NCBI GenBank assembly: GCA_028867145.1
Contig: JAGWGX010000001.1
Location: 27,829 to 91,828 of the forward strand
Direction of reading: 5' to 3'
Source: Candidatus Micrarchaeota archaeon
Lineage (GTDB): Archaea; Micrarchaeota; Micrarchaeia; Micrarchaeales; CABMGC01
DNA length: 64,000 nt
How positions within the stretch are numbered: position 1 is the first letter of the stretch; each line of letters opens with the position of its first letter. The position numbers were made by a program, and so were the translations under genes. The notes under the pieces were generated by a model. The model made no database searches, was not told the DNA's origin, and worked only from the letters and a program-made list of their open reading frames with translations. Positions 1 through 64,000 of this stretch are shown piece by piece.

Positions 1-2
1 CA

Positions 3-1592
3 AACATACAAAACCCGCTTGCCACAGTCCAGCAGTGGCTACCGATACTTGCGATTGCGATTTTCCTCTCGATCTCCTTTGCTGCGATACTTTACATGCT
101 TGGGAAAATCCTAAACGACCCGCAGATAAGCGCAAGGGGGCTCTCCGAGCTCGGGCAGGGAATCGGCACTGCGATATTTGCAGTCCTCGCGGTAGGCGTC
201 CTGCTCTTCTTTGGCACATTCATCTCTGGGTCAACCCTCTTCACTGGCGGATTTTCAACAGATATATCAAACATCTGCGCGGGCTTCTCCTCCCCTCAGG
301 TGCAGCTTGCGCTTGTTCAGCAGAATCCGACCACGCTAATGTGCACGATAGTTAAAGGCACAAACGGGGGGGGCGTGGACGCGACACCGTATCTAAACTA
401 CGGGCTTGCCTCAAGCTACGTAATAATTGCAAACCTCACCAACCAGGCCGCAAACAACATAAACAGCCTGTATGTCTACGAGGGATTCGTGGGATTTTTG
501 AGCACGCTTGTTTCAGACCCGGGCTTTTGCGAGCCTGCCCCTTCATGCACCATTCCGGTGGTGCAAAGGCTCTTTTCGGTTGACGTCTCCTCAAAGCCGC
601 TCGCTGGCTACTCGCTTATTAGCTCAATGACAAGGCCAGTAGAGTCGCAGGCGGTCTTCATCTTCTACATGCTGCTCACGCAGATGGTGGTATTCATAAT
701 ACTCATAAATATCTGGCCATACCTTCTTGCTGCGGGAATTCTTCTAAGAGCCCTTCCCTTCACAAGGAGCGCAGGGGGGCTGCTGATGGGACTCACTCTT
801 GTCATAGTGATAATACTTCCGCTTGTCACAATGATCGAGTATGGGGCTCTTGCGCACGGGGTCACCACGAGTCAGCTTGCGGGCAACGCGGCGCAGATAC
901 AGGACCATATGCTCTTTGGCCTAAAGAGTACGGGCTCAACATTTAACATTGCATGGGGAGATGGGACAAGCGATACGAAGACGCTAAGCCATACTTACCA
1001 GACGGCGGGCACTTACTCAGTTGTAGCAACTGTGACTGACTCAAATGGAGGACAGACAACAGCTTCGCAGCAAATTGTCTTGCCCCCTGTGCAACAGTAC
1101 CAGCCGCCCGCAAGCCCAAAGCCAGCTCTTTACATGAGCAACCCTGCAATAAGCGGACTGAGCGTCTCAGTCTGCCCAACGGGAACGGCGGGAATCTGCA
1201 CCCCATATGACTCACTCCTTCCAAACTTTTATGTCTTCCCAAGCCTCCAGCAGATAATAAACTACAATGACTGCTGGCCCCAGGACGGAAACCTTGGGCT
1301 TGAAGAGGCTAGCGACTCGCTTATCATGGCGACGCAGCTGGGAGTTGGAACGGGCCTTGAGTTTGGGGGATTCGTGCAGCAAATTCCCGACCTAAAGGGT
1401 GCAGGGATAAAGTGCTCGCCTCCAGAGGCGATTGCAAGCACGCTGCAGCTAATGGACGTGTACGGAATGATGTCGGTCGTTGGATTCATAATTCCGCTCT
1501 TCAACATACTGATAATAATCTCTGCAATAAAGAACATGTCGTATCTCTTCGGAGGGGACACAGACATCGCCGGGCTTGGCAAGTTGGTTTAG
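3..1592 (+). CDS. Polytopic membrane protein, paralog 1 of 4 (5'-partial at window edge) with a PKD-like domain in a loop
   Basis: The reading frame is open from the window edge, with no in-frame stop before the ATG at 96. Upstream residues QQWLPILAIAIFLSISFAAIL form a TM helix that aligns with QQWLPVAFAVILLSFMIAAIV of the 3905..5062 paralog. PKD-like signature WGDGTSDTKTLSHTYQTAGTYSVVATVTDSNGG. Family motif GILLRALPFTRSAGG. Confidence 0.75.
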   Translation, partial: NIQNPLATVQQWLPILAIAIFLSISFAAILYMLGKILNDPQISARGLSELGQGIGTAIFAVLAVGVLLFFGTFISGSTLFTGGFSTDISNICAGFSSPQVQLALVQQNPTTLMCTIVKGTNGGGVDATPYLNYGLASSYVIIANLTNQAANNINSLYVYEGFVGFLSTLVSDPGFCEPAPSCTIPVVQRLFSVDVSSKPLAGYSLISSMTRPVESQAVFIFYMLLTQMVVFIILINIWPYLLAAGILLRALPFTRSAGGLLMGLTLVIVIILPLVTMIEYGALAHGVTTSQLAGNAAQIQDHMLFGLKSTGSTFNIAWGDGTSDTKTLSHTYQTAGTYSVVATVTDSNGGQTTASQQIVLPPVQQYQPPASPKPALYMSNPAISGLSVSVCPTGTAGICTPYDSLLPNFYVFPSLQQIINYNDCWPQDGNLGLEEASDSLIMATQLGVGTGLEFGGFVQQIPDLKGAGIKCSPPEAIASTLQLMDVYGMMSVVGFIIPLFNILIIISAIKNMSYLFGGDTDIAGLGKLV

Positions 1593-1593
1593 A

Positions 1594-2832
1594 ATGAAGG
1601 CAATGGTATTCGTGGTTGCGTTTGCGCTCCTTCTCCTAGCCGGAAGCTTGCATGCGCAGGTTGTGCTGCCGGCGCAGGGAATCTGCTCGGATCTTTTTGG
1701 GCAGGTTGGAGCAAACGGCCAGGTCACGCCCGGCAGCATACAAAGCGCGCTCCCAAAGCTCACAGACTTCACAGGATATAATTTTATGCTGCTCTTCTCG
1801 CTAGAGATAGTGCTTGCGGTTCTGATGGTGCTTGCTATAATGTACGCGATAGCCACCGCGTTTGGAATACAAAGGGTGATAACTTTTGTGAGGACGGAGT
1901 ACCTTGAGAGCGTGCTGAACATAGTGATAATCGTCCTGCTGTTCGGTGGAATCGGGGTGCTTGCGGGCGGAATCGGATTCATCTCGAACCTTGGCGCCTC
2001 CGTGGTGAGCTCCTCGGGAGTGCAGCAGGTTGGCAGTTACACTCTTTCTCTGGCAAGCTCTTCTAGCATAGGCACAATCACGCAGGTCTACAACTCGATT
2101 TGCAACACGTACTTCAACGATGCGGTCTTGCACTTTGCGGGGCTTGGGGCGCTGAGCAATGAAAATCTGATTTACAGCATAGCCTCCGGGCTTGAGATAC
2201 AGGCGATGCCAAACGGGATGGGGATAAAGTTCTCACCCTTCTTTGGAATAACCCCTTTTGTGCAGGTGCTCAGCTTTATGACGCCGCTAATCACCGGCGC
2301 GATTATCGTGGAGCTCGGAATAATCTTCCTCCTGGGCCTCATCTACTATCTCTTCCCGATCTTCCTCTACTTGGGGATCTTGCTTCGCTGCCTTCCGTGG
2401 ACAAGAGCCGCGGGAGGAACGCTCCTTGCGCTCTTCATAGGATTTTATGTCTTCTTCCCTGCGCTGCTATACCCGTTTGCCTCGATAGACTATAGGTGCC
2501 TTGCGGGGCAGTCAAGCAGCTGCACGCTCCAGCCCCAGCAGACGATCAACCTTCCTCCCGTTCCCTCAACTGCCCAGTGCCCATCGCTTGCCCAGAGCAT
2601 AGCATGCGCCTTCTCCGTCGCGCTAAATGTTCCCGCGCTGCGCACCTTCTTCTTTGAGGGTCAGTTCATAGCGCTTCTTGACTTTTGGATCTTCTCGATA
2701 ATAAACGCCTCGTTCCAGATCTTCGGGGTGGTGATCTCGTTTGTGGTCTCGTACAGCCTGCTTGAGGGCTTTGCGGACCTGCTTGGCGCCCCATCGCTTA
2801 CGGCAAAGAATCTCTTGAGGAATGTTATATGA
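1594..2832 (+). CDS. Polytopic membrane protein, paralog 2 of 4 (signal peptide MKAMVFVVAFALLLLAGSLHA)
   Basis: The ORF track starts at TTG 1576. ATG 1594 lies 1 nt after the upstream stop and gives a clean signal peptide. Multiple TM helices. Family motif GILLRCLPWTRAAGG. Confidence 0.7.
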   Translation: MKAMVFVVAFALLLLAGSLHAQVVLPAQGICSDLFGQVGANGQVTPGSIQSALPKLTDFTGYNFMLLFSLEIVLAVLMVLAIMYAIATAFGIQRVITFVRTEYLESVLNIVIIVLLFGGIGVLAGGIGFISNLGASVVSSSGVQQVGSYTLSLASSSSIGTITQVYNSICNTYFNDAVLHFAGLGALSNENLIYSIASGLEIQAMPNGMGIKFSPFFGITPFVQVLSFMTPLITGAIIVELGIIFLLGLIYYLFPIFLYLGILLRCLPWTRAAGGTLLALFIGFYVFFPALLYPFASIDYRCLAGQSSSCTLQPQQTINLPPVPSTAQCPSLAQSIACAFSVALNVPALRTFFFEGQFIALLDFWIFSIINASFQIFGVVISFVVSYSLLEGFADLLGAPSLTAKNLLRNVI

Positions 2833-3905
2833 ACTTTGAGCCGCTCTTATTTGTGAACAGCTGCCTGAGTAGCATAAACGGATTCCTAAGCGCCCCAATC
2901 ACAGGATGGTTCCCGGTCGCAGTGCTTGGTACCCTTGCGACTGCCTTCATAATAGCGCTATTCTACGTAATTGAGCCGTTTGTGAGCAAGCGATCAGACT
3001 CGAGGGCATGGACTCGGGCAAAGCTCTACGAGACATTCTTCGCCTTCCTGCTGGTTCTAATCTTCGGCGGAATAGCAAGCATGTTGTGCACGGTGAATCC
3101 GGTGCCCACATACTCTAGTGTCGGACTTGTGCCAAACGCATGCAATCCAAGTCTCGCGGGAGGAGACCAGAGCATAAACAACATCTTTGCTCTCGCGGAG
3201 TGTAACCTCTACAACTTCAACAAGAATATAGTAGACTTCCTAAACTACATGATTGCTCTCATAACCTTCCTTGTCTCAAGCGCGCCAGGTGTGGGGCTCG
3301 CAGAGAACTTCCTCCCAGGGGTTAGCAACTTTGGTTTCTCGCTGAGCTTCGCAATTGATGCATCGGCGATAAAGCTCTTCTTTGAAAGCGCGGCGATTGC
3401 GCTAGGCGGGCTCATACTCATCTCGCAGGTGCAGCTTGTGCTGCTTGACGCCTCAATGGTGCTCTTTGCAATACTCCTGCCGCTTGGTCTGATCGCAAGG
3501 ATATTCGGGGTCACAAGGACATTTGGCGGCGCAATGATAGCCTTTGCAATGGGGCTCGGGGTTGTATTCCCGCTGATGATTAGCATAACATATGGATTCC
3601 TTGGTAGCGCCATTGATAGCTTCAACCCGCTTAGCTCGGTGAGCGGGGCGCTTGTGGGAGGGATAGAGGCGCTAGGAAGCAATCCAGGCCAGATCCTGCA
3701 GGGGACCTCACTTGCGTTCTTCAGCCTTGGCAAGGATCCCTTCCAGGTTTTCTATACCATGTTTGAGTACATAGGGATAGGGCTTGTTGGCACGCTCATA
3801 CTTCCAATTATAACATTTACGATAGTAAATACATTCATACTTGACTTTTCGCAGGCGGTGGGAGAGAGGATGGACTTCTTCTCGCTGCTCACTAGGGTGG
3901 TTTGA
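2829..3905 (+). CDS. Polytopic membrane protein, paralog 3 of 4
   Basis: ATGA start/stop overlap with the upstream gene. About 7 hydrophobic segments. Family motif GLIARIFGVTRTFGG. Confidence 0.7.
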   Translation: MNFEPLLFVNSCLSSINGFLSAPITGWFPVAVLGTLATAFIIALFYVIEPFVSKRSDSRAWTRAKLYETFFAFLLVLIFGGIASMLCTVNPVPTYSSVGLVPNACNPSLAGGDQSINNIFALAECNLYNFNKNIVDFLNYMIALITFLVSSAPGVGLAENFLPGVSNFGFSLSFAIDASAIKLFFESAAIALGGLILISQVQLVLLDASMVLFAILLPLGLIARIFGVTRTFGGAMIAFAMGLGVVFPLMISITYGFLGSAIDSFNPLSSVSGALVGGIEALGSNPGQILQGTSLAFFSLGKDPFQVFYTMFEYIGIGLVGTLILPIITFTIVNTFILDFSQAVGERMDFFSLLTRVV

Positions 3906-5062
3906 TGAGAGACAAAATTTTTATTTTTGTGATTCTGCTTTTGTCCCTAATTATAGGCAGTCCTTCCGCGCAGGGCACAGTGCAGTCCGTTGGCGCTTGC
4001 GCTACAAACCAGTTTGGGGTTGCGGAGATTGCGCCATGGTACTGCACAAGCATAAATCAGGTAATATATGGGGAGTGGCAGCAGTGGCTTCCTGTCGCAT
4101 TTGCTGTGATACTCCTCTCGTTTATGATAGCCGCGATTGTCTTTGTATGCGGTGTGGCGCTTAGGAACCAAAAACTCAGGGAGTTTGGAGTTGGGGAGAT
4201 ATATGAGGCAACTGCCTCCGCAATTATCGCAGGCCTTTTCATGACCATAGCTGCGGTTATGCTTGGAATTGTTCCGGCCAGCTTCACAGGACCTTCGGAC
4301 CCTTATGTAACCTCGTTAAACTACATCTCAACTACAATCACGCAGACAAACGGCCTAATCACTCATCTCTTTGCTACATTTTCTGTTGCAGCCTACTTCA
4401 CAAGCTTTAGCCTAAACGTGGGAGGCACTGTTGCGGCAGGCACCGATACAAGCTCGGCCACAACAATCTCAAAAGACGCAATAGGAGCGGTAAAGCAGTT
4501 TTCCGGGTTTTTCAAGAAGACAAACTCGCTCTTTTCCCCCGCGATTGACGCGCTCTTCATGGCGCCCGCGCAGATTCTCTCTGTCCTTTTGATGGGAGGG
4601 CTGCTGACATTGCATATAGAGTACTATCTGCTCCTTTTCGGGATGTATGCCGCGATACCTGTTTTCTTGCTACCGGGAATTGTCCTAAGATCCTTTATTC
4701 CCACAAGGAGCCTTGGAGGGATGTTCATGGGAATTGCGATAGCCTTCTTCTTTTTGATGCCCCTGATGTTCTCGGTCGCATACTATTTCACCCAGCAGGG
4801 CGTGGGCGGATCGCTTACAACCGCAACCGAGCAGATAACGCAGTTTGGGCAGGGAGTAGGCGCAGAGCAAAATGCTCTCACCCCGAGCAGCCCGCTTGTC
4901 ACAACCCTTAACAATTTGCAGAGCTCAATGGGCGCATACTGGCTTGCGATACTCTTCTACCCTGCAATGATAATGGCGCTCACCTACTTTGCAATCATTA
5001 CCATTGCGGATTTCATAGGCGGATTTGCGAAGGGATCTGGAAAGTTCATGTCGACGCTCTAG
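3905..5062 (+). CDS. Polytopic membrane protein, paralog 4 of 4 (signal peptide MRDKIFIFVILLLSLIIGSPSAQG)
   Basis: TGATG overlap with the upstream stop (the track start TTG 3902 is 1 codon earlier). Family motif GIVLRSFIPTRSLGG. The N-terminal TM pair aligns with paralog 1. Confidence 0.7.
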   Translation: MRDKIFIFVILLLSLIIGSPSAQGTVQSVGACATNQFGVAEIAPWYCTSINQVIYGEWQQWLPVAFAVILLSFMIAAIVFVCGVALRNQKLREFGVGEIYEATASAIIAGLFMTIAAVMLGIVPASFTGPSDPYVTSLNYISTTITQTNGLITHLFATFSVAAYFTSFSLNVGGTVAAGTDTSSATTISKDAIGAVKQFSGFFKKTNSLFSPAIDALFMAPAQILSVLLMGGLLTLHIEYYLLLFGMYAAIPVFLLPGIVLRSFIPTRSLGGMFMGIAIAFFFLMPLMFSVAYYFTQQGVGGSLTTATEQITQFGQGVGAEQNALTPSSPLVTTLNNLQSSMGAYWLAILFYPAMIMALTYFAIITIADFIGGFAKGSGKFMSTL

Positions 5063-5089
5063 CCGGCCGATGCAGAGAGGAGCAAAAGG

Positions 5090-5099
5090 TTTATTTATA
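5090..5099 (+). promoter_or_regulatory. TATA-box-like element upstream of 5132 gene
   Basis: TTTATTTATA lies in the only sizeable gap (69 nt) inside the cluster, about 35 nt upstream of the predicted start. Confidence 0.25.
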
Positions 5100-5131
5100 G
5101 ATTTTTGGAGGATATGTATCGTAGGGATTGA

Positions 5132-5962
5132 TTGGTTAATCTAAGGAGCTTGCTTTTCATATCTTTTGTTGGAATCTCGCTAGTCCTAATGATAGTCACC
5201 GTGAACCTGCAGATCCCAGACTATGCGAAGATAATCTTCCTTGCGATAGCCCTCTTTGTCGACATCCTTGCCGCATCCACAAGGTACTACTCGTATCTTT
5301 TCATACCGCTCACAAAGATCAAGAACGGGACGATAGTGCTCGACACTGAGGAGCCATTTTACCTCTCCCCTTCAGGCAACGCGCTGATTGTGAGGGAGGG
5401 AAACGAGGTCTACGCGACCGCGTTCATCAAGATACCCGTCTACAAATCTGCGACAGAGATGAACGATGAGGAAAAGGTTGATTTTGCAAGGCTCTTTAGC
5501 AGAATAGTGAGCCTTAGCAGGACGCCCTTCAAGATAAGCACCCAGATGTACCTTATCAACAAGGACGATTACATCGCGAAGATTCGCGACAGGCTAAACC
5601 TAATTGAGGAGCAGTATCAAAAGGCACTCGTTGACAAGAGCACAACAACAGGCGCGATGGAGAGGCTCAAGGGGGAGGTGACGATGTGGCACAACCTGCT
5701 TGAGAGCATAGGAAGGATACAGTCACACGCACTGCTGAACTACGCCACTGTGACAGCACTTGGAACGACCGAGGAAGAGGCAACGGCGCTTGTAAACCAG
5801 CAGGCAGATGAGATTGCAGCGGGAATCGGCGCGATACTTGGGGTCACTGCGCCGCTAATGACCGGCGAGGAGATTCTGCTTGTGACGCAGCCTGATTTCA
5901 CCATACCTTTCTCAACAGTGAGCGAGAGCATCAGGCAGAAGACGGTTTCAGAGGGGTTGTGA
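5132..5962 (+). CDS. Bitopic membrane protein (2 N-terminal TM helices + about 200-aa soluble domain), paralog A
   Basis: TTG start in the track, so the start is uncertain. Hydrophobic N-terminus LLFISFVGISLVLMIVTV / IIFLAIALFVDILAAS. The soluble domain shares blocks (YAT, PFK, VY) with the next gene. Confidence 0.6.
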   Translation: MVNLRSLLFISFVGISLVLMIVTVNLQIPDYAKIIFLAIALFVDILAASTRYYSYLFIPLTKIKNGTIVLDTEEPFYLSPSGNALIVREGNEVYATAFIKIPVYKSATEMNDEEKVDFARLFSRIVSLSRTPFKISTQMYLINKDDYIAKIRDRLNLIEEQYQKALVDKSTTTGAMERLKGEVTMWHNLLESIGRIQSHALLNYATVTALGTTEEEATALVNQQADEIAAGIGAILGVTAPLMTGEEILLVTQPDFTIPFSTVSESIRQKTVSEGL

Positions 5963-5966
5963 AAAG

Positions 5967-6794
5967 ATGGATGAGGAGACAATAATTTACCTTGGATTCA
6001 CAGGCATGGTCGCACTCCTTGGAATCTTCTTTTCGGGAGGCTACGGGACGCTCTCTATAGTTGCAATTGCGCTTTGCGTCGCCACAATAGTTTTCATAAT
6101 CGTTATGAACTACGCAGATTTCATACTCTTCCCTGTTTTCACAATTATTTTGGGAATAAAGACGGAGGCCGCAAAGAACTACATGATCCCAAAGAACCAG
6201 AACTGCATAATAAAAAACGTGAACGGGCTCTACTACGCAACAGGCTATCTGACCGCCAACGTCTACAACTTTGTATTTGCGGCGGAGCGCGTTGAGGAGG
6301 GGGAGGATGCAAAGCTTGCCGCGGGGCCGGACAAGTGGGAGAGGATCGTGATGAACGTGAAATTCCCGTTCAAGTTCCATGTGATAAGCTACGCGAACGA
6401 GATCCAAAGCTACAGGGAGGAGCTTGAGGGCAAAAGAGGATTCCTCGAGTTCCAGCTCTCAAAGGAGATGCAGGCATCAAGCCCAAACCAGCTCACAATA
6501 GATGATTTCCAGAGAAGGATAAACATAATCCAGTCCAGAATCGAGCGTCTCTCATCTGGGGAGAGGCCGGTCGGCAGCGTGATGTACATCGAGAGCATTG
6601 CGGTGGGAGTTAGCGAGAAGGCGGCGATGGACGCGCTCACGACCCAAATCGACCAGCTCCAGACCGTCTTCAACTCAATGGACCTGAGCATAAATAGGGT
6701 GGTGGGAAGGGAGCTAAACATCCTCTTCAAGTTCGGGTTCAAGCTGCCTACCACCGCATCTGAGCTGGAGGGGCTATTCAATGTGCAGAAGTGA
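5967..6794 (+). CDS. Bitopic membrane protein (2 N-terminal TM helices + soluble domain), paralog B
   Basis: ATG lies 4 nt after the upstream stop. Same length (275 vs 276 aa) and architecture as the 5132 gene. Shared blocks include NCIIKNVNGLYYATGYLTANVY vs NALIVREGNEVYATAFIKIPVY. Confidence 0.65.
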   Translation: MDEETIIYLGFTGMVALLGIFFSGGYGTLSIVAIALCVATIVFIIVMNYADFILFPVFTIILGIKTEAAKNYMIPKNQNCIIKNVNGLYYATGYLTANVYNFVFAAERVEEGEDAKLAAGPDKWERIVMNVKFPFKFHVISYANEIQSYREELEGKRGFLEFQLSKEMQASSPNQLTIDDFQRRINIIQSRIERLSSGERPVGSVMYIESIAVGVSEKAAMDALTTQIDQLQTVFNSMDLSINRVVGRELNILFKFGFKLPTTASELEGLFNVQK

Positions 6795-6798
6795 AGTG

Positions 6799-6808
6799 TT
6801 TTTAATTA
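6799..6808 (+). promoter_or_regulatory. TATA-box-like element upstream of ATPase gene
   Basis: TTTTTAATTA is centred about 23 nt upstream of ATG 6827. The spacing fits a leaderless archaeal transcript. Confidence 0.3.
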
Positions 6809-6826
6809 GAACTGAGTGGTAAGTGT

Positions 6827-8335
6827 ATGACTTTGGTAAGGACGCAAAATCTGATGAGCAACGAGCTCGCCAAGAGAGTCTTCCTCAGCCGTCCCCCGGA
6901 GCCGCCTCACGAGTATTTGCTCAACGACCCAACAAACTCAATCTTCATAGGGATAACGAAGATCTTCGGGGCGCCGTTTAGCTGGACTTTTGCAAACCTC
7001 ACAAACCCGCACCTTGCGGTTGTCGGAATAACAGGAGCTGGTAAGTCCTTCTTCGTCAAGACCTTCCTTATCAGGGCAAGCTATGTCTGGAACACGAACG
7101 CGATAATAATTGACTGGGCTGGTGAGTACAGGGCCTGGGTGAAGCAGAGCGGGGGAACGGTCATCTCACTTGCAAAGGGAGACTACCTAAACATCATGGA
7201 CCTCTCCGGGATGAAGCCTCTGGACAGGGCAAAGCAAATCGTCAACTCGCTTGAGATACTAACTGACATCTCCCAGTACCCTGAGCAGAAAAGGCTGACA
7301 ACAGAGGCGCTTGAGCAGGCATATGTCAACCTGGGATTCAATCTTGCTTCGGTTCCAGATCCAAAGAAGGAGGCGCCAACGCTAAAGAACGTTATCTCGC
7401 TTCTTGAGGAGAAGCTTCAGGATGGGACATATGAGTATCCTGCGGAGCTTGAGAATGCGATCTATAGATTAAGGCAGTTTGCGCGTGAGGGAGAGGACTA
7501 CTTTGCAAGAAAGAGCACGCTTGACCTTGGAAAGCTTGTCTCATCGGGTCTAGTAGACCTTGACATCTCGGGACTTCCTGACGAGAGCTTCAGGGCGCTT
7601 GCGGCGCTCTTCATACTCCAGTCGCTAAAGGAGAAGATGCGAATGGAGGGATGGAGCTCATCAAAGGGGCTTCGCGCAATCGTTGTGCTAGACGAGGCAT
7701 GGAAGGTAGCAAGCGATGAGAGGAGCGATGCGGTTATGATTGTAAGAGAGGGAAGAAAGTACCAGTTTGGGCTGATTGTCGCATCCCAAAACCCGACCGA
7801 CATCAACGAGGCGATCTTCTCAAACGTCGGGACAACTGTGATACTTAGGATAAAGTTCGAGAAGTTCATGAACTACCTTCAGGGCTCGCTAAACTACTCC
7901 AACTTCATAAGAAAGGAGATCTCAAGGTTCGGAGTCGGTCAGGCTGCAATAGACATGTCCTTCCAGACCTCGGTACAGTTCCCGGAGATCTTCGTCATAG
8001 ACAAGGTCGTAGGGGAGATTCCGCTGGATGTTTACACACTATCAGTTGGCGACATAATGAACCAGGACGAGCTTGAGAATCCGGAGATGCAAAAGGAGTA
8101 CTACTTCGAGAAGATTGACCTGCGCAACAAGCTAATCGAGAGCAACATCGGAATTGAGGTGATAGAGAGCATCTTCAAGAGGCTAGATGACAAAAACAGG
8201 CAGCTCGACATCCGAGGCTTCATACAGGTGCTAAACGAGTTCAAGGTGGAGAAGCAGAACGTTATAATACTCCTAAGGAGCATAGGCCTTCAGGACATGG
8301 TGATAACAAGGGCGTTCACCTACATAGCGACGTGA
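6827..8335 (+). CDS. FtsK-HerA superfamily P-loop ATPase, VirB4/TrbE/CedB/HerA-like
   Basis: Walker A VVGITGAGKSFF. Walker B IVVLDEAWKV. Downstream REGRKYQFGLIVASQNPTDI block typical of VirB4/HerA-type ATPases. The 502-aa protein has no TM segments. Confidence 0.75.
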   Translation: MTLVRTQNLMSNELAKRVFLSRPPEPPHEYLLNDPTNSIFIGITKIFGAPFSWTFANLTNPHLAVVGITGAGKSFFVKTFLIRASYVWNTNAIIIDWAGEYRAWVKQSGGTVISLAKGDYLNIMDLSGMKPLDRAKQIVNSLEILTDISQYPEQKRLTTEALEQAYVNLGFNLASVPDPKKEAPTLKNVISLLEEKLQDGTYEYPAELENAIYRLRQFAREGEDYFARKSTLDLGKLVSSGLVDLDISGLPDESFRALAALFILQSLKEKMRMEGWSSSKGLRAIVVLDEAWKVASDERSDAVMIVREGRKYQFGLIVASQNPTDINEAIFSNVGTTVILRIKFEKFMNYLQGSLNYSNFIRKEISRFGVGQAAIDMSFQTSVQFPEIFVIDKVVGEIPLDVYTLSVGDIMNQDELENPEMQKEYYFEKIDLRNKLIESNIGIEVIESIFKRLDDKNRQLDIRGFIQVLNEFKVEKQNVIILLRSIGLQDMVITRAFTYIAT

Positions 8336-8339
8336 TAGT

Positions 8340-8636
8340 ATGGGAGCGACATTTGTGGTAAATAGGCTGGAGCTCAAGAGGATGCTAACAATGCTCAAGG
8401 TCAGCGACAAGACGATCGATGAGCTTGAGGCAAACCTCAACAGGCTCCACAGGCACGTGAACGCGGTCTCGTTCGCGGGAATGCTCCAGAAGGTGGGACT
8501 AAAGCAAAACGACATCACAAACGTCTTCAGGAGAATGGGGATAGACGACATAAACATAACAGAGATATTCAACGCTCTTGACGAGGAGAAGATAAACGAG
8601 ACCTTCGGCAAGATTGTGGTACTGACTGTGGAGTGA
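8340..8636 (+). CDS. Small helical protein homologous to the C-terminal tail of the adjacent ATPase
   Basis: Ungapped match FAGMLQKVGLKQNDITNVFRRMGIDDINITEIF vs ATPase FIQVLNEFKVEKQNVIILLRSIGLQDMVITRAF. Starts 4 nt after the ATPase stop. Confidence 0.6.
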   Translation: MGATFVVNRLELKRMLTMLKVSDKTIDELEANLNRLHRHVNAVSFAGMLQKVGLKQNDITNVFRRMGIDDINITEIFNALDEEKINETFGKIVVLTVE

Positions 8637-8640
8637 TTTT

Positions 8641-9102
8641 TTGGCAAGGAGCATCTGTGTTTGTTGCGGGAACGAGGCGGCGGGGCTGCCTGTTGAGGAG
8701 GACAGCGTAATCAGAGGGCTGCGATTTGTGAAGGCAAAGCTTCACATGAAGGTTAATAATAGCAAGCTGGTCTGGTGCAGGCAGTGCTATCCAAAACACG
8801 TGCACGCAACCGTGTCTGCAAGCAAGAATCAAAACAAGACAGGTGTTCCTGTAGTGGTCCTCCAAGATCCGGGTAGGCACCCGACAAGCTGGGTTGAGAG
8901 GGTTGGATATGAGGAATCAAGAAGGAATTATGAGTCTCGCCAGATGACCTACATCGCAATAGGCGTGATATTTGGGATACTCGGGGTGCTGATCTCCTTT
9001 GGAATAGGGAGCATTATTGCAGCAATTGTGGTCATCATCTTCCTCTACCTGATGTCCCTGCTAACCTACACCCCAAAAATCGCGGTAAAAACAGCAAAGT
9101 AA
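8641..9102 (+). CDS. Zn-ribbon protein with C-terminal two-helix membrane hairpin
   Basis: TTG start. CVCCG...WCRQC cysteine pairs at the N-terminus. C-terminal hydrophobic stretch YIAIGVIFGILGVLISFGIGSIIAAIVVIIFLYLMSLL. Confidence 0.5.
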   Translation: MARSICVCCGNEAAGLPVEEDSVIRGLRFVKAKLHMKVNNSKLVWCRQCYPKHVHATVSASKNQNKTGVPVVVLQDPGRHPTSWVERVGYEESRRNYESRQMTYIAIGVIFGILGVLISFGIGSIIAAIVVIIFLYLMSLLTYTPKIAVKTAK

Positions 9103-9176
9103 TCTCGGTTTTTGCCCAAAAAGGGGAACATAAACTAATAAATATACTTAATAGATAGTAATAGAAGAGTGATTGG

Positions 9177-9899
9177 TTGCCTGAAGAGGAAATTGTGCCA
9201 AAAGTGGAGGAGATAACTTTTTCTGGAAAACTTACGGGCACCCTTGAGCAGACAAGGCAGAAGCTTGCTGCGATCCCCTTCTTTTCAACCAAGATAAACG
9301 GCGAGGAGCTAAACCTAGCGAAGGTCGAGAGCAGGAACATAAAGAAAAAGCCGTTCCTTTTCTACCTGATAACGATAAGGGCGGACTCTGTGAAGGTGGT
9401 CTACTCAATTGCGCCGGACACGAGCGAGAAGCTAAGGAGGCTCTACGTGATAAAGAACCTTGCCTCGGTCCTCTCGATAATATACGATTCCTACCAGATA
9501 GACACGGTCAAGTTCCTGCAGTATGTTGACTCCTCTATCGACGAGATGCTAAACTCACTATCGCAAAGCTACAGCACGCTATTTAACAAGTACGACTCGC
9601 TCCTATCTGAATACAGGGAGATGAGAAGGCTCAACCTCGAGCTCTCTGCCTCAAACCGCAACCTCACGATACAGACAACGCAGTTTGACGAGGACAACAA
9701 GCAGCTAAACGCCCAGCTCAAGGCGCTGCAGACCTACTCGGACGATGCGCTGATGGCGATGGTCCAAGACTGGATAGAGACGCACAACAACTCGATAGAC
9801 ATAACCGAATTCGCCGGCAACTACAAGATTGCGGCGCCCAGGATCGAGCAGATACTAGACAAGATGGTCTCGCTCGGGTACGTGGAGCTCAAGAGTTGA
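9177..9899 (+). CDS. Coiled-coil protein with C-terminal winged-helix-like domain
   Basis: TTG start (uncertain). Heptad-rich segment LSEYREMRRLNLELSASNRNLTIQTTQFDEDNKQLNAQLKALQ. C-terminal ITEFAGNYKIAAPRIEQILDKMVSLGYVELK resembles a wHTH. Confidence 0.5.
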   Translation: MPEEEIVPKVEEITFSGKLTGTLEQTRQKLAAIPFFSTKINGEELNLAKVESRNIKKKPFLFYLITIRADSVKVVYSIAPDTSEKLRRLYVIKNLASVLSIIYDSYQIDTVKFLQYVDSSIDEMLNSLSQSYSTLFNKYDSLLSEYREMRRLNLELSASNRNLTIQTTQFDEDNKQLNAQLKALQTYSDDALMAMVQDWIETHNNSIDITEFAGNYKIAAPRIEQILDKMVSLGYVELKS

Positions 9900-10057
9900 T
9901 GGCCGTGAAGTACTCCGCCACCGTAAACAAGAAGTTCAGGTACGTAAAGGTGTACAGGGTGGTTAAGAAGGTTAACCAAAGCACGAACGCGGTCTCGCAG
10001 TTCATGGAAAAGTTCGTTGACAAGTACATCTTGAAGAGAAACAAGGTTGAGGAATAG
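9899..10057 (+). CDS. Small basic protein (52 aa), translationally coupled (TGATG) to upstream gene; not in ORF track
   Basis: My translation is MAVKYSATVNKKFRYVKVYRVVKKVNQSTNAVSQFMEKFVDKYILKRNKVEE*. The ATG overlaps the upstream TGA. The only track ORF here is an antisense 69-aa ORF that looks spurious. Confidence 0.45.
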   Translation: MAVKYSATVNKKFRYVKVYRVVKKVNQSTNAVSQFMEKFVDKYILKRNKVEE

Positions 10058-10069
10058 GCGAGAAACCCC

Positions 10070-12448
10070 ATGGAGCAGAAATCAAAAAAACGAGGCATTG
10101 CGATAATAGCGGTGCCGATTGCAATAGTGATCTTGCTCCTTGCAGGGATTGTAATCTACACCCAGAGCACACTTGGCTCCATACAGGCGCACTCGGTCGC
10201 AAATAGCCTGGGGCAGATACGCTTCAACTTTTCAGTGGTGAGCAACGGCATTGCAACATATGGCAATGCGCAGCTAATCACCCCATATGTGGTCACAAAA
10301 TACACCTCAAGCAACGCAACCTTTCTTTCTCTTTACTTCAATTTATATTCCAGAAACCCGCTCCCCAACATCTACTACCTAAACACGACAAACTACTGCT
10401 ACCAGTGCTACAGCGACAGCGCACTCTTCGCAAATGTTAGCGCATACCTTGCAAGGTACGGGCTTGTAACTGCAACAAGCACGCTTAGCTACATAAATCC
10501 AAGCCAGCTCTCCAAGATTCCACGAAGTTCAATAATAATAGTTCCATCTGGAATACTTCCGGTCTATATGCTTCCAAATTCAGCATTTCCAATCAACGGT
10601 AGCGCCAGCATCTTGACGCTTCTAAACCAGAGCGACACTATACTTTATATCGGGACAAACTTCTCAAGGAGCTCCGCTCCGGGGGGGGTCATATTCTCAA
10701 ACTCTAATGCGACAGTCTCAAAGCTAAACAATGCGGGGCTCGTCACGCTTCCATTCGCAAACAAGAACGCAAGCAAGACCTTCTCCTACTTTAGCGCGCC
10801 AACATTCTCATTTGGCGTGGGCGGCTACTTTGGATACGCATCCTACGTCAATACCTACAACGGATCTATAGTGTCATTCACGAATACCCAGAGATCTGGA
10901 TGGCAGAACACAAGCGCGATAGGCTATGACATTGCAAAGACGCTAAGCACCCATTTTTGGCTGCATCCGCTTGCGAGCGGAGTTTACTCACAGGGATCTC
11001 CTGGCAGCGGCACTATCGGAATTCCCGCGCTCAACAGCACAATGATTAACAACAAGACGACAATCGCAAAAGTGGTCAACTCCTCATACGGAGTTGTGAC
11101 CGCCCTGATTTACAACTCGAGCAGCCTGATTGAGAGGGCGCTTCCTGTCAAGGTCGCCTACATCTCAAATGGGAGCCTCTCCATACAGCCATACCTTGGG
11201 CAGACGCAGAGCATCCCGATAGGGGTTAGCATAAACCTAAACTCCACAAGGCCGCAGCTTGTGATACCGCACATTGATTTATACAACAAGAACCTCACCT
11301 ACATAACAAGCATCTCGGTGCCCTTCTTCAACACGACCTCCAACATAAACATAATAAAGTACTACACCTTCCAGCTCCCCAGCGGCACATACCTTGCGGT
11401 ACTCAGGAACTTCTACAACAAGTACTACTCAAGCGCGTTCTTCAATGTTACAAACGTGACCCTGTCCCCGATCTCGCTCAACTTCAAGAACGGAAGCTTT
11501 GTGTTTTCGGTGAAGAGCAACAACATCCCAATCACAAACACCACCTACTCAATCGACGTGAACGGGGCATATAGGGTAAGCGGCAATGTGACAAACGGGT
11601 ACATACTCTACAACCTTCCAAGGGACACGGTGCTGGGGTACGGGACCGAGACGTTTAATTTGCAGATGTTTGGGAGCAAATACAGCTACAGTACCTCAAA
11701 TGTGCAGCAGGTGCTAAACATCCCGACAATATACATCGAGTTTGTGATTGTGGGGCTTGCGATAATAATACTAAACCTTATAGTGAAGCCGCCAAACAGG
11801 GATGAGTACTACATAGACGTGCCTGAGTTCCATGAGGCAAAGAAGTTCAACGTGAAGATAAACAAGGGCGAGATCCTAAGCGTGTTTGACAAGGTCAACT
11901 TCGCGTACCACTGGAAGTACATGCCGCTAACCCTGGAGGAGATAAAGAGCGGGATCAGCGGAAACATTAGGTACAACAACATCCCGGTCTCGATAACGAT
12001 GCAAAACGCGGCGATGATAATGAGCAAGCTTGCGCTTGAAAACGAGATCGTCTCATCCGGAGGGTACTATGCGCCAAAGAGGTGGACAAGCGATTCTGGA
12101 TACGACATCGAGTATCTCTCGATATTTAGGAGGATAAGGGACTACTCAGTCGGGCATGCAATCTTGTTCACGGACATCGGGGCAAGCGAGGCTGCGGACA
12201 TTACGCTGAGCAAGGGCGGCGGACAGACGCACATCATGATCTACTCAAGCCTCTCAGGGATAAAGAAGATAAATGTCTCGTCTGACCTCAAGACCTACAT
12301 AGTCTTTGCGGACGAGGAGAAGCTGCTTGGATTCACGGACAAGATCTACAGGTCGTATGGAAGCGAGGCCGAGATGCTAAAGATCGGGCTCTCCTACGGA
12401 TACATAAGGCTCGTCGAGGCAAACAACCTTGACCAGATAGTCTTCTAA
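10070..12448 (+). CDS. Large bitopic surface protein: N-terminal anchor/signal, about 530-aa sequon-rich ectodomain, TM helix, about 230-aa cytoplasmic domain
   Basis: N-terminal IAIIAVPIAIVILLLAGIVIY. Dozens of N-x-S/T sequons (NAT, NTT, NVS, NGS, NQS, NFS, NSS...). Second TM IEFVIVGLAIIILNLIV followed by a charged soluble C-terminal domain. Confidence 0.65.
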   Translation: MEQKSKKRGIAIIAVPIAIVILLLAGIVIYTQSTLGSIQAHSVANSLGQIRFNFSVVSNGIATYGNAQLITPYVVTKYTSSNATFLSLYFNLYSRNPLPNIYYLNTTNYCYQCYSDSALFANVSAYLARYGLVTATSTLSYINPSQLSKIPRSSIIIVPSGILPVYMLPNSAFPINGSASILTLLNQSDTILYIGTNFSRSSAPGGVIFSNSNATVSKLNNAGLVTLPFANKNASKTFSYFSAPTFSFGVGGYFGYASYVNTYNGSIVSFTNTQRSGWQNTSAIGYDIAKTLSTHFWLHPLASGVYSQGSPGSGTIGIPALNSTMINNKTTIAKVVNSSYGVVTALIYNSSSLIERALPVKVAYISNGSLSIQPYLGQTQSIPIGVSINLNSTRPQLVIPHIDLYNKNLTYITSISVPFFNTTSNINIIKYYTFQLPSGTYLAVLRNFYNKYYSSAFFNVTNVTLSPISLNFKNGSFVFSVKSNNIPITNTTYSIDVNGAYRVSGNVTNGYILYNLPRDTVLGYGTETFNLQMFGSKYSYSTSNVQQVLNIPTIYIEFVIVGLAIIILNLIVKPPNRDEYYIDVPEFHEAKKFNVKINKGEILSVFDKVNFAYHWKYMPLTLEEIKSGISGNIRYNNIPVSITMQNAAMIMSKLALENEIVSSGGYYAPKRWTSDSGYDIEYLSIFRRIRDYSVGHAILFTDIGASEAADITLSKGGGQTHIMIYSSLSGIKKINVSSDLKTYIVFADEEKLLGFTDKIYRSYGSEAEMLKIGLSYGYIRLVEANNLDQIVF

Positions 12449-12451
12449 GAA

Positions 12452-13990
12452 TTAGGCTTCCTCTTCCGCTTCTTCCTTTACGCCCTTTGCTTCCTCTGCC
12501 TCTTGCGCCTCGTCCTGGCCAAAGAGCTTGCTGTACTTGTTTTCAATTAGGGACTTTAGCGATTTCTCTATGTCCGCACTCTTAAGCTCTGATAACTCGC
12601 CGAGGTCGCTTGAGAGCTGGCTCACATATCGCATAATCGTCTTGTACTTCGTCTCCGCTGTAGTCCTGCTCTTGACGCCGCTTAAGTATCTCTGCAAAAT
12701 TCTGAGTGCATCCATCACGGAGAGCCTTACTTCCTCCATAATCTCCTCTTCCTGTGCGACAGACTGCTTCCCGACCCCGGAGTAGGGCACGTAGACCGAG
12801 CAGACGCTAACTAGTATGCTAATCGGGGACTTCTCAAAGTCCTCGATGTTGTACCTCTTCCACTGCAGGCCCCTAATTGCCTCCGAGATTCCGCATGTTC
12901 CCCCATCAAAGAGGAGCGGAACCTTGTTTGCGAACCTAAGGATGCTCCCTCCTGCGCCGCTCTCAGTTGTCTTTCCAGCATTGCCGCCGTATGCAATGCC
13001 AACCTCAACTACAAATGGAATCCCTCCCCTGAACACCTTTGACTTTCGCTCGACAACCGACATGAACTCCGGGTTTAGGATGTTCTTGATTGCCGCCTCG
13101 ATTTGCTTCTCGCCGATTGTTGAGAGTGAGTCCATCTCTGGTGCAATCCACTTGATCTTCTTGAAGGTGGCAATAAGTGTTTGAGCCTCATCCCATGTCA
13201 GCTCCTTTGGCGGCTTTGATAAGTCGATTTTCGGGGCGAGCTCCTTTATCTCTGCAACCTTATTCGGAGTGACCCTAGCAAATGACTCGATCAAAAATGA
13301 GGAGATCTTGCTGGAGTTTGTCACATGCGCAAAGTCGAGCAGGTCGCTTGACTCAAGTCCAAGAGGATGAGGCTTGATCTGCTTTGGCCTCTTTGGCATC
13401 TCGTTCACAGACCTTGGAAGGGAGATCTCCTTTCCATCTGGGCCGATAAGCGTGATTGCAATGTGAGGATTTGTAAGAGCTGTTCTTTTTAGGTATTCAT
13501 AAACGCCGTGATCGGAGTTCTCGTACTTAACCCCGCCAAACTCCGCCTTGACCATAAGGCCCCTGAAGTTGCTCTTCTCAAGCTCGACTAGGTTCTCGAT
13601 CTCTGGCTTGTTGTCCTTTATGTTGATACCAAGGTCGCACTCGTAAGTCTCCTTGCCCGTTCCTGATTTAATGTGAATCTTCTTTCCGGTGGTTATCTGA
13701 GAAAATAGCGTGCATCCAGCTGCCCCGATTCCCTGCTGCCCCCTTTGCTGCATGTACCTGTGGAACTTTGTTCCAGAAAGAACATTTGCGAGCGCCTTCC
13801 CGATTAGCTTCTTTGGAATTCCAGGGCCATTGTCGGTAACCTTCACTATGCATCTCTCCTCTCCGCTGTCCTTTATCTCCACCGTGATCTCCGGTAGTAT
13901 CCCTGCCTCCTCGCACGCGTCAAGTGTGTTAGTAACGTATTCATGAACCACTGTGGTGAGGGACCTCACCTTCCCCGCAAATCCGAGCAT
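12452..13990 (-). CDS. top6B: DNA topoisomerase VI subunit B (annotated from first ATG; true N-terminus probably upstream, up to 14098)
   Basis: GHKL ATPase motifs VHEYVTNTLDACEE, VTDNGPGIP and RGQQGIGAAG. Overall colinearity with Top6B. The conserved SISEFFRKNRQMLGF strap begins upstream of the first ATG. Confidence 0.9.
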   Translation of the reverse strand: MLGFAGKVRSLTTVVHEYVTNTLDACEEAGILPEITVEIKDSGEERCIVKVTDNGPGIPKKLIGKALANVLSGTKFHRYMQQRGQQGIGAAGCTLFSQITTGKKIHIKSGTGKETYECDLGINIKDNKPEIENLVELEKSNFRGLMVKAEFGGVKYENSDHGVYEYLKRTALTNPHIAITLIGPDGKEISLPRSVNEMPKRPKQIKPHPLGLESSDLLDFAHVTNSSKISSFLIESFARVTPNKVAEIKELAPKIDLSKPPKELTWDEAQTLIATFKKIKWIAPEMDSLSTIGEKQIEAAIKNILNPEFMSVVERKSKVFRGGIPFVVEVGIAYGGNAGKTTESGAGGSILRFANKVPLLFDGGTCGISEAIRGLQWKRYNIEDFEKSPISILVSVCSVYVPYSGVGKQSVAQEEEIMEEVRLSVMDALRILQRYLSGVKSRTTAETKYKTIMRYVSQLSSDLGELSELKSADIEKSLKSLIENKYSKLFGQDEAQEAEEAKGVKEEAEEEA

Positions 13991-14073
13991 CTGACGGTTC
14001 TTCCTGAAGAACTCGGATATCGAGTGCTCCTTGAACTCCTTGAATATCTCGTCAGCGCTTACCTTCTTCTCTG

Positions 14074-14589
14074 CTATATCATCACCCTTTCCCTGCTCTC
14101 ACGCCTTGCCTTTTCCATTATCCTGTATGCCTTTTTATGCGTTCCTCCCTCAAGGAGGATCTGAAGTGCAACATTTGCTATCTTTGTCTGCTCAATCGTG
14201 CCGATCATGCTAACCGTGTTCTCGTATATGCAAAGCTTCGCGCCGCTCACCGACTCTATGTACTCCTTCGTCTTGCCCTCCCTGCCGATGATCCTTGCCT
14301 TCACCCTTGTGATCTGGTCCTTTGTCTTGAAAAGCTCCTTGAAGCTAATCGAGGTGAAGTAGTAATCCTCGGTGAGCAGGGAATATGCCTGATTTAGCTC
14401 AAAGCCCCTTCCAAATGCTGCAATCACGTTCCTTGCGTTGTACTCCTCGTACGCCTCACCCTCGATGACCACCTCGTTCTCGTCCTCGATTCTTATCTCG
14501 CAGCCAAGCCTCTTGGAGACTGAGGCAAGAAGTTCCTTGTCAGAGGTGAGTAGTTTGGCTCTCTTTAGGGGTATCAATATTTGCTGCAA
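14074..14589 (-). CDS. KH-domain RNA-binding protein (archaeal Dim2/Pno1-like)
   Basis: Two KH-like modules. IIGREGKTKEYIESVSGAKL carries the G-x-x-G-type KH loop. Size and layout are typical of aDim2p. Confidence 0.7.
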   Translation of the reverse strand: MQQILIPLKRAKLLTSDKELLASVSKRLGCEIRIEDENEVVIEGEAYEEYNARNVIAAFGRGFELNQAYSLLTEDYYFTSISFKELFKTKDQITRVKARIIGREGKTKEYIESVSGAKLCIYENTVSMIGTIEQTKIANVALQILLEGGTHKKAYRIMEKARRESRERVMI

Positions 14590-14788
14590 CTAACCACTTG
14601 TGCTACTTACTTTAGTGGGAAACTTATTTATAACAGGGGCAGGAGAAAAAGAATCACAAAAGAATCTTATCGGAATGATCTTTGCCATGAAAACTTCCAG
14701 TAAAAGCCGTTTTGACGTCGAAATTTTTGGCTTGCCCGGATTGGGGACTGCGCATAAATTCAGTGGCTGAGCCCCAAAGTAACGCAAG

Positions 14789-14798
14789 CTTTAAATAT
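14789..14798 (+). promoter_or_regulatory. TATA-box-like element for 14913 gene
   Basis: CTTTAAATAT lies in the 320-bp divergent intergenic region. Confidence 0.3.
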
Positions 14799-14824
14799 CT
14801 TAACAATGGTAATACTTGCATTGT

Positions 14825-14876
14825 GTGATTCAGTCGTGATTGTTTCACGAACTCAAATCAAGCGAATCACGAACTC
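14825..14876. promoter_or_regulatory. Cluster of four related half-sites (operator-like) downstream of TATA
   Basis: Direct repeat TCACGAACTC at 14845..14854 and 14867..14876 (22-bp spacing). Inverted partners GTGATTC (14825..14831) and CGTGATT (14835..14841). Confidence 0.4.
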
Positions 14877-14912
14877 TGGCGGATTGTCGTCGGAGACCAA
14901 AAGTGCATCAAA

Positions 14913-15410
14913 ATGACCAAAAAAAGCAAGCAAATGGAGCAGGAAATCCTGGAGCTAAAGAAGGTCGTAGAGAAGCTCTCCAAGGGAGGGGTCGAGGAGG
15001 TGCACGAGGATGCGGGAGTCTCAACTATGCTCAAGTACATGCTGGAGGAGCGCGAGAGGACAAACAAGATGCTTAAAGGGATCACCGAGAGGCTAAGAAA
15101 GCTCGAGTCTGACCTAACCGAAATGGAGGCGCCAGAGGAGAGGGCCCCTGAGTTCCCTGTGGGCAACAAGGAGGTGCCGATCTCGGCGCTTGACTCGAAG
15201 ATACTAGAGTTTGCACAGACAAAGGGAATGGTCTGCGCCGACGACCTTCAAAAAGAGATGAATTACAAGGGCAGGAACGCGGCATGTGCAAGGCTAAACA
15301 GGCTGCACCGCGGAGGCCTTTTGGAAAGATATCAGTTAGGTCACAAGGTTTACTTCAAGTATGATGCTGGCAAGACGACCAATACACTCATTATTTCACC
15401 TCCACAGTGA
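14913..15410 (+). CDS. Coiled-coil + C-terminal winged-helix transcription-regulator-like protein
   Basis: N-terminal heptads (EQEILELKKVVEKL, LRKLESDLTEME). C-terminal ILEFAQTKGMVCADDLQKEMNYKGRNAACARLNRLHRGGLLERY resembles a MarR/TrmB-like wHTH. Confidence 0.55.
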   Translation: MTKKSKQMEQEILELKKVVEKLSKGGVEEVHEDAGVSTMLKYMLEERERTNKMLKGITERLRKLESDLTEMEAPEERAPEFPVGNKEVPISALDSKILEFAQTKGMVCADDLQKEMNYKGRNAACARLNRLHRGGLLERYQLGHKVYFKYDAGKTTNTLIISPPQ

Positions 15411-15424
15411 GTGAGAACCAGATG

Positions 15425-15449
15425 GGCCTGCCTTCCCCCAAGGCAGGCC
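15425..15449 (+). terminator. Perfect 10-bp stem / 5-nt loop hairpin followed by T-rich tract
   Basis: GGCCTGCCTT-CCCCC-AAGGCAGGCC then TTTATA, 15 nt after the stop of the 14913 gene. Confidence 0.45.
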
Positions 15450-15520
15450 TTTATACTATTCCTGGAGGTATAAACAAGCATTAGCTAAGCCTAATAAAGG
15501 GACAAAAATAATTCGGATGG

Positions 15521-16267
15521 ATGGGGCTTTACATCAAGGAGATAAGCAAGAGCGCTGCAAACAGGCTAAACTATGTTGAGAGAACCATGCGCAGCGAGCT
15601 CAAGGAGTGCTTTGAGACCTACGACAAAATAAGAAGGATTGACAAACTACCAACTCTTAGCGAGTGCAGAGTCCTGATCAACACAGTCGATTGGAGGTTC
15701 GGCCCCAGCACCTATGCGAGCCTTCTACTCAAAAACGATTACTTCCAGATAGTGCACCACAATCTTGTGAGGGATGTTGCAAGATTAATTAAGGCAATAG
15801 AACCGGAAAATAGCGTTGAAATTGCTGCAGGCAAGGGAAAAATTTCTTATTGGCTCAACAAAAGGGGAGTGCCAATACTCGCAACAGATTCCGGAGAGAC
15901 AATAAAGAGCAAGTGGGTGGAAAGGCTTAATCATAAACAGGCGCTAAAAAAATACAATCCGGATTTTGTGCTGGTCTCATCCCCACCCACCATGCAAATG
16001 GTGGTGGACATAATGAGACACGAATCGGTAAAGCATGTGATCGTATTAAAGAAAGCTGCAGATTTGCTTGTGAATTACAAGAGAGAGCTGAAGAGGTTCG
16101 CCCAGAGTGTAGATGTTCTACGGATTAACACCTATCCCTCAGTAATCGACAGTTTGATGGGCATAGACAAGGATAAGAAGGGAATGAATATACTCATAAA
16201 AGGAGGTAAGGAGAGGGGTCTAAACAATCTCTACAAAAGCATTCTTGTTACAACTAAGAGAAAATAA
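15521..16267 (+). CDS. Hypothetical protein, possible Rossmann-fold (SAM-dependent methyltransferase-like)
   Basis: VEIAAGKGKISYWLNKRGVPILATD resembles methyltransferase motif I plus the acidic end of beta-2. Otherwise unrecognised. Confidence 0.35.
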   Translation: MGLYIKEISKSAANRLNYVERTMRSELKECFETYDKIRRIDKLPTLSECRVLINTVDWRFGPSTYASLLLKNDYFQIVHHNLVRDVARLIKAIEPENSVEIAAGKGKISYWLNKRGVPILATDSGETIKSKWVERLNHKQALKKYNPDFVLVSSPPTMQMVVDIMRHESVKHVIVLKKAADLLVNYKRELKRFAQSVDVLRINTYPSVIDSLMGIDKDKKGMNILIKGGKERGLNNLYKSILVTTKRK

Positions 16268-16292
16268 TCGAAAAGGAAAAGGACGGGTAAAC

Positions 16293-16430
16293 CTACCCGC
16301 CAATCTTGAACATCTTTGTGCCACAAACAGAGCAGACGCCCGACTTTGCCATCTTGCCGTTCTTCATTGTGACCTCCTTCACGTCCTTCATTTCGCGCTT
16401 CTGCTTACATTTCATGCAATATGCTTCCAT
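16293..16430 (-). CDS. Small zinc-ribbon protein (45 aa, DUF5679-like); not in ORF track
   Basis: My translation is MEAYCMKCKQKREMKDVKEVTMKNGKMAKSGVCSVCGTKMFKIGG*. It has CxxC...CxxC pairs and a GGAG-like purine tract just upstream of the ATG. Confidence 0.6.
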   Translation of the reverse strand: MEAYCMKCKQKREMKDVKEVTMKNGKMAKSGVCSVCGTKMFKIGG

Positions 16431-16594
16431 GCTATCTCCTGAATAGATACTGCAACACTACTTTAAAAACGCATTGATTTAGTGGAACTTTTTGACTAAG
16501 TTAGGGTAAATAGGCTTTTTGTCCAAAATGCCTCTTTTTCGGTGATAAACGAACCCGGACAAACCGCTAAAAGAGGGAAAAAGAGACTAACTTT

Positions 16595-16768
16595 ATGTCA
16601 ATTGAGCTGGTAGACAAAAAGCAGATACGCGAGAGCATATTGAAGGAGGTTAGCTTCAGCACCGAGGAAGTGAAGAAGCTTATACACAAGGACCATCTTC
16701 CGCCGCAAGACAATCTAGACATCCTAAGGAATGCAATAGATAAGGTTCTTGGCAAAGCGCCCTCCTAG
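16595..16768 (+). CDS. Small hypothetical protein (57 aa); not in ORF track
   Basis: MSIELVDKKQIRESILKEVSFSTEEVKKLIHKDHLPPQDNLDILRNAIDKVLGKAPS*. Its composition looks more protein-like than the antisense 62-aa track ORF. Confidence 0.35.
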   Translation: MSIELVDKKQIRESILKEVSFSTEEVKKLIHKDHLPPQDNLDILRNAIDKVLGKAPS

Positions 16769-16807
16769 TCTTTTTATTTTTATCCTGTGAATAGGATAGC
16801 GATTAAG

Positions 16808-17785
16808 ATGCGAAACATAGCGGTGCTCACCCACTCGGCTGACATTGACGGGGTAGGATGCGCGGCACTCATCAAGATAAAGTATAATCTTCCCTCAAAT
16901 CGACTCTTTTTCTCTGGGTACGCAAAGGATGACATACTCTTTGCGGAAAAGAAGATGAGGAAGTTCTACGGAAAGGACTTCGTGCTGTTCATAACGGACC
17001 TTAGCCTAAACGACCCGGTGATTGAGGTCTGGAGGACAATAATAAAGAGGATCAAGGCAAAGGGAGGGAAGGTCTTCTGGTTTGATCACCATCCTTGGAG
17101 CAAGATGGCGCTAGACAGGGTGGCAAAAGAGTGCGAGGTTGCAATCGTTGGAGAGAATGAGAAGCACTGCGCCACGGAGATAACAAGGATGGAGCTTGGG
17201 CTCGACACCCCTTTCATAAACGAGTTCACAAGGGTGGTACACTTCTCCGACTTCAACTTAAAGCCAAGGGACGCAAGGTCAAGAAATTTGATAAAGGCAT
17301 ATGCGCTTAGTATAACCTCCTTCACAAAAGCAAGGTCTAAGGAAGGCATACAAAAGATACTCAGGCACTATGCGGACGTGATAAGCGGTAGGAGATTCAC
17401 GGATGATAGGATACTTAACGAATCAAAAAGGTTTGAGAAGCTAAACAACGACAGGATAAAGAAGATGCTAAAGGAGCTCTACCTTGTGGGGAAGGAGATT
17501 GCAGTTGGTTTCACTACCGGTGTCCAGTCAACAAACGGATGCGGAGCGATAATTCAGGCTACGGGCAGAGACATAGGAATAATTGTGGACACTGTTGCAG
17601 GAAAGGGAAGCATGAGGACGATCAAAAGTGACATCTCGGAATTCGCAAAGAGCCTGGGAGGCGGAGGGCATCCGCATGCTTCGGGATTTGAGATAAACAC
17701 CAAAAAATATCCGCTTAAGTCAAAGTCTGACAGGGAGGCGTTTGTAAAAAGAATACAGACAGGAGCGCAAAAGTTCAATTTATAA
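16808..17785 (+). CDS. DHH/DHHA1 family phosphoesterase (NrnA/RecJ-like)
   Basis: Motifs HSADIDGVGCA, FITDLS, WFDHHPW and GGGGHPHASGF. The ATG at 16808 is preferred over the GTG at 16787. Confidence 0.8.
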   Translation: MRNIAVLTHSADIDGVGCAALIKIKYNLPSNRLFFSGYAKDDILFAEKKMRKFYGKDFVLFITDLSLNDPVIEVWRTIIKRIKAKGGKVFWFDHHPWSKMALDRVAKECEVAIVGENEKHCATEITRMELGLDTPFINEFTRVVHFSDFNLKPRDARSRNLIKAYALSITSFTKARSKEGIQKILRHYADVISGRRFTDDRILNESKRFEKLNNDRIKKMLKELYLVGKEIAVGFTTGVQSTNGCGAIIQATGRDIGIIVDTVAGKGSMRTIKSDISEFAKSLGGGGHPHASGFEINTKKYPLKSKSDREAFVKRIQTGAQKFNL

Positions 17786-19009
17786 TTAGGCGCTTATTGT
17801 TCCAAATCCTGACAGCCTCCATCTCTGGGCAAAGTTTCGCAGAATTGAGATTTTTGCAGTTGGATCTGCACACACTGGCCTCTTTAGGTCGACAACTATT
17901 GAGTTCTTCTTTGCGGTCTTTATGTAACCCACAGTAGTTGCTGTACCAATTCCCAAAATTATTGGCTCGCCGTCCTTGAATGCCTGCTTTGGAATGTCCT
18001 CTCTGCTTAGAAGAGTGTACTTGAGCGTAAGTGAATTTACCGTAGGCGGCAATTTGCCCACGTGTCCCACAAGGCTTCCGACCAGGCTGTCGGTCTTGGT
18101 GAATGAGGGGTCAATTGAGGTCCCTACCGCAATAAGACCTCCCGGCACTGCCTCAGTTAGCGATGCGGTCCCGGATGAGAGGCTCTCAATGGTTGTTATA
18201 ATCGGCTCGTACGATTCCTTCTTTCCCTTTTCTCTTGTGGTATTAATACCTGGCCTTATCTCAATCTCATCGCCGACCTTGAATGTTCCCTTGAAGACGG
18301 ATCCTCCAAAAACTCCACCGACCAGTCCCTTGATTTCAGTTCCCGGCTTGTTGACGTCAAATGATCTTGCGATGTACATCAGCGGCTGTGCAGCGGTGTC
18401 GTGCTTTGGAAGCTCCATGAGTGCAATTTGCTCGAGCACTGCATCCACATTAACGTTCTTGTTTGCCATCACCGGAATTATCGGGGCGTTTGCCGCGACT
18501 GTTCCAGCAAGGAACTTTTTAATCTGCTCATAGTGGACCTTTGCTTTCTCCTTTCCGACAATGTCCACCTTTGTCTGCACTACAATTATCCTTTTTATCC
18601 CAAGCGATGAGATGAGCATCAGGTGCTCTCTTGTCTGCGGCATCGGGCAGGGCTCTGTCGCCGAAATCACAAACATCACCGCATCGATTATGTTTGAGCC
18701 CGCAATTGCGGTTGCCATGAGCGTCTCGTGCCCCGGCGCATCAAGAAGCGAGATTCGCCTAAACGGCTCTGGCTTTTTGTCAGAAGCCTCGCATTTATCT
18801 CCTACCGTGTAAGCGCCCGGTCCTTCGCAGTCGGGGCACTTCTTGATTATTGCATCCGCATAGCCGAGCTTTATCGTCATCGATCGCTTCAGGGACTCGC
18901 TGTGCCGATCCGTCCACACTCCCGTTATCGCCTTGGTGAGGGTGGTCTTGCCGTGGTCGACGTGGCCCAGCGTTCCTATGTTAAACTCGCTCTGCTTGAA
19001 ATCCTTCAT
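17786..19009 (-). CDS. eif2g: Translation initiation factor aIF2 subunit gamma
   Basis: NIGTLGHVDHGKTTLTKAITG, DAPGHE, QTKVD, and a Cys-containing knuckle CPDC...C. The three-domain length fits aIF2-gamma. Confidence 0.92.
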   Translation of the reverse strand: MKDFKQSEFNIGTLGHVDHGKTTLTKAITGVWTDRHSESLKRSMTIKLGYADAIIKKCPDCEGPGAYTVGDKCEASDKKPEPFRRISLLDAPGHETLMATAIAGSNIIDAVMFVISATEPCPMPQTREHLMLISSLGIKRIIVVQTKVDIVGKEKAKVHYEQIKKFLAGTVAANAPIIPVMANKNVNVDAVLEQIALMELPKHDTAAQPLMYIARSFDVNKPGTEIKGLVGGVFGGSVFKGTFKVGDEIEIRPGINTTREKGKKESYEPIITTIESLSSGTASLTEAVPGGLIAVGTSIDPSFTKTDSLVGSLVGHVGKLPPTVNSLTLKYTLLSREDIPKQAFKDGEPIILGIGTATTVGYIKTAKKNSIVVDLKRPVCADPTAKISILRNFAQRWRLSGFGTISA

Positions 19010-19016
19010 TTGTTAC

Positions 19017-19406
19017 TCACTCGGTCTTTTTTGGCTTTGGTACAAAGAGCTCCGTTAGGGGCTTTGCTCCGTACTCAGTGATAAATGTGTTTATCTGCTG
19101 AGTGTCGTTTGTTATCTGGTTGCCGCGAACTAGCTTTCTTGCCCTAAAGCCATGCTTTGCGTGCCTAATGCCAGCCCCGCCGCTAAGCAAAAGGGCTGCC
19201 TTTCTTGTCCCCTCGACATTCATCCTTGAGGGAGTGCCCGAGGTGTCGCTAAGGCCGGTTATCTGCAGCTTGAAGCCCTCAAGCCCTACTGCAAATCCGT
19301 CGACAACGTCCCCTATCTTCTTTCCTAGAAGCGTGCCTTCGATGTCCTTTGGGACCTCCAACTGTGCCGTCTTTCCGCTTTTCTTATCTGAGAATACTAT
19401 CTTCAT
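19017..19406 (-). CDS. rps6e: 30S ribosomal protein S6e (eS6)
   Basis: GFKLQITGLSDTSGTPSRMNVEG...RKLVRGNQI matches the S6e core. Adjacent to aIF2-gamma, as in many archaea. Confidence 0.88.
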   Translation of the reverse strand: MKIVFSDKKSGKTAQLEVPKDIEGTLLGKKIGDVVDGFAVGLEGFKLQITGLSDTSGTPSRMNVEGTRKAALLLSGGAGIRHAKHGFRARKLVRGNQITNDTQQINTFITEYGAKPLTELFVPKPKKTE

Positions 19407-19426
19407 GAAATCACGAATATCATCTG

Positions 19427-21592
19427 CTATCTATACATTGAGCTAGGCTCATCCTTAAATCGCTTTATCCTCTCGGCAACTTCCTTGGAGATTGAGGGCT
19501 TTATATCGCCGAGCGCCTGCTCGAAGTCCTTCATCCCAACTATCTCCCTGCTCGCCCTAATAGCGTTCATCCCCGCCTCCCTGCAAAGGTTCTCAATCTC
19601 CGCGCCGGTGTAGCCTTCCGTCACGTTTGCAAGCTCAAGCACGTCGACGTCTTTGTCTAGCGGCATGTGCTTTAGGTGGACCTCGAAGATCTTCTCCCTT
19701 GTCCTTGGGTCTGGCATAGGAATCTCGATTATCTTGTCGAATCTTCCCGGCCTTAGCAGCGCAGGGTCGATTGTGTCAGGCCTGTTGGACGCAGCAATGA
19801 CCACCACGTTCTTTAGCTCTTGAAGTCCGTCCATCTCGATTAGGAGCGTGTCCACGACCCTCTCTGTTACAAGAGAGCCGCTTCCACCGAACTCGCCGCC
19901 GCGAACATGCGCTATAGAGTCTATTTCATCAATGAATATTATGCAAGGTGATGCCATTCGAGCCTTCCTGAAAAGTTCTCTAACAGTCTTCTCGCTGTCA
20001 CCAACAAACTTGCTTAGTACCTCTGGTCCCTTTATTGTAATGAAGTTTGACTCCCTCTCTGTTGCAACTGCCTTTGCAAGCATTGTCTTTCCAGTTCCAG
20101 GTGGGCCAACTAGCAAGACTCCTTTCACAGGCCTAATTCCCATCTTCGTGAATGCCTGTGGGTTCTTGAGCGGCGCCTCTATTGCCTCCTTGAGCTCCTG
20201 CTTTACCCTGTCAAGACCTCCCACATCGGTCCAATGTATGTTTGGTCTCTCGACAAACACCTCCCTTAGCGCGCTTGGCCTTATGTCCTTTAGAGCTTCG
20301 ATGAAATCGTTTCGCGAGACCTTCAGGTTCGCTAGCGTCTCCATAGGTATTGGCTTGTCTAGGTCAATTGTCGGGAAGAGCTTTCTTGCCTGCGACATCG
20401 CAGCCTCACGAACAAGCGCAGAGATGTCGGCGCCTGTGTATCCATGGGTTATGTTCGCAAGCTCCTCGATTTTTACGTCGTCAGCTAGCGGCATGTCCCT
20501 TGTGTGAATCTGAAGTATCTCCTTTCTTGCATCCCTGTTTGGAACCCCAATCTCGATTTCCTTGTCGAATCTTCCAGGCCTTCTAAGAGCAGGGTCGATT
20601 GAGTCCGGCCTGTTTGTAGTCGCAAGGACTATTACCTGACCTCGGTTTGGCATTCCGTCCATAAGGGTTAGAAGCTGCGAAACCATTCTTCGCTCGACCT
20701 CATTTGTCGCCTCCTCCCTCTTTGGCGCAATCGCATCGATCTCGTCCATGAAAATTATTGTCGGCGCCTTCTCGTTTGCGTCCTTGAAAATCTCTCGAAG
20801 TTTTTCTTCGCTCTCCCCAACGAACTTGCTCACAAGCTCCGGGCCCGATATGGAGATGAAGTTTGCGACATCGCTCTCGTTTGCTACTGCCTTTGCAAGT
20901 AGCGTCTTTCCGGTTCCAGGAGGGCCAAACAGAAGCACTCCTTTTGGCGCGCTAATTCCTAGCGTCTCGAATAGCTCAGGCCTTCTAATTGGTAGCTCTA
21001 CCATCTCCCTGATTTTGTGAATCTCAGTCTTTAATCCTCCGATATCCTCATAGTGAACCTTACCGATTCTCATCACGGACTCTGGAACTGGCTCTTCTCT
21101 TACCACAAAGTTTGTGTCCTTTGTGACGCGAACTGTTCCGTGAGGGAGGACCTGCACTACAAGGAAATTAAATACGATGCCAAACATCGGTATAGGGATT
21201 ACGTCCCCCTTTACAAGTGGCCTGTTCTCCCACTTTCTCTTTGCATACTCGGAAAAATCAGGAGAAAGTGGAGGCCTCTGTCCCGGAGGTGGTGCAATTA
21301 CTACCTTGTCTGCCTCCTTTACCTCCGCTTTTGTGACAAGAATCTTGTCTCCTATTCCCCCTCCGACATTTTGCCTCAAATAACCGTCAATTCGAATGAA
21401 TCCCAGTCCCTCGTCGCTTGGGTGCGCCTGCCAGACTATTGCGGCGGTTGACTTTGTCTTGCCTTTTATCTCAATGATGTCACCGGAAACCACATCTAGC
21501 AGCTTCCTTGACTTTGAATCTATCCTGGCGATGCCTCTACCCGAATCAGTAACCAAAGCGTCCGCAACAGTTAATTCGATGCCCTTTGACAT
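19427..21592 (-). CDS. cdc48: Cdc48/VCP-like AAA+ ATPase (two AAA domains + N-domain)
   Basis: Two Walker A motifs GPPGTGKT, two Walker B motifs ([16 protein letters not shown]) and two second-region-of-homology blocks. N-terminal double-psi barrel-like domain. Confidence 0.93.
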
Positions 21593-21651
21593 AGAGTAAG
21601 CCCCAAAGTTAGTTTGTATTTAAAGTATATAAGAATATACACTCCCGTCGG

Positions 21652-22398
21652 CTAGAGGACTACGGCCCTTAGAACGAACGAGACAAGGAATGCAAACACC
21701 AGCATGGTTACAAGGTATGGCAGGAAGTAGAAAGGCATGATATAAGCGAAAATTAGCATTATCAGCGCAACTGTCATGATGTAGATTCCCCTGTTCCACT
21801 GCAGGACCTTGCTTCCGTCAAGCGGGAAAATGGGCAGCATGTTGAAGAATGCAAGAAGGAGGCTAATGTATAGCGTGAATGTTATCAAATTCTGGACGTA
21901 GCTTCCGGTGCCAGATGCGACCTGGCCAAGTCCTCCGGGTATGCTTGCGATAAAGTTTGGGAAGAGCGCAAATCCTACAAGGAAAAATACTCCAAAGACC
22001 ATGAAGTTGGTGAGTGGACCCGCCAAGGAAACTATTCCGTTCTCCCTGCTTGTGAAGCGGTTGGTGTAGATTATGGTTGCGCCAGGTATTCCGATCAGGA
22101 ATCCAAAGAAGCTGGTGACAATGGTGATCATCAAGCCGTTTAGTGAGGTCTTGAACGCTGCGACCGCGCCGAATTGCTGCGCGACAAACTTGTGCATTAG
22201 CTCGTGTAGCACAAAGGAGAGCGAGACCGCGATGAACGCTATTGGAAGTATGTAAAGCAGCGTTGCGGGAGAGTGCAAAAGCGCAGACGAGCCGCCCCCA
22301 AGCACGAACGTGAAAGCAAGAGTTAGGACTACGTCCGCAAGGACAAGGTCCTTTATCTCCTGAGAGTAGATTGGATGCCCGCTTAGAAAATCAGCCAT
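21652..22398 (-). CDS. Site-2 protease family (peptidase M50) membrane metalloprotease
   Basis: HELMHK zinc motif in a TM helix and NMLPIFPLDG motif. The start is set at MADFLSG (ATG 22398). The longer track ORF overlaps the divergent 22493 gene. Confidence 0.8.
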   Translation of the reverse strand: MADFLSGHPIYSQEIKDLVLADVVLTLAFTFVLGGGSSALLHSPATLLYILPIAFIAVSLSFVLHELMHKFVAQQFGAVAAFKTSLNGLMITIVTSFFGFLIGIPGATIIYTNRFTSRENGIVSLAGPLTNFMVFGVFFLVGFALFPNFIASIPGGLGQVASGTGSYVQNLITFTLYISLLLAFFNMLPIFPLDGSKVLQWNRGIYIMTVALIMLIFAYIMPFYFLPYLVTMLVFAFLVSFVLRAVVL

Positions 22399-22492
22399 AC
22401 ACTCACTTGATGCGCTCTTAATTATTATAAGCGTTTCAGTTAGCAAACGCCCATCAAAAAAAGAATATATAGGGCCACTCAAAGAAGGCTCT

Positions 22493-23170
22493 ATGCACAA
22501 AGGCACCACAGTAGCTGAGAAAAAATCCTGGGAGAAGTGGTGGAGGGAGGTGATAAGGCACAACGGTAAGGTGACCCAGTCTCCTTTCAACAAGAAGCTC
22601 TCCATAGACGGAAAGCATGTTCTTGATGTTGGATGCGGCAACCTGATAAATGAGTTTTACCTCGGGACTAAAATGGCCTCTTTTGTTGGCGTCGACCTCT
22701 CAAAGAGAGCCCTGGCAAAGGCAAAAAGGATATACCCACGCGCCAACCTGGTCTTGGCAGATGCGGCAAACCTGCCCTTTGCGGACAACACTTTTGACGT
22801 TGTTGTTTCAACGAATGTGCTCTTTTACTTGGGAGGAGATTTTGAAAGAAGCTTAAAGGAGATAACAAGAGTTGCGGCGGAAGCGGTGGTGCTCAATTTT
22901 GCTCACTCGGAAAGGCTGAAATATACAAAAGGGGATGAAAGGACCTTTGCAGGATGGAAAATATATGGGGAGGGATATGTGGGCGTCGATGAAGCGAGCA
23001 TTGCAAAGTTCCTCAATAAAAGAAATTATGAGGTAGTGAATATGGATGTGAGAACCGCCAAAAAGCAGGTAACGACTTCAATTGAAAATGGAGTTGTTAA
23101 ACATACTGAGATACCTTGGGACAGGGAACTTCGCTCCGAGATATACGTTGAGGCGACAAAGAGGGGCTAG
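22493..23170 (+). CDS. Class I SAM-dependent methyltransferase
   Basis: VLDVGCGNL (motif I), DLS (motif II) and FDVVVSTNVLFY (Methyltransf_11-like). Confidence 0.75.
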   Translation: MHKGTTVAEKKSWEKWWREVIRHNGKVTQSPFNKKLSIDGKHVLDVGCGNLINEFYLGTKMASFVGVDLSKRALAKAKRIYPRANLVLADAANLPFADNTFDVVVSTNVLFYLGGDFERSLKEITRVAAEAVVLNFAHSERLKYTKGDERTFAGWKIYGEGYVGVDEASIAKFLNKRNYEVVNMDVRTAKKQVTTSIENGVVKHTEIPWDRELRSEIYVEATKRG

Positions 23171-23214
23171 GGGCAAAGCTTTAATAAAATCTCTCGGCAT
23201 ATACTTCTCGTTAT

Positions 23215-23306
23215 AGCTCCATCGTCTAGTGGTCGCTACGCAAGTAGCCACAAAAGGATATCGCCCTCTGGAGGCGGTGACGCCAGTTCGAATCTGGCTG
23301 GAGCTA
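23215..23306 (+). tRNA. tRNA-Gln(CUG) with about 20-nt insert (putative non-canonical intron) in the D-loop
   Basis: Hand fold. Acceptor AGCTCCA/TGGAGCT + A73. D-stem GTCT/GGAT. Anticodon stem TCGCC/GGCGG with loop CTCTGGA. T-arm GCCAG-TTCGAAT-CTGGC. The D-loop is 28 nt and contains the hairpin GCTAC-GCAA-GTAGC (23235..23248). Confidence 0.75.
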
Positions 23307-23327
23307 TAATGAAAAAACAGACTTCTA

Positions 23328-23335
23328 TTTTTTTT
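23328..23335 (+). terminator. Oligo-T (T8) tract downstream of tRNA-Gln
   Basis: TTTTTTTT lies about 20 nt after the tRNA 3' end. Archaeal RNA polymerase terminates at oligo-T. Confidence 0.45.
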
Positions 23336-23394
23336 CAGGAAGAGAAAGAGCGGTTTAAAAGATTTGCCGTGCAGTATTATCTGGTTGTGGGATA

Positions 23395-23823
23395 ATGGCG
23401 CGCGAGCAATTCAAGGACCATGTGATTATCTGCGGATACGGCGTGGTGGGAGAGAGGATTGTGGAGATACTCCAGCAAAACAAGGTTCCCTGCATAGTGA
23501 TCGAGAAGGACATAAAGAAGGTTGAGTTAATTGAGGAGCGTGGGATTCCATTCATTGTGGGCGACGCGACATCCTCCAAGGCGCTAAAGGAGGCGGGAAT
23601 CGTTGATGCGAAGGCAATTGCGATTGTGATGGATGATGATGCAAAAAACCTCTTTACGGTCATAACGGCGAAGAGCTTAAACCCGAAGATAGTGATTGCG
23701 ACAAGGTCAAACGACGAGTTCTTGAAGAACAAGCTCGAGGGCGCGGGGGCGAACTTCATTGCCACGCCAAACATCTCGGCTAGCACCGAGCTCTTTGATG
23801 AGATACTAAAGGACCTGGGTTGA
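23395..23823 (+). CDS. Stand-alone TrkA-N/RCK (NAD-binding) domain protein
   Basis: VIICGYGVVGERIVEIL Rossmann motif. 142 aa with no TM segments. Confidence 0.75.
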   Translation: MAREQFKDHVIICGYGVVGERIVEILQQNKVPCIVIEKDIKKVELIEERGIPFIVGDATSSKALKEAGIVDAKAIAIVMDDDAKNLFTVITAKSLNPKIVIATRSNDEFLKNKLEGAGANFIATPNISASTELFDEILKDLG

Positions 23824-23827
23824 GAGG

Positions 23828-24604
23828 ATGGCAAGCAGACCCGAGGATGAAACAAGGAACGTCCTAGTCTCAGCCGTGCTGATAGGCGCTCTGGTAATGG
23901 CAAGCTCGATTGCGCTTCTCTTTCTTTTGACAAGCAACATCTACCTTGACGCATACTACACGATAGGCACCTTCTTTGGGGCCCCAAACACCGCAGCAGC
24001 AGGGGACCTTGCAGCGATCGCATTTGGATCAGATCCCCAGAAGTTTGCGGAGATTGTGGGAATCGTGGTAGTTGACAACCTGAGCAACATAATCGTGATC
24101 AGCTTCGTGATTGCAGCGGTGCTAGACATCATCAAGTTCACCGACCTGGAGCAGATAATAAACCAGTTCAAGGCCTCAAGGCTTGGTGACCACGTGATTG
24201 TATGCGGATACAACGAGGTGGCGCAGGAGCTTGTCGCAAAGCTGCGAAAGAAGAGGATAAAGGTGGTGGTGGTCGACCATGACAAGAAGAACGAGGAGAA
24301 GCTGAACTTGCAAAAGATAATAGTCATATCAGGGAAGTTCACGGAAGTTGAAGTGTTAAGAAAGGCCTCAATAGAAAATGCGCGTGAGATTGTGTTCACC
24401 TCAGCAAGCGACATCGACAATTTGATTGGCGCGATAACCGCAAAGAGGCTAAACGAGAAGATCAAGATAATAACGAGGGTCTCAAACGACGAGATAAGGA
24501 GCAAGATGTACAGGGTGGGAGTTGACATGTGCGTCCTCCCGGAGTACCTTGCCGGAATAGAGCTTGGGGAGCAGCTCTCTAGGATAATGAAGGTGGCAAA
24601 ATGA
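23828..24604 (+). CDS. Membrane protein with C-terminal TrkA-N/RCK domain (ion-channel-like)
   Basis: Two or three N-terminal TM helices, then HVIVCGYNEVAQELVAKL. The pore-like stretch YYTIGTFFGAP lacks the canonical TVGYG. Confidence 0.6.
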   Translation: MASRPEDETRNVLVSAVLIGALVMASSIALLFLLTSNIYLDAYYTIGTFFGAPNTAAAGDLAAIAFGSDPQKFAEIVGIVVVDNLSNIIVISFVIAAVLDIIKFTDLEQIINQFKASRLGDHVIVCGYNEVAQELVAKLRKKRIKVVVVDHDKKNEEKLNLQKIIVISGKFTEVEVLRKASIENAREIVFTSASDIDNLIGAITAKRLNEKIKIITRVSNDEIRSKMYRVGVDMCVLPEYLAGIELGEQLSRIMKVAK

Positions 24605-25338
24605 TTGAGTTCAAGGCGATACAAAAGCTGCTTGCGATTTTGCTTATCGCAATCTTTTGCTTCTCGACTGCCGCAACCCTTCTATCAGGGCAAGGGCTTT
24701 TCATCGCGCTTTTTTGGAGCTTCATGAACATTATCGGGGCTAGCTTCCCGCCATCCGCTGCGCTCGTAGACGCGCACAACCCGCTTCTGCTCTTTGCAGA
24801 GGCAATCGACATACAGGGCAGGCTCATAATAACGATAATTCTGACCACGATCTTCTACCAGCTGCTTGGGAGGATAAACCTGCGTGAGAAGGTAGTGCGC
24901 AGAAAGCTCTCAAAGCTCTCGGGACACGTGATAATGGTGCCGATGGACGGCATTGCAAACGAGCTTGTGAATAAATTCAAGCAGAGCAAGAAGGAGTTTG
25001 TGGTGGTGGAGCCAAACCCAAGGATGATAAAGAAGATCACCGAGCAGGGAATGCTTGGGCTCAACGCGGATCCCGCGGACCCTCAGGTGCTTGAGGATGC
25101 CGGGATAAAAAGGGCTTCATACCTTATGCTGCTTGATGAGGATGATGTGAAGAACACGCTGGTTGCAATAGAGGCAAAGAGGCTCAATCGCAATATAAAG
25201 ATAATCGCGAGGATAAAAAGGCAGGACGACATAGCGAGGATGAAGCGCGCGGGCATCTCGCGGATAATACTCCCCGAGGTCGCGGTGGGCAATGAAATCG
25301 CCAAATTTATAGAAAAATCGACAACTAAGAGTATTTAA
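24601..25338 (+). CDS. Membrane protein with C-terminal TrkA-N/RCK domain (ion-channel-like)
   Basis: ATGA overlap with the upstream gene. Two flanking TM helices, stretch FWSFMNIIGASFPP, then HVIMVPMDGIANELVNKF. Confidence 0.6.
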   Translation: MIEFKAIQKLLAILLIAIFCFSTAATLLSGQGLFIALFWSFMNIIGASFPPSAALVDAHNPLLLFAEAIDIQGRLIITIILTTIFYQLLGRINLREKVVRRKLSKLSGHVIMVPMDGIANELVNKFKQSKKEFVVVEPNPRMIKKITEQGMLGLNADPADPQVLEDAGIKRASYLMLLDEDDVKNTLVAIEAKRLNRNIKIIARIKRQDDIARMKRAGISRIILPEVAVGNEIAKFIEKSTTKSI

Positions 25339-25367
25339 AACTTTAAATCGTAGAGGTATTGATTAAA

Positions 25368-26582
25368 ATGGCGGAGGGGCAGCTAACCACGACGGGAATC
25401 GATGCGCTTGTCGAGTACCTAAATGCACATGGAGAGACTGAGGAGGGCAAGCTTGCAGCCGAGCTTCAGGTGAGCGAGAAGGTTATCGAGGACTGGTCGA
25501 GCGTCCTTGAGAAGGCAAACGTGGTGAAGATCTCATACAAGGTGGGGAAGATGTTCGTCTCCCCGCTTGACACGACAAAAGTGGACATCCTGACCTACAA
25601 GAGCTCGCTTGACGCAAAGAAGCAGTCCGTGGAGACCGAGCTTGTGGCGGAGATAAACGTGCTCCAGGAGATGGAGAGGCGAATCGCAAACATTTCAAAG
25701 ATAGTCTCTGGCGCGGACGACTCGTTCAAGAAGAACGCCGGCCAGCTAAAAAGGGACCTGGACGAGCTGGAGAGGATACAAAAGGAGAGCGAGAGGCACT
25801 ACAACGGGATAAAGCTCGAGAAGGACAGGATAGACAAGATCTCGGAGACGCTTGGCACCGAGATGAAGGCGCTTGAGGAGATTGCTGGGAGGATACAGAG
25901 CTTTTCGGCGGGGGAGGGGGACGTAAAGAGCGTGATTAGCGACGTAAGGGAGAAGATCAAGAAGTATGACAACTTGACGGCCGAGTTCAACAAGGGATAC
26001 GACCAGCTAGTAAGGCAAAAGCGCGAGGAGATAGTGAGGATCCAGGATGAGACAAAGAGGGAGATGAGGCAGCTCGAGGAGGCGCTTGAGAGGCAGCTAA
26101 AGCAGCTAGGGGAGAACGAGAGGCTTGCAAAGTACGCAAAGCACGAGAGCGCAAGGCTAAAGGACGAGGCTGAGAGGGACAGGACGATGATAGTAAACAA
26201 CCTCGACAAGGCAAAGCAGGGGGTGAACGCCGCGCTTCCGCTCGCGGAGAAGAAGATGGGCGATATTTCAAACAAGGTAATTGAGCTGAGGAAAAATTTC
26301 GGGGAGCTCAGCAACTTAAATGATAATCTAGGCGCGCTGCGCGAGCAGCTTGCAAAGGTGAGGGGCGAGCAGCAGGAGCTCTTCAAGCAGGCGCAGGGAA
26401 TTAGGGGCGAGATAAGGGAGCTTGAGTACGCGAGGAAGTCTGACATCGAGAAGACCAGCGAGGTGCAAAAGCTCAGCAAGAAGGTCTCTGAGCTAAAGGC
26501 AAAGGGAGTGGAGCTTGAGGGCAGCGTGAAGGAGGTAAAGGGGAATGTGGACGCCCTCGCAGGGGAGGGGCCGCAGGTGTGA
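25368..26582 (+). CDS. Long coiled-coil protein with N-terminal winged-helix-like domain
   Basis: The ATG at 25368 is preferred over the TTG at 25359. N-terminal TGIDALVEYLNAHGETEEGKLAAELQVSEKVIEDW, followed by about 330 aa of heptad-rich E/K/R/L sequence. Confidence 0.6.
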   Translation: MAEGQLTTTGIDALVEYLNAHGETEEGKLAAELQVSEKVIEDWSSVLEKANVVKISYKVGKMFVSPLDTTKVDILTYKSSLDAKKQSVETELVAEINVLQEMERRIANISKIVSGADDSFKKNAGQLKRDLDELERIQKESERHYNGIKLEKDRIDKISETLGTEMKALEEIAGRIQSFSAGEGDVKSVISDVREKIKKYDNLTAEFNKGYDQLVRQKREEIVRIQDETKREMRQLEEALERQLKQLGENERLAKYAKHESARLKDEAERDRTMIVNNLDKAKQGVNAALPLAEKKMGDISNKVIELRKNFGELSNLNDNLGALREQLAKVRGEQQELFKQAQGIRGEIRELEYARKSDIEKTSEVQKLSKKVSELKAKGVELEGSVKEVKGNVDALAGEGPQV

Positions 26583-26586
26583 GAGA

Positions 26587-28098
26587 ATGGTGCTTGGTCA
26601 AAACACTTACGAGGAATACCAGCTTGATGCGCACGGGCTCAAGGTCAACATAAAGATTTCCGAGAGCCAAAACGAGTTCGTCCCGTCATATGAGGTGACG
26701 GTGCCGGGGCTTGGCGAGGCAACAAAAATACTTCTTGGGTCCCTAAGGCAGGAGCTCCTCTCGCTTGTCCCGATAGACCCTACGAGGATCGAGGACAAGG
26801 AGTACCTAGACGAGCTAAACGAGAAGTACGTCTCCGCATCGAACCTTGTGATAGACAAGTACCTTCCGAGCACCACGCCAGAGGTGAAGAGGATACTCAT
26901 CGCATACATAATCAACATCATGCTTGGCCTTGGCGACCTTGAGATGCCGCTCTCGGACGACAATCTGGAGGAGATTGTGGTGAACAACTCAAAGGAGCCG
27001 ATCTGGGTCTTCCACAAGAAGTTTGGATGGTGCAAGACGAATGTCAAGATACAGGAGGAGAACCTAATTTACGATGACGCGGAGCAGATCGGGAGGAGGA
27101 TCGGCAGGCAGATCTCAAATCTCTCCCCGCTCATGGACGCGGAGCTACCTGACGGGTCGAGGGTGAATGCGACCCTCTATCCGATCTCCCAAAGGGGGAA
27201 CACGATCACGATAAGAAAGTTCGCAAAGAACCCATGGACCATGCCCGCGATGATAGCAAACAAGACGATCTCAAGCGACATCGCCGCAATACTTTGGATG
27301 TGCGTGGAGAACGAGATCAGCATACTCATCTCGGGAGGAACCGCAAGCGGAAAGACGAGCTTCCTGAACGCGCTCTCGGTCTTCATCCCGGAAAACCACA
27401 GGGTGATCTCTGTCGAGGAGACGCGCGAGCTAACGCTTCCAAGCTTCCTTCACTGGGTTCCGATGGTCACAAGGCAGCCAAACCCAGAGGGTAAGGGAGA
27501 GGTCTCGCTCTACAACTTGATGATAAATGCGCTCAGGCAAAGGCCGGACATCATGCTCATCGGAGAAATCAGGACGGAGAAGGACGCCGAGACGCTCTTC
27601 GAGGCGATCCACACTGGGCACGCGGTGTACGGAACAGTGCACGCGGACAGCGCGCAGGACACGATAATTCGTATGACAAACCCGCCAATCAACATACCAA
27701 AGCTTCTGCTAAACGCAATAGGCTGCGTCGTCACCTTGTTTAGGCATAGGAGGCTTGGGATGAGAAGGGTGCTGGAGTTCGGGGAGATACTAAAGTCAGG
27801 GGACGCGAACGTGATATATCGGTGGAACCTGAGGAGCGACTCGTTCATACAGATCGCGGACCTCTCAAGGCTTGCGGAGATAATGATGCTCTATGGGGGA
27901 TACAACAAGAATGAGATCAACCAGGAGATAAAGGAGAAGGGCGCTGTGCTCGACTGGATGATCGCAAACAGCCTCTTTGACGTCGACAACGTTGGATGGA
28001 TCGTCGCAAACTACTACAAGGACAAGGAGAGCGTGATGCAGGTGGTGAGAAGCAATGCGCCGTACGCGCCTGATCTCTTCAGGAAAAAGGGTGCATGA
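26587..28098 (+). CDS. Type II/IV secretion family ATPase (FlaI/PilB/TadA-like) of a type IV filament system
   Basis: Walker A ISGGTASGKTSFLNAL, Asp box VISVEETREL, Walker B RQRPDIMLIGEIR, His box TGHAVYGTVHA. ATG 26587 lies 4 nt after the upstream stop. Confidence 0.88.
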   Translation: MVLGQNTYEEYQLDAHGLKVNIKISESQNEFVPSYEVTVPGLGEATKILLGSLRQELLSLVPIDPTRIEDKEYLDELNEKYVSASNLVIDKYLPSTTPEVKRILIAYIINIMLGLGDLEMPLSDDNLEEIVVNNSKEPIWVFHKKFGWCKTNVKIQEENLIYDDAEQIGRRIGRQISNLSPLMDAELPDGSRVNATLYPISQRGNTITIRKFAKNPWTMPAMIANKTISSDIAAILWMCVENEISILISGGTASGKTSFLNALSVFIPENHRVISVEETRELTLPSFLHWVPMVTRQPNPEGKGEVSLYNLMINALRQRPDIMLIGEIRTEKDAETLFEAIHTGHAVYGTVHADSAQDTIIRMTNPPINIPKLLLNAIGCVVTLFRHRRLGMRRVLEFGEILKSGDANVIYRWNLRSDSFIQIADLSRLAEIMMLYGGYNKNEINQEIKEKGAVLDWMIANSLFDVDNVGWIVANYYKDKESVMQVVRSNAPYAPDLFRKKGA

Positions 28099-28767
28099 GT
28101 GGAGGGCCAAAACGAGTATGCGAATGTCTCTGAGCTGCTTGAAAAAATAGAAGGGGAAAGGGGGGCAGGGGCGAACGTGCTAATAGACCCGAGCGCGGCT
28201 CTTGCAAACGAGGTCACAATAGAAAGTTACGACTACGACAAGGCGTGCTCCATAATAGGGGGGATAGAGACGGTCGTAATAGAGCAGCAGGCGGCGTCGC
28301 AAAGGCCGCAGATACAGATCCCAAGCGTTAGCGTGAATACGCAGGCAGTCACGCAAACCGCAAGCCAGATAAGGCAGAAGATTGGAGACGCCCAGATACA
28401 AAAGAGGATACTTACCGTGAACAAGGAGATGCTCGATGCCGCGCGCGAGATAGGAGGGATAGTTGGCGGCGCGGGAATGGAGATAGAAAAAAGCATACAG
28501 GAGAGCATCAAAAACGCCAAGGCGAAGAAGCTCATACTGCCAAACCTATCCCTCCAGGACCAAATCGACGAACTTGAGGGCATAAACGAGGGGCTTGACC
28601 AAGGCGCATTTGACGCGCAGCAGCTAAGGATAGTCTCGCAGGAAATAGCGGGGACAAAGGAGGTCGCAAAGGGCCAGAGATTTGATGAATCGCAGGCGGA
28701 GATGGGCCAGCTAAGGGACAAACTACTCCTCGAGATCGGGAATAAGCTTTTAAGCACAAATAATTAA
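28099..28767 (+). CDS. Hypothetical soluble protein in pilus-assembly operon
   Basis: GTG start immediately after the ATPase stop. Q/E/I-rich with no recognised motif. Confidence 0.45.
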   Translation: MEGQNEYANVSELLEKIEGERGAGANVLIDPSAALANEVTIESYDYDKACSIIGGIETVVIEQQAASQRPQIQIPSVSVNTQAVTQTASQIRQKIGDAQIQKRILTVNKEMLDAAREIGGIVGGAGMEIEKSIQESIKNAKAKKLILPNLSLQDQIDELEGINEGLDQGAFDAQQLRIVSQEIAGTKEVAKGQRFDESQAEMGQLRDKLLLEIGNKLLSTNN

Positions 28768-28785
28768 TGAGTAGTGTGAGTTTGG

Positions 28786-29820
28786 ATGGCGGGTGACCAG
28801 CAGGCTAGCAATAATCCTCCCGAGCAGAGCAAGCAGCCGGTCTCCTTCACAAAGCCCAGGAAGTTCCTCTGGTTCAAGCTCAAGTCAAAGCCCGTCTTCA
28901 CCTCCCCGCAAAGCTTCAGCAAGGAGGTGCAAAACATCCAGTCAAAACAAGCAGCTCCGAGCGCGCCAGCAAAGGCGGGACCGCAGGAGAAAAAGTACTC
29001 CGATTTCCAGATTTTCATAGCAAAGACCGCAGCGTCAAGAAAGGACCTTGAGCTCTCGCTAAGGGAGCAAGGGATAAAGTCCACGCCATACGATTTTGTT
29101 AAGAGGATGTTCAAGTACGCTGCCGCAACCGCGATAATCGTGGGGCTTGTCGTCACAATTGCGATGCTTGAGGTGGGGCTCTCGCCGATCTTTGGGCCGC
29201 TGCTTGGGCTTGCGGTCTTCTATGCGCTCTTCAACAAGTTCATAAACTACCCGATTGACAGGAGCAAGAACGTGGGCACGGAGGTGGAAAGGGACATACT
29301 CTTTGCGATGAGGGATATAGTTATCGGGATGCGATCTGGAATGCCGCTATTCAACGCGATGACCGCGGTGAGCACCGGATACGGCGCCGCGAGCAGGGAG
29401 TTTGCGAAGGTGGTCGAGCTAATCCAGCTTGGAACCCCGATCGAGCAGGCAATAGACCAGGTGAGCTCAAAGAGCACCTCAAAGACGTTCAAGAGGATGA
29501 TGCTGCAGGCGAGCGTCAGCATAAGGAGCGGCGCGGACATTGTCGCAGCGCTGCAGGGAGTGCTAGACGAGGTGAGCCAGGAGAGGGTGATTGAGCTCAG
29601 AAGGTACGGTCAGAGGCTAAATGCTCTTGCTATGTTCTACATGCTCTTCGGGGTGATCTTCCCGAGCATGGGAATCGCGGTTGCGGCAATACTCACCACC
29701 TTCATAAACATATTCACAGTCGATCAGACAACGCTGATTGCGGCGCTGATCGGGATCTTTGCGCTGCAGATCATCTTCCTCAATGTGATGAGGACATCAA
29801 GGCCGGTATTTGCGATGTGA
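28786..29820 (+). CDS. T2SSF-domain platform protein (TadB-like half) with disordered K/S/P/Q-rich N-terminus
   Basis: A single T2SSF-like helical bundle (ILFAMRDIVIGMRSGMPLFNAM...GTPIEQAIDQV...IRSGADIVAAL) flanked by TM helices. Confidence 0.7.
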   Translation: MAGDQQASNNPPEQSKQPVSFTKPRKFLWFKLKSKPVFTSPQSFSKEVQNIQSKQAAPSAPAKAGPQEKKYSDFQIFIAKTAASRKDLELSLREQGIKSTPYDFVKRMFKYAAATAIIVGLVVTIAMLEVGLSPIFGPLLGLAVFYALFNKFINYPIDRSKNVGTEVERDILFAMRDIVIGMRSGMPLFNAMTAVSTGYGAASREFAKVVELIQLGTPIEQAIDQVSSKSTSKTFKRMMLQASVSIRSGADIVAALQGVLDEVSQERVIELRRYGQRLNALAMFYMLFGVIFPSMGIAVAAILTTFINIFTVDQTTLIAALIGIFALQIIFLNVMRTSRPVFAM

Positions 29821-29824
29821 TTAA

Positions 29825-30814
29825 ATGGTATCATTCGAGAGGCTAGTATCAAGAAACGTCGCGGTGTTCATCTCGCAGGAGCTAGACCTCGCCGGAATCA
29901 AGACGACTGTCGAGACGTTCATGCAGTTTGCGGCTGTTGGCGGCGTGGGATTCCTTGCTCTCACCGCTTTCTCGCTTGTCCTCATCTACGGGTTTAGCGA
30001 GGGAATCGCGACACTTCTCGGTCTTGGGGTTGCGGTGCTCTACGAGCTCTCAATATACTTTTACCTTGAGTTCATGATAGAGAGGAGGAAGAACTTCATA
30101 GAGGGAATTCTCCCTGATTACCTTCAGATAACAGCTGCAAACGTGAGGAGCGGGATCGCACTAGACAAGGCGATGATCTTTGCCGCAAGGCCTGAGTTCC
30201 TCTACTTTAGCGACGACATAAAGCTGATCACAAAGAACCTATACGCAGGGGAGACGCTGCAAAACTCGCTGCTCCAGCTTGCCAAAAGGTACAGGTCGCT
30301 TCAGCTAAAGCACACAATAAGGATGATCATCGAGGCGCTCCAGTACGGAGGCGGAATGACAGACCTGTTAAACCAGGTTGCGCATGACCTAAGGAACCAG
30401 CAGATCGTCCAAAAGGAGATCTCAGGGCAACTTTTCATGTACACGATCTTCATCGCATTCGCCGCGCTTGTCGGGGCTCCCGTTCTCTACGCGCTGACAA
30501 CGCAGATGATTACAGTCACAAACAGCGTTTGGACAGGGATACTAAAGCAAAATCCAGGCGGACTTCCAACTGCAGGAATCTCGTTCCTCAGGCCAAGCCC
30601 GCCTCAGATAACAATAGCGGCTTACCACAACTTTGCGCTCCTTGCGATAATCATGATCTCGGGGTTCGGAGCCTTCATAGTATCCGCAATCTCAACGGGA
30701 TCGGTGCTCAGGGGAATTAGGTACCTGCCCATTTTCCTGATTGTCGGGCTCTCGGTCTACTTCATAGTGGGAACTGCAATAGGAGGGATCTTCACCTCAA
30801 TTAGCGGCGTATAA
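29825..30814 (+). CDS. T2SSF-domain platform protein (TadC-like half)
   Basis: A single T2SSF-like domain (LPDYLQITAANVRSGIALDKAM...GETLQNSLLQL...LQYGGGMTDLL) with N- and C-terminal TM helices. Confidence 0.7.
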   Translation: MVSFERLVSRNVAVFISQELDLAGIKTTVETFMQFAAVGGVGFLALTAFSLVLIYGFSEGIATLLGLGVAVLYELSIYFYLEFMIERRKNFIEGILPDYLQITAANVRSGIALDKAMIFAARPEFLYFSDDIKLITKNLYAGETLQNSLLQLAKRYRSLQLKHTIRMIIEALQYGGGMTDLLNQVAHDLRNQQIVQKEISGQLFMYTIFIAFAALVGAPVLYALTTQMITVTNSVWTGILKQNPGGLPTAGISFLRPSPPQITIAAYHNFALLAIIMISGFGAFIVSAISTGSVLRGIRYLPIFLIVGLSVYFIVGTAIGGIFTSISGV

Positions 30815-30821
30815 ATAATGT

Positions 30822-32327
30822 TCAATTATATCCTAGGTACCATGCCACCCCAGTATTGTCTGAACTGTAAGCAGGACATACAGGTGAAACGGTATCAGAA
30901 TTGCAATAACGTTGACCAGAATTAGGTGGGATTGCAGTATTGCCCCCACATATTGTAAGCTGCTGAGCTCCAGAACCGGGTATGTTGCTTGCGTCAAGGA
31001 CTACAGAATCACCAGCAACTATTGTATGTTGTGTGGTGAAGATATATTTTACGGGTGTTACACCTGAGCAGGGGCCTGTTCCCGCGCCGCCTGTATTCCA
31101 TGCTGATGCTGGAGCCGACGCTACGACATTATTGTTACTGTCCCTTATTTGTATTTGATATGTACCTGAAAGAGACCCTCCTCCCGTATACGCACTTGTT
31201 GTGAGGGTAACATCAGTCAAAGTCTGCCCAATCATGCTTGAACCTGCCAAAAAACGTTCCTCAAGTATCATTGACCCTTGATTTGAGTTTCGTATGTTGG
31301 ACGCCACCACTGTACTTTGAACCGAATAAAAAATTGCCGTAGTGGTTGTGGAAGTTGAACTTGTAGAGGTCGTAGAAGAAGTTGTACTTGTGCTTGTCGT
31401 TGATGTTGTTGAAGTGGAAGTAGTTGATGTTGAGGTACTTGAGGTTGTAGATGTCGAAGTTGTTGAAGTGGAGGAAGTTGATGTTGAGGAGGTGGAGCTC
31501 GTGGAAGTGGAGCTTGTTGAAGTCGTTGTTGCGGTGGTGGTTGAGGTCGAGGAGGTTGTTGTGACGAAATTTGCACTGAGCGTGCCCGTTGAACTTGTGG
31601 TTGCTGTTGAGCTCTGGGCTGATGATAATCCCACACTAACTCCTCCGCTGACCACCCAGTTGCCAAATGCGTATCCGTTTGGCGGGGCTCCATAGATTGT
31701 GTACTGGTAGTTTGCGAGGAAGATGTAGAGGTTGTTGTTTGGATAGCCAACCCCGTTGATGAAGATCTGGCCTGTTGTCGGATTTGTGAGAAGGGTGACG
31801 TTGTTGACCGGATTCTTCACGTTGGGAGAGACCTGAAGCGTTGCGTATCCGGTCGTGTTTATTGTGTTTGTGCTGACCACAGGATATGCACAGTTTGGAG
31901 AGCAGAGCTCGTAGTTTATGTTGAACTTTGGGTTTATCTGCGAGCCCACCTGTGAAATTTTCTTCCCTATTATGGCGGTGCATGTGACTGTTGAGCCTTT
32001 CATTGCATTATAAGGGAGGCAGTACCCTGAATAGTTGCCCCCCCCTGCAAATGAAGGTATCACGGTCAGCGCATTGCTTGGAAATGCGATTGTCTGCCCC
32101 ACATTGTTCAAGAACAGGACTACGAACTTGGAGGAAATCGCATTTGTGCTAAACAGCGAGGAGATGCAGCTGAATTCAGGTGAGATGTAGCATGAGGCGG
32201 TGTTGAAGCTTGCGGGGCTGGTCGTGGTGACGATCGCAAGAAGAAATGCAAGGAAAATCGAAATTGCCATAAATGCCCAAGAGTACGTGAGAAGAAATTC
32301 GATAGATGATTGAAGCTGGATAGACAT
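30822..32327 (-). CDS. Pilin-like protein with class III signal peptide, Ig/InlB-B-repeat-like module and 75-aa Ser/Thr tract
   Basis: N-terminal MSIQLQSSIEFLLTYSWAFMAISIFLAFLL (the Q-S-x-x-E-[FY]-L-x-T-Y-[GS]-W-A type). NGYAFGNWVVSGG block. Long S/T tract. Confidence 0.75.
   Translation of the reverse strand: MSIQLQSSIEFLLTYSWAFMAISIFLAFLLAIVTTTSPASFNTASCYISPEFSCISSLFSTNAISSKFVVLFLNNVGQTIAFPSNALTVIPSFAGGGNYSGYCLPYNAMKGSTVTCTAIIGKKISQVGSQINPKFNINYELCSPNCAYPVVSTNTINTTGYATLQVSPNVKNPVNNVTLLTNPTTGQIFINGVGYPNNNLYIFLANYQYTIYGAPPNGYAFGNWVVSGGVSVGLSSAQSSTATTSSTGTLSANFVTTTSSTSTTTATTTSTSSTSTSSTSSTSTSSTSTTSTSTTSSTSTSTTSTSTTSTTSTSTTSSTTSTSSTSTTTTAIFYSVQSTVVASNIRNSNQGSMILEERFLAGSSMIGQTLTDVTLTTSAYTGGGSLSGTYQIQIRDSNNNVVASAPASAWNTGGAGTGPCSGVTPVKYIFTTQHTIVAGDSVVLDASNIPGSGAQQLTICGGNTAIPPNSGQRYCNSDTVSPVCPAYSSDNTGVAWYLGYN
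31338..31562 (-). repeat. Low-complexity Ser/Thr-coding tract (aa 256-330 of the pilin-like protein)
   Basis: TTTSSTSTTTATTTSTSSTSTSSTSS...STTTT. The DNA is a degenerate ACN/TCN/AGY codon repeat. A related tract lies at 39650..39775. Confidence 0.85.
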
Positions 32328-32415
32328 TTAACCCTTAAGGGGAGTTAAGGTAGAAAAGTATAAAACGATATTGTGATGGAACGCAATCGGAGGAAAGGAA
32401 TTAGGGGAATAGGTA

Positions 32416-32832
32416 TTATTTTAAAATTTTAAGAACGGAAGCCTTGAAGTTCTCAAGATCCTTAAGGTCAGACGCCATTTTGAATACTTCAAAATCATCT
32501 ATATCGGAATAGGCATGGACCAATGCATTCCTGAGCCTTCTCCTCGCGCGAACATTTTCAACAGTCTTGCTTCCAAGGGTGGGCTCAATCGCAGAAATTA
32601 CTGACTCCTCACTACCGACCGGCCTGAGCTCAAGCCCTTTGTGGAGCAGCACAATCACATCAAGCTCAAGCTCGCTGAGCACCTGCAAATACCTCTCCAC
32701 GGCCGCCTTTGTGTACGACTCCGATTTTTTATATTCCGATATGCTTTTTGGGGTTATTTTCTTGAGATTTGAGACATAGTGATCAAACATGGAAATCCTT
32801 GAGATTATGCGCGGCCTGTCCAAGATGTTCAC
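32416..32832 (-). CDS. HEPN-domain (DUF86/HepT-like) toxin
   Basis: Rx4H motif RNALVH within RRRLRNALVHAY. GTGA start/stop overlap with the upstream nucleotidyltransferase gene. Confidence 0.75.
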   Translation of the reverse strand: MNILDRPRIISRISMFDHYVSNLKKITPKSISEYKKSESYTKAAVERYLQVLSELELDVIVLLHKGLELRPVGSEESVISAIEPTLGSKTVENVRARRRLRNALVHAYSDIDDFEVFKMASDLKDLENFKASVLKILK

Positions 32833-33326
32833 CTAGGACTGCTTCCCATCAGCCACCTAAAATCACTCCACGACCTTGCGGCTTTCATTGAGAGATCGTG
32901 CAATAGCGCATTGTCTTTTGAATATATCACAGTGCCTTCCTCGAAAATCCTGCTTTGCAGCTCGTCAGGGAGCCCATTTAGGATCGAAAGGTCAAATAGC
33001 CTGCTAACCCTTTTTGAATAAGGCTCGAGTGCAGCAGAACCAGATTTTTGCCTCAGGAGTATTGCAACATCAATGTCCCTGTAGTTGGGCTCCTTTCTTG
33101 CATAGCTGCCAAACAAGATCACGGCAACCGCATTTTTGTCCTGCTTCGCAATGGATATGATTGCCTCAAGGGTGCTTTTTATCAGATCCTCACGCGCAAG
33201 CCACTGTGTTATCGCCTCTGATGCGGCGTTGCTGATGGACCCCTTTCCAAAGCCAAAGCGCTTCATTGCGGCTTCCCTAAGATTTGCATCGAGCGCGCTG
33301 GAGAGGTAGATCTTAGTTTCAGCCAT
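32829..33326 (-). CDS. Minimal nucleotidyltransferase (MNT-type antitoxin) with N-terminal RHH-like segment
   Basis: LFGSYARKEPNYRDIDVAIL (GS...DxD). N-terminal KIYLSSALDANLREAAMKRFGFGKGSISNAASEAITQWL is CopG/RHH-like. The start is set at ATG 33326, because the longer track ORF would overlap the neighbouring gene. Confidence 0.75.
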   Translation of the reverse strand: MAETKIYLSSALDANLREAAMKRFGFGKGSISNAASEAITQWLAREDLIKSTLEAIISIAKQDKNAVAVILFGSYARKEPNYRDIDVAILLRQKSGSAALEPYSKRVSRLFDLSILNGLPDELQSRIFEEGTVIYSKDNALLHDLSMKAARSWSDFRWLMGSSPR

Positions 33327-33391
33327 ATTAGGGATTAAGGGATTAAGATATTTATACCTTTTGATAAAAGACAAAACAGAGCGAGCATACA

Positions 33392-36064
33392 CTATCCAGA
33401 CCTTGGTATTCCGACCGTCTGCCACTCATTGGCCCCAGTTGTGATTGAAGAGAGGCCCGGAGCGTTGTAAGCGCCACTAAAGTATGGGAAGTTCACGTTA
33501 ACTATTGTGCCATTACCGCCATTTCCACTGTAGTCAATAGGATTGCCATTTAGCGGCCACCAGCCCGCAAGTGCATTGGATGAAACTGGCAGGCCCTGAA
33601 TCCCGCTTCGATAGAGCTGCTTAACTTGGTTGGAAGAGAGTGGGCCACCATAAACTTGCAGGTTTGATATCTGTCCAATAAAGTCATAGTTAGGACAACC
33701 TGTTGCAAGCTCACCTATTGATCCTACACCATTTGGGTGATTTTGTAGGGTTCCACTATATGCGGCCTGCGTCATTAGAGTTCCGTTTATGTAGATGTAC
33801 CTAGTTGACCCATCCCAGACCGCTACGATATTGTACCAAGTATTTAGTCCGTTCACGGGATAGCTCAAGTCAGAGATTCCTCCATTATTAAGCCTAAATT
33901 TGACGTAGGAACTCTCTAAGAAGAGCATGTATTGCGCATTGCAGCCGGTTTGTTGATAGATATTTCCGTTGTTCAAACCTGTTGCTGAGGTTGGGTAAAT
34001 CCATGCAGAAATGCTGAGTGGACCAACTATGTTCAGCGCGTTATTCGGATTAGCAACGTTTATGTAGCTATTTTGCAGCAAGCCGTTAAAGTTTGCGACC
34101 TGAAGGGAACTCTGTTGAAGTCCCAGAGGCAGGTATCCCAGATATGCGTGAGGCAGGAGGCTGTTAGAGCACTGCGAATTGCTGTTGCAGTTGAGAAGAC
34201 CGGGGATTGGGGACAGGGCGGTTGGCGTGGTAACGGACAGGATTGAATCTCTTACGTAATTTGTCGGAAGAGTATAGATAACGTTTGTTGGAATGCCGTT
34301 GTTGCCCTGGCCGCTATAGTCATTTGTATTTCCATTGAGCGGCCACCAGCCAACTATTCCAGAGTTGCTTGGAGGTAGGCCATTAAGTCCCTCTTGGTAG
34401 AGTTGATAGATTTGCTGCGCGCCAAGCGTCTTGTTGTAAACTTGAGCATTTGCTATACCGCCAGGGAAGAATCTATCTATCATCAGTTCACCGCCGATTT
34501 CAAGACCTGCGCTTCCACTTAGAGCAATATTTCCGGTTACAGCGATCGTGTTGGATTGCACGCCGTTAAGGTACATCACCACATTTGCGCCATTGTAAGT
34601 AACGCCCACCTGCGTCCACTGATTTAGACTAATTGGAGTTGATGAAAGATAGTAGCCAGCAGGTGCGACGCCGTAGAAGTAGGCCCCGAGGTATGGAACT
34701 CCGCCAATGGTCCTACCCACCAGGTAGTATTCATTTGCATCCTCAACTATGGAACCTTGGGTATTTGCGTTGTTTAGATTCACCCAAGCCAAGATAGTTA
34801 TCTGACTCTTCCCATTGAAATCAGGATTATTGGAGGGAATGGTAACATAACTTATTGGGCTTATTGAGTTAAAGGCGCCCACCTGCGGAGTGGATGTTGA
34901 AAAAGAGAACAGGCCATTCGGATTTTGCTTAAGAACTGACTGTTGGGCTCTGTCAAGATAGGAAGGCGTGAGGGGCGATGCAAAGTAGTAGCCGCCCGAT
35001 GCTGCAGTTATCAGATTCTGGATGCTGTAGACGCTTAGCGTGTTTCCGGATATCAGAACCTGTTGCCCATTTTTTATGTTGCCAAGCACACCTGTTGCAG
35101 AAGGATACGCGAGCCAGGGGATTGATGGAGAAAGCGTTACGCTGTTTATGCTGTAGGTTATAAGTCCCCCATACTGATTTGCACACTGGGCGCCAGAAGC
35201 ACCGCCTGTTATCCCGATTGCATTTGATGTAGCAAGTATCAGCATCTGGTTGTACGGAGCGAAGGAGAAAGCGGGAACGTTTGCGGCCACCATTGTGGAG
35301 AGGCTTCCGCAGGTCAACCCTCCTGCGCCAGTTGGCACTTGATATACCGGGCCATAGGCACTTGCAAGGTAGTTTCCGTTTGTGGCATTTACGTTTCCAA
35401 TCAGCGTTGTAAGGTTGCTAGTCTGGCTGAACCTTATGTTTCTCGGGACTCCCTGCTGATAGTAGAAAAGATCAGGCGTGTTGTTTAGGGAGAGCGTCGC
35501 ATTTACAGGTATCTGGTACCTGAACTTTCCTGCTGAGGAATTTAGTAGAATGTTTTGGACATAGTTCACGCTAAGTGTGTAGGGGCTGCTCTGGGAAATT
35601 ACGGGCTTGCTCTGATTCACGGAAAGCACAATAGCACCTAAATTGAGAGTACTTGAGAGCGAGAGGTTGTATGCGGAGATTGTGAGATTTGCCATCTGGC
35701 TCTTGAGGTAGTTTGCTGGTATTGAATTTGACGCGACATTTGGAAGGGTGCCATTTACCATCAGGTATGTTAGGTACAGGCTTGTGTTTGAGATGAAGTT
35801 GCTCTTCCTCATAGAGGCATTTAACTCGTAGTTTGCGAGCGTCTTCATTGCCTGTGAAAGGCTCGCTGATGCAAATAGCCCAGCGCTTGTCCCGAGCGCT
35901 TTGCCGTAGTTTATGGATCCGGAGCCGAGCGCAAGTGAGGTATCAAGATTGTTGTAGTTTACATTGAGCAGTGCAAATGTGATGAGCTCGCCGAGTATCA
36001 GTAGGAAGAGGACGAGTATTAGTATCGTCATGAACAGGCCTTTCTTGTTGGAGTTTAGCGCCAT
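33392..36064 (-). CDS. Giant pilin-like protein (890 aa) with N-terminal hydrophobic class III-like signal and at least 2 LamG-type modules
   Basis: N-terminal NSNKKGLFMTILILVLFLLILGELITFALL. Two copies of the junction ...Q[VI]Y...QLY..G[LI].G.P...........WWPLNGN..DYSG.G.NG, which is typical of Laminin_G_3 (concanavalin-like) domains. Confidence 0.7.
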   Translation of the reverse strand: MALNSNKKGLFMTILILVLFLLILGELITFALLNVNYNNLDTSLALGSGSINYGKALGTSAGLFASASLSQAMKTLANYELNASMRKSNFISNTSLYLTYLMVNGTLPNVASNSIPANYLKSQMANLTISAYNLSLSSTLNLGAIVLSVNQSKPVISQSSPYTLSVNYVQNILLNSSAGKFRYQIPVNATLSLNNTPDLFYYQQGVPRNIRFSQTSNLTTLIGNVNATNGNYLASAYGPVYQVPTGAGGLTCGSLSTMVAANVPAFSFAPYNQMLILATSNAIGITGGASGAQCANQYGGLITYSINSVTLSPSIPWLAYPSATGVLGNIKNGQQVLISGNTLSVYSIQNLITAASGGYYFASPLTPSYLDRAQQSVLKQNPNGLFSFSTSTPQVGAFNSISPISYVTIPSNNPDFNGKSQITILAWVNLNNANTQGSIVEDANEYYLVGRTIGGVPYLGAYFYGVAPAGYYLSSTPISLNQWTQVGVTYNGANVVMYLNGVQSNTIAVTGNIALSGSAGLEIGGELMIDRFFPGGIANAQVYNKTLGAQQIYQLYQEGLNGLPPSNSGIVGWWPLNGNTNDYSGQGNNGIPTNVIYTLPTNYVRDSILSVTTPTALSPIPGLLNCNSNSQCSNSLLPHAYLGYLPLGLQQSSLQVANFNGLLQNSYINVANPNNALNIVGPLSISAWIYPTSATGLNNGNIYQQTGCNAQYMLFLESSYVKFRLNNGGISDLSYPVNGLNTWYNIVAVWDGSTRYIYINGTLMTQAAYSGTLQNHPNGVGSIGELATGCPNYDFIGQISNLQVYGGPLSSNQVKQLYRSGIQGLPVSSNALAGWWPLNGNPIDYSGNGGNGTIVNVNFPYFSGAYNAPGLSSITTGANEWQTVGIPRSG

Positions 36065-38256
36065 GAGACCACGTTTACCTTATAGAGCTTTGTAATTCCT
36101 GTAGTATAATTGGTTATCGGCATCGCGACCCCGGAGCTGCTAACCTGATACGAGTTTAGGTAACCCGAAGGAAGATAGTTCCCAGGCTTGTAGACTACGT
36201 TTGTTGGATACTGGGTGTTTCCAAGCCCGCTGTAATCGTTTGAGTCTCCCGCAAGAGGGTACCAGGCCACAAGACCAGAATTGGAAAGGGGTGGTCCCTG
36301 CAGCCCGGAGGCGTATATCTTTGAGATTTGTAATGGAGAGAGGCTTGAGTTATAGATTTGCAGGTTGGCGATTGAACCTGAGAAGTAGTCATTAGCCTGT
36401 CCTCCAATGCTCCCCACGCTGTAACCGATACCGGAGTAGGTAGCCCCGGAATTAATCTCAGGCTGTCCGGCGCTGCTTTGAAGGTTGTTATTCAGGTAGA
36501 GTTGATAGGTGCCTTTGACGCCACCCACGGTGAGCACGCCTGCAACAAAGGACCATTTGTTTAAGGGGATGGTAAGTGAAGAGGTAAACGATTGCCAATT
36601 GCCCGGAACAGTGTTTATGTTCCATGTGGCTATGTAGAGGTTGCAAGAGGGAGTGAGTTCAAATGCGAGCGTAACCTGCGGAACCCCTTCAGTATAAATT
36701 TCTGGGGATGAAGAGCAGCTTGAGGGGTTTATCCAACCAGAAATAGTGAATGTTTGAAGATTATTTAGGACCGCTTTTGTCGGATTTAGAGTGTAGCTAT
36801 TTGTCCCCGTGAAAGTTGCGACGCTCCTTCCGGGGGCAAAGGTGTTGTTCAGGAAGATTGAGTAGTTGGTCATAGGTGCTATGCTGTTAACAAGCGCATC
36901 TGCGCAGCTTCCGCCGCCATTCAAATAGAGGGAGGAGGCAAATGAAACCAGAGACTTTGAGGACTGCAGATTGCAGGTGCCAAACGAAATCACGTTTGAT
37001 CCCACAACAGCATAGAGCCTGCCGTAAGCAAGGGCCATGTCACCAAAGGCAAGCGAGCCAAGCTGTGTTGGCACTTTGGTGTACCAGATTATGCTGCCCG
37101 TACTTGTGTTCATAGCTACAATGTAGTTGTTGGACCATTCAGTGTATACAGTCTTTGCAGAAACAACGACTATCCCCCAAGAGGAGGATGTGCCCACCAC
37201 CGTAGAAGGGATTGAGCTCCATAACTGAACCCCATTTGAAGCTACGGCTGTCACCGCATTTGAGGTCTGATAGTAGATTATGTTGTTGTATATCGCCGGC
37301 TGTGTCGCGGTGTTTATTATTGAATATGGGAAGCCTGAAACCTGCGTTCCGTCTACATACATCGCATTTGCCTGCGTTGAACCCTGTAGGGCGACTATAT
37401 TGGTTCCGGGAACGACTGAAAATCCCAGCGTTGGAGCAAGAGAGGCGCTCCAAATCGCATTTGCCGAGGAGCCAAAGTCCTCCATTAAGTTAAACAGATT
37501 TCCAGCATGTATTATGCCAATTGAGCCAGAGATAACCGCGAGGGAGTACCCGCCGCTTGGGACGGTATATTTCCAGGCATTTGTCCCGTTGTTTAGATAG
37601 TATGCAAGGTCTGTGGCTTGAGCTCCTATCTTTCCACCGAAGTAAATTTTATTGTTGTAAATTAGAAGGGGGGAGGAATAGGGGGTCAGGTATCCCATGC
37701 TAGCTGCGCCGCTTGAGCTCCATATCAAGGCGTTTGTAGAGGGGTTCACAGCAGTTAGGTTTGTCGCGTTGGGATAGATTAGCATTCCAGAGGCTATTGC
37801 AGGGTCACCATAGATTGTGGAACCCGTAGTTTTTTTCCAAACCATATTGCCGTTGGTTGCGTTTATCGCATACAGCGTATTTCCTGCGCCGAAAAATACC
37901 TTCCCGTAGTCAATTGTCATGTTGGTTGGGGTCGCGCCTGCATTGAATAGGAAAGAGATCGAAGGAGATAGTGGCCCATGAACATTGCTTCCCGTGTGGT
38001 AAGCGTCCGCCCTATATTGGTCCCAAACCTCTGTGCTTGCGTTTGCCTGATAGGTAAGATTTGAGGCAAGCGCGCTTGAGAATGCAGTATCGAAAGTTCC
38101 CGTTGAGAGCAGAGTTTGCAGGGTCGACGCCGCGGAGGAGTAGCTTAAAATCGTCGAGGTCTGGGGAAGGTAGAAGAAATAGGAGAGCAGCGCTATGCCT
38201 GAGACTGCTATTATCAGGGCGAAGATGGAATCAAGGGTGAATATAACCAGCTTCAT
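36055..38256 (-). CDS. Pilin-like protein with PQQ-type beta-propeller-like repeats and C-terminal LamG-type module
   Basis: N-terminal MKLVIFTLDSIFALIIAVSGIALL (ATG 38256, track TTG 38271). Repeats of the type GNMVWKKTTGSTIYGDPAI / ALIWSS / IIWYTK. C-terminal ...LQIYNSSLSPLQISKIYASGLQGPPLSNSGLVAWYPLAGDSNDYSGLGN. Confidence 0.65.
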   Translation of the reverse strand: MKLVIFTLDSIFALIIAVSGIALLSYFFYLPQTSTILSYSSAASTLQTLLSTGTFDTAFSSALASNLTYQANASTEVWDQYRADAYHTGSNVHGPLSPSISFLFNAGATPTNMTIDYGKVFFGAGNTLYAINATNGNMVWKKTTGSTIYGDPAIASGMLIYPNATNLTAVNPSTNALIWSSSGAASMGYLTPYSSPLLIYNNKIYFGGKIGAQATDLAYYLNNGTNAWKYTVPSGGYSLAVISGSIGIIHAGNLFNLMEDFGSSANAIWSASLAPTLGFSVVPGTNIVALQGSTQANAMYVDGTQVSGFPYSIINTATQPAIYNNIIYYQTSNAVTAVASNGVQLWSSIPSTVVGTSSSWGIVVVSAKTVYTEWSNNYIVAMNTSTGSIIWYTKVPTQLGSLAFGDMALAYGRLYAVVGSNVISFGTCNLQSSKSLVSFASSLYLNGGGSCADALVNSIAPMTNYSIFLNNTFAPGRSVATFTGTNSYTLNPTKAVLNNLQTFTISGWINPSSCSSSPEIYTEGVPQVTLAFELTPSCNLYIATWNINTVPGNWQSFTSSLTIPLNKWSFVAGVLTVGGVKGTYQLYLNNNLQSSAGQPEINSGATYSGIGYSVGSIGGQANDYFSGSIANLQIYNSSLSPLQISKIYASGLQGPPLSNSGLVAWYPLAGDSNDYSGLGNTQYPTNVVYKPGNYLPSGYLNSYQVSSSGVAMPITNYTTGITKLYKVNVVSWR

Positions 38257-38701
38257 CGGCAAACCTTCCAAGCTCTCTGTGCATACAAACTTATTAAACT
38301 TTTTTATTGGAGGCTTTTAATCCCTAAAATCAGTTCGGCATATCTTATCCATCAACAGTATTCTAGGCCAGGGCAAAAATAAATGGCCTCCTCCACGGGC
38401 TTTAGCCCATGGTATCCATGTAACGCAACCATACAAGAAAAATAGACTGTGTGATTCATCCTCGACCTAAAAGGTCGTGGTATTCTTGCCTAAAAACCAA
38501 TCAGAGTAACAGCATCTCTAAAGAGTTTAGCATGATGCAGAGTTCGGAATCAAAGTTTATAATCGTATCTGCGGAGCCTCTAAGACAAGACATTCGAACT
38601 GGTTGTTGATCAATGTAAAGGGTTAAATCAATTCTGCATAGGACCAAATAGTGGGTTTCTAAAAAAGTCCCCTATAGAGGATTCTACAAGCACATAATTG
38701 T

Positions 38702-41038
38702 CTAGTGTATCCATACTCTAGTTATTATCTGCCCTGCCGAACTTGCGCCGCCATTACATCCACTATGACCCGCTGTTCCAGAGATCCCATGTGCCGTATC
38801 GCCTGCTGCACCTCCTGCCCCGCCGCATGCACCGCTTCCGCCTATGCCTCCTCCTCCCCCATTTGCATTGTAGATGCAGGGACTGCCAGTAGATGATGTT
38901 CCGCCGCCGCCTCCGCCGCCGCCGCCGTTGCTGCCTCCTCCGCCACCCGCACCATTTAGCCACTGGCAAGACCAGTAGGTGGAGGAAGGAGGGGAATTAG
39001 GATAATTTGGAGCTCCGCCTCCGCCGCCTCCTCCGCCTCCAACATTCGTGCTTCCCTGAGTAAGCGCTGAATTATATGCTAGGAATATTGTACCACCGTT
39101 ACCACCTGCTCCACCTCCTCCTCCACCCAAACCTGAAGTGTCTGAACCTGATGAGCCTCCAGAAGCACCGTTTGCACCACTGGCAGTAAATACACCGTTG
39201 TTGACTACATTGCCACCATACAGTTCTATTATGCCGCCGCCATTACCACCTGCTCCGCCATTAGCAGCAGAGTTACAACCGTCTGATAAGCCTCCGCCGC
39301 CCCCGCCAGCACCGCCTGCTCCTGCCGCCAAAACTACACCAAGAAACTTACTGGTTCTTGACATACCGGATAAACCTGCTCCCCCATTTGTTGGAGGGTA
39401 GCCACCCCCTGCGCATAGTCCAATAGCTCCTTGTCCGGCTGAACCTCCTGCACCCCCATCATAACTGTCTGTAATAGTTCCTGAGTTTGTTAAGGTGTTA
39501 TTTGCCTGTAGGTAATATCCGTGCTCATCTAGTGTAACACCACTGTTTATATTTATACTGCCGGATGCTACCACGTTACAAGTCAACGTGGAGGTTGAAG
39601 AATAGGTTATCGAACCAAAATAGCTGCCGCAGGTAGGATTAGCAGGTATGGTTGTGGTCGTTGAGGTTGATGTGGAGGTAGAGGAGGTTGTTGAAGTGGA
39701 AGTTGTTGAGGTAGAAGAGGTTGATGTTGTGGAGGTTGACGTGGTAGATGTTGTGGAGGTTGTTGTTGAGGTGAAAGAGCCTGTCTCTGTTATAGGGTTG
39801 TTTAGAGTGACTGAGGGCGATGTCGAGGCGCCAGTGTAGCTGCCGGTTCCGGTTCCGGTCCACCCGTTGAACACGTATCCTGCGTTTGGCGTCTCCCCAA
39901 GGGTTGCGCCGCTGCCGGAGTTGTACCATCCGCTAACAGGAGTTACAGACCCGCCGATTCCAGGAGATGCGGATGTGGTGAGGAAATACTGGGTCATGTA
40001 GTTTCCAGTGAGGGTGCAGTTTGCAACCCCGGATAGTGTCCCTGACTGGGCTGTTGCCCCACATCCTGTCACAAAGCTGTACACGTACTGAACATTCGCC
40101 GCTCCCGAGACCGTCGTCTGGAAAGAATATGAGTGCGAGACTCCCTGCCCAAAGCAGAGGATCTGCGGGAATGAGAGGTATCCGACCCCGTCAATTAGGA
40201 TTGCGTTTGAGGTTGCACCCGAAATAGAAGGAATTGAGATTGTGTAGCAAACAGGAGGGGTGAATGCGACCACCGCATTTGCAACGGTGTTCGCAAACGA
40301 GGCCGTCACGAGCACGTTTCCACTTGAGGAGCTTGAGATGTAGGAGAACGCATTCCCGTTTCCGTCAGTCGTTGTGACGATCGGATTGACTGGGGCGTTA
40401 ATTGAGTTTGAGGTAAAGTTGACGGTTGCGCCCGATACGGGAGTGCCTAGCAGCCTTACATTTGCGGTGAGCTTATCGAGTGAGGTTGAGAGCGCGACCT
40501 GAGAGTAGTTCTGCGCACTTAACGAGACTGTGATTGTGGTCGGAGAGAGAAGCTGCGAGGAGTGGGTGCTGAATGTGCCCGCAAAGTTTTGCCTCTGGTT
40601 ATTTGAGCAGTATACAACGTTGCCGCCCGCGCATGGGGTGTAGCTTAGTATGAATTTTCCAGACGCAAGCGCGCCCTGCGAGAGCGCCGGAGTTATTGTC
40701 GCATTGCAGATTATTGCGCCTCCCGGGAGGACGAAATTTGGCCTGCACGATGCGATTATCGGGCTGTATCCGCTTAGGTTCACATTAAGAAGCGGATTTA
40801 GGATAGGGAATGGGTTGGTGTTTGTCAAAAGGAGCGCAATCTTGGAGAGCGCGTTTGAGGAGCCAAGCACTATGTCCTGGCAGTAGGGACCTGAGTAAAA
40901 GGAACAGGAGGACTGAGTTATTGTGGAGGGAGCAAAGACGAAAAGATAAAGCGAGGCGGTCACGATCGCTGCGATAAGAAACGCCCAACCGTACGTTAGG
41001 ATGTACTCTGTCGCAGATTGGACCTTTTTGCCCGCCAT
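38702..41038 (-). CDS. Pilin-like protein (778 aa): class III signal, Ig-like modules, Ser/Thr linker, about 240-aa Gly-rich C-terminal domain
   Basis: N-terminal KKVQSATEYILTYGWAFLIAAIV. GYVFNGWTGTGTGSYTG block. S/T tract at aa 422-463. The C-terminus is rich in GGAGGNGGG/GGGGGGG runs with interspersed Cys. Confidence 0.75.
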   Translation of the reverse strand: MAGKKVQSATEYILTYGWAFLIAAIVTASLYLFVFAPSTITQSSCSFYSGPYCQDIVLGSSNALSKIALLLTNTNPFPILNPLLNVNLSGYSPIIASCRPNFVLPGGAIICNATITPALSQGALASGKFILSYTPCAGGNVVYCSNNQRQNFAGTFSTHSSQLLSPTTITVSLSAQNYSQVALSTSLDKLTANVRLLGTPVSGATVNFTSNSINAPVNPIVTTTDGNGNAFSYISSSSSGNVLVTASFANTVANAVVAFTPPVCYTISIPSISGATSNAILIDGVGYLSFPQILCFGQGVSHSYSFQTTVSGAANVQYVYSFVTGCGATAQSGTLSGVANCTLTGNYMTQYFLTTSASPGIGGSVTPVSGWYNSGSGATLGETPNAGYVFNGWTGTGTGSYTGASTSPSVTLNNPITETGSFTSTTTSTTSTTSTSTTSTSSTSTTSTSTTSSTSTSTSTTTTIPANPTCGSYFGSITYSSTSTLTCNVVASGSININSGVTLDEHGYYLQANNTLTNSGTITDSYDGGAGGSAGQGAIGLCAGGGYPPTNGGAGLSGMSRTSKFLGVVLAAGAGGAGGGGGGLSDGCNSAANGGAGGNGGGIIELYGGNVVNNGVFTASGANGASGGSSGSDTSGLGGGGGGAGGNGGTIFLAYNSALTQGSTNVGGGGGGGGGAPNYPNSPPSSTYWSCQWLNGAGGGGGSNGGGGGGGGGTSSTGSPCIYNANGGGGGIGGSGACGGAGGAAGDTAHGISGTAGHSGCNGGASSAGQIITRVWIH
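39650..39775 (-). repeat. Low-complexity Ser/Thr-coding tract (aa 422-463)
   Basis: FTSTTTSTTSTTSTSTTSTSSTSTTSTSTTSSTSTSTSTTTT. Same degenerate codon repeat as 31338..31562. Confidence 0.85.
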
Positions 41039-41248
41039 CCTATCATGAGTAATTGCAATAATAGATTTAAATTATCTTCTTAATTAGATGGAATCTGATG
41101 TAAAGTTACTAATTTCTCCTCTCAATTCAAGACATTTAATTATTTGTTTAGGTATCCGCAAAATGTGCACATTTCGTTTGGGCGTCTTTGAAAAATACGC
41201 GATCTCCACCTCTTCAGGGGGTAACAACCAAGGCTTCAAAACTGGAAC

Positions 41249-41794
41249 TTAGCCAATCCCAAATGACGAATTTGTCCAGATAAAAATTTGCATGTTTGCA
41301 CCCTGCCCGTTTATTACTACCGCCTTGTTTGTGAGCTGCTGGGTCACACCGTTTAGCGCGCTGCCCACGAGTGGTGCGGGCTTCTTTCCTATCGCGAGGT
41401 TGTAGTTGCTTGAGCTAATAACTATGTAGTAGTCAAACGAGACGCCCAGAAGCGGCTTTGTTGCAAGGTAGTTTCCATTTGCCATTGAGAAGAGGGCGTT
41501 TACCTTGTTTTGTGAAAGCACGCCCGTTGCACCGTTTCCTAGCCCCACGGTCAGATTTGACCAGGTAAGAGAGTTAGCAGGGTCTGCAATTGAGTACCAG
41601 TTGCTCGGATAGCCCGTCCCGAGTATCTTTTCAGAGAGGCTCTCGAGCTGCAGCTGCATGCTCTGTATGCTTGTGCCAGTTGAGATTGAGGTCTGCGAAT
41701 TTATGGTGTACCAGACAAACGCCATTAGCGAGACTGCAAAAGTGAAGATGACAATCGCGAAGATTGCGTCAAATGAGAGGAATTGTAGTTTCAT
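41249..41794 (-). CDS. Small pilin-like protein (181 aa)
   Basis: N-terminal MKLQFLSFDAIFAIVIFTFAVSLMAFVWY resembles the N-terminus of the 36055 gene (MKL.F...D.IFA..I). ATGA overlap with the upstream giant gene. Confidence 0.6.
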   Translation of the reverse strand: MKLQFLSFDAIFAIVIFTFAVSLMAFVWYTINSQTSISTGTSIQSMQLQLESLSEKILGTGYPSNWYSIADPANSLTWSNLTVGLGNGATGVLSQNKVNALFSMANGNYLATKPLLGVSFDYYIVISSSNYNLAIGKKPAPLVGSALNGVTQQLTNKAVVINGQGANMQIFIWTNSSFGIG

Positions 41795-44700
41795 GGAGAC
41801 CAGCTCAGCGGAACCGTTGTGGAAACGGAAGGGGGAATCTGTAGATTATATAGCTGCTGTATTTGGGAGGCGCTTAATGCTGTGGCATAGAGCTGAAGGC
41901 TCGAAATGCCCCCATAAAAGGAAGAGTTTGTGGTTGAGCCTCCCGCGGTATTCCCACCTATTTGAACTGCATTCATCGTGTAACCATACATCGTTGAGCA
42001 ACTTCCCGTGGTGCATCCTGCATCTTGGCCATTTATGTAGAGCTTTATGCTTGAGCTGGAAGAATTGTAGGAGTATGCAACTTGATTCCATGAACCTGGA
42101 TTTACAGTCCTAGAACTCAAATTGCATTGGGTTCCCCAATGATCAATATAAATCTTCAATTTTCCAGAGCATGCCGCTCCATTTGCACCTGTCACAGCAA
42201 AAAAGTCGGCGGCACCTGAAAGTCCAGAGCTGAAAATAGGGCTTCCCATTCCCCCATACGCTCTTGGAACATATATCCATGCAACCACACTTCTAGAACC
42301 GGAGATGGTTTGGATAGAATTCACAGATAGATAACTGTTTTGGCCATTGAAATTAATCCCTGAATAGTTGCTTGCTTTTAGCAAATAGGGCACATAATTG
42401 AGAACGCTGTTATACGCCACGTTTGTAGAAGAAATACTGTTTATACCGCTACCTATACTGTAATTGTTCGCATTTCCGTTGAGTGGAAGCCAGCCCGCAA
42501 GCCTTGTTGAGGGAAGCGGAACGCCGGCTATGCCTCCTTGATAAATCTGGAGGGCTTGCTGGGCGCTTATGGTCTGGTTGTATATCTGGATATTCGAGAG
42601 ATTTCCGGAGAACCACCTGTCTGCAGAGTTTGCAAATCCCCTCCCCAAAGTCAGGTTTGCAAAACCTGACGGCCATTTCGTGTTGCTCGCGTTAAACACA
42701 AGGACACCGTTTAGGTACCCAGTTATGGTATTACCATTCCTTGATGACACTACGTTGTACCAGACTTTTTGGCCAATCACATTCGAGTAGGTGTAAACAT
42801 TGTAGTTTCCAGCGCTGGTCCCGACAATCAGGTTGAGGGAATTGGACCCGCCTGAGCCGCCCTGTTCAAAACGCGGCCCTGCATTGTTTGCAGCCGGCAC
42901 GAAGTTGGCATCTAGTGAATTTTTGTAGTTGGTGGTTGCGGTTGAGTTCATCCAGAAGGAAACAGACCAGTTTGAGATGGAGTTTATTTTTGTCACATTT
43001 CCAACTTTGATGTAGCTACTAGCTCCATTAAAAGAGGGAGTAAGTATCTTGCCGATGTTCCCGCTTGAAAGTTGCTGCTTTGAGATGGATGCTGCAAGCG
43101 GCGCAAATGATGTGCTCCCATACATTGAAGCATTGTAAGAATTCCCAGAATAATCGTTTGTGTCGCCGTTTAGTGGGTACCACAGCTGCGCGTTCTGGCC
43201 AGATATTGGAGAGGAGGACAATCCTGCAGCGTAAAGGGATGCGATTTGGATCTGCGAGAGCGAATTGCTGTAGAACTGGTAGTTTGCTATGCCGCCTGAG
43301 TAGGAAAGGCCAGAGCCGCAGTTTGTGAGATCTGGAGTGCCGAGGGGATAGAACATTGCAGTAGTACCTCCTGCCGGAACCTGCCGGGTGTAGGAGATCG
43401 TATTTGTCGATGCGCCGTTTATGTACCCAGTCAGCACTGCGCCATTATAGGTCATCGCTACGTTAGTCCATGTGTTGGTGTTTATCTTTCCAAGAAGCTG
43501 GCATCCCAATGCCCAAATCCTCATGTAAACATTCCCATTTACGAGCTCGAGCCATGAGTCGTGCCAGTTGGTGTTTGGGGCTGTCTGGCCAAGCTCGCTT
43601 AATATCACCCCGCTTGTTGCATTAGGGCGCACCCATAAAGAGATCGTGAATGACTGGGCAGCATTGTCCATAAACACAAACCCAGTTTTCTGTTCTACAT
43701 AGCCAGTCTGCCCGGAAACCCCAAGAGACAAAGGAGCTTGAGAGGATGGAAACTGTGCATAGTAGTTTTGAAGGCTCCACCAAGGCTGTCCGCCAAATGC
43801 GCCGTTATTCTTGTTGCCGCTTATGTCTTGTGCCACACTGCCCTGGCCCAGATTGAGAGGGTACCATGCGGCAAGTAAGGAGCTAGGAAGCGCATTTGAG
43901 TTGAACGCGGTCACCTGGACAAACGCTTGACCATTGTTGCCCTGTTGGTTTAGGAATACCGAAGCGATGCCGTTTGAGTTGGTGTATGTGGATACCACCT
44001 GCCCTGGGCCGCCGTTACCGTTTGTGAGGTTTCCAGCTGTGGTAGTAAAGCCAACCAGCAGATTGTTCACCGCCTGCCCCAATGGGTTCCCGACAGTTGC
44101 AAAGAGCTGCGCTACACTAGTGAATATTATGGAACCAGTGATGACTCCGTTTTTGCCATTACCACCGTAGTCATTTGGATCGCCGTTAAGAGGATACCAG
44201 GCATTTAATCCGCTGTTAGATATTGGGGTGGCGCTTATTCCTCCTTGATAAAGTTGCATAATTTGTTGCGCTGTTAACACTTGGGAGTATATCTGGACGT
44301 TTGCTATCTTGCCATTCCATCTATTGCCTATTCCAGGATATCCTCCAATCCTAAGTGTGTTGGAAGGATTAAGTGTTACGGAGAAGCTTTGAGAGTATAC
44401 TAGCGTGCCATTCTTATACAGCTTTGCGGTTGTGCCATCATAGGTCAAAACAAAGAAGTACCAGTTGTTGTAGGAAATCTGTGTCTGCGCTGTGCATGTA
44501 TTGCCATCCCCCTGGTTATTTATCCAAAATGTCACATAGGTAGGATTTCCAAGCCCCGCGGCACAGGTTTGCAAGGTGTATCCAGAGTTGGTAGTAGAGA
44601 CTATTGTTGGAAAGCTGGGTATCGTACCTGTTGGCGATATCCATACCGCAGCACTGAAGGTAGTAGTGCCAGGAGTTATTCCATTATTTGCATCAATATA

Positions 44701-45249
44701 GCTGCTAACGCCGTCGAAATTTGCTGCATGCACAGTCTGAGTGGAAAGTGAGACAGATGCGCTAACATTTGCGTTTGTCGGGCACTGATAGTCAATGCAG
44801 ATTGTTCCGAACGAATTCTGCAATGAAATAGTGCCGTTTGCAATAGGCAAAACGTAGAGCGTGTTGCCTATTCCGTAAAAGCTTGCGCTTGAGCTCACCG
44901 ATTGCACATTGCTGTACGCTGTTGCTCGCATGATCTGCGTCCCGCTGGTCGCGGCGATTATAACAAGGCCTCCCTTTGTGACCGAGACGTTGTAGGGAAT
45001 GTTTCCGATGCTGGTTGTGATTGGAAGCTGCGCGCTGAATCCGGTTCCCGCCTGCGCTGCCCTGTTTATTTGGAGCGCAATTGTCTGCGCGACAAGCTGT
45101 AGCTGAGAGAAGGTCTGCGAATTCTGCGTGATTGCCCTTTGCTGGGTGATCAATGCGAAGAGGAAGAGGAAGACCACGAGTATGAATGCGAAGACTATCA
45201 TGAACTCGATGGAGATTTGTCCCTTCTTTTTATTTGATTCTTGAAACAT
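41791..45249 (-). CDS. Giant pilin-like protein (1152 aa) with class III signal and multiple LamG-type modules
   Basis: N-terminal NKKKGQISIEFMIVFAFILVVFLFLFALI (KGQ-x-S-x-E-F type). Junction/LamG-entry motifs WYPLNGDPNDYGGNGKNG, WYPLNLGQGSVAQDISGNKNNG, WYPLNGDTNDYSGNSYN and WLPLNGNANNYS. Confidence 0.75.
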   Translation of the reverse strand: MFQESNKKKGQISIEFMIVFAFILVVFLFLFALITQQRAITQNSQTFSQLQLVAQTIALQINRAAQAGTGFSAQLPITTSIGNIPYNVSVTKGGLVIIAATSGTQIMRATAYSNVQSVSSSASFYGIGNTLYVLPIANGTISLQNSFGTICIDYQCPTNANVSASVSLSTQTVHAANFDGVSSYIDANNGITPGTTTFSAAVWISPTGTIPSFPTIVSTTNSGYTLQTCAAGLGNPTYVTFWINNQGDGNTCTAQTQISYNNWYFFVLTYDGTTAKLYKNGTLVYSQSFSVTLNPSNTLRIGGYPGIGNRWNGKIANVQIYSQVLTAQQIMQLYQGGISATPISNSGLNAWYPLNGDPNDYGGNGKNGVITGSIIFTSVAQLFATVGNPLGQAVNNLLVGFTTTAGNLTNGNGGPGQVVSTYTNSNGIASVFLNQQGNNGQAFVQVTAFNSNALPSSLLAAWYPLNLGQGSVAQDISGNKNNGAFGGQPWWSLQNYYAQFPSSQAPLSLGVSGQTGYVEQKTGFVFMDNAAQSFTISLWVRPNATSGVILSELGQTAPNTNWHDSWLELVNGNVYMRIWALGCQLLGKINTNTWTNVAMTYNGAVLTGYINGASTNTISYTRQVPAGGTTAMFYPLGTPDLTNCGSGLSYSGGIANYQFYSNSLSQIQIASLYAAGLSSSPISGQNAQLWYPLNGDTNDYSGNSYNASMYGSTSFAPLAASISKQQLSSGNIGKILTPSFNGASSYIKVGNVTKINSISNWSVSFWMNSTATTNYKNSLDANFVPAANNAGPRFEQGGSGGSNSLNLIVGTSAGNYNVYTYSNVIGQKVWYNVVSSRNGNTITGYLNGVLVFNASNTKWPSGFANLTLGRGFANSADRWFSGNLSNIQIYNQTISAQQALQIYQGGIAGVPLPSTRLAGWLPLNGNANNYSIGSGINSISSTNVAYNSVLNYVPYLLKASNYSGINFNGQNSYLSVNSIQTISGSRSVVAWIYVPRAYGGMGSPIFSSGLSGAADFFAVTGANGAACSGKLKIYIDHWGTQCNLSSRTVNPGSWNQVAYSYNSSSSSIKLYINGQDAGCTTGSCSTMYGYTMNAVQIGGNTAGGSTTNSSFYGGISSLQLYATALSASQIQQLYNLQIPPSVSTTVPLSWSP

Positions 45250-45255
45250 AATTGC

Positions 45256-46536
45256 TCATCTCTCCTTCAGCAGCCATTTCACCGCAGGAACAAATGATAT
45301 CTCCTTTTCATCTATTCTTTCCACAGATTCATATTCGTATGTGACTATGGTGCCGCGTTTTAGCTTGAATTTCTTGAGCGCGTTCACAAGTGCGCTCACT
45401 TCCTTGTCTTTTCTGCCATCAAATGCATACGATACCTGTATTGCATCGGTAACTTTTATGCCCCTTTTTACAAGGAAATCTACCTCGTTGCCGCTCCCGT
45501 CCACCCAATAGGAGATGCTCTCATTGAGCCTAAGACGCCTGGCAAGATTGATGTAAACTATATTTTCCAGTGCGGAGCCCTTGTCTTCAAGCGGATTGGT
45601 GGAGACCTGCCGCGCGAGTGCATGGTCAATGACATAAATCTTGCGCGGCGCTACTGCCGCATCGGCTGCCGAGGTAGAATGCTTGTTCACGGCAAATACA
45701 AGATACGAATCCATGGCGTAGTCCACAAACTTTTTTACGGTGTTCTTGCTCCCGATCTTGAAGACGTTGCCCATTTTCCCATAGGACATGCGCTTGCCGT
45801 AAAGGTTTAGCAGGTAAAAAATGAATTCCTCAAAGGCCCTTTTGTCCCTTATTGAATACCTCATCATTATGTCCCTTGATATGATGTCGTGAAGGTACTG
45901 CAGCAGTATCTCCCCTCTCTTTGAGGAGAACGCCTCGGGGAAGCCTCCAAACTGGAGATAATTTTTGAAAGTGGACTTGAGTTTTGCTGAGCCTTCCGTG
46001 GTATATTTATTTGCAGTGGGCGCAAGCTCCGAAAAGGAGAACGGAAACTCCACGAAAAGCATGTTGCGCCCCGTGAGAGCCGTGGACACCTCAGATCTCA
46101 GCAAACTCGCATTGCTTCCGGTCAGGTATATTTTCACATCCTCGAATTCATACATTCGGTTTGCCCATTTTTCCCAGCTCTTAATGTTTTGTATTTCATC
46201 CAGGAAAAGGAATACCTTGCCTTTTGGGGAGTGCAGCTGCAAAAACAGCTCGTACAACCTTTGGAAATCTTCGGAGGAGAATGTGCTTAGCCGTTCATCC
46301 TCGAAGTTAAGGTAAAGAATGTTGTCCTCACCAACCCCCTCCTTAAGAAGATGCCTTATAAGCTGCAACAGAAGAGTGGATTTGCCACACCTCCTGACTC
46401 CTGAGATTATAACCATCTCCCTGCTAGCGGACTCTTTGAGAAGCCTGTGGAGCATCTCACGTTCTATGCCTGCATGCTTTAGCAGCAATTTTTGCCGCTG
46501 ATCTTCCATTACAAACTTTAGCTGTTCTTCCTGCAC
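45256..46536 (-). CDS. AAA+ ATPase of the COG1373 type (AAA_14 + DUF4143-like)
   Basis: Walker A ISGVRRCGKSTLL and Walker B FLFLDEIQN. C-terminal EVDFLV block typical of the DUF4143/PD-(D/E)xK-like tail. The start is GTG 46536 or ATG 46509. Confidence 0.7.
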   Translation of the reverse strand: MQEEQLKFVMEDQRQKLLLKHAGIEREMLHRLLKESASREMVIISGVRRCGKSTLLLQLIRHLLKEGVGEDNILYLNFEDERLSTFSSEDFQRLYELFLQLHSPKGKVFLFLDEIQNIKSWEKWANRMYEFEDVKIYLTGSNASLLRSEVSTALTGRNMLFVEFPFSFSELAPTANKYTTEGSAKLKSTFKNYLQFGGFPEAFSSKRGEILLQYLHDIISRDIMMRYSIRDKRAFEEFIFYLLNLYGKRMSYGKMGNVFKIGSKNTVKKFVDYAMDSYLVFAVNKHSTSAADAAVAPRKIYVIDHALARQVSTNPLEDKGSALENIVYINLARRLRLNESISYWVDGSGNEVDFLVKRGIKVTDAIQVSYAFDGRKDKEVSALVNALKKFKLKRGTIVTYEYESVERIDEKEISFVPAVKWLLKER

Positions 46537-46567
46537 GTTTGTCTTATAAAACTCAAGCCTTTTAAAT

Positions 46568-46615
46568 GTTCAGTTTAGTGAACGAAATAGGGCGGTTTCG
46601 TTCAGTTCAGTGAAC
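46568..46615. promoter_or_regulatory. Two 16-bp palindromes (GTTCAGTTYAGTGAAC) 32 bp apart, together forming a larger near-palindrome
   Basis: GTTCAGTTTAGTGAAC at 46568..46583 and GTTCAGTTCAGTGAAC at 46600..46615. The inner arms GAACGAAA/TTTCGTTC are also complementary. The element lies between the pilin-like gene stop and the AAA ATPase start, next to TTTAAA. Confidence 0.5.
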
Positions 46616-46639
46616 ACTTTCTAAAAGCGATTCTAGGTT

Positions 46640-47113
46640 TTACACCGCAGGTTTCATGTAGACGCATGGCAGGCTGGTCTGGAATGGGCACTGCTGCTGC
46701 GCGGACACGTTGATGAGATAGGTTCCCGTGGAGGCGATGCTCCCAAGGTTGCCGCTCACATTGAGCGGGGTGTATGCAGTGATGTAGCTAAGCCCGGTTG
46801 GAGACCTCACCACAAACACAATCGAGTGACCAACCCCGTTTGAGAGCGTCCCAACGTATATGTACTGGACCCCAGTCGGCATTGTTATCTGAACAATCTG
46901 CTTTGCAGGCGGCCCCTGGCTCCCCACAATCGCCGCCGCGCTCACAAGCTTTGATGCAGCCTGCTGCGCCGCGACGGATGAGACCGCGGAATTTGCATTG
47001 GCTAGCTGTATGAATGCGAAGACGACGAGCGGAAGGAGTATCGCAAGTCCGAAAGAGAGCGTTATTAGTAGCTCGAAGCTTGACTGGAGCTTTAGGTTTG
47101 GTTTGCTATTCAT
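46640..47113 (-). CDS. Small pilin-like protein (157 aa) with class III signal peptide
   Basis: N-terminal KPNLKLQSSFELLITLSFGLAILLPLVVFAFI. ATGA overlap with the upstream CBS gene. Confidence 0.7.
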   Translation of the reverse strand: MNSKPNLKLQSSFELLITLSFGLAILLPLVVFAFIQLANANSAVSSVAAQQAASKLVSAAAIVGSQGPPAKQIVQITMPTGVQYIYVGTLSNGVGHSIVFVVRSPTGLSYITAYTPLNVSGNLGSIASTGTYLINVSAQQQCPFQTSLPCVYMKPAV

Positions 47114-48270
47114 GCCTCTTCCCGCTCTCCTGACTTCTTTCCGGACATTATTATCTCCTTCTTCTGGCGCACCTCGCGATAAAGGTTGTCCACCAGCTTC
47201 TTCATCGCCTCGTCTAGCGTGAAGCCAAAAGAGGAGGTGCTAAGCGAGCCCCCCTTCGAGAGCGATAGCCTGGCCTTTAGCTCGTAGTTCTTTGCCTTCG
47301 AGCTCTTGATGTTTAGCGAGATGTAGTCTGTCTTTATCTTTCCAAATCGGTCAACCTTTGCGGCAAGGGACTCAAGCTCTGCCTTTATCTCCTCCTCGAA
47401 CTCCTTTGTCTTTGAGTCAAGGCCGGAAATGAAGATTCTCTCCTCAATCCCTGTGGCGTTTGAGACGATCACCTCAAAGACGTCGCTCACAGTCAAAATT
47501 CCAACAGGCTTGTCGGACTTTGTGACAAGAAGCGATGAGATTCCAAGCTCTATCATGCTCTTTATCGCCTCGTCGATCGGGCGGCTGTAGTCAATTCGAT
47601 AAACATTCGTGACCGCAAGCTCCTCCACCTTCGTGTTGTTTAGGTTGCCCACCCTGCTACCCTCCTTTTCCACGTTTGCGCGCAGGTTTGTCTTTGCAAA
47701 CGCGCCCATCATGTCGCGATAGGAGATGATTCCATAGAGCTTGCCGCCCTCCATCACAAGTATCTTGTTGACCTTGTGGTTTTCCATTGTCGACTTTGCC
47801 TGCGCAAGGCTTGCGCCCTTCTCGATCGCGACAATTGGTGAGGACATCAAATACTCCGTCTTGTAATTTGAAAGCAGATGTAGGGAGAGGATTGCTCTGA
47901 GCATAAGCTCTCTTTTCACAACTCCCTTTATCTTGTTTCCCTCGATGTAGGGGAGCACCTTGGTTGAGGAGTTGAAAAAGTGGTGTATTGCCCTCTCAAT
48001 CGAAAGTGACTGGTCTAGGACCGGGACCTTCCTTGCGAACTTGCCTGCAGGGAACTTGTCAGCCATCGCAAGAACGCCCGTCTGCGCGATTGTCCTTGCG
48101 TCCAGCACACCGTAGTACTCCTTCTCCTTTGTTATCACAACAGCCCCCAGCGAGTTGATCTTTCCAAGCAGCTTGGACACAGGGGTTTTATAATCAAAAA
48201 TCGCAGTTTTTGAGACGAATTCTTCCGGGATATTTTCAAATGCCTTGGCCACAAATTCACCACTTGACAA
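47110..48270 (-). CDS. CBS-domain (about 4 repeats) protein fused to a C-terminal HPF/YfiA (ribosome hibernation factor)-like domain
   Basis: Repeated CBS-like units (VVITKEKEYYGVLDARTI, KIKGVVKRELM, GKLYGIISYRDM, KPVGILTVSDV). The C-terminal IFISGLDSKTKEFEEEIKAELESLAAKVDRFGKI..YISLNI....NYELKARLSL.GGSLSTSSFGFTLDEAMKKLVDNLYREVRQKKE follows the HPF beta-alpha-beta-beta-beta-alpha pattern. Confidence 0.6.
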   Translation of the reverse strand: MSSGEFVAKAFENIPEEFVSKTAIFDYKTPVSKLLGKINSLGAVVITKEKEYYGVLDARTIAQTGVLAMADKFPAGKFARKVPVLDQSLSIERAIHHFFNSSTKVLPYIEGNKIKGVVKRELMLRAILSLHLLSNYKTEYLMSSPIVAIEKGASLAQAKSTMENHKVNKILVMEGGKLYGIISYRDMMGAFAKTNLRANVEKEGSRVGNLNNTKVEELAVTNVYRIDYSRPIDEAIKSMIELGISSLLVTKSDKPVGILTVSDVFEVIVSNATGIEERIFISGLDSKTKEFEEEIKAELESLAAKVDRFGKIKTDYISLNIKSSKAKNYELKARLSLSKGGSLSTSSFGFTLDEAMKKLVDNLYREVRQKKEIIMSGKKSGEREEA

Positions 48271-48328
48271 TACTTATTACATATTTATATAGCTTCAAGC
48301 CCGAAGATGATATGTCGCCGTTTTAGAC

Positions 48329-48399
48329 GCCAGGATGGCAGATCAGCTATGCGTCCGCCTGCAGAGCGGAAAAGGGGGGTGCAACTCCCTCTCCTGGCT
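48329..48399 (+). tRNA. tRNA-Cys(GCA), with atypical D-loop and T-loop
   Basis: Hand fold. Acceptor GCCAGGA/TCCTGGC with U73 (a Cys identity element). Anticodon stem TCCGC/GCGGA with loop CTGCAGA. T-arm GGGGG-TGCAACT-CCCTC. The D-loop ATCAGCT lacks GG. The T-loop has G instead of T at position 55. Confidence 0.6.
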
Positions 48400-48417
48400 T
48401 CTTTTCAAGGGGAACTG

Positions 48418-48459
48418 TAGTTAGGTAGATATTTTGTCTAATTTTCATCTACCTAACTA
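48418..48459. repeat. Perfect 13-bp inverted repeat with 16-nt spacer
   Basis: TAGTTAGGTAGAT (48418..48430) and ATCTACCTAACTA (48447..48459), between tRNA-Cys and the hicB-like gene. A partial third copy, CCTAAC, lies just downstream. Confidence 0.6.
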
Positions 48460-48560
48460 GTGTCACGCCACCTAACATCGGAGGATAGCCACAAAATTTA
48501 TAAAAAATGAATTTTTTTAGGAAGATTTAATAATTGAAAAGAATTAATAACACATACAAC

Positions 48561-48803
48561 ATGGAGATTGGAATTTACGGGTTTAACGCAAAGGTTGCGA
48601 TAAGCGAAGGCTGGCTTGTAGGTGAAATCGAGGAGCTTCATCTCGTTGACCAGGCTAAAACTTTGGGAACTTTAGAGAAGAGATTGAAAAAGGGATTCGA
48701 TACTATTTTTGAGGCGGCGCGAAAAAATCCTACGAAGTATAAAAAATACCTCTCAGCACAGACCCTAAAAAAGCTTGGTGTAAAGGAGATGGCGTATGCC
48801 TAA
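48561..48803 (+). CDS. hicB: HicB-like antitoxin (tentative)
   Basis: Small protein overlapping the start of a clear HicA gene by 8 nt. N-terminal MEIGIYGFNAKVAISEGWLVGEIEEL resembles the HicB N-domain. The ATG at 48561 is preferred over the TTG at 48534. Confidence 0.4.
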   Translation: MEIGIYGFNAKVAISEGWLVGEIEELHLVDQAKTLGTLEKRLKKGFDTIFEAARKNPTKYKKYLSAQTLKKLGVKEMAYA

Positions 48804-49017
48804 GCTTGTAATCAAACCTGAAAAGCTTGTTAAAATCCTAACCAAATACTACGGTTTTTATCCCGATCATCAAAGCGGAAGCCACCTTATATTACTGCAT
48901 GAAGATGGAAACATGGCGGTTGTGCCGATGCATGGGACTGAGCTCAGGCAGGGCACCCTTCATTCAATATTGAAGCAGGCAAATTTGACTAAGGAGGACA
49001 TATTAAAATATGCGTAA
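48796..49017 (+). CDS. hicA: HicA family mRNA interferase toxin
   Basis: KLVKILTKYYGFYPDHQSGSHLILLHEDGNMAVVPMHGTELRQGTLHSILKQANL matches the HicA/YcfA pattern (GSH...., P.H....l..G.l..I.kq). Confidence 0.75.
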   Translation: MPKLVIKPEKLVKILTKYYGFYPDHQSGSHLILLHEDGNMAVVPMHGTELRQGTLHSILKQANLTKEDILKYA

Positions 49018-49035
49018 ACTATTTGCAGCGAAATT

Positions 49036-49476
49036 TCATACATCAAGCAGAACTTTTATTGACCAGCTTTTTCCAGTTTTCTTTACCCTGAGAAGGTGCG
49101 GAGTCACCGCTTTTACATCAAAAAGGGAGATGTATTCCTTTGACTTTTTGCAGAAGATGCACGCGTTTATCTTGATTTTGTCCTTTTCTTCAGAAATCCT
49201 ATTCACCTTGAGCTTGAAGGCAGGCACTCCCCTTTGATCAATCTCGGAGACTATGCGCTGCAGCAAAAACCAGACAATCTCATTTTTGTTTGAGGCCCTC
49301 TCGGTTATCCTGACAGTTTTTATTTTTGATTTTGATTTTTTGAGCTCTTTTTGGTCAAACATCGTGCCCAGCAGGGCAAGACCCGAATTTTCAAGTGCGT
49401 CCTTGAAGCTTTTTCCATAAGCGACAAATGCCACATCGGCGGTGTGCGGAACGTATCGAAAATTAGGCTTTGGCAT
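49036..49476 (-). CDS. Archease (RtcB tRNA-splicing ligase activator)
   Basis: FRYVPHTADVAFVAYGKSFKDALENSGLALLGTMF matches the archease N-terminal signature. Size about 146 aa from ATG 49476. Confidence 0.75.
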   Translation of the reverse strand: MPKPNFRYVPHTADVAFVAYGKSFKDALENSGLALLGTMFDQKELKKSKSKIKTVRITERASNKNEIVWFLLQRIVSEIDQRGVPAFKLKVNRISEEKDKIKINACIFCKKSKEYISLFDVKAVTPHLLRVKKTGKSWSIKVLLDV

Positions 49477-49597
49477 GATGCAATATACAGACAAATTTAT
49501 ATATATCAACTGCCATTTACTCTTTGTCCAATGAAGACGAGAGTAACTGCTGAGAAATGATGAAGTCCATTTCGACTGAGGGCGAACAAGTGTTTAG

Positions 49598-51112
49598 ATG
49601 CTTTTTGAGGACAAAAACCGTGTGGCTCTTCTCTTTCTTGTTGCCTCAATAGCAATACTTCTTGTGAATTCTTTCTTGATAACAAGCCAGAGCATAGACA
49701 ATGCGGCTCCCACAAGCTACGCGATTGTCGTAATACTGATGCTCCCGTTCTTTGCGGCGTTTGCATTCAAGGAAAAGCTTGAGATAAAGCTTCACCACCA
49801 TGACATTATTGCTGGGGTTGGGCTCTTTGCGATATTTATCTTTCTTATAATCGGCGCGCAGCTTGCGTTCCCCTATCTATTCCTTAGCTACAGGATGGAC
49901 ATGCTCATTTTGCCGATTGCAATAGCAGCAGTTGTGGCTATCCTATTTGGGCGAGGTAACCTTAGAAAGTTCTGGGCTCTGATTTTGTACCCGATTCTTG
50001 CCTCCCCCTTGTTTTTTTTGCCACTACTTAATCTGAATAATGCATTTGCGCAGGTCAATACAATTTTTGTGTATGGAATACTGCATCTTGTGGCGCCAAG
50101 CGTCACATATCTGCCGCCCTTCACAATAGGGACTACACTTTACACAATAGGGATTGGCACCGCATGCGCAGGCGTTGCGGTCTTCATTGCCTTAGTTTTG
50201 CTTTTGCTCCCGGTAGCATACCTGCTTGATGGAAAACTCTCAAGCAAGATTTACTGGCTTGCATCGGGGCTCGCACTTTTGCTCTTGCTAAACTTCGCGA
50301 GGATGGCAAGCATAGCTGCAGTCTGGCTGCTCTATGGGCCAAATGGGGCAGTTGGCTTTGTGCACGGGGTCGCGGGAATACTATTGTTTTACCTATCGAT
50401 AATGGTGATGGTTCTCCTCGCCAAAAGATACAGTCTTGGCTTCCCTAGATGGAAAGAGAGGGAGATGAAAGCAAAGAGGGCGAAGGCCTATCAGAACGGC
50501 TCAAGACTACTTGCGATTGCACTCAGCCTGGGATATCTACTGATCTCGCTCAACTATAGTTCGCAGATTGTGGTACCGCCTCAGCTTAGTGCCACTTCAA
50601 GTTACAACTTCACTCCCCAGTCCCTTAACGCATTTGCAGGGAGCTTTAGAGGCGCGCAGGGTTGGGAGTTCTCGGCACCAATAAACCAGACAAGCCTTGG
50701 AGGAGTCCTGCTTTTGTCAAACAGGACATTCAACTCGACCTCGCCGATAATACTGCTCGTATCGAGCCCGAACCAGGCAATCACAAACTATCTGCTAGAT
50801 GGGACAGGGATAGTGGCAAAGTATAATTTCGTTGATCAAAGTTTCATAGTCGGCACAGTGTACCAGCTCTCTTCGGCCAACACCACCTTCTATTTGATGG
50901 CTAAGAGCGCTGCATACCTTTTCCCTGACAACCAGTATCGTATCGTTACAACCTACCTCTTAATGCCCTCAAGGGCAGGAGGGCTTGCGCAAGGCTGCGA
51001 ATACCATGGTTTTTACACCTCTGTTGACAATCTACTACTTGGGCAGGCGGTGAATCAGTCTGAGATGCGGCAGCTAAGAAGCGCCTTCTGCGTAAGTGCG
51101 AACTTTGTGTGA
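49598..51112 (+). CDS. Archaeosortase/exosortase-family-like integral membrane protein with C-terminal extracytoplasmic domain
   Basis: Eight or more TM helices. Candidate catalytic triad context IGTACAGVAVF (Cys), 45 aa later LNFARMASIAAV (Arg), 21 aa later FVHGVAGILLFY (His). The spacing resembles the ArtA/EpsH families. Confidence 0.5.
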   Translation: MLFEDKNRVALLFLVASIAILLVNSFLITSQSIDNAAPTSYAIVVILMLPFFAAFAFKEKLEIKLHHHDIIAGVGLFAIFIFLIIGAQLAFPYLFLSYRMDMLILPIAIAAVVAILFGRGNLRKFWALILYPILASPLFFLPLLNLNNAFAQVNTIFVYGILHLVAPSVTYLPPFTIGTTLYTIGIGTACAGVAVFIALVLLLLPVAYLLDGKLSSKIYWLASGLALLLLLNFARMASIAAVWLLYGPNGAVGFVHGVAGILLFYLSIMVMVLLAKRYSLGFPRWKEREMKAKRAKAYQNGSRLLAIALSLGYLLISLNYSSQIVVPPQLSATSSYNFTPQSLNAFAGSFRGAQGWEFSAPINQTSLGGVLLLSNRTFNSTSPIILLVSSPNQAITNYLLDGTGIVAKYNFVDQSFIVGTVYQLSSANTTFYLMAKSAAYLFPDNQYRIVTTYLLMPSRAGGLAQGCEYHGFYTSVDNLLLGQAVNQSEMRQLRSAFCVSANFV

Positions 51113-51116
51113 TCTT

Positions 51117-52073
51117 ATGCGTTTTGAGTACTCTTCGGGAGCTTTTGTTTATAGAAAAGAGGGGGGCAAAATCCTTCTTCTCTTCCTCGTAAGGGAGGAT
51201 AAGCGCTTTGACATACCAAAGGGACATATAGAGAAGGGAGAGAACGCGGAGCAGGCTGGTAAGCGAGAGACTTTTGAGGAATCCGGGCTAAAAGTTGAGT
51301 TCCTGCCGGGATTCAAGATAGCCTACAAGTACTTCTTCAAGGAGAGGGGCACCGAGATACTAAAGAAGGTGAGCATGTTCCTTGCGAAGGTGAATGGGGA
51401 CCATGTTAAGATATCTCATGAACATTCCGGCTATAAGTGGATGGAAAGAGAGGAGGCGCTCAAAAAGATAGGTTACAAGAACATGAAAAAAATTCTGGCA
51501 AGGGTCTATGATTACATAGAAAAGTACGAAAAGATGGCCGAGCTAAATGCGGAGTACTCAAGGCTCCCTTGCCTAAACAGGAACTGGGACCTGAGCAGGA
51601 CATTTGTTCCAGGAGATGGACCCGTTGACGCAAAGACGATGGTACTAGGGCAGGCGCCAGGGGCAAATGAGGACATACAGCTCAAGCCATTTATCGGCAG
51701 GAGCGGAAAGGTGCTTGACAGAATGCTTAGGCTTGCGGGCATCAAGAGGGAGAATGTTTACATAACAAGCTGCGTGCAGTTCTTCCCGCCAAAGAACAGG
51801 GGGCCAACAGATTGGGAGGTGGAGCTGTGCAGGGGCTTTTTGCTAAGGCAAATTGAGATAATAAATCCAAAGAACATAATACTGCTTGGAAACTTTGCGT
51901 GCAACGCAATGCTCGGATACGACAAGGTCACACAAAACCACGGAAAGGTCGTGAAGAAGGAGGGAAGGAACTTCCTGATTGCCTTCCACCCCGCGATGGC
52001 GCTTAGGTCAAGCAAGGTTGTGGGCAGGCTGATGGAGGAGGACTTCAGGAGCTTCAAGGGGAAGCTTGAATAA
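51117..52073 (+). CDS. Nudix hydrolase fused to uracil-DNA glycosylase superfamily (family 4-like) domain
   Basis: Complete Nudix box GHIEKGENAEQAGKRETFEESGL. C-terminal half has MVLGQAPGANEDIQLKPFIGRSGKVLDRML (motif A variant GQAPG) and AFHPAMALR (motif B). ATG 51117 lies just after the upstream stop. Confidence 0.7.
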   Translation: MRFEYSSGAFVYRKEGGKILLLFLVREDKRFDIPKGHIEKGENAEQAGKRETFEESGLKVEFLPGFKIAYKYFFKERGTEILKKVSMFLAKVNGDHVKISHEHSGYKWMEREEALKKIGYKNMKKILARVYDYIEKYEKMAELNAEYSRLPCLNRNWDLSRTFVPGDGPVDAKTMVLGQAPGANEDIQLKPFIGRSGKVLDRMLRLAGIKRENVYITSCVQFFPPKNRGPTDWEVELCRGFLLRQIEIINPKNIILLGNFACNAMLGYDKVTQNHGKVVKKEGRNFLIAFHPAMALRSSKVVGRLMEEDFRSFKGKLE

Positions 52074-52075
52074 TT

Positions 52076-53014
52076 TCAGAGCTTTAGCTCCTTGATTTCC
52101 TTTATGGCAAGGGAGTAGGAGATTGCGGTTATGACAAGAACGATGCTAACTATTGCCATCCCTATGTCGAACTGGTCAAGGTTTGGTATGTTAATCCCTG
52201 TTGCAATCGCAAAGCCCCCGATTTGTGGCACAAAGAATATCGTCACGCCCACAAGCGCAAATACCAACCCCCCATAGCCAAGCGTCCTTCCAGAGGTCTT
52301 CCTGGAGATGAAGGTGATCTGCTTCTCGCTGTACTTTCTGCTCTCAAGCCACCGGCCTATTGCGTATCCTAGGAAAACCTGCATTATCAGCGTGCCGACC
52401 CCAAAGAGGAATCCGGGAATCCACGCGTACCAGATGCTCGGCATCTTTGGCACTATTGAGGTATAGATTAGCAGGTCGATTGCCCCAAATCCAAAGCCTG
52501 CAATAGCCCCATGGAGCGCCGCAAGGGGAAGTGGAACCTTTCTTGGCTCAAGGAATGAACGCTGTGCAAAGAGGTCGTGTTCCTGCAGACCCTCCTCTTT
52601 GGAGTGGGTGTTTGATTTATCATGCTTGTGCGTGTGCTTCCCAGTGAAAATATGGACAAAGGAGTCGACATACTCCGTTAGTATGTGGGAGTCGATGTAG
52701 ATGTTTTTTCTAAGGATGTAGAAGCCCGATGCGCTCATCACCAGCCCCACCGCGATAAAGACGATTGAATCGGTGTAGATGCCGGTGAAAAATGAGGCAA
52801 GCGCCGTAAATGATAATATCCCAAGCACCGCCCTTTGCGCAGTGAATCCGAGCGAAAAGAAAAGTCCGGCCTTGGCTCCACCCTTGCGGTTGAAGGTGCT
52901 AATTGAGTAGCTAAAGGTTATGGGCCACGTGTGCTCGTCAGGGGTTAGGCCATGCACTATGCCAAGCACAAATGCGAGCGTAAGATAATAGTAAAGATCC
53001 GGAATTATCATCAA
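52076..53014 (-). CDS. Integral membrane protein with His-rich loop, possible RcnA/NicO-like metal transporter
   Basis: GIVHGLTPDEHTWP in TM1, a second-half LHGAIAGFGFG, and a central loop HTHKHDKSNTHSKEE. The family call is tentative. Confidence 0.35.
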   Translation of the reverse strand: MMIIPDLYYYLTLAFVLGIVHGLTPDEHTWPITFSYSISTFNRKGGAKAGLFFSLGFTAQRAVLGILSFTALASFFTGIYTDSIVFIAVGLVMSASGFYILRKNIYIDSHILTEYVDSFVHIFTGKHTHKHDKSNTHSKEEGLQEHDLFAQRSFLEPRKVPLPLAALHGAIAGFGFGAIDLLIYTSIVPKMPSIWYAWIPGFLFGVGTLIMQVFLGYAIGRWLESRKYSEKQITFISRKTSGRTLGYGGLVFALVGVTIFFVPQIGGFAIATGINIPNLDQFDIGMAIVSIVLVITAISYSLAIKEIKELKL

Positions 53015-53066
53015 ATCAGGCGGGCAGTTAGGCTTTAATAATATTGGAGATAAAAGGCTTTATATT

Positions 53067-53164
53067 GGGTCCGTAGCTTAGTCCGGTTGGAGCGCCCGAC
53101 TGATAGGGTGTTTAATCACACCTCAAAAATCGGGAGGTCTTGCGTTCAAATCGCAACGGGCCCA
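53067..53164 (+). tRNA. tRNA-Ile(GAU) with 23-nt canonical (37/38) intron
   Basis: Hand fold. Acceptor GGGTCCG/CGGGCCC + A73. D-arm GCTT..GAGC. Anticodon stem CCCGA/TCGGG with loop CTGATA|intron 53106..53128|A. T-arm TTGCG-TTCAAAT-CGCAA. The intron contains the hairpin GGTGT..ACACC. Confidence 0.8.
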
Positions 53165-53186
53165 TTTCATTTAAAATAAGCGCAAC

Positions 53187-53720
53187 TCAGTAGGTTCGCA
53201 TAAGCTTGTCCTTCGCAATGCAGATAAGTTCCTGAACCTGCGGGTCTGCGCCCTCGCTCTTTGCAATACGCAATATCTCCTTTAGGATCTGTCTGACTTG
53301 AGATCTCTGGTGTGGAAGAGGGTAGATCATTGCTGGCCTCTCGTATTTTTCTTCCCCCTTGACGATTTTTGAGATATGGCTCACCTCAGAGAGTATCCCA
53401 TCTATGAACTCCGCGTTATCAGATGCAAACCTCACAACAAAATCAAGAGCATTGTCGAGTTTTGCTATTGAGCTGTTCTCAAATGAGACATAGGCCTTAT
53501 TCCTCCTCAAAAGCACATTCACCTCAGGGTTGTTTGCAAGTTCAAGTCGGCGTAGGTCTCTGTAATCCTCAAGCGTGGTGACAGTCACAAAAGGGAGGTG
53601 CCTTTGCAAAATCTCCATTGATTTTGCCACCTCCTTAGGGTCGCGCGAGTGATTTACGCAATCAGCCAGGAAGCGCATTCCGTTCCTCGTGAAGCTAACA
53701 TTTGCCTGCCTGCTAGACAT
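53187..53720 (-). CDS. Hypothetical protein
   Basis: 177-aa ORF with protein-like composition and no recognised motif. Confidence 0.45.
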   Translation of the reverse strand: MSSRQANVSFTRNGMRFLADCVNHSRDPKEVAKSMEILQRHLPFVTVTTLEDYRDLRRLELANNPEVNVLLRRNKAYVSFENSSIAKLDNALDFVVRFASDNAEFIDGILSEVSHISKIVKGEEKYERPAMIYPLPHQRSQVRQILKEILRIAKSEGADPQVQELICIAKDKLMRTY

Positions 53721-53825
53721 ACTATCACTTTCTATCTCTTTTGATGGTTTAAAAACCTAATTCATTGATTGTCTTGGGCGCTTGTCATAAATAAAAAGTT
53801 TCCTTACCAACCATTCTTTGGTACA

Positions 53826-54419
53826 ATGGCATACTCGCTAGAGGAGGGAAGCACGCTTGTCAAGGCTGCAAGGCACAGCGTCGAGCTATTTTTGACCTCA
53901 GTTAAGTTCAAGAAGTCCATAGTCGAGAAAAGGGCGGCGCACCTAGAGGAGCACCATGGCATATTTGTAAACATAAGGCACTATCCGCTCGGGGCACCTC
54001 GCGGCTCGGCAGCTTTGATAAAGGGAGTGAGGCCGGTGAGAAGCCTAATAGTTGACGCTGCGATACTTGCGGCAAGCGAGGACAAAAGGCATGTGCCCGT
54101 CTCCCACCATGAGCTGGAGCATATCCTCTTTGAGGTGGGGGTCTTCTCAAGGCCAGTTAGGCTAAGCGGGCCGATCTCCAAGATGAAGCTCAGGCAGGGA
54201 AAGGAGGGAATAATGGTGGAGTACGGCTTTAGGAGCGGCTTTTTGCTTCCCGAGGAAATCAAAAAGGGAGAGAAGATGGAGAGAATCCTAGAGAAGGTTT
54301 GCGCAGCTGCGGGAATAAGCTCGCACGATTACAAGAGGGCGGATGTCTCGTTCCACAAATTCAGCGCTCAAAGGTTCGTGGAGATTGAGCCAAGCGGACA
54401 GGTGGAGGAAGTAGGCTAG
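53826..54419 (+). CDS. AMMECR1-domain protein
   Basis: N-terminal LEEGSTLVKAARHSVELFL, GIFVNI, and GIMVEYGFRSGFLLPEE (the G.......G.fLPqv type). The ATG at 53826 is preferred. The usual LRGCIG motif is degenerate (PRGSAALIKG). Confidence 0.6.
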   Translation: MAYSLEEGSTLVKAARHSVELFLTSVKFKKSIVEKRAAHLEEHHGIFVNIRHYPLGAPRGSAALIKGVRPVRSLIVDAAILAASEDKRHVPVSHHELEHILFEVGVFSRPVRLSGPISKMKLRQGKEGIMVEYGFRSGFLLPEEIKKGEKMERILEKVCAAAGISSHDYKRADVSFHKFSAQRFVEIEPSGQVEEVG

Positions 54420-55496
54420 ATGAAAATAATACTCCTAATTGACATGGACTACTTCTTTGCTGCGTGCGAGGAGCTGCGTCACCCTGAGTACAAGGCAAAG
54501 CCTGTTGTGGTGGGAGCTGATCCAAAGGGAGGGACGGCACGCGGGGTGGTGAGCACTTGCAACTACCTTGCGCGCAAGTTCGGGATACACAGCGCGATGC
54601 CAATCTCAATGGCCTACAAGCTCAAGAAGGATGCAATCTTTTTGCCCGTCGACTATCCCTACTACGAGAAGATGTCGAATTCTGCGATGCAGGTAATCAA
54701 GACGTTCGCAAAGAAGTTCGAGCAGGTTAGCATTGACGAGGCGTTCATCGACGTAACGGGAAAGGTGGATAGCTTTGAGCAGGCGATAGAATACGCAAGA
54801 AGGCTCAAGGGAAGCATAAAGCAGGAAACTGGGCTGCCCTGCTCAATTGGGATCGGGGCGAACAGGGTCATCGCAAAGATGGCGTGCGAGGCGGGAAAGC
54901 CCGATGGGGTAAAGATGGTGGGCCCTGAGGATGCACAATTCTTTTTGGCGCAAATGAAGGTGGGAAAGCTCTATGGCGTGGGGAACAAGACGGCCGCAAG
55001 ACTTGAGGCAATGGGATACAAAACAATTGGAGATCTTGCAAAGGCAAACCTTGCAAACTTGGTAAACGAGTTTGGGGTCTGGGGAGGGGAGCTTTATCGC
55101 AGCGCGAGGGGAGAGAGCGATGATGAGATAATTGAGAATTACGAGATTAAATCGATTGGAAGGGAGCGCACCTTTGAAAATGATACAAATGAGAGGGAGA
55201 AAATGATCAAGGAGATTGAATCGATATCCAAGGAGGTGGGAGAGGAGGTGAAAAAGCAGGGCGTATCCTACAAGACGGTAACGGTCAAGATAAGATACTC
55301 TGATTTCTCGGAGCGCCTAAAGAGCAAAAGCATCGGCCACTACACCGATGACCCTCGGGAGATGTTTGAAAATGCAGTGAGACTCTTTGACTCATCAATT
55401 GAGGAGGGCAGGACAGTTAGGAAAATAGGGGTTAGGGTTTCCGGATTTGGAAAATCGAAAGGGCAGAAAAGAATTGCGGAATTTTTTAGTGCTTAG
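54420..55496 (+). CDS. dinB: Y-family DNA polymerase IV (Dpo4/DinB-like)
   Basis: ILLIDMDYFFAACEELRHPEYKAKPVVV, SIDEAFIDVT, and the little-finger C-terminal domain. Confidence 0.9.
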   Translation: MKIILLIDMDYFFAACEELRHPEYKAKPVVVGADPKGGTARGVVSTCNYLARKFGIHSAMPISMAYKLKKDAIFLPVDYPYYEKMSNSAMQVIKTFAKKFEQVSIDEAFIDVTGKVDSFEQAIEYARRLKGSIKQETGLPCSIGIGANRVIAKMACEAGKPDGVKMVGPEDAQFFLAQMKVGKLYGVGNKTAARLEAMGYKTIGDLAKANLANLVNEFGVWGGELYRSARGESDDEIIENYEIKSIGRERTFENDTNEREKMIKEIESISKEVGEEVKKQGVSYKTVTVKIRYSDFSERLKSKSIGHYTDDPREMFENAVRLFDSSIEEGRTVRKIGVRVSGFGKSKGQKRIAEFFSA

Positions 55497-56433
55497 ACCT
55501 CGATTCCTCAAAGCTTAGCATAGATAGATGCTCCCTTACCCTAAGGGCCGCCTTGACGCCGCTTCCTGCTGCGGTTACTGCCTGCTTGTAGAACCTGTCC
55601 GCAACATCGCCGGCTGCGTATACGCCCTCAATATTTGTCAGCACGTCATCCTTTGTGATTATGTATCCGTCCTTGTCAAGCTCCAGCTGGCCCGTGAACA
55701 GGGAGGTGTTTGGCTGGTGGCCAATCGCAACAAAAACCCCGTCTATTTTCATCTCGGTTGCAAGGCTGTTCTTGAGATTTTTTAGTTTAACGCCGCTAAC
55801 CTTGCGATCTCCGGTTATTTCCTCAACCACTGTATCCCAAAGGACCTTTATCTTTGGGTTGGAAAGCACCCTTTCCTGCATTATCTTGCTTGCCCTAAAC
55901 GCATCGCGCCTGTGGACTATCGTCACGCTGCTTGCAAATCTTGTGAGGAAGAGAGAGTCCTCCATTGCTGTGTCCCCTCCCCCGACAACTATCACCTCCT
56001 TGTTCTTGAAGAATGCGCCGTCGCACGTAGCGCAGCTAGACACCCCCCTTCCTGTGAAATTCTTCTCTGATGGAAGGCCTATCCACTTTGATGAGGCCCC
56101 AGTTGAAACGATTAAGGTCAGGGTCTCGATTATTTTGTCGTCTACATGAAGTTTTATCGGCTTTGAGTTAAGCTCGACCTTGGTCACGTCTCCCTCTAGG
56201 AATCTTGTGCCAAACTGGGTTGCCTGTTGCTCCATTAGCCTAATTAGCTCGGGGCCTGCAATCTTGGAGTAGCCCGGATAGTTCTCGATGTCGGTGGTGA
56301 GGAGAAGCTGTCCCCCGCTTCCAACTCCCTTTATCAGAAGGGGATTGAATCCCTCCCTTGCGGTATAAAGAGCGGCAGAAAGGCCTGCTGGGCCTGAGCC
56401 TATAATCACGACATTTTCAACCATACAAAGCAC
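55486..56433 (-). CDS. trxB: Thioredoxin-disulfide reductase
   Basis: VVIIGSGPAGLSAALYTAREG (FAD), redox-active CATCDG, VVGGGDTAMEDSLFL (NADPH) and GVYAAGDV. The start may be ATG 56424. Confidence 0.9.
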   Translation of the reverse strand: MLCMVENVVIIGSGPAGLSAALYTAREGFNPLLIKGVGSGGQLLLTTDIENYPGYSKIAGPELIRLMEQQATQFGTRFLEGDVTKVELNSKPIKLHVDDKIIETLTLIVSTGASSKWIGLPSEKNFTGRGVSSCATCDGAFFKNKEVIVVGGGDTAMEDSLFLTRFASSVTIVHRRDAFRASKIMQERVLSNPKIKVLWDTVVEEITGDRKVSGVKLKNLKNSLATEMKIDGVFVAIGHQPNTSLFTGQLELDKDGYIITKDDVLTNIEGVYAAGDVADRFYKQAVTAAGSGVKAALRVREHLSMLSFEESRSKH

Positions 56434-56505
56434 TAGAATTTGACAATAAATATTTTGTTTGAATACCTATTTAAAGTTTGATACATAAGTTAGAGTGGCG
56501 ACCAA

Positions 56506-57483
56506 ATGTCCATCGGAATCGATAATTATGACATCGAGCTGGACATTGGCCACACGCTTTCGAGCCTGAACTTTGTCTCCCATGCACACAGCGACCACAC
56601 AAGCAGGGCAAAGAGGGGAAAATCAATTCTTGCAAGCATTGAGACAAAGGAGTTAATTGAAGCAAGAAAAAACATCCCAATCAACCTTTCCCAGATGCCG
56701 CTCAATGTTGAGCTGCTTGATTCGGGGCACATACTTGGCTCGAAGCAGCTCTTTATCGACTCGCCTGAGTTTGGGTACTCGGTTGTCTACACAGGGGATT
56801 ACCAGATGCAGGAATCGCCAACTGCAAACAAGATAAAGGTAAACCAGGCGGACGTTGCAATACTGGATTCCACCTATCCGGACCCAGAGATGGTGCTGGA
56901 CCCTAGGAGCGAGGTGATAGACACGATCCAGTATTACGTTAATAAGAAGATTGAGAAAGGGATTGTTCTCTTTGGCGCATACTCCCTTGGAAAGGCGCAG
57001 GAGCTGGTTAAGATAATGAATAACATAGGCATCACACCGGCAGTTAGCAAGGGAATAACAAAGCTCAACGGAGTCTACAAGAAATTTGGGGTTGAGCTTG
57101 ACTACGTCTCGGTGTATGAGAATGAGGCTCGCTTTGATGAGCTTGTAAAGCAGAACTTTGTTGGGATTGTGGAGACGCAGAGGCTAGGCGAGCTCGGGAG
57201 GAAGCTCTCCTCAATTTACAATAGGCGCGTCTTTACCGCGGTTGCGACAGGATGGGCAAAGTCTTTCAAGTTCGGAACCGACGTTCAGTTTCCCCTCAGC
57301 GACCATGCGGATTTCGCCCAGAGCCTAGAGTACCTCCAGGCAACTGAGCCGAAGGTAGTCTACTCGGTGGGCAAGGAGGCAAAGCTCATGGCGCACAATC
57401 TGGGAAAATTCGGCTACAAGGCTAGGCCGATGGAGACAAGCGTGGACTTTGTTGCCCCAATTTCGGAGATTGCAAAAGCGTAG
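56506..57483 (+). CDS. Metallo-beta-lactamase fold, beta-CASP-like nuclease (ligase-associated exonuclease-like)
   Basis: VSHAHSDH (HxHxDH), SGHILGS, YTGDY, LGKAQEL, and C-terminal LSDHADF. Confidence 0.55.
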   Translation: MSIGIDNYDIELDIGHTLSSLNFVSHAHSDHTSRAKRGKSILASIETKELIEARKNIPINLSQMPLNVELLDSGHILGSKQLFIDSPEFGYSVVYTGDYQMQESPTANKIKVNQADVAILDSTYPDPEMVLDPRSEVIDTIQYYVNKKIEKGIVLFGAYSLGKAQELVKIMNNIGITPAVSKGITKLNGVYKKFGVELDYVSVYENEARFDELVKQNFVGIVETQRLGELGRKLSSIYNRRVFTAVATGWAKSFKFGTDVQFPLSDHADFAQSLEYLQATEPKVVYSVGKEAKLMAHNLGKFGYKARPMETSVDFVAPISEIAKA

Positions 57484-57519
57484 TGCTAAGTTTATATTGC
57501 TTGATTGGGTAGTACAACC

Positions 57520-58521
57520 ATGGAGGAGCAAAGCAAGCGCGACAGCTACAGCGGGATGCTGCTGCTTTTGATAGCGGGCTCTGTACTTCTAATCTTCGCG
57601 GCGATTTACTTCATACAGATATTTGGGACGGAGTACGGAGTTGGGGCGGGGGCGCTGGTGCAAAGCCAGGCGGACAACACGATAGTCGTTTCCAACCTTC
57701 AGGCTCTCTCATCGCAGCTAATAGTGCTAAACCAGTATGTGCTTGAGTCTTACCTTGCGGTGGTGCTCGGGCTCTTGCTCGCGCTCCTTGCGGTGGTGCT
57801 CTACATCAACAGGAAAAACAGGTACGACGAGGCGAACAGGAGGTACATTATGCTCCACACAACAATTACGGTTGTGTACATCATCCTATTTTGGATAATA
57901 TACTCCGGATTTGTGCACTCAACGCTGAGCATAATGGTCTACCTGGGATACTTCGGGATGATCGTATGCATAATAACCGACCTCTACTTTGAGATGAACG
58001 CGAGGCAGGCAAACTCGAGGAAGGTGGGGGTTAGGACAATCAACATAGATCCCGAGACGCCCTACACCAACCTGCAGGTGCTAAGGCACCAGCTCTTCTC
58101 GAAGCTCAAGGGAAATGTGCGGATAGTCGACAAGCACTTCAACTCCAATGCGATCGCAAACCTCCACAGGCTCGTCTCCGATGACCTTGAGAGCATAGAC
58201 TCTATAACGGTGATCACCTCCGAGGAGATGCTGGACGCCAGGTTCGGGGACAACTACAGGGACATAAGGGGGGAGTTTGCGAACGCGGATGTGGCGCTTG
58301 AGATGATAGTGATGCCGAGGGAGGAGGCCGCCAAGCAGCACGAGAGGTTTCTCTTTGACGACACGGAGGCGTTCAAGATACCGCCGCTGAACATCATCAA
58401 CAAGAAGAGCGAGCACGTGACGAAGATAAACCTTGAGGAGACGAGGAAGAGGTTTGAGTACCTGCTCCAAAGGTCCACGAAGCTGGAGAACTTTTTGCTC
58501 AGGCAGGGAAAGGGTGAATAG
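57520..58521 (+). CDS. Membrane protein (4-5 TM) with C-terminal soluble domain carrying a PLD/HKD-like variant motif
   Basis: TM-rich N-terminal half. C-terminal VRIVDKHFNS... and HERFLFDDTEAFKIPPLN, which fits H-x-[K>R]-x4-D-x6-x-x-x-N. Confidence 0.45.
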   Translation: MEEQSKRDSYSGMLLLLIAGSVLLIFAAIYFIQIFGTEYGVGAGALVQSQADNTIVVSNLQALSSQLIVLNQYVLESYLAVVLGLLLALLAVVLYINRKNRYDEANRRYIMLHTTITVVYIILFWIIYSGFVHSTLSIMVYLGYFGMIVCIITDLYFEMNARQANSRKVGVRTINIDPETPYTNLQVLRHQLFSKLKGNVRIVDKHFNSNAIANLHRLVSDDLESIDSITVITSEEMLDARFGDNYRDIRGEFANADVALEMIVMPREEAAKQHERFLFDDTEAFKIPPLNIINKKSEHVTKINLEETRKRFEYLLQRSTKLENFLLRQGKGE

Positions 58522-58524
58522 AAA

Positions 58525-58833
58525 ATGACGAAGATAGAGGTTGGAAAAGTTTCCGAAATAAAAGTTGGCGAGATGAAGAGCGTCACGGTAGGGGAGAACA
58601 GGGTTCTCGTGGCAAACGTTGAGGGAAAGCTCTACGCGATGCGGGCAATCTGCCACCACGAGGGAGGGCCGCTTGACGAGGGGATGCTGGACAACAAGAA
58701 TGTTACCTGCCCCTGGCACGGCTCCACATGGGATGTGACTACAGGCAAGCTTGTCTGGTTCACGCTTCCGCTCGAAGACGAGCCGATCTATCCGGTAATA
58801 ATCGAGGGGGAGAAGGTTTTCGTGGAGGCCTAA
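58525..58833 (+). CDS. Rieske [2Fe-2S] domain ferredoxin
   Basis: CHHEGGPL (CxH) and CPWHGSTW (CxxH). Confidence 0.85.
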   Translation: MTKIEVGKVSEIKVGEMKSVTVGENRVLVANVEGKLYAMRAICHHEGGPLDEGMLDNKNVTCPWHGSTWDVTTGKLVWFTLPLEDEPIYPVIIEGEKVFVEA

Positions 58834-59129
58834 AGATTGCCGCTGATGCTGTCGATCCTCTTTGCGAGGACAAAGTCCAGCTCCGTTATTCCGCCCTCAT
58901 CGTGAGTCGCTATGTCAAGCGCTACCTTGTTGTAAACATTTTGTATCTCAGGATGGTGGTTTAGGGAAGTCGCTATTTGCGCAAGATTGTCTATGAATCC
59001 TATCGCCTGCTCGAAGCTGTCGAACTTGAACTCCTTGTGCAGCTTGCCGTTTGCAATCTGCCAGTTTCTTATCGTCCGCAGTTTTTCCTGCACCTCCAAA
59101 TTACTCAGCCTCATAAGAGCACCATGCAT
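58830..59129 (-). CDS. Pterin-4-alpha-carbinolamine dehydratase (PCD/DCoH)
   Basis: KLHKEFKFDSFEQAIGFIDNLAQIATSLNHHPEIQNVYNKVALDIATHDEGGIT matches the PCD signature (HHP...N.YN.V...L.TH). Confidence 0.8.
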   Translation of the reverse strand: MHGALMRLSNLEVQEKLRTIRNWQIANGKLHKEFKFDSFEQAIGFIDNLAQIATSLNHHPEIQNVYNKVALDIATHDEGGITELDFVLAKRIDSISGNL

Positions 59130-59226
59130 AATTCATAGTCACGATTTATAAACTTCGTATCTGCATACGCTAACTGACTGAGCGCATGGCCTTTAAAAGA
59201 ATGAGGCTGTAACTAGAACTGATAAT

Positions 59227-59907
59227 ATGGCTAAGATTGCAGGAATTGGACAGAGGGCCTTGGTCGAAGCAGTAGGAGTTTTCTTCCTGACATTTATAGG
59301 AGCGGGAGCGGTTATTGCCTCGCAGTTTGCAGGAGTTGGGAGTTCCGGGCTTCTCGTAGTGGCACTTGCAAATGGACTTGCTCTTGCTCTTGCTGTCTCA
59401 TTTGCAATGAACATCTCGGGAGGGCATATCAATCCTGCAATCACAGTCGCAGCGTTTGTAAACAGGGCAATAAGCGCAAGAGATGGGCTAGTTTACATAT
59501 GCGCGCAGCTAATCGGAGCTATGGTCGCTGGGTTCCTTCTTCTTTTAGTATACCCTTCGGTTGCAGGGACGATGGTGAACTACGGCACGCCCGCGCTTGG
59601 CGCATCAGTTAGCGCGATGCAGGGAATACTCTTTGAGGCGATAATGACATTCATCCTCGCCTTTACAGTTATGGGAACCGTTGTAGACCAAAGAGCGCCC
59701 AAAATCGCTGGATTCGGGGTTGGACTTGCGGTGGTCATCGATGTTCTTGCGGGAGGGCCGTTCACCGGAGCAGCTATGAATCCTGCGAGATGGTTTGGCC
59801 CCGCGCTTGCATCAGGCTTCTTCGTGAACTGGTATGTTTACATTGTAGGTCCACTACTTGGCGCAATCGTAGCTGCGGTAATCTATAAATATTGTGTAAT
59901 GAAATAG
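59227..59907 (+). CDS. aqpM: MIP family aquaporin/aquaglyceroporin
   Basis: Two NPA boxes, GGHINPAIT and AAMNPARWFG, in a six-TM layout. Confidence 0.9.
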   Translation: MAKIAGIGQRALVEAVGVFFLTFIGAGAVIASQFAGVGSSGLLVVALANGLALALAVSFAMNISGGHINPAITVAAFVNRAISARDGLVYICAQLIGAMVAGFLLLLVYPSVAGTMVNYGTPALGASVSAMQGILFEAIMTFILAFTVMGTVVDQRAPKIAGFGVGLAVVIDVLAGGPFTGAAMNPARWFGPALASGFFVNWYVYIVGPLLGAIVAAVIYKYCVMK

Positions 59908-59916
59908 GAGTTTTTA

Positions 59917-60570
59917 ATGAGGCTTGTTGTTCCACTAAGAAAGCAAAGAGCAGACTCTTCCTATGAATGCGGGCCAGCTTGCACAAGCATGATATTTAAT
60001 TACTACAAAGAGGCCATGGGGATAAAGGAGATTTGCAAGGACATGAAAGTACACAAAAACATGGGAACTTTCGGTCCACAGATAGGAAATTATTTCTTGA
60101 GGAATGGTTTTGATGTTGAGATAGTCTCATTCAACCCGTTTGCGTTCACAAACAATGACAAAAGGATGAAGAAGAAGGAACTTATAAAAAGATTTGAGCT
60201 CCTTAGAAGTAAATCAAAGAGAAAGGAGAACAAATTAGGGAGCAGGTATTATACGGAGTACCTTAAAAATGGAGGAAGGGTCAAAGTTCAGATACCGAAC
60301 AAAAAGGAGATTGTTTCAGAGATACGTAAGGGGAGACCTCTGATAGCTTTACTTACTTCCAGATTTTTGCTGGGCAAAAAACCCGGATTCAATTTCCACT
60401 TTTGTGTGGTTACGGGTTTTGATAAAAAATATGTTTATGTAAACGACCCGCTTCCAAGCAAGGTTGGGGGAAAACAAAAATACTTATTTGAGGATTTCAT
60501 CTTTGGGATACATGCTGCATCATATGGAGCAATAGACAATTGCTCAATAATCAAAATAAGGAAGGGATAA
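59917..60570 (+). CDS. Papain-like cysteine peptidase, C39-like
   Basis: Candidate catalytic Cys context SSYECGPACTSMIFNYY and His context FNFHFCVVTGFDKKYVYVNDP. Confidence 0.5.
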   Translation: MRLVVPLRKQRADSSYECGPACTSMIFNYYKEAMGIKEICKDMKVHKNMGTFGPQIGNYFLRNGFDVEIVSFNPFAFTNNDKRMKKKELIKRFELLRSKSKRKENKLGSRYYTEYLKNGGRVKVQIPNKKEIVSEIRKGRPLIALLTSRFLLGKKPGFNFHFCVVTGFDKKYVYVNDPLPSKVGGKQKYLFEDFIFGIHAASYGAIDNCSIIKIRKG

Positions 60571-60615
60571 TAGAACCTTAAGAATTTACCAACTGGGCTC
60601 CGCTATTTAAAATTA

Positions 60616-62022
60616 TTGAGTCCATATGGATACGTTTTAATGGATAGGAAAAACTCCCTTTTAGCTCAGAAAATATACGAGCGGGTCCTAAGGGAGATAA
60701 AGCCGAGCAAGCTTGAGATCGAGACAACGATCTCTAGCTCCAACAAGGTGATGGCACGTCTTAGGAAGATAGTCCCAAAGAACGTGGAGCTGATGGTGGT
60801 TGGAAGCATCGCAAGGAGCACCAACCTCAAGGGAGACCACGACATTGACATCTTCATGCTCTTTGACAAGAGGGTTCCAAAGGGCAAAATGGAAGAGCTG
60901 GGGGTTGAGTACGGAAGGAAGATAGTGAACGCGAAAAAAGGGGAAAAATACGAGCTAAAGTACGCGCAGCATCCTTACTCAAGGCTGCACCTAAACGAGC
61001 TTAACATAAAAATAGACCTGGTGCCGGCGTACAAGATAGACAATGTCGAGGAGCTTGCGACCGCGGTGGACAGGACGCCCTTCCACACCAAATTTCTCAA
61101 TGAGCACCTCAGCGATAGGCAAAGGGATGATGTGAGGCTGCTAAAATACATGCTAAAAAACCACAGCATCTACGGAGCGGAGGTGAAGATAAAGGGCTTT
61201 TCGGGTTATTTGTGCGAGCTACTCGTCTACTATTTTGGCTCTTTTGAAAAGCTGCTTGAGGGCGCTGCAAACTTCAAGATGCCGCTTTGCATAGTACCTG
61301 GGGAAAAGGAGGCAAAGGTGGACAAAGGCATCTTCAAGAAGTTCAACTCCGAGTTTGTGGTCATCGACCCCGTGGACAAGAACAGAAATGTCGCGGCGGG
61401 GGTATCAATTGAGTCGCTATCGAGATTTGTTTTCATCGCAAGGCAATTCTTGGAAAAACCTGATGTAAAGCTCTTCTTTGGAGAGGGCTTTTCCTCCTCG
61501 CAGGTGCACAAGAAAGTAACAGAGTTTGTAAAGAAATCCAACTTGGATTCGTATCTGTTAATAACAGGCGTCCCTAATAAAAGCGAGGACATTGTCTGGC
61601 CGCAGCTCAAGAAAACTTCCGAAATAATAGCGGCGCACGCAAAAAGATTTGGTTTTGAGATCTATCTAAACGCTGTATGGATTGACAAACTAGAGGGCAT
61701 GATTTTGTTCTTGGTGCCCAAGGGGAAGATCGAGACAAGAATGTTTGTGGGCCCAAGCATCTTCCAGAAGAATGCGGCGGTGCCATTTGCAAAGGCCCAC
61801 AAGAATGCGATAGGGCTTTTCCTAGAGCAAGACAGGATAGCCGCACTTGATTTCAACAGGTACGTGACGGTTGAGGAACTGCTAAAGGACGTGGTCAAAG
61901 GCAGAGTCATAGAGAAAAGAAAGGACATTAGGATAAGGGGATCAAAGTTGCTAGTAAATTCCATACCCAAGGAATACTCAGGACAGATTTTCGTAGAGCT
62001 GCGCAACAAGCTAAAGATATGA
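60616..62022 (+). CDS. cca: CCA-adding enzyme (archaeal class I tRNA nucleotidyltransferase)
   Basis: VVGSIARSTNLKGDHDIDIFMLF, KYAQHPY and VDRTPFHTKF. The start may be ATG 60640. Confidence 0.9.
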   Translation: MSPYGYVLMDRKNSLLAQKIYERVLREIKPSKLEIETTISSSNKVMARLRKIVPKNVELMVVGSIARSTNLKGDHDIDIFMLFDKRVPKGKMEELGVEYGRKIVNAKKGEKYELKYAQHPYSRLHLNELNIKIDLVPAYKIDNVEELATAVDRTPFHTKFLNEHLSDRQRDDVRLLKYMLKNHSIYGAEVKIKGFSGYLCELLVYYFGSFEKLLEGAANFKMPLCIVPGEKEAKVDKGIFKKFNSEFVVIDPVDKNRNVAAGVSIESLSRFVFIARQFLEKPDVKLFFGEGFSSSQVHKKVTEFVKKSNLDSYLLITGVPNKSEDIVWPQLKKTSEIIAAHAKRFGFEIYLNAVWIDKLEGMILFLVPKGKIETRMFVGPSIFQKNAAVPFAKAHKNAIGLFLEQDRIAALDFNRYVTVEELLKDVVKGRVIEKRKDIRIRGSKLLVNSIPKEYSGQIFVELRNKLKI

Positions 62023-62023
62023 T

Positions 62024-62584
62024 TTAGAGCGCGAACTCCCTTTCCTTCTTGATCACATGCAAAAGCTCGTGAAGGAGGTCTATCTGCCTGTTTTTCCTCT
62101 TGAATTTTCCGTTTGCAATTTGTACCATCGCTGTAATGGAATTCTTACCGCTCATCAGCTCATATGTTTTGGCATAGTTTTTCTGCGCTGAGGCCCCGCA
62201 GTAGTCTATCGCCTCGCTAACCACATTATCGCGTATCTTTTCGGTGGGATATCTCCTCTCAATCAGCCTTTTCCTGATTGTCTCAAGGTGCTCTCGCAGC
62301 ACAATTGCAACTGCGCCCGGAACTTTTATGTCGCAAAGCAAATGGCCCTCAAAAATAAGGGTATGCCTTCTGTTTGATTTGACGATTTTCCCGATCTCTC
62401 TTTCAAGTCCCTTAATTTTTACGATCTTAGAGCCGAACTTATCCTTCCCTAGGTAAAGCTTGTGATTTTTGGCAATAGAATTTGCGTCATATAGCCTAGA
62501 TCCGACTAATCTTTTTGAGAGCATCTTGGAGATGGTTGTCTTCCCCACGCCTGGGGTGCCAGTTATCACGATTACCTTATTCAT
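62024..62584 (-). CDS. Fap7/AK6-like adenylate kinase (ribosome-biogenesis NTPase)
   Basis: VIVITGTPGVGKTTISKML P-loop, LIFEGHLLCD, AIVLREHLETIRKRLIERRY. The start is set at ATG 62584 (ATGA overlap with the upstream gene). The longer track ORF is an artefact. Confidence 0.75.
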   Translation of the reverse strand: MNKVIVITGTPGVGKTTISKMLSKRLVGSRLYDANSIAKNHKLYLGKDKFGSKIVKIKGLEREIGKIVKSNRRHTLIFEGHLLCDIKVPGAVAIVLREHLETIRKRLIERRYPTEKIRDNVVSEAIDYCGASAQKNYAKTYELMSGKNSITAMVQIANGKFKRKNRQIDLLHELLHVIKKEREFAL

Positions 62585-63177
62585 AGCCTGCCCTGTATGG
62601 AATCTAGCCTGAAGTTTATCTCGTCCCTGCTCTCCTCGATGTTTAGTATTACGCTGCTGGGAGGGTTTATGCTCAGGTTGTAGTTTTTCTCCCCCGAGAA
62701 AAGCCAGGAGCCAATAGTGTAGGTCTTGTAGGTAGTTGAAAGGTCCGCAACATATGTGCACGAACCAATTAGCCTTCCCACAAGCAGCTCGACTGCTGTG
62801 TCCTCCGCGGAGATTATTATGGTCTCTTCTCCCTCTTCATTTCGCTCAACCGAGACAGGTTTTATCATCGGAACATTCATGCTCTGGGCCTTTGCCTTTA
62901 TGTGGTCGTTTATCTGCGCATAAAGGGTGCTTGCGCTCTGCAGCTCTGCGGTGAAACGCCTCTCCTCATCCTCAAGGTTCTTTAGGAGGGAGTCAAAGTA
63001 GGAATTTACATCTCCCTTCATGTTGGAAACAATCTCCTTTGCATTCTGCTTACGTGCAAGCGCATTTTGGTCGGCGACAATCTCCTGCAGACTCACCACG
63101 TACTTGTCGCCAAGCTGCTTGTCGATTGTCTTGATGAAACTTGATGTCTCGGAGCTTATCCCAGTGTCCTCAGCCAT
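62581..63177 (-). CDS. Hypothetical protein (N-terminal coiled coil)
   Basis: 198-aa ORF translationally coupled to the Fap7-like gene. No recognised motif. Confidence 0.45.
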   Translation of the reverse strand: MAEDTGISSETSSFIKTIDKQLGDKYVVSLQEIVADQNALARKQNAKEIVSNMKGDVNSYFDSLLKNLEDEERRFTAELQSASTLYAQINDHIKAKAQSMNVPMIKPVSVERNEEGEETIIISAEDTAVELLVGRLIGSCTYVADLSTTYKTYTIGSWLFSGEKNYNLSINPPSSVILNIEESRDEINFRLDSIQGRL

Positions 63178-63249
63178 TTAACCACACTTACAGGTTTGCA
63201 TTTCCTTTTAATAAAGCTTTGCGGGAAATAGATAGTAGAGAGGGATTTA

Positions 63250-63489
63250 GTGGTCGGGGTAAAGGAGAGGATAGAAATTGACATCGAGAAGTTCAATTCG
63301 AGCGTCAAGAAGATCTCAGGCGCACAGCTAACGGAGAAGGAGAGGGAGATTGTGGAGCTCTCCAAGATGTATGCAAGCGACTGCAAGTCCTGGCTCGAGA
63401 AGGGGGACCTTTACACCTCGTTTTGCGCCATAGCCTACGCGCATGGGCTTATGGACTCGATACTAAAAATAAAGGGACTAATAGAGTGA
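63250..63489 (+). CDS. DUF357-family small protein
   Basis: MYASDCKSWLEKGDLYTSFCAIAYAHGLMDSIL matches the DUF357 pattern (Y..D......GD...A...i.YA.G.lD). GTG start. Confidence 0.6.
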   Translation: MVGVKERIEIDIEKFNSSVKKISGAQLTEKEREIVELSKMYASDCKSWLEKGDLYTSFCAIAYAHGLMDSILKIKGLIE

Positions 63490-63493
63490 AGAT

Positions 63494-64000
63494 ATGCTTG
63501 TTTTGGAAGGAAAGGCAAAGATAAAGACTGACGAGAGCACCTTCTACAATCCAAAGATGAGGGGGCTAAGGGACCTCTCAATTCTTTTCCTAAATGCAAT
63601 GGACATGAAAAAATACTCCTTGCTTGATGCAACCTCGGCAACAGGGGTGCGTGGGATAAGGTATGTCTTGGAGGCAGGCGCAGGAGAGACGACATTTTTG
63701 GAAATAAATAGGAAGGCGTACCTGAATGCAAAAAAGAATGTGAGCCAGAACAGTATTTCAGCTTCGGTTCTAAATGAGAGCATACAGCAGTTCTGCAACA
63801 CTAACGATGAAAGCTTTGATGCAATAGATCTTGATCCCTTTGGGAGCGCTGCACCGTATATTTACGACATCATGAAAGTCGCAAGGGACGGGACCCTACT
63901 CATGGTGACAGCGACCGACACCGCGGTGCTTTGCGGAGCGGACTTTAACGCGTGCGTAAAGAATTATGCTTCCCTCCCATTGCACAACGAGCTGTGCCAT
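63494..64000 (+). CDS. trm1: tRNA (guanine(26)-N2)-dimethyltransferase Trm1 (3'-partial at window edge)
   Basis: My translation is MLVLEGKAKIKTDESTFYNPKMRGLRDLSI...LDATSATGVRGIRY...DLDPFGSAAPY...TATDTAVLCG. These are the classic Trm1 blocks. The ORF is open to the window end. Confidence 0.85.
   Translation, partial: MLVLEGKAKIKTDESTFYNPKMRGLRDLSILFLNAMDMKKYSLLDATSATGVRGIRYVLEAGAGETTFLEINRKAYLNAKKNVSQNSISASVLNESIQQFCNTNDESFDAIDLDPFGSAAPYIYDIMKVARDGTLLMVTATDTAVLCGADFNACVKNYASLPLHNELCH

What the first reader, a model, noticed from the sequence alone, without database searches (positions are those of the whole stretch)
25368..47113. Tad/Epd-like type IV filament locus with split platform genes and seven pilin-like genes in several transcription units
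The plus-strand operon runs in this order:
- A coiled-coil wHTH protein.
- A FlaI/TadA-type ATPase with all four motifs present.
- An unknown 222-aa protein.
- Two separate single-T2SSF-domain membrane proteins, a TadB/TadC-like split. Most archaeal PilC/FlaJ homologues are instead one two-domain protein.

Converging on it, the minus strand carries seven genes whose products start with class III or pilin-like hydrophobic N-termini. The N-terminal sequences are QSSIEFLLTYSWA, QSATEYILTYGWA, KGQISIEFMIVFAF, LQSSFELLITLSFG, KKGLFMTILILVLF, and two of the MKL.F...D.IFA..I type.

These genes are interspersed with a toxin-antitoxin pair and an AAA ATPase. No prepilin peptidase (PibD/EppA/FlaK), archaellin, FlaH or FlaCDE is present in the window. 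This therefore looks like an adhesion-type filament, not an archaellum. The number and size of the pilin-like proteins (157 to 1152 aa) are unusual.
Basis: partly seen in the sequence, partly recalled or inferred. Interest (0 to 1): 0.75.

Follow-up and report, generated by a model that had tools for sequence, protein, structure and literature searches.

The report
Micrarchaeota type IV pilus adhesin locus
This is a real type IV pilus gene cluster of a tiny symbiotic archaeon (Micrarchaeota), whose pilin-like proteins carry large sugar-binding-type domains that probably help it stick to its host; the cluster is shared by most relatives and has already been noted in the literature.

Summary
The plus strand encodes a coiled-coil protein, a GspE/FlaI-family ATPase with all four motifs, a 222-aa unknown and two single-T2SSF platform proteins. 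Seven minus-strand genes begin with class III-like N-termini. The window has no prepilin peptidase, archaellin, FlaH or FlaCDE.

The organism is a Micrarchaeota (DPANN) archaeon. The locus is not unusual for that lineage:
- ATPase followed by two T2SSF genes was found in 66 of 71 DPANN loci with enough sequence.
- The coiled-coil gene was found upstream of the ATPase in 44 of 44 Micrarchaeota loci.
- The convergent adhesin block was found in 20 of 25 Micrarchaeota loci.
- Five pilin-like genes (157, 1152, 181, 738, 890 aa) keep the same order across DPANN phyla. In Micrarchaeota three of them carry LamG or beta-propeller modules.
- The 501-aa and 778-aa genes, the HepT/MNT pair and the AAA_14 ATPase are variable insertions.

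Best reading: an adhesion-type archaeal type IV pilus with modular lectin pilins, probably for attaching to the host. "Tad/Epd-like" is only partly right. The split platform and Q(+1) signals fit. The ATPase's closest solved relative is afGspE. There is also no Flp-sized pilin, TadZ/FlaH or EppA.

Golyshina 2017 and Hamm 2024 already describe such loci, so this is a new member of a known kind.

The parts
25359..26582 (+). Coiled-coil protein (407 aa; first ATG at 25368). It has a conserved ~70-aa N-terminal domain and a poorly conserved coiled coil, with no TM segment. It is the counterpart of the 'CCP' genes of DPANN T4P loci.
   Evidence: Pfam and NCBIfam gave only coiled-coil-type and sub-threshold HTH hits. 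A homolog lies upstream of the ATPase in 44 of 44 Micrarchaeota loci with room, and in some Woese- and Aenigmatarchaeota loci. N-terminal conservation. Hamm 2024 describes CCP genes in such loci.
26587..28098 (+). Pilus assembly ATPase of the GspE/FlaI/CpaF (T2SSE) family, 503 aa. The ORF opens at 26545, but homologs start at the MVLGQ-equivalent position.
   Evidence: PF00437 E=2.3e-33, plus a weak PilB3_C hit. Walker A 250-257, Asp box 273-281, Walker B 317-329, His box 340-352. PDB: afGspE 2oap 1.9e-69, FlaI 1e-56, CpaF 6.5e-48. The 120 best of 7758 homologs at E<=1e-20 are 64-92% identical, and nearly all that carry a source name are labelled Micrarchaeota.
28099..28767 (+). 222-aa cytoplasmic protein of unknown function. 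Homologs were detected only in Micrarchaeota loci. It has a conserved C-terminal segment (LILPNLSLQDQIDELEG).
   Evidence: No family hit even at E<=10 beyond noise. A homolog lies between the ATPase and the platform genes in 33 of 44 Micrarchaeota loci and in none of the other DPANN loci. Conservation profile.
28786..29820 (+). Platform protein a (344 aa) with a single T2SSF domain (residues 175-299).
   Evidence: PF00482 E=3.2e-14. It is 25% identical to the second platform protein (BLASTP E=2e-4). Conserved in 40 of 44 Micrarchaeota and 26 of 27 other DPANN loci.
29825..30814 (+). Platform protein b (329 aa) with a single T2SSF domain (residues 101-224).
   Evidence: PF00482 E=6.7e-14. Synteny as for platform protein a.
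30822..32327 (-). 501-aa modular 'TYGWA-type' pilin-like protein (MSIQL|QSSIEFLLTYSWA) with a Ser/Thr-rich linker. It is a strain-variable insertion.
   Evidence: Motif. No Pfam domain. 35% S+T and 4% charged residues. Absent at this position in L001, L003 and L004. Its N-terminal module resembles the small TYGWA pilins of other DPANN.
32416..33425 (-). HepT (32416-32832) and MNT nucleotidyltransferase (32829-33425) toxin-antitoxin pair. It is inserted in the locus and is not part of the machinery.
   Evidence: PF01934 E=8.3e-13; PF18765 E=5.8e-14. Absent at this position in relatives.
33392..36064 (-). 890-aa pilin-like adhesin (KKG|LFMTILIL...) with two LamG_3 domains. It is the last gene of the conserved five-pilin set.
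   Evidence: PF13385 E=2.1e-39, 2 stretches. Orthologs of 852-1547 aa with [KR][GA]|x[LM]MT N-termini in Micrarchaeota. Counterparts of 319-428 aa (342 aa in L074) sit at the same operon position in other DPANN.
36055..38256 (-). ~733-aa pilin-like adhesin (MKL|VIFTLDSIFAL) with a PQQ-type beta-propeller and one LamG_3 domain. The ORF opens at TTG 38271; the likely start is ATG 38256.
   Evidence: PF13360 E=1.2e-16 and PF13385 E=1.1e-16. Start codon and an upstream TTTAATAA box. Family N-terminus K[GAL]|xxFTxD in 20 Micrarchaeota orthologs. Same motif and operon position in other DPANN.
38702..41038 (-). 778-aa modular 'TYGWA-type' pilin-like protein (KKV|QSATEYILTYGWA) with Big_1, an InlB B-repeat, a Ser/Thr linker and a Gly-rich C-terminus. 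It is a strain-variable insertion.
   Evidence: PF18998 E=2.9e-8; Big_1 1.3e-5, below cut-off. Absent at this position in L001, L003 and L004. Its N-terminal module matches the small 133-189-aa pilins encoded next to the platform genes in 17 other DPANN loci.
41249..41794 (-). 181-aa pilin-like protein (MKL|QFLSFDAIFA), a conserved minor-pilin candidate.
   Evidence: 24 homologs. Q4, F5, S7, D9, F12 and A13 are invariant. Relatives have basic leaders of up to about 17 residues before the same Q. AF2 model: pLDDT 82.4, helix 2-58 plus an alpha/beta head. No significant PDB fold match.
41791..45249 (-). 1152-aa modular pilin (KKG|QISIEFMIVFAF) with four LamG_3 domains.
   Evidence: PF13385 E=2.1e-67, 4 stretches. 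Sub-threshold Class_IIIsignal (16.5 bits against 23.7) and TadF hits at residues 6-38. Its N-terminal module matches stand-alone 129-137-aa pilins in other DPANN. Micrarchaeota orthologs start [KR][GLSI]|QI[SA][IL]E[FY].
45256..46536 (-). AAA_14 + DUF4143 ATPase. It is an insertion that is probably unrelated to the pilus.
   Evidence: PF13173 E=6.8e-37 and PF13635 E=3.2e-19. In L004 it sits at a different position, between the 1125-aa and 179-aa genes. It is absent from L001 and L003.
46640..47113 (-). 157-aa pilin (KL|QSSFELLITLSFG). It is the first gene of the five-pilin set and the best in-window candidate for the main filament subunit.
   Evidence: 216 homologs, the best 120 at 60-92% identity. 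Q10-L16, C142 and C150 are invariant. Position -2 is K/R in 95%; position -1 is L/A/G/S/I/M. AF2 model: pLDDT 85.8, helix 10-66 plus a six-strand head. No significant PDB fold match.
47110..48270 (-). CBS-pair protein (386 aa) whose stop overlaps the start of the 157-aa pilin gene by 4 nt. It is a conserved neighbour and a possible regulator.
   Evidence: PF00571 E=5.2e-26. The same adjacency is seen in L004 and L042.

Best explanation
The locus encodes an adhesion-type archaeal type IV pilus of a Micrarchaeota (DPANN) symbiont.

Proposed mechanism:
1. A prepilin peptidase encoded elsewhere in the genome removes the short basic leader of the pilin-like proteins. Cleavage is just before the conserved Q, or before the first hydrophobic residue. 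This step is inferred.
2. The hexameric GspE/FlaI-family ATPase works on a platform made of two single-T2SSF proteins. Together they lift the pilins out of the membrane by their N-terminal helices and polymerise them. This is inferred from homology.
3. The five genes kept in the same order across DPANN (157, 1152, 181, 738, 890 aa) supply the filament subunits. One is a small, highly conserved subunit, which is either the main pilin or an initiator. The other four are accessory pilins that probably start assembly and end up at the tip.
4. In Micrarchaeota three of those four accessory pilins have acquired LamG (concanavalin-A-like lectin) domains. One of these also carries a beta-propeller. 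The tip would therefore display a multi-lectin array that binds glycans or proteins on the host (wall-less Thermoplasmatales) or in the biofilm matrix. This step is inferred.
5. The 501-aa and 778-aa proteins are strain-specific modular pilins of the 'TYGWA' family and add alternative adhesive modules.
6. The coiled-coil protein and the 222-aa protein are cytoplasmic accessory factors of unknown role.
7. The HepT/MNT pair and the AAA_14 ATPase are unrelated insertions.
For: Core machinery is shown by family hits and motifs.

Class III-like N-termini:
- The Q(+1)/E(+5) motif occurs 4 times against 0.13 expected, only at N-termini in this block.
- In the 157-aa family QSSFELL is invariant. K/R is at -2 in 95% of 119 sequences, and leader length varies from 3 to 21 residues.
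- The 181-, 738-, 890- and 1152-aa families each keep [KR][small] followed by a conserved hydrophobic motif.

Pilin-like shape: AF2 models of the 157-aa and 181-aa proteins have a 57-residue N-terminal helix and a globular head, with pLDDT 85.8 and 82.4.

Genetic linkage:
- ATPase followed by two T2SSF genes is present in 40 of 44 Micrarchaeota and 26 of 27 other DPANN loci. The convergent adhesin block is present in 20 of 25.
- In Woese-, Aenigmat-, Iain- and Nanohaloarchaeota the homologous or positionally equivalent pilin genes lie in the same order directly upstream of the ATPase in one operon.

Extracellular character: the seven proteins have 3-7% charged residues, against 23-37% for the cytoplasmic proteins of the locus.

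Adhesin modules: 7 LamG_3 domains and a PQQ-type propeller.

Evolution rate against the closest relative:
- Machinery: ATPase 90%, platform b 88%.
- Adhesins: 890-aa 63%, 738-aa 48%, about 39% over the 222 residues of the 1152-aa protein held in that locus.
- The 157-aa pilin stays at 83-92% in close relatives.

Precedents:
- LamG proteins linked to T4P loci in Mia14, and one FlaK-like peptidase encoded elsewhere (Golyshina 2017).
- Modular pilins with PF13385 in bacteria (Raynaud 2021).
Against: - No filament, processing or binding has been shown for any member of this locus family.
- No prepilin peptidase is in the window, and I could not search the rest of the genome.
- The -1 residue before the conserved Q is Leu in this window (Val in the 778-aa protein) and L/I/M/S in most Micrarchaeota homologs. 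Known prepilin peptidases prefer G/A/S there (my own recollection of the PibD work, not checked here).
- The 501-aa protein has no basic residue in its leader.
- Foldseek found no significant similarity of either model to solved pilins.
- Pfam's Class_IIIsignal hit is below threshold.
- Which protein is the major subunit is open. In other DPANN the small TYGWA pilins next to the platform genes are equally good candidates.
- In the cultured relative A_DKE, cryo-ET filaments at the contact site were reported not to penetrate the Micrarchaeon's S-layer and were ascribed to the host (Krause 2022).
Confidence: 0.62

Rival explanations
1. This is a bindosome-like or pseudopilus display system. The ATPase and platform build only a short stub or membrane-proximal scaffold. 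The class III N-termini serve to insert and organise large binding proteins (LamG, propeller) at the cell surface under or within the S-layer, rather than on a long pilus.
For: Most of the pilin-like proteins are huge binding-domain proteins, not small subunits. Sivabalasarma & Albers 2026 argue that class III-signal binding proteins widely 'functionalise' archaeal TFF machineries. Cryo-ET of A_DKE reported no Micrarchaeon-derived filaments.
Against: A small, very conserved subunit with a pilin-like predicted shape is part of the set. LamG_3 modules are a frequent graft on true bacterial pilins. The binding domains are lectin or adhesin types, not solute-binding proteins with an adjacent ABC transporter, and none is in the window.
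Confidence: 0.2
2. The N-termini are plain signal anchors. The LamG and propeller proteins are ordinary membrane-anchored surface adhesins that merely neighbour an ATPase/platform module whose true substrates lie elsewhere.
For: A loose class III rule also matches ordinary anchors elsewhere in the window. The -1 residues are non-canonical. The Pfam class III signal hit is sub-threshold. Makarova 2016 notes that ATPase/TadC modules can act on pilins encoded in trans.
Against: The Q(+1)/E(+5) or D(+6) signatures are conserved, with a basic residue at -2 and leaders of variable length, across hundreds of homologs. The gene order of the five-gene set is conserved next to the ATPase across DPANN phyla, co-directional in one operon outside Micrarchaeota.
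Confidence: 0.1
3. The machinery serves exchange of DNA or other macromolecules with the host (a competence- or conjugation-like role) rather than adhesion as such.
For: Golyshina 2017 speculated that T4P could mediate DNA exchange between Mia14 and its host. Type IV filaments take up DNA in bacteria.
Against: No DNA-binding, nuclease, ComEC-like or Ced-like component is in the locus. The domains present are lectin or adhesin types. The only HerA/TraG-like ATPase in the window lies 17 kb away in a separate cluster.
Confidence: 0.06
4. It is an archaellum (motility) locus.
For: Some database sources label homologous ATPases 'FlaI'.
Against: The NCBIfam FlaI model scores 257.7 bits against a 550-bit cut-off. 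No archaellin, FlaH, FlaF/G or FlaCDE/X was found in the window or in syntenic loci. The platform is split, and FlaI aligns only over residues 68-403.
Confidence: 0.01

Closest known systems
Type IV pilus loci of 'Candidatus Mancarchaeum acidiphilum' Mia14 (Micrarchaeota), Golyshina et al. 2017, PMC5498576
   Same: Same phylum. [quoted passage not shown] The conserved core here has 9 genes from the coiled-coil gene to the 1152-aa gene. [quoted passage not shown]
   Different: I could not map the window onto a specific Mia14 locus. Mia14 was not among the 80 loci returned, and the supplement did not list those genes. The paper does not describe the five-pilin order, the N-terminal motifs or the insertions.
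Conserved T4P + coiled-coil-protein (CCP) loci of cluster 2 DPANN, Hamm et al. 2024, PMC11291902
   Same: A CpaF-like ATPase, TadC-type platform and an adjacent coiled-coil protein, with pilin genes (annotated FlaF, PilA) in the same locus. My loci from Woese-, Aenigmat-, Nanohalo-, Nano- and Iainarchaeota show ATPase homologs at 44-49% identity, followed by two T2SSF genes.
   Different: That paper reports the loci for cluster 2 DPANN and Undinarchaeota. Here the same module is in Micrarchaeota. The pilin block is inverted to converge on the ATPase operon. There is an extra 222-aa gene, and LamG or propeller modules are grafted onto three pilins.
Epd pilus of Methanococcus maripaludis and bacterial Tad pili ('Epd-like' clade of Denise et al. 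2019; clade/system 1 of Makarova 2016 and Sivabalasarma & Albers 2026)
   Same: Two contiguous platform genes with one T2SSF domain each. Class III signals with Q at +1 and an acidic residue at +5. Multiple accessory pilins and adhesin-like proteins. System 1 is reported in DPANN.
   Different: No Flp-sized pilin lacking a globular domain. No TadZ/FlaH/MinD-type ATPase. No EppA in the window. The gene order differs. The Tad ATPase CpaF is the weakest of the three solved relatives. ATPase phylogeny was not done.
Euryarchaeal clade 2 T4P (Archaeoglobus afGspE, PDB 2OAP; Haloferax PilB3/PilC3 with PilA pilins)
   Same: afGspE is the closest solved ATPase (237.9 bits, aligned over residues 8-485 including the C-terminal domain). 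There is a weak PilB3_C hit. Large adhesin-like proteins occur in the loci, and Makarova 2016 notes two tadC-like genes in many clade 2 loci.
   Different: Sivabalasarma & Albers 2026 describe system 2 as having a single platform gene. The pilin families here were not matched to PilA. That afGspE belongs to clade 2 is my inference, not a tested result.
Bacterial modular pilins and the minor-pilin/PilY1 tip complex (Streptococcus sanguinis PilB/PilC; Raynaud et al. 2021, PMC8179133)
   Same: An N-terminal pilin module carries a grafted functional module. PF13385 (concanavalin-A-like lectin) is one of the frequent grafts. Such pilins are thought to sit at the tip. [quoted passage not shown] Here there are four conserved accessory pilins, three with LamG, and one of these also with a propeller.
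   Different: The resemblance is analogy of design, not shown homology. The signal is an archaeal class III signal rather than the bacterial IPR012902 motif. There are up to four LamG domains per protein, and the propeller is fused to a pilin module rather than being a separate PilY1.
Sulfolobus bindosome (class III signal on sugar-binding proteins; BasE ATPase)
   Same: Large binding proteins with class III-type N-termini depend on a T4P-like ATPase and platform.
   Different: The NCBIfam BasE model scores 140.8 bits against a cut-off of 1000. The cargo domains are lectin or adhesin types, not solute-binding proteins, and no ABC transporter is linked.

Membership tests
Archaeal type IV pilus / type IV filament superfamily | Secretion ATPase of the GspE/VirB11/FlaI family with Walker A, Asp box, Walker B and His box | tested here: met
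   PF00437 E=2.3e-33. Motifs at residues 250-257, 273-281, 317-329 and 340-352. PDB relatives: afGspE, FlaI, CpaF.
Archaeal type IV pilus / type IV filament superfamily | Polytopic membrane platform protein with T2SSF domain(s) encoded next to the ATPase | tested here: met
   Two genes, each with one PF00482 domain (E=3.2e-14 and 6.7e-14). Conserved in 66 of 71 DPANN loci with room.
Archaeal type IV pilus / type IV filament superfamily | Filament subunit(s) with a class III signal peptide: short basic leader, cleavage site, about 20 hydrophobic residues | tested here: inconclusive
   Motif and conservation fit, and the AF2 shapes are pilin-like. However, Pfam PF04021 is below threshold (16.5 against 23.7 bits), position -1 is often L/I/M/V, and Foldseek finds no solved pilin. 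Processing was not tested.
Archaeal type IV pilus / type IV filament superfamily | Class III signal (prepilin) peptidase of family A24 in the genome | not testable with these tools
   None in the 64-kb window. The rest of the genome could not be searched. In Mia14 the single FlaK-like peptidase is encoded away from the pilus loci.
Epd-like / Tad group (Denise et al. 2019) | Two contiguous platform genes, each with a single T2SSF domain (fission of the two-domain gene) | tested here: met
   Definition.
Epd-like / Tad group (Denise et al. 2019) | Short major pilin without a globular domain (Flp/EpdE-like) | tested here: not met
   No ORF of 35-110 aa with a class III-like start in the window, apart from one spurious antisense hit. 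The smallest pilin is 157 aa with a six-strand head. A short pilin elsewhere in the genome is not excluded.
Epd-like / Tad group (Denise et al. 2019) | Secondary ATPase (TadZ / FlaH / MinD-like) next to the main ATPase, with the two platform genes contiguous with the ATPases | tested here: not met
   No ParA/MinD/KaiC-type protein in the locus. The order here is coiled-coil gene, ATPase, 222-aa gene, then the two platform genes. The AAA_14/DUF4143 ATPase is a movable insertion.
Epd-like / Tad group (Denise et al. 2019) | Dedicated 9-TM EppA-type peptidase and Q at +1 of the pilins | tested here: inconclusive
   Q(+1) is present in 5 of 7 proteins. No EppA is in the window: the 9-TM ORF 1576-2832 has no A24 hit even at E<=10.
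Epd-like / Tad group (Denise et al. 2019) | ATPase and platform fall in the Epd/Tad clade in a phylogeny | not tested
   No Epd reference sequences could be obtained. The indirect signal argues against it: CpaF 166.9 bits, below FlaI 195.9 and afGspE 237.9.
Archaellum | FlaI orthologue plus archaellins, FlaH, FlaF/G, FlaJ and FlaCDE or FlaX | tested here: not met
   The FlaI equivalog model scores 257.7 bits against a 550-bit cut-off. No archaellum family was found in the window or in syntenic loci.
DPANN conserved T4P-CCP locus (Hamm et al. 2024) | CpaF-like ATPase + TadC platform + adjacent coiled-coil protein, with pilin genes in the locus | tested here: met
   Description of the family. 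Membership is by architecture and by 44-49% ATPase identity to cluster 2 DPANN loci.
Modular type IV pilins (Raynaud et al. 2021) | N-terminal pilin module fused to a functional module not specific to pilus biology (e.g. PF13385) | tested here: met
   The 1152-aa protein has an N-terminal module homologous to stand-alone 129-137-aa DPANN pilins, followed by four PF13385 domains. The 890-, 738-, 778- and 501-aa proteins are built likewise. The bacterial IPR012902 motif is not applicable.

The most novel reading that the evidence does not exclude
Micrarchaeota have rebuilt the DPANN-wide five-pilin set into a giant multi-lectin tip complex. This complex, made of the 1152-, 890- and 738-aa modular pilins plus the 181-aa pilin, would be the primary determinant of host recognition. 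Their prepilin peptidase would have a relaxed or shifted specificity that accepts Leu/Ile/Met at -1 and reads the Q(+1) instead. The fast-evolving LamG arrays and the strain-specific TYGWA modular pilins would then set host range. The filaments seen at Micrarchaeon-host contact sites could be these pili rather than host structures.
Probability: 0.3. Interest if true: 0.65.

Novelty: new member of a known kind. Interest (0 to 1): 0.4.

Why it matters
How DPANN archaea find and hold on to their hosts is an open question, and this locus is one of the best genomic candidates in Micrarchaeota.

The analysis gives concrete handles for experiments:
- A small, very conserved subunit to raise antibodies against.
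- Four conserved accessory pilins in a fixed order.
- Defined LamG modules to test on host glycans.
- A cultured strain that carries the same locus: Ca. [quoted passage not shown] It also cautions against over-reading:
- The split platform and the many large pilin-like genes are lineage-typical, not exceptional.
- FlaFind-type rules that demand G/A at -1 (as I recall them) would miss most of these proteins.

Tried and rejected
- Fold searches. Foldseek of both AF2 models against the PDB gave only noise (best E 0.037 and 0.0097, ribosomal proteins). Structural homology to solved pilins is therefore not shown.
- Naming the ATPase's clade.
  - The genome scan returned only DPANN loci.
  - The 1.84-billion-representative search carries no names.
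  - A cluster look-up of 10 hits named only one, an Altiarchaeota protein.
  - The Epd versus clade 2 question therefore stays open.
- The Mia14 supplement did not list the relevant locus tags.
- The exact-sequence look-up of the 100%-identical NCBI protein (KGH53_00325) found no contig on record.
- Peptidase search. I considered the 9-TM ORF 1576-2832 and the 7-TM ORF 2829-3905 (which has an AGGD motif) as hidden EppA or FlaK. Neither has any A24 hit even at E<=10, so both were rejected.
- The sigma-70 promoter and terminator scan was at background level and is not applicable to archaea.
- The ARAGORN tRNA-Thr inside the 890-aa ORF was rejected as a false positive.
- Archaeosortase link. None of the pilin-like proteins ends in a TM or basic tail (sequences), so there is no support for one.
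- The papers on the cultured strain A_DKE do not mention pili.

Full report
**What is there**

Plus strand:
- A 407-aa coiled-coil protein (25359-26582; first ATG at 25368).
- A T2SSE-family ATPase (ORF 26545-28098). Homologs of 500-506 aa indicate a start at 26587.
- A 222-aa protein with no family hit (28099-28767).
- Two membrane proteins with one T2SSF domain each (28786-29820 and 29825-30814; PF00482 E=3.2e-14 and 6.7e-14).

The ATPase has Walker A, Asp box, Walker B and His box.

Converging on this operon, the minus strand carries seven genes whose N-termini are exactly as quoted. They are interrupted by a HepT/MNT toxin-antitoxin pair and an AAA_14+DUF4143 ATPase.

The motif Q-[SITA]-[SAT]-x-E-[FYLM]-[LIMV] occurs four times in the six-frame translation of the whole window. 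Every occurrence is at the N-terminus of one of these genes. First-order Markov random sequences gave 0.13 on average.

Pfam scans of the other window ORFs of 110 aa or more found no Peptidase_A24, archaellin, FlaH or FlaCDE. The unannotated polytopic membrane proteins were scanned at E<=10.

Small corrections:
- The 'wHTH' is unproven. There are only sub-threshold HTH hits and a conserved 70-residue N-terminal domain.
- The 738-aa ORF most likely starts at ATG 38256. This gives MKLVIFTLD..., parallel to MKLQFLSFD... of the 181-aa protein.
- The 501-aa protein has no basic residue in its leader.

**Whose genome**

The ATPase has thousands of homologs. The best 120 are 64-92% identical, and nearly all that carry a source name are labelled Candidatus Micrarchaeota or Micrarchaeia. 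A protein 100% identical to the 181-aa product is an NCBI MAG protein of 'Candidatus Micrarchaeota archaeon' (KGH53_00325). The window is therefore from a DPANN archaeon of the ARMAN/Micrarchaeota group.

**Is the locus special? Synteny**

Gene neighbourhoods of ATPase and pilin homologs and 80 loci from a scan of one genome per species were compared with the window proteins by BLASTP.

In Micrarchaeota:
- The coiled-coil gene precedes the ATPase in 44 of 44 loci with enough upstream sequence.
- Both T2SSF genes follow the ATPase in 40 of 44.
- The 222-aa gene is detectable in 33 of 44.
- A convergent block of 890-, 738-, 181- and 1152-aa homologs follows in 20 of 25.

In other DPANN phyla (Aenigmat-, Woese-, Nanohalo-, Iain- and Nanoarchaeota) the ATPase is 44-49% identical, and the ATPase + two T2SSF arrangement holds in 26 of 27 loci.

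In relatives the pilin block is one compact operon: CBS protein, 157, 1152, 181, 738, 890.

These window genes are absent or differently placed in relatives, so they are insertions:
- the 501-aa gene plus HepT/MNT;
- the 778-aa gene;
- the AAA_14 ATPase.

This explains the 'several transcription units'.

**A five-pilin set conserved across DPANN**

In Woese-, Aenigmat- and Iainarchaeota loci there is an operon directly upstream of the ATPase and co-directional with it, in this order (Nanohaloarchaea locus L066 shows only a partial set on the opposite strand):
1. A 141-153-aa protein homologous to the 157-aa protein ([KR][AG]|Q-x-S-x-E-[FY]).
2. A 119-148-aa protein homologous to the N-terminus of the 1152-aa protein.
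3. A 157-177-aa protein like the 181-aa protein ([KR][AGS]|Q...D).
4. A 608-927-aa protein starting K[AG]|xFF[ST]xD, like the 738-aa family.
5. A 319-428-aa protein starting KKG|xFFT, like the 890-aa family.

This is the same order as on the window's minus strand. Micrarchaeota have therefore inverted the block. They have also enlarged members 2 and 5 with LamG_3 domains: four in the 1152-aa protein and two in the 890-aa protein. Member 4 carries a PQQ-type propeller plus one LamG in Micrarchaeota.

The 501-aa and 778-aa proteins belong to another family, Q-[SA]-[AS]-x-E-[FY]-L-x-T-Y-G-W. In other DPANN this family consists of small (133-189 aa) pilins next to the platform genes, often in two copies (17 loci). 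In Micrarchaeota it is sporadic and often enlarged.

**Are they pilins?**

For:
- The 157-aa family (216 homologs) has invariant QSSFELL, and K/R at -2 in 95% of sequences. Leader length varies from 3 to 21 residues, and two Cys near the C-terminus are invariant.
- The 181-aa family has invariant Q4, F5, S7, D9, F12 and A13. Relatives carry basic leaders of up to about 17 residues before the same Q.
- AlphaFold2 models of both proteins show a 57-residue N-terminal helix followed by a compact head, with pLDDT 85.8 and 82.4.
- All seven proteins have only 3-7% charged residues, against 23-37% in the cytoplasmic proteins of the locus. This fits extracellular proteins (my interpretation; I think it also suggests an acidophile).

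Against or open:
- Foldseek found no significant PDB match for either model.
- Pfam's Class_IIIsignal and TadF hits on the 1152-aa protein are sub-threshold.
- The residue before the conserved Q is L (48%), A, G, S, I or M in Micrarchaeota, whereas it is G or A in other DPANN.
- No processing has been shown.
- A loose class III rule also matches ordinary anchors elsewhere in the window. For the 890-aa and 738-aa proteins the argument rests on conserved family motifs and operon position.

**Which known system**

The ATPase is not an archaellum FlaI (257.7 bits against the 550-bit cut-off). It is not a Tad-type TIGR03819 member (178.8 against 373) and not BasE (140.8 against 1000).

Its best solved relative is Archaeoglobus afGspE (237.9 bits, aligned over residues 8-485 including the C-terminal domain). 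FlaI follows (195.9 bits, residues 68-403 only), then the Tad ATPase CpaF (166.9 bits). A weak PilB3_C hit points the same way.

What the literature says about split platforms:
- Denise et al. 2019 take two single-T2SSF platform genes as the shared hallmark of Epd-like and Tad systems. Other hallmarks are short pilins and a TadZ/FlaH partner.
- Makarova et al. 2016 note two tadC genes in clade 1 and in many clade 2 loci.
- Sivabalasarma & Albers 2026 assign two platform genes to system 1, found in methanogens and DPANN, and to some DPANN 4A loci. They assign large adhesins to system 2.

The window thus mixes features:
- Epd-like: the split platform and Q(+1) signals.
- Not Epd-like: no Flp-sized pilin, no second ATPase, no EppA, a different gene order, and an ATPase that looks more like afGspE.

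I could not obtain Epd reference sequences to settle this by phylogeny.

**Prior knowledge**

- Golyshina et al. 2017 described two T4P loci in the Micrarchaeon Mia14, LamG-like proteins linked to them, a single FlaK-like peptidase elsewhere, and conservation across Micrarchaea.
- Hamm et al. 2024 described conserved DPANN loci with CpaF, TadC, pilins and an adjacent coiled-coil protein, some of them detected by proteomics.
- Raynaud et al. 2021 showed that bacterial 'modular pilins' with grafted PF13385 lectin modules are widespread and probably tip-located. PilY1 adhesins carry a propeller and are thought to be presented by a tip complex of four conserved minor pilins.

The locus is therefore a well-preserved member of a known kind.

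Points I did not find stated in these papers:
- the fixed five-pilin order across DPANN;
- the inversion of the block and the LamG grafting in Micrarchaeota;
- the Micrarchaeota-specific 222-aa gene;
- the non-canonical -1 residues.

**Mechanism proposed**

1. Leader removal by a peptidase encoded elsewhere (inferred).
2. Extraction and polymerisation of pilins by the ATPase on a two-protein platform (by homology).
3. Initiation by the four accessory pilins, which then form the tip and display lectin and propeller modules for binding host or matrix glycans (inferred).
4. The 157-aa protein acts as main subunit or initiator. This is open, because small TYGWA pilins elsewhere in the genome are an alternative.

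Divergence against the closest relative fits a conserved machine with fast-evolving contact surfaces:
- ATPase 90%, platform b 88%, 181-aa 78%;
- 890-aa 63%, 738-aa 48%, 1152-aa about 39% over the 222 residues held in that locus;
- the 157-aa pilin stays at 83-92% in close relatives.

The cultured Ca. Micrarchaeum harzensis A_DKE carries the locus (L028). Cryo-ET of its co-culture showed filaments at the contact sites. They were ascribed to the host and said not to penetrate the Micrarchaeon's S-layer. That paper and the S-layer preprint on the strain do not mention pili. The model can be tested in that system.

**Verdict**

Novelty: new member of a known kind. Interest is moderate.

Noticed in passing
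window 96-12448 (+): A separate gene cluster. It contains a PKD-domain membrane protein (96-1592) and three polytopic membrane proteins with no family hit (1576-5062). It also has two unknowns, a HerA/DUF87/AAA_10/TraG-P-loop ATPase (6827-8335) and a 792-aa N-terminally anchored protein (10070-12448, KKRG|IAIIAV). It could be a second membrane translocation or conjugation-like system.
   Followed up: partly
window 49598-51112 (+): An exosortase/archaeosortase-like protein (PF09721 E=5.6e-13) lies close to the pilin block. It is also a near neighbour in the distant relative L004. None of the pilin-like proteins has a C-terminal TM or basic sorting tail, so its substrates are elsewhere.
   Followed up: partly
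window 46640-47113, 41249-41794, 38702-41038, 36055-38256; loci L001-L054: The residue before the conserved Q or first hydrophobic residue of the class III-like signal varies by lineage. In Micrarchaeota it is Leu, Ile, Met, Val or Ser in many proteins (157-aa family: L 57, A 29, G 16, S 11, I 4, M 2). In other DPANN phyla it is G or A. Standard FlaFind-type rules, as I recall them, would miss these proteins. It hints at a peptidase with altered specificity.
   Followed up: partly
window 23246-23306 (+): A weak tRNA-like match (Rfam RF00005, 30 bits against a gathering score of 29). It has an almost absent D arm and mismatches in the acceptor stem, and ARAGORN did not call it. It could be a degenerate or fragmentary tRNA.
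   Followed up: partly
window 34679-34757 (-): ARAGORN calls a tRNA-Thr(GGT) inside the conserved 890-aa LamG ORF. Infernal/Rfam does not see it, so it is probably a false positive.
   Followed up: yes
window 47110-48270 (-) and L004, L042: A CBS-pair protein gene overlaps the start of the 157-aa pilin gene by 4 nt. It is its upstream neighbour in distant relatives too. It may be a regulator co-translated with the pilin.
   Followed up: no
window 38272-38701: A 430-bp stretch between the 778-aa and 738-aa genes has no ORF over 52 aa and no Rfam hit. A TTTAATAA box lies about 27 nt upstream of ATG 38256 and is a likely archaeal promoter for the 738/890 unit.
   Followed up: partly
homologs P0265-P0414 of the ATPase: Many distant homologs of the ATPase in the 50%-identity representative library are 1000-1400 aa. 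Their match to the query is split in two around query residues 246-309, near Walker A. This suggests intein-like insertions in DPANN or related pilus ATPases.
   Followed up: no
window 23395-25338 (+) and loci L001, L003, L007-L051: Three consecutive TrkA_N-domain genes lie next to the coiled-coil/ATPase operon in most Micrarchaeota loci, in either orientation. No functional link is known.
   Followed up: no
L028 (Ca. Micrarchaeum sp. A_DKE, NZ_CP060530.1 402767-424257): The cultured Micrarchaeon carries the same locus: coiled-coil gene, ATPase, 210-aa gene, two T2SSF genes, and convergent 1102-, 629- and 189-aa genes. The two publications on the strain that I searched do not mention pili, and one ascribes contact-site filaments to the host.
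   Followed up: partly

Follow-up and report, generated by a model that had tools for sequence, protein, structure and literature searches.

A stretch of 64,000 nucleotides from a MAG of the DPANN phylum Candidatus Micrarchaeota, referred to here as the window, raises the question of what role three giant proteins encoded next to type IV filament genes may have; NCBI annotation names them only as LamG-domain, PQQ-propeller or hypothetical proteins. A sequence-only reading had described them as giant and pilin-like, and all three ORFs are present with the translations quoted there: p1152 (MDE1845720.1; 1152 aa, 41791-45249), p738 (MDE1845717.1; 738 aa, 36055-38271) and p890 (MDE1845716.1; 890 aa, 33392-36064), all on the minus strand, as are the features below unless the plus strand is named. 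We put at roughly 60% the probability that pilins and adhesins of a conserved Micrarchaeota type IV filament operon are encoded in this region, with the giant proteins as tip adhesins for host recognition. This explanation builds on the domains and N-terminal motifs of the proteins, on synteny and phyletic distribution, and on a mosaic conservation with exchange of LamG cores. A link between LamG proteins and type IV pili in Micrarchaeota was already noted in 2017 and is not new.

Domains, N-termini and genomic setting

The LamG folds that had been proposed are found in all three proteins above the Pfam gathering thresholds, with four Laminin_G_3 domains in p1152 (E 2e-67), two in p890 (E 2e-39) and one in p738 (E 1e-16), and a profile of these seven modules has matches among solved structures of LamG, pentraxin and CBM type (4QVS, E 3e-11; 5HON, E 1e-10). 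K+R+D+E make up ~5-6% of the giant proteins against 25-30% of the cytoplasmic proteins in the window, and the giant proteins carry 1.6 N-glycosylation sequons per 100 aa against 0.2-0.8; together these values favour an extracellular location.

The order of elements in p1152 is an EppA-type class III signal, a ~170-aa pilin-like head, a first LamG core, an orphan W-hairpin, a Big_1-like insert and three modules of hairpin plus LamG core. Its N-terminus, MFQESNKKKG/QISIEF, has a 10-aa leader ending in Gly, followed by Gln+1 and Glu+5, which are the traits given for Methanococcus EppA substrates (PMC3875500), and the predicted prepilin signature is of exact EppA type. The motif Q[IL][AS][IL][ED][FY] is kept throughout the family. 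The N-terminal pilin module (aa 1-170, 44740-45249) is recognised by sub-threshold Pfam matches (Class_IIIsignal, 16-18 bits against a cutoff of 23.7; the TadF N-terminus, 20-23 bits) and by hhalign, in which it shows only moderate homology to the family of the small pilin p157 (P=67%, E=5e-5, 73 columns). Core M1 (44248-44718) lacks a leading W-hairpin and matches a custom LamG HMM from model position 35. It is followed by junction J1 with the orphan W-hairpin (aa 315-372, 44134-44307), the Big_1-like insert (43885-44097; E 0.0078, sub-threshold), and modules M2 (hairpin W462 and core, 43231-43881), M3 (hairpin and core, 42541-43197) and M4 (hairpin and core, 41848-42507); M3 was located with the custom HMM, and J1, M2 and M4 with a regular expression as well. 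M4 ends in a terminal half-junction, ISSLQLY...LY, without a trailing hairpin, and the four cores are 22-26% identical pairwise.

The start of p738, which has a pilin-like N-terminal helix, is probably the ATG at 38256 (MKLVIF...). The PQQ-type beta-propeller suggested for this protein is borne out by Pfam (PQQ_2, E 1e-16, above the gathering threshold), by an AF2 model (pLDDT 69) containing a BamB-like propeller, and by Foldseek matches to BamB (E 1e-18; TM normalised to target 0.67-0.78); it is 8-bladed and occupies about aa 105-430 (36982-37959). A LamG core (36313-36840) comes next, then an orphan W-hairpin to which a conserved tail is attached (36058-36279), and in this protein W670, P672, L673, Y699 and W737 are invariant in 16 homologues.

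The start of p890 overlaps the stop of p738 by 10 nt and encodes a class III-like N-terminus, KKG/LFMT. Its lineage-specific N-domain of ~385 aa (34910-36064) is modelled by AF2 with a pLDDT of 80 and a helix at 7-81, and has no significant fold match in the PDB, pilins included; only 174 of 1.84 billion representative clusters contain it, and among the matches listed it is N-terminal in the complete proteins. The custom HMM places core M1 without a hairpin at 34397-34912, M2 (hairpin and core) at 33611-34363 and an orphan hairpin with tail at 33395-33577.

The smaller neighbours include p157 (46640-47113), a candidate major pilin that lies upstream of the p1152-like gene in 16 alignable loci with a mean column identity of 67%, and p181 (41249-41794), a small pilin-like protein (MKL/QFLSFD...) that keeps Gln+1, is homologous to p738 at its N-terminus (E 2e-6) and is found 3' of the p1152-like gene in most loci with a downstream ORF of the right size. 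Two further pilin-like genes are missing at the syntenic loci L001 and L003: the strain-specific p778 (38702-41038), which combines Flg_new_2 and Big_1-like domains with a poly-Thr/Ser linker and has a C-terminal region rich in Gly, and p501 (30822-32327; MSIQL/QSSIEF), which also has a poly-Thr/Ser linker and is paralogous to the N-terminal module of p778 (33% identity, E 1e-9). Gln+1 and Glu+5 are retained in p157, p778 and p501. Leu or Val precedes the predicted cleavage site in these three and in p738 of this genome, which is unusual for prepilin peptidases and counts against a pilin reading.

The earlier proposal of pilin-like N-termini in a type IV pilus context is upheld both by these motifs and by the adjoining assembly genes on the plus strand, a FlaI-like type IV filament assembly ATPase (26545-28098; Pfam T2SSE, E 2e-33) and two adjacent TadC/FlaJ-type platform genes (28786-29820 and 29825-30814; T2SSF, E 3e-14 and 7e-14). 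No prepilin peptidase gene was found in the 64-kb window. The operon runs small pilin, p1152, p181, p738, p890, convergent with the two T2SSF genes and the ATPase gene, and is kept in the genomes of 27 or more Micrarchaeota species. All five conserved proteins (p157, p1152, p181, p738, p890) have predicted hydrophobic N-terminal helices resembling class III signals, and the giant ones read as modular pilins in which a pilin-type N-terminus is joined to bulky, predicted extracellular modules: jointly seven LamG beta-sandwiches and, once each, an 8-bladed propeller, a weakly Ig-like insert and the 385-aa lineage-specific domain.

It would seem very improbable that these are generic anchored or secreted lectin-like surface proteins whose N-terminal helix is an uncleaved anchor or ordinary signal peptide unrelated to the pilus genes. 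Such an interpretation would sit well with the lack of a Pfam class III signal at threshold, the non-canonical residues ahead of the predicted cleavage site and the NCBI labels, but the same gene order beside T2SSE and the two T2SSF genes is found in L001 and L003, the three LamG genes co-occur in 27 species genomes across a span of ~30% protein identity, all of them from Micrarchaeota, stop/start codon overlaps (4 nt between p1152 and p181) tie the giant genes to small pilin-like genes in the operon, and Gln+1 and Glu+5 are invariant across ~55 full-length p1152 orthologues (1088-1155 aa).

Junctions, W-hairpins and the turnover of LamG cores

At least six copies of a junction between modules had been reported, and six were found, together with a terminal half-copy and one extra W-motif, at aa 462 of p1152, that was absent from the earlier list. 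In a six-frame translation of the window the C-terminal motif (I[AS]NxQxY...L[ST]..Q...LY) and the W-motif (WxPLxG...DxSG) are confined to the three ORFs. Strict regular expressions give six sites of each; a relaxed pattern and the custom LamG HMM add a C-terminal motif in p890 (ANAQVYNK..., aa 537) and a p1152 hairpin (WLPLNGNANNYS, ~aa 920), making seven of each. The six junctions are 31-57% identical in amino acids when aligned in register. Each had been thought to run into the next jelly roll, which holds for three (J2 and J3 of p1152, J1 of p890); the other three carry orphan W-hairpins, with J1 of p1152 leading to the weakly Big_1-like insert and the p738 junction and J2 of p890 leading to short conserved C-terminal tails. 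Every protein has a first core without an N-terminal W-hairpin and one orphan hairpin downstream, and nearly all complete genes are alike in this. The W-motif was also considered as a special linker, an idea that was rejected: unrelated bacterial proteins have it too, as the usual N-terminal opening of their LamG_3-type domains.

A comparison of genomes for gain and loss of modules had been suggested; module number and order are strongly conserved, and related genomes carry different LamG cores on like scaffolds. Compared block by block with close orthologues, scaffolds are 55-85% identical (the p1152 head 60-82%) and individual cores 12-35%. In 105 orthologue pairs whose N-terminal domains are at least 60% identical, same-position cores fall below 35% identity in 82-97% of pairs, and in close orthologues they lie at a background level of 27-28%. 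Cores that are 50-76% identical sit instead at different positions or in the other genes (P0090-M1/P0031-M1, P0062-M1/P0060-M4, P0063-M1/P0006-M1, P0061-M2/P0027-M2 and L017/L029 are examples). M1 of p1152 is nearest to core M2 of P0117 (60%) and only 26-29% identical to its positional orthologues; M2 shares 69% identity with M2 of P0060 and 51-53% with the M2 modules of P0029 and P0031, which belong to the p890 family; for M4 nothing above 34% identity was found among the sequence sets retrieved. Clustering of 301 cores at 45% identity gave 190 clusters, and among the 51 with several members 21 mix positions and 15 mix genes. Such patterns show a cassette-like turnover of LamG cores, with exchange among the three gene families over evolutionary time.

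It is very improbable that this mosaic reflects only very fast divergence of cores in place, under diversifying selection, or chimeras of metagenome assembly, without exchange. Saturation alone could bring same-position cores to their background level, but divergence in place is unable to yield the cross-position and cross-gene pairs, which reach 50-76% over 130-150 aa and come from independent assemblies. At a contig edge in L009, 1245 nt seem to be duplicated within the genome at 99.8% identity, which may stem from faulty assembly; chimeras, however, predict identities near 100% and not those of the exchanged cores.

Shuffling between the three genes, which the junctions had been supposed to permit, stands for LamG cores on an evolutionary time scale but not as a present process: at the DNA level the junctions of this genome share 40-59% identity, their exact runs reach at most 14 nt, and they are now too divergent to be a substrate for recombination here.

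Proposed role and known systems

The closest solved relatives of the LamG modules include carbohydrate-binding modules of glycanases. LamG domains with protein and steroid ligands also occur, and a glycan ligand is therefore uncertain. An unlikely alternative to tip adhesins is that the class III signals and the ATPase/TadC genes serve only membrane extraction and anchoring in a short pseudopilus or surface layer, the sugar-binding proteins of the Sulfolobus bindosome using class III signals in this way; such an array would capture polysaccharide or matrix for nutrients or biofilm and not recognise a specific host at a tip. The glycanase relatives are in keeping with this, as is the description of class III-signal proteins outside filaments by Makarova et al. 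2016 (PMC4858521). The ATPase matches the NCBIfam bindosome model BasE (E 6e-41, below cutoff), but FlaI-type models score higher (258 bits for the FlaI-like model, also below cutoff). Besides p157 there is no small (~70 aa), obviously abundant major-pilin gene in the window, yet p157 is itself a well-conserved small pilin within the operon. Linked ABC transporter genes were not found in the window, and extreme core turnover and exchange suits variable partner surfaces better than uptake of a common polysaccharide.

Tip adhesins of this general design are known. Of the modules grafted onto pilins of bacteria, PF13385 is one of the commonest (PMC8179133), and S. sanguinis has in PilC a modular pilin that combines Ig and ConA-like lectin modules and belongs to a tip complex (PMC9934059), the location of PilC and PilB being inferred from protein bulk (PMC9934059, PMC8179133). 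As here, PilC and PilB have a pilin N-terminus with grafted Ig-like and ConA/LamG-superfamily modules and are encoded in a pilus operon with a small partner pilin. PilC, however, is of the bacterial Gly-1/Glu5 type (IPR012902) with one lectin module, whereas the proteins described here, known from their sequences, are of the archaeal EppA type (Gln+1/Glu+5) with up to four LamG modules per protein, seven per operon, one propeller and cores swapped between genes. In Nanosynbacter lyticus TM7x, likewise an ultrasmall episymbiont, the accessible part of the account (PMC11623550) gives PilX1 (jelly-roll) and PilX2 (beta-propeller) as the largest minor pilins, both lectin-like, and efficient binding to the host depends on PilX2; TM7x belongs to the bacterial CPR lineage, with no detected sequence relationship and a single accessory domain per protein, and that part describes no LamG arrays or core-cassette pattern.

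Among archaea, clade 1 pili (Methanococcus Epd; PMC4858521) resemble this locus in having an ATPase and a pair of TadC genes, five or more proteins with class III signals, Gln+1/Glu+5 and large ConA-clan adhesin candidates proposed for the tip. Those large proteins carry DUF2341, whereas here Laminin_G_3 is present with no PF10102 match, and no FleN/MinD or EppA gene was found at the locus. Closest in taxonomy is 'Ca. Mancarchaeum acidiphilum' Mia14 of the same phylum (Golyshina et al. 2017, PMC5498576), for which an expansion of LamG genes and their linkage to type IV pilus loci were noted and the same host-interaction hypothesis was put forward; domain architectures, signal peptides, junction or hairpin patterns and comparisons of core turnover do not figure in the accessible part of that account. 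The archaeal filament-associated TafC of Haloarcula hispanica (NF052521; PMC11821415) has a model that matches the LamG modules (E 6e-21) far below its family cutoff (75 vs 410 bits), and Tafi secretion is by the Tat pathway and not type IV pilus machinery (PMC11821415). PilY1/PilC of diderm type IVa pili similarly places a beta-propeller with minor pilins at the tip and has variable N-terminal modules, but PilY1 is no pilin itself and its propeller is IPR008707, whereas that of p738 is PQQ_2/BamB-like and follows a pilin-like N-terminus of its own.

For the Micrarchaeota proteins we infer cleavage, filament incorporation, tip position and a ligand, whether glycans or other host-surface molecules. 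The giant proteins would be inserted into the membrane, processed by a prepilin peptidase encoded elsewhere, and would then prime or cap the filament as a tip complex, being too bulky for its body, and would there offer a set of unrelated lectin-like sites for binding to the surface of the host cell. Three bulky pilins and their extras at one tip may be sterically demanding.

The scaffold kept across the phylum comprises the pilin heads, the C-terminal tails and the junctions, which consist of last strand, helix, linker and W-hairpin, and the LamG cores between junctions turn over as cassettes shared by the three genes. Phage tail-fibre receptor-binding proteins likewise combine a conserved attachment scaffold with exchangeable, diverse distal binding modules common to several loci, although here the setting is a cellular pilus operon with another fold context, at which no mobile element was detected. 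A conserved scaffold bearing swapped lectin cores is what would be expected of determinants of host-recognition specificity.

Gene content and conservation of the probable pilin locus

The locus is best read as a type IV filament operon in which the giant subunits are modular pilins that present lectin-type domains, with a function that we infer. The feature is real and coherent, and the sequence-only reading of it is largely correct. Five consecutive genes lie within 33392-45249, all on the minus strand, and encode pilin-like proteins named here for their length in amino acids: p1152 (41791-45249; MDE1845720.1, labelled 'hypothetical' by NCBI), p181 (41249-41794), p778 (38702-41038), p738 (36055-38271; MDE1845717.1, NCBI 'PQQ-binding-like beta-propeller repeat protein') and p890 (33392-36064; MDE1845716.1, NCBI 'LamG domain-containing protein'), with stop/start overlaps of 4 nt between p1152 and p181 and of 10 nt between p738 and p890. 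The records for the three giant LamG proteins, p1152, p738 and p890, derive from a Candidatus Micrarchaeota MAG, in which they lie on a contig of 96 kb. Directly downstream of the pilin genes and on the opposite strand are two T2SSF (TadC/FlaJ) genes (29825-30814 and 28786-29820), a 222-aa gene, a T2SSE ATPase gene (26545-28098) and a gene for a 407-aa coiled-coil protein, the T2SSE and T2SSF assignments being those of Pfam. Upstream of p1152 is the gene for a further, small pilin-like protein, p157, separated from it here by an inserted AAA_14/DUF4143 ATPase gene (45256-46536, minus strand).

The same gene order is found on two related contigs, L001 and L003, which run CBS-domain gene, p157, p1152, p181, a variable region, p738 and p890, followed convergently by the two T2SSF genes, the 222-aa gene, T2SSE, the coiled coil and TrkA_N. 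Measured against these loci there are four genome-specific insertions: p778, p501 (30822-32327, minus strand), a HepT/MNT pair and the AAA_14 gene, which has no counterpart at that place in either locus. p778 and p501 look like strain-specific additions since they are absent from L001 and L003; their N-terminal modules of ~145 aa are homologous (33% identity, E 1e-9) and both have long poly-Thr/Ser linkers, the last ~300 aa of p778 are Gly-rich, and the antisense ORFs that overlap the low-complexity parts of both are artefacts. The HepT-like RNase and MNT nucleotidyltransferase form a toxin-antitoxin pair (32416-33425, minus strand) inserted between p890 and p501, with the MNT ORF as listed running 34 nt into the 3' end of p890. 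Within the coding sequence of p890 ARAGORN places a tRNA-Thr of 79 nt (34679-34757, minus strand), which is probably a false positive since Rfam does not report it; conversely, Rfam gives a borderline 61-nt tRNA (30 bits) at 23246-23306 on the plus strand that ARAGORN misses.

A scan of species-representative genomes with p738 found relatives confined to Micrarchaeota, at 27 loci, and its three bacterial matches covered just the LamG part of the query. It would be possible to regard the giant proteins as generic surface lectins that have no relation to the pilus genes; this seems unlikely because synteny with the pilus genes is conserved. The conserved neighbours of the operon also include Exosortase_EpsH, archease, CBS-domain and NUDIX-UDG genes, the first encoding a membrane protein of the exosortase/archaeosortase family (49598-51112, plus strand, in the window; 1695-2654 in L001 and 562-2079 in L003), and no obvious C-terminal sorting signal was seen in the LamG proteins. 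The remainder of the window is archaeal housekeeping, such as topoisomerase VI B, eIF2-gamma, Cdc48 and the CCA-adding enzyme. Other genes there include an aquaporin-family (MIP) gene followed by one for a Peptidase_C39-like cysteine protease (59227-60570, plus strand), and a run of secreted and membrane protein genes (96-8335, plus strand), one with a PKD domain and several without a Pfam match, that ends in a HerA/DUF87/TraG-like P-loop ATPase (6827-8335) and may be a second surface or transfer apparatus.

Amongst known systems the locus resembles the clade 1 archaeal type IV pili in having an ATPase, two TadC genes and at least five proteins with class III signals. Makarova et al. (2016) described two TadC genes for these pili and predicted large ConA-clan (DUF2341) tip adhesins (PMC4858521), whereas Pfam finds no PF10102 (DUF2341) match in any window protein and the domain is met only in two distant relatives amongst the homologous proteins retrieved, P0117 and P0124. 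The ATPase is placed by NCBIfam as FlaI-like, under the cutoff. NCBIfam likewise finds it to resemble BasE, again under the cutoff, and this is a point in favour of the main alternative to a filament, namely a bindosome-like surface array that captures glycans without forming one.

Pilin-like features of the encoded proteins

The proposal that the giant proteins are pilin-like is supported by an N-terminal motif in p1152 and by the ATPase/TadC context, although the Pfam model for such signals is not reached. In Methanococcus maripaludis, pilins processed by EppA are reported to have a leader of 5-13 aa whose last residue is Gly, followed by Gln at +1 and Glu at +5 (PMC3875500). The N-terminus of p1152, MFQESNKKKG/QISIEF followed by ~20 hydrophobic residues, has this Gly-ended leader, Gln+1 and Glu+5 (MFQESNKKKG/QISIEFMIVFAFILVVFLFLFAL), and Gln+1 and the acidic residue at +5 are kept in ~55 p1152 orthologues. 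Gln+1 and Glu+5 are also present in p157, p778 and p501, with Leu or Val at -1, and p181 has Gln+1. The p738 family begins MK(G/A/L) followed by IIFTLD, and the p890 family has K(G/A) followed by (L/Q)(F/L)MT, which in this genome reads KKG/LFMT. Class_IIIsignal (DUF361/PF04021), a model of 27 positions, scores 16.5-18.1 bits against a gathering score of 23.7, and membership amongst the pilins therefore rests on motif and context: the T2SSE gene and two T2SSF genes adjoin the pilin genes, in the same order as in L001 and L003. No peptidase A24-type gene occurs amongst the window ORFs scanned; the account of Micrarchaeon Mia14 describes a single FlaK-like peptidase gene that lies away from the pilus loci (PMC5498576).

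In keeping with the modular pilins defined by Raynaud et al. (2021), p1152 has a pilin-like head of ~170 aa followed by four LamG domains; the IPR012902 motif used in their survey is bacterial and does not apply to archaea. For the first ~80 residues of the p157 family, hhalign gives a moderate alignment to this head (P=67%, E=5e-5). The p157 family has a mean column identity of 67%, far above the conservation of the giants, which would fit a structural (major) pilin.

The composition of these proteins is distinctive. All pilin-like proteins (33392-47113) are rich in Asn, Ser and Thr and have a combined K+R+D+E content of ~5-6%, as against 25-30% in the cytoplasmic proteins of the window, and in the three giants N-glycosylation sequons number 1.6 per 100 aa versus 0.2-0.8. 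This suggests extracellular, acid-stable surface proteins of an acidophile or an acidic habitat, as far as composition can tell. A 792-aa protein encoded elsewhere in the window (10070-12448, plus strand) has a class III-like N-terminus (MEQKSKKRG/IAIIAV...), no Pfam domain and the highest sequon density of the window (3.2 per 100 aa), and could be an S-layer protein or another pilin-like surface protein. The literature was searched for data on the expression of these proteins, or on where they are located, in cultured Micrarchaeota, and gave nothing specific.

The nearest experimentally studied analogues of the giant pilins are bacterial. PilC of S. sanguinis joins a pilin module to Ig-like and ConA-like lectin modules, binds glycans and forms a tip complex with PilA and PilB (PMC9934059), and Laminin_G_3 ranks with the modules most often grafted onto pilins of bacteria, CPR bacteria included (PMC8179133). 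The largest minor pilins described for the bacterial episymbiont TM7x carry a jelly-roll lectin-like domain and a propeller, and the propeller pilin is reported there to be required for efficient host binding (PMC11623550). In archaea, Golyshina et al. (2017) describe an expansion of LamG genes in Mia14, some of them linked to type IV pilus loci, and propose a role in host interaction (PMC5498576).

LamG modules, junctions and orphan hairpins

Both domain types that had been proposed from the translations were recovered by Pfam. Laminin_G_3 (PF13385; cutoff 27.6) is found in four copies in p1152 (E 2e-67, 226 bits), two in p890 (E 2e-39, 135 bits) and one in p738 (E 1e-16, 62 bits), all over the gathering score. 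Amongst themselves the LamG cores of p1152 share 22-26% identity. As a single-sequence query against PDB sequences p1152 has no match and just the module profile succeeded: a profile of the seven modules matches solved LamG-type structures with E 3e-11 to 1e-4, the first value being that for 4QVS, the LamG domain of an S-layer protein, and the others including 5HON (an arabinanase binding module), pentraxins and the NanA lectin domain.

The PQQ-type propeller of p738 is likewise supported, by PQQ_2 (E 1e-16, over the gathering score) and by an AlphaFold2 (AF2) model (16-sequence alignment, mean pLDDT 69) that Foldseek matches to BamB-type 8-bladed propellers (E 1e-18, target-normalised TM 0.67-0.78), with BamB and tetrathionate hydrolase as the best structural matches; residues 470-640 of the model are all-beta. 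PilY1/PilC tip adhesins differ in having an IPR008707-type propeller, whereas that of p738 is PQQ_2/BamB-like: the only propeller families that Pfam gives for p738 are PQQ_2 and Beta-prop_ACSF4, and a PilY1-type C-terminal propeller (IPR008707/Neisseria_PilC) was not found. The N-terminal 400 aa of p890 are modelled by AF2 (pLDDT 80) as an N-terminal helix of 75 residues and, after it, an alpha/beta domain, for which Foldseek finds no significant fold match in the PDB (best E 0.011, TM 0.3 or less). This domain has 174 representative clusters among 1.84 billion proteins, and is N-terminal in the complete proteins listed, which are about 850 to 1400 aa long.

The conserved junction consists of a C-terminal motif at the end of one LamG core, a linker and a tryptophan hairpin (the W-motif). 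Regular expressions run on the six-frame translation of the whole window found both motifs just in p1152, p738 and p890, with six sites for each under strict patterns; a relaxed pattern and a custom LamG HMM added the C-terminal motif at aa 537 of p890 and the hairpin at ~aa 920 of p1152, giving seven of each, including a W-motif at aa 462 of p1152 that had not been listed before. In register the six junction copies are 31-57% identical in amino acids. The W-motif also opens otherwise unrelated proteins (P0137, P0143-P0150 and a Chitinophagaceae T9SS protein) and the segment aligned to it is N-terminal in solved structures. The junction is therefore composed of the conserved strand and short helix that close one LamG_3 domain, a ~15-aa linker and the hairpin with which a LamG_3 domain canonically opens, and by its sequence the W-motif is that hairpin and no special linker. 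Most of the P0137-type proteins (P0137, P0143-P0148 and P0150) belong to a 790-1140-aa family from ENA/Logan assemblies that starts with the hairpin (MSLIAWYPLNGDTKDYSGNN...) without a signal peptide, and which is perhaps viral or secreted by another route.

The assumption that each junction joins two jelly rolls held for three of the six; in the other three the hairpin is an orphan. In a module-based HMM whose positions 2-35 correspond to the hairpin, the match to the first core of every giant protein begins only at ~position 35, without a hairpin, whilst the later cores are complete and each protein has one orphan hairpin that no core follows. In p1152 the orphan comes after core 1 and precedes a weakly Big_1-like insert (E 0.008), and in p738 and p890 it is C-terminal and followed by a short, highly conserved tail; neither these tails nor the Gly-rich part of p778 match Pfam. 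W670, P672, L673, Y699 and W737 of p738 are invariant in 16 homologues. This register-shifted pattern is found in nearly every complete gene from 27 Micrarchaeota genomes (HMM thresholds miss the orphan in a few): a core without hairpin, three with and one orphan in p1152-like genes, a core without hairpin and one orphan in p738-like genes, and a core without, a core with and one orphan in p890-like genes. Variants with one module more or less retain it, and in bacterial LamG_3 proteins of the same scan the cores are canonical almost throughout, with no orphans.

The orphan hairpin may fold back onto the core that precedes it, as a circular permutation. It is also conceivable, though in our judgement improbable, that the giant pilins complement one another through donor strands or domain swaps: the first core of one, which has no hairpin, would be completed by the orphan hairpin or the tail of a second, and p738, p890 and p1152 would thereby be held together at the pilus tip as a defined heteromeric fibre of many lectin domains; if so, swappable cores would set host range. 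To our knowledge no type IV pilus assembles by such inter-subunit complementation. The first core may not truly lack its N-terminal strand, because two short strands directly precede the first core of p738 in the AF2 secondary structure; in the same model the pLDDT of the p738 hairpin is 40-63.

Core replacement and a proposed role in host recognition

It had been suggested that the junctions would allow recombinational shuffling between the three genes. At the DNA level this is not supported in this genome, where the junction-coding sequences are 40-59% identical in register, their best 65 nt are 62-71% identical (repeat search and exact-match scan) and the longest exact run common to any two of the genes is 14 nt; junction repeats are ruled out as a recombination substrate here, being too divergent and with runs of 14 nt or less. 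No long direct repeats were found in 33392-45249. A diversity-generating retroelement was also discarded, as there is no template/variable repeat pair and no reverse transcriptase amongst the window ORFs scanned. What did stand is exchange itself, since across orthologues cores have been exchanged between positions and genes.

Identity between p1152 and its closest relatives is 55-82% in the pilin head, junctions, weakly Ig-like insert and C-terminus, and just 12-40% in particular cores; p890 and p738 show the same mosaic. Four-module p1152-family proteins gave 105 pairs in which the N-terminal domains are 60% identical or more; in 82-97% of these pairs the cores at the same position fall under 35% identity, with medians of 27-28%, no higher than the median between different cores of one locus (27%), and the p890 family gave the same outcome. 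Numbering the cores M1-M4 by position, M1 of one p1152-family protein (P0062) is 69-73% identical to M4 of its orthologue P0060 and 31% identical to its M1. Matches between gene families are of the same order: M1 of P0090 (p1152-family) with M1 of P0031 (p890-family) at 71-76%, M1 of P0063 (p1152-family) with the single core of P0006 (p738-family) at 61%, M2 of P0061 (p1152-family) with M2 of P0027 (p890-family) at 67%, and M2 of a p890-like protein with M1 of a p1152-like one (loci L017 and L029) at 71%. At 45% identity 301 cores form 190 clusters, 51 with more than one member, and of these 21 mix positions and 15 mix gene families. In this genome the nearest relative of p1152 M1 is a core of P0117, from a different protein family (60%), that of p890 M1 is M4 of a p1152-family protein (47%), and p1152 M4 has no relative above 34% in the sets retrieved.

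That the mosaic reflects pure divergence, or is an artefact, is contradicted by these cross-position matches. Going by the identities, such pairs cannot be produced by divergence in place, and they are not assembly chimeras, since each pair spans independent assemblies and falls far short of 100% identity. The exchanged unit appears to be the core alone, between two junctions, because the flanking hairpins of these pairs are mostly near background identity (leading 39-61%, trailing 36-82%, against backgrounds of ~45% and ~54%). Module number and order are otherwise very stable in the 27 Micrarchaeota genomes, and on these comparisons the process is core replacement within a fixed scaffold and not free shuffling. 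In locus L009, at a contig edge, 1245 nt of a p890-like gene (N-domain and first LamG core) occur twice with 99.8% identity (161-1405 and 5887-7131); other LamG modules follow downstream in the copy, and the match breaks off ~25 codons short of the junction motif. The duplicate is due either to an exchange within the genome of very recent date, for which it would be direct evidence, or to chimeric assembly, and it was left out of the case for exchange.

The proximity of LamG proteins to type IV pilus loci in Micrarchaeota and the modular lectin pilins of bacteria have both been published before, and the advance made here is therefore one of detail and testability and not of kind. It consists of the evidence on signal peptides, a five-gene set that is phylum-wide, the register shift of the hairpins and quantitative evidence that LamG cores are replaceable cassettes which the three genes share. 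Little is known in molecular terms of how DPANN archaea find a host and hold on to it, and the operon supplies phylum-conserved candidates in the form of a pilus-associated set with seven mutually unrelated lectin-type domains and a propeller. By analogy, the parallel with TM7x suggests that ultrasmall symbionts of both domains have converged on the same solution. Cores that turn over and move between genes whilst the scaffolds stay fixed are the signature expected of host-range determinants, and host specificity is thereby made testable, by comparing core type with host taxon and by applying recombinant cores to host envelopes.
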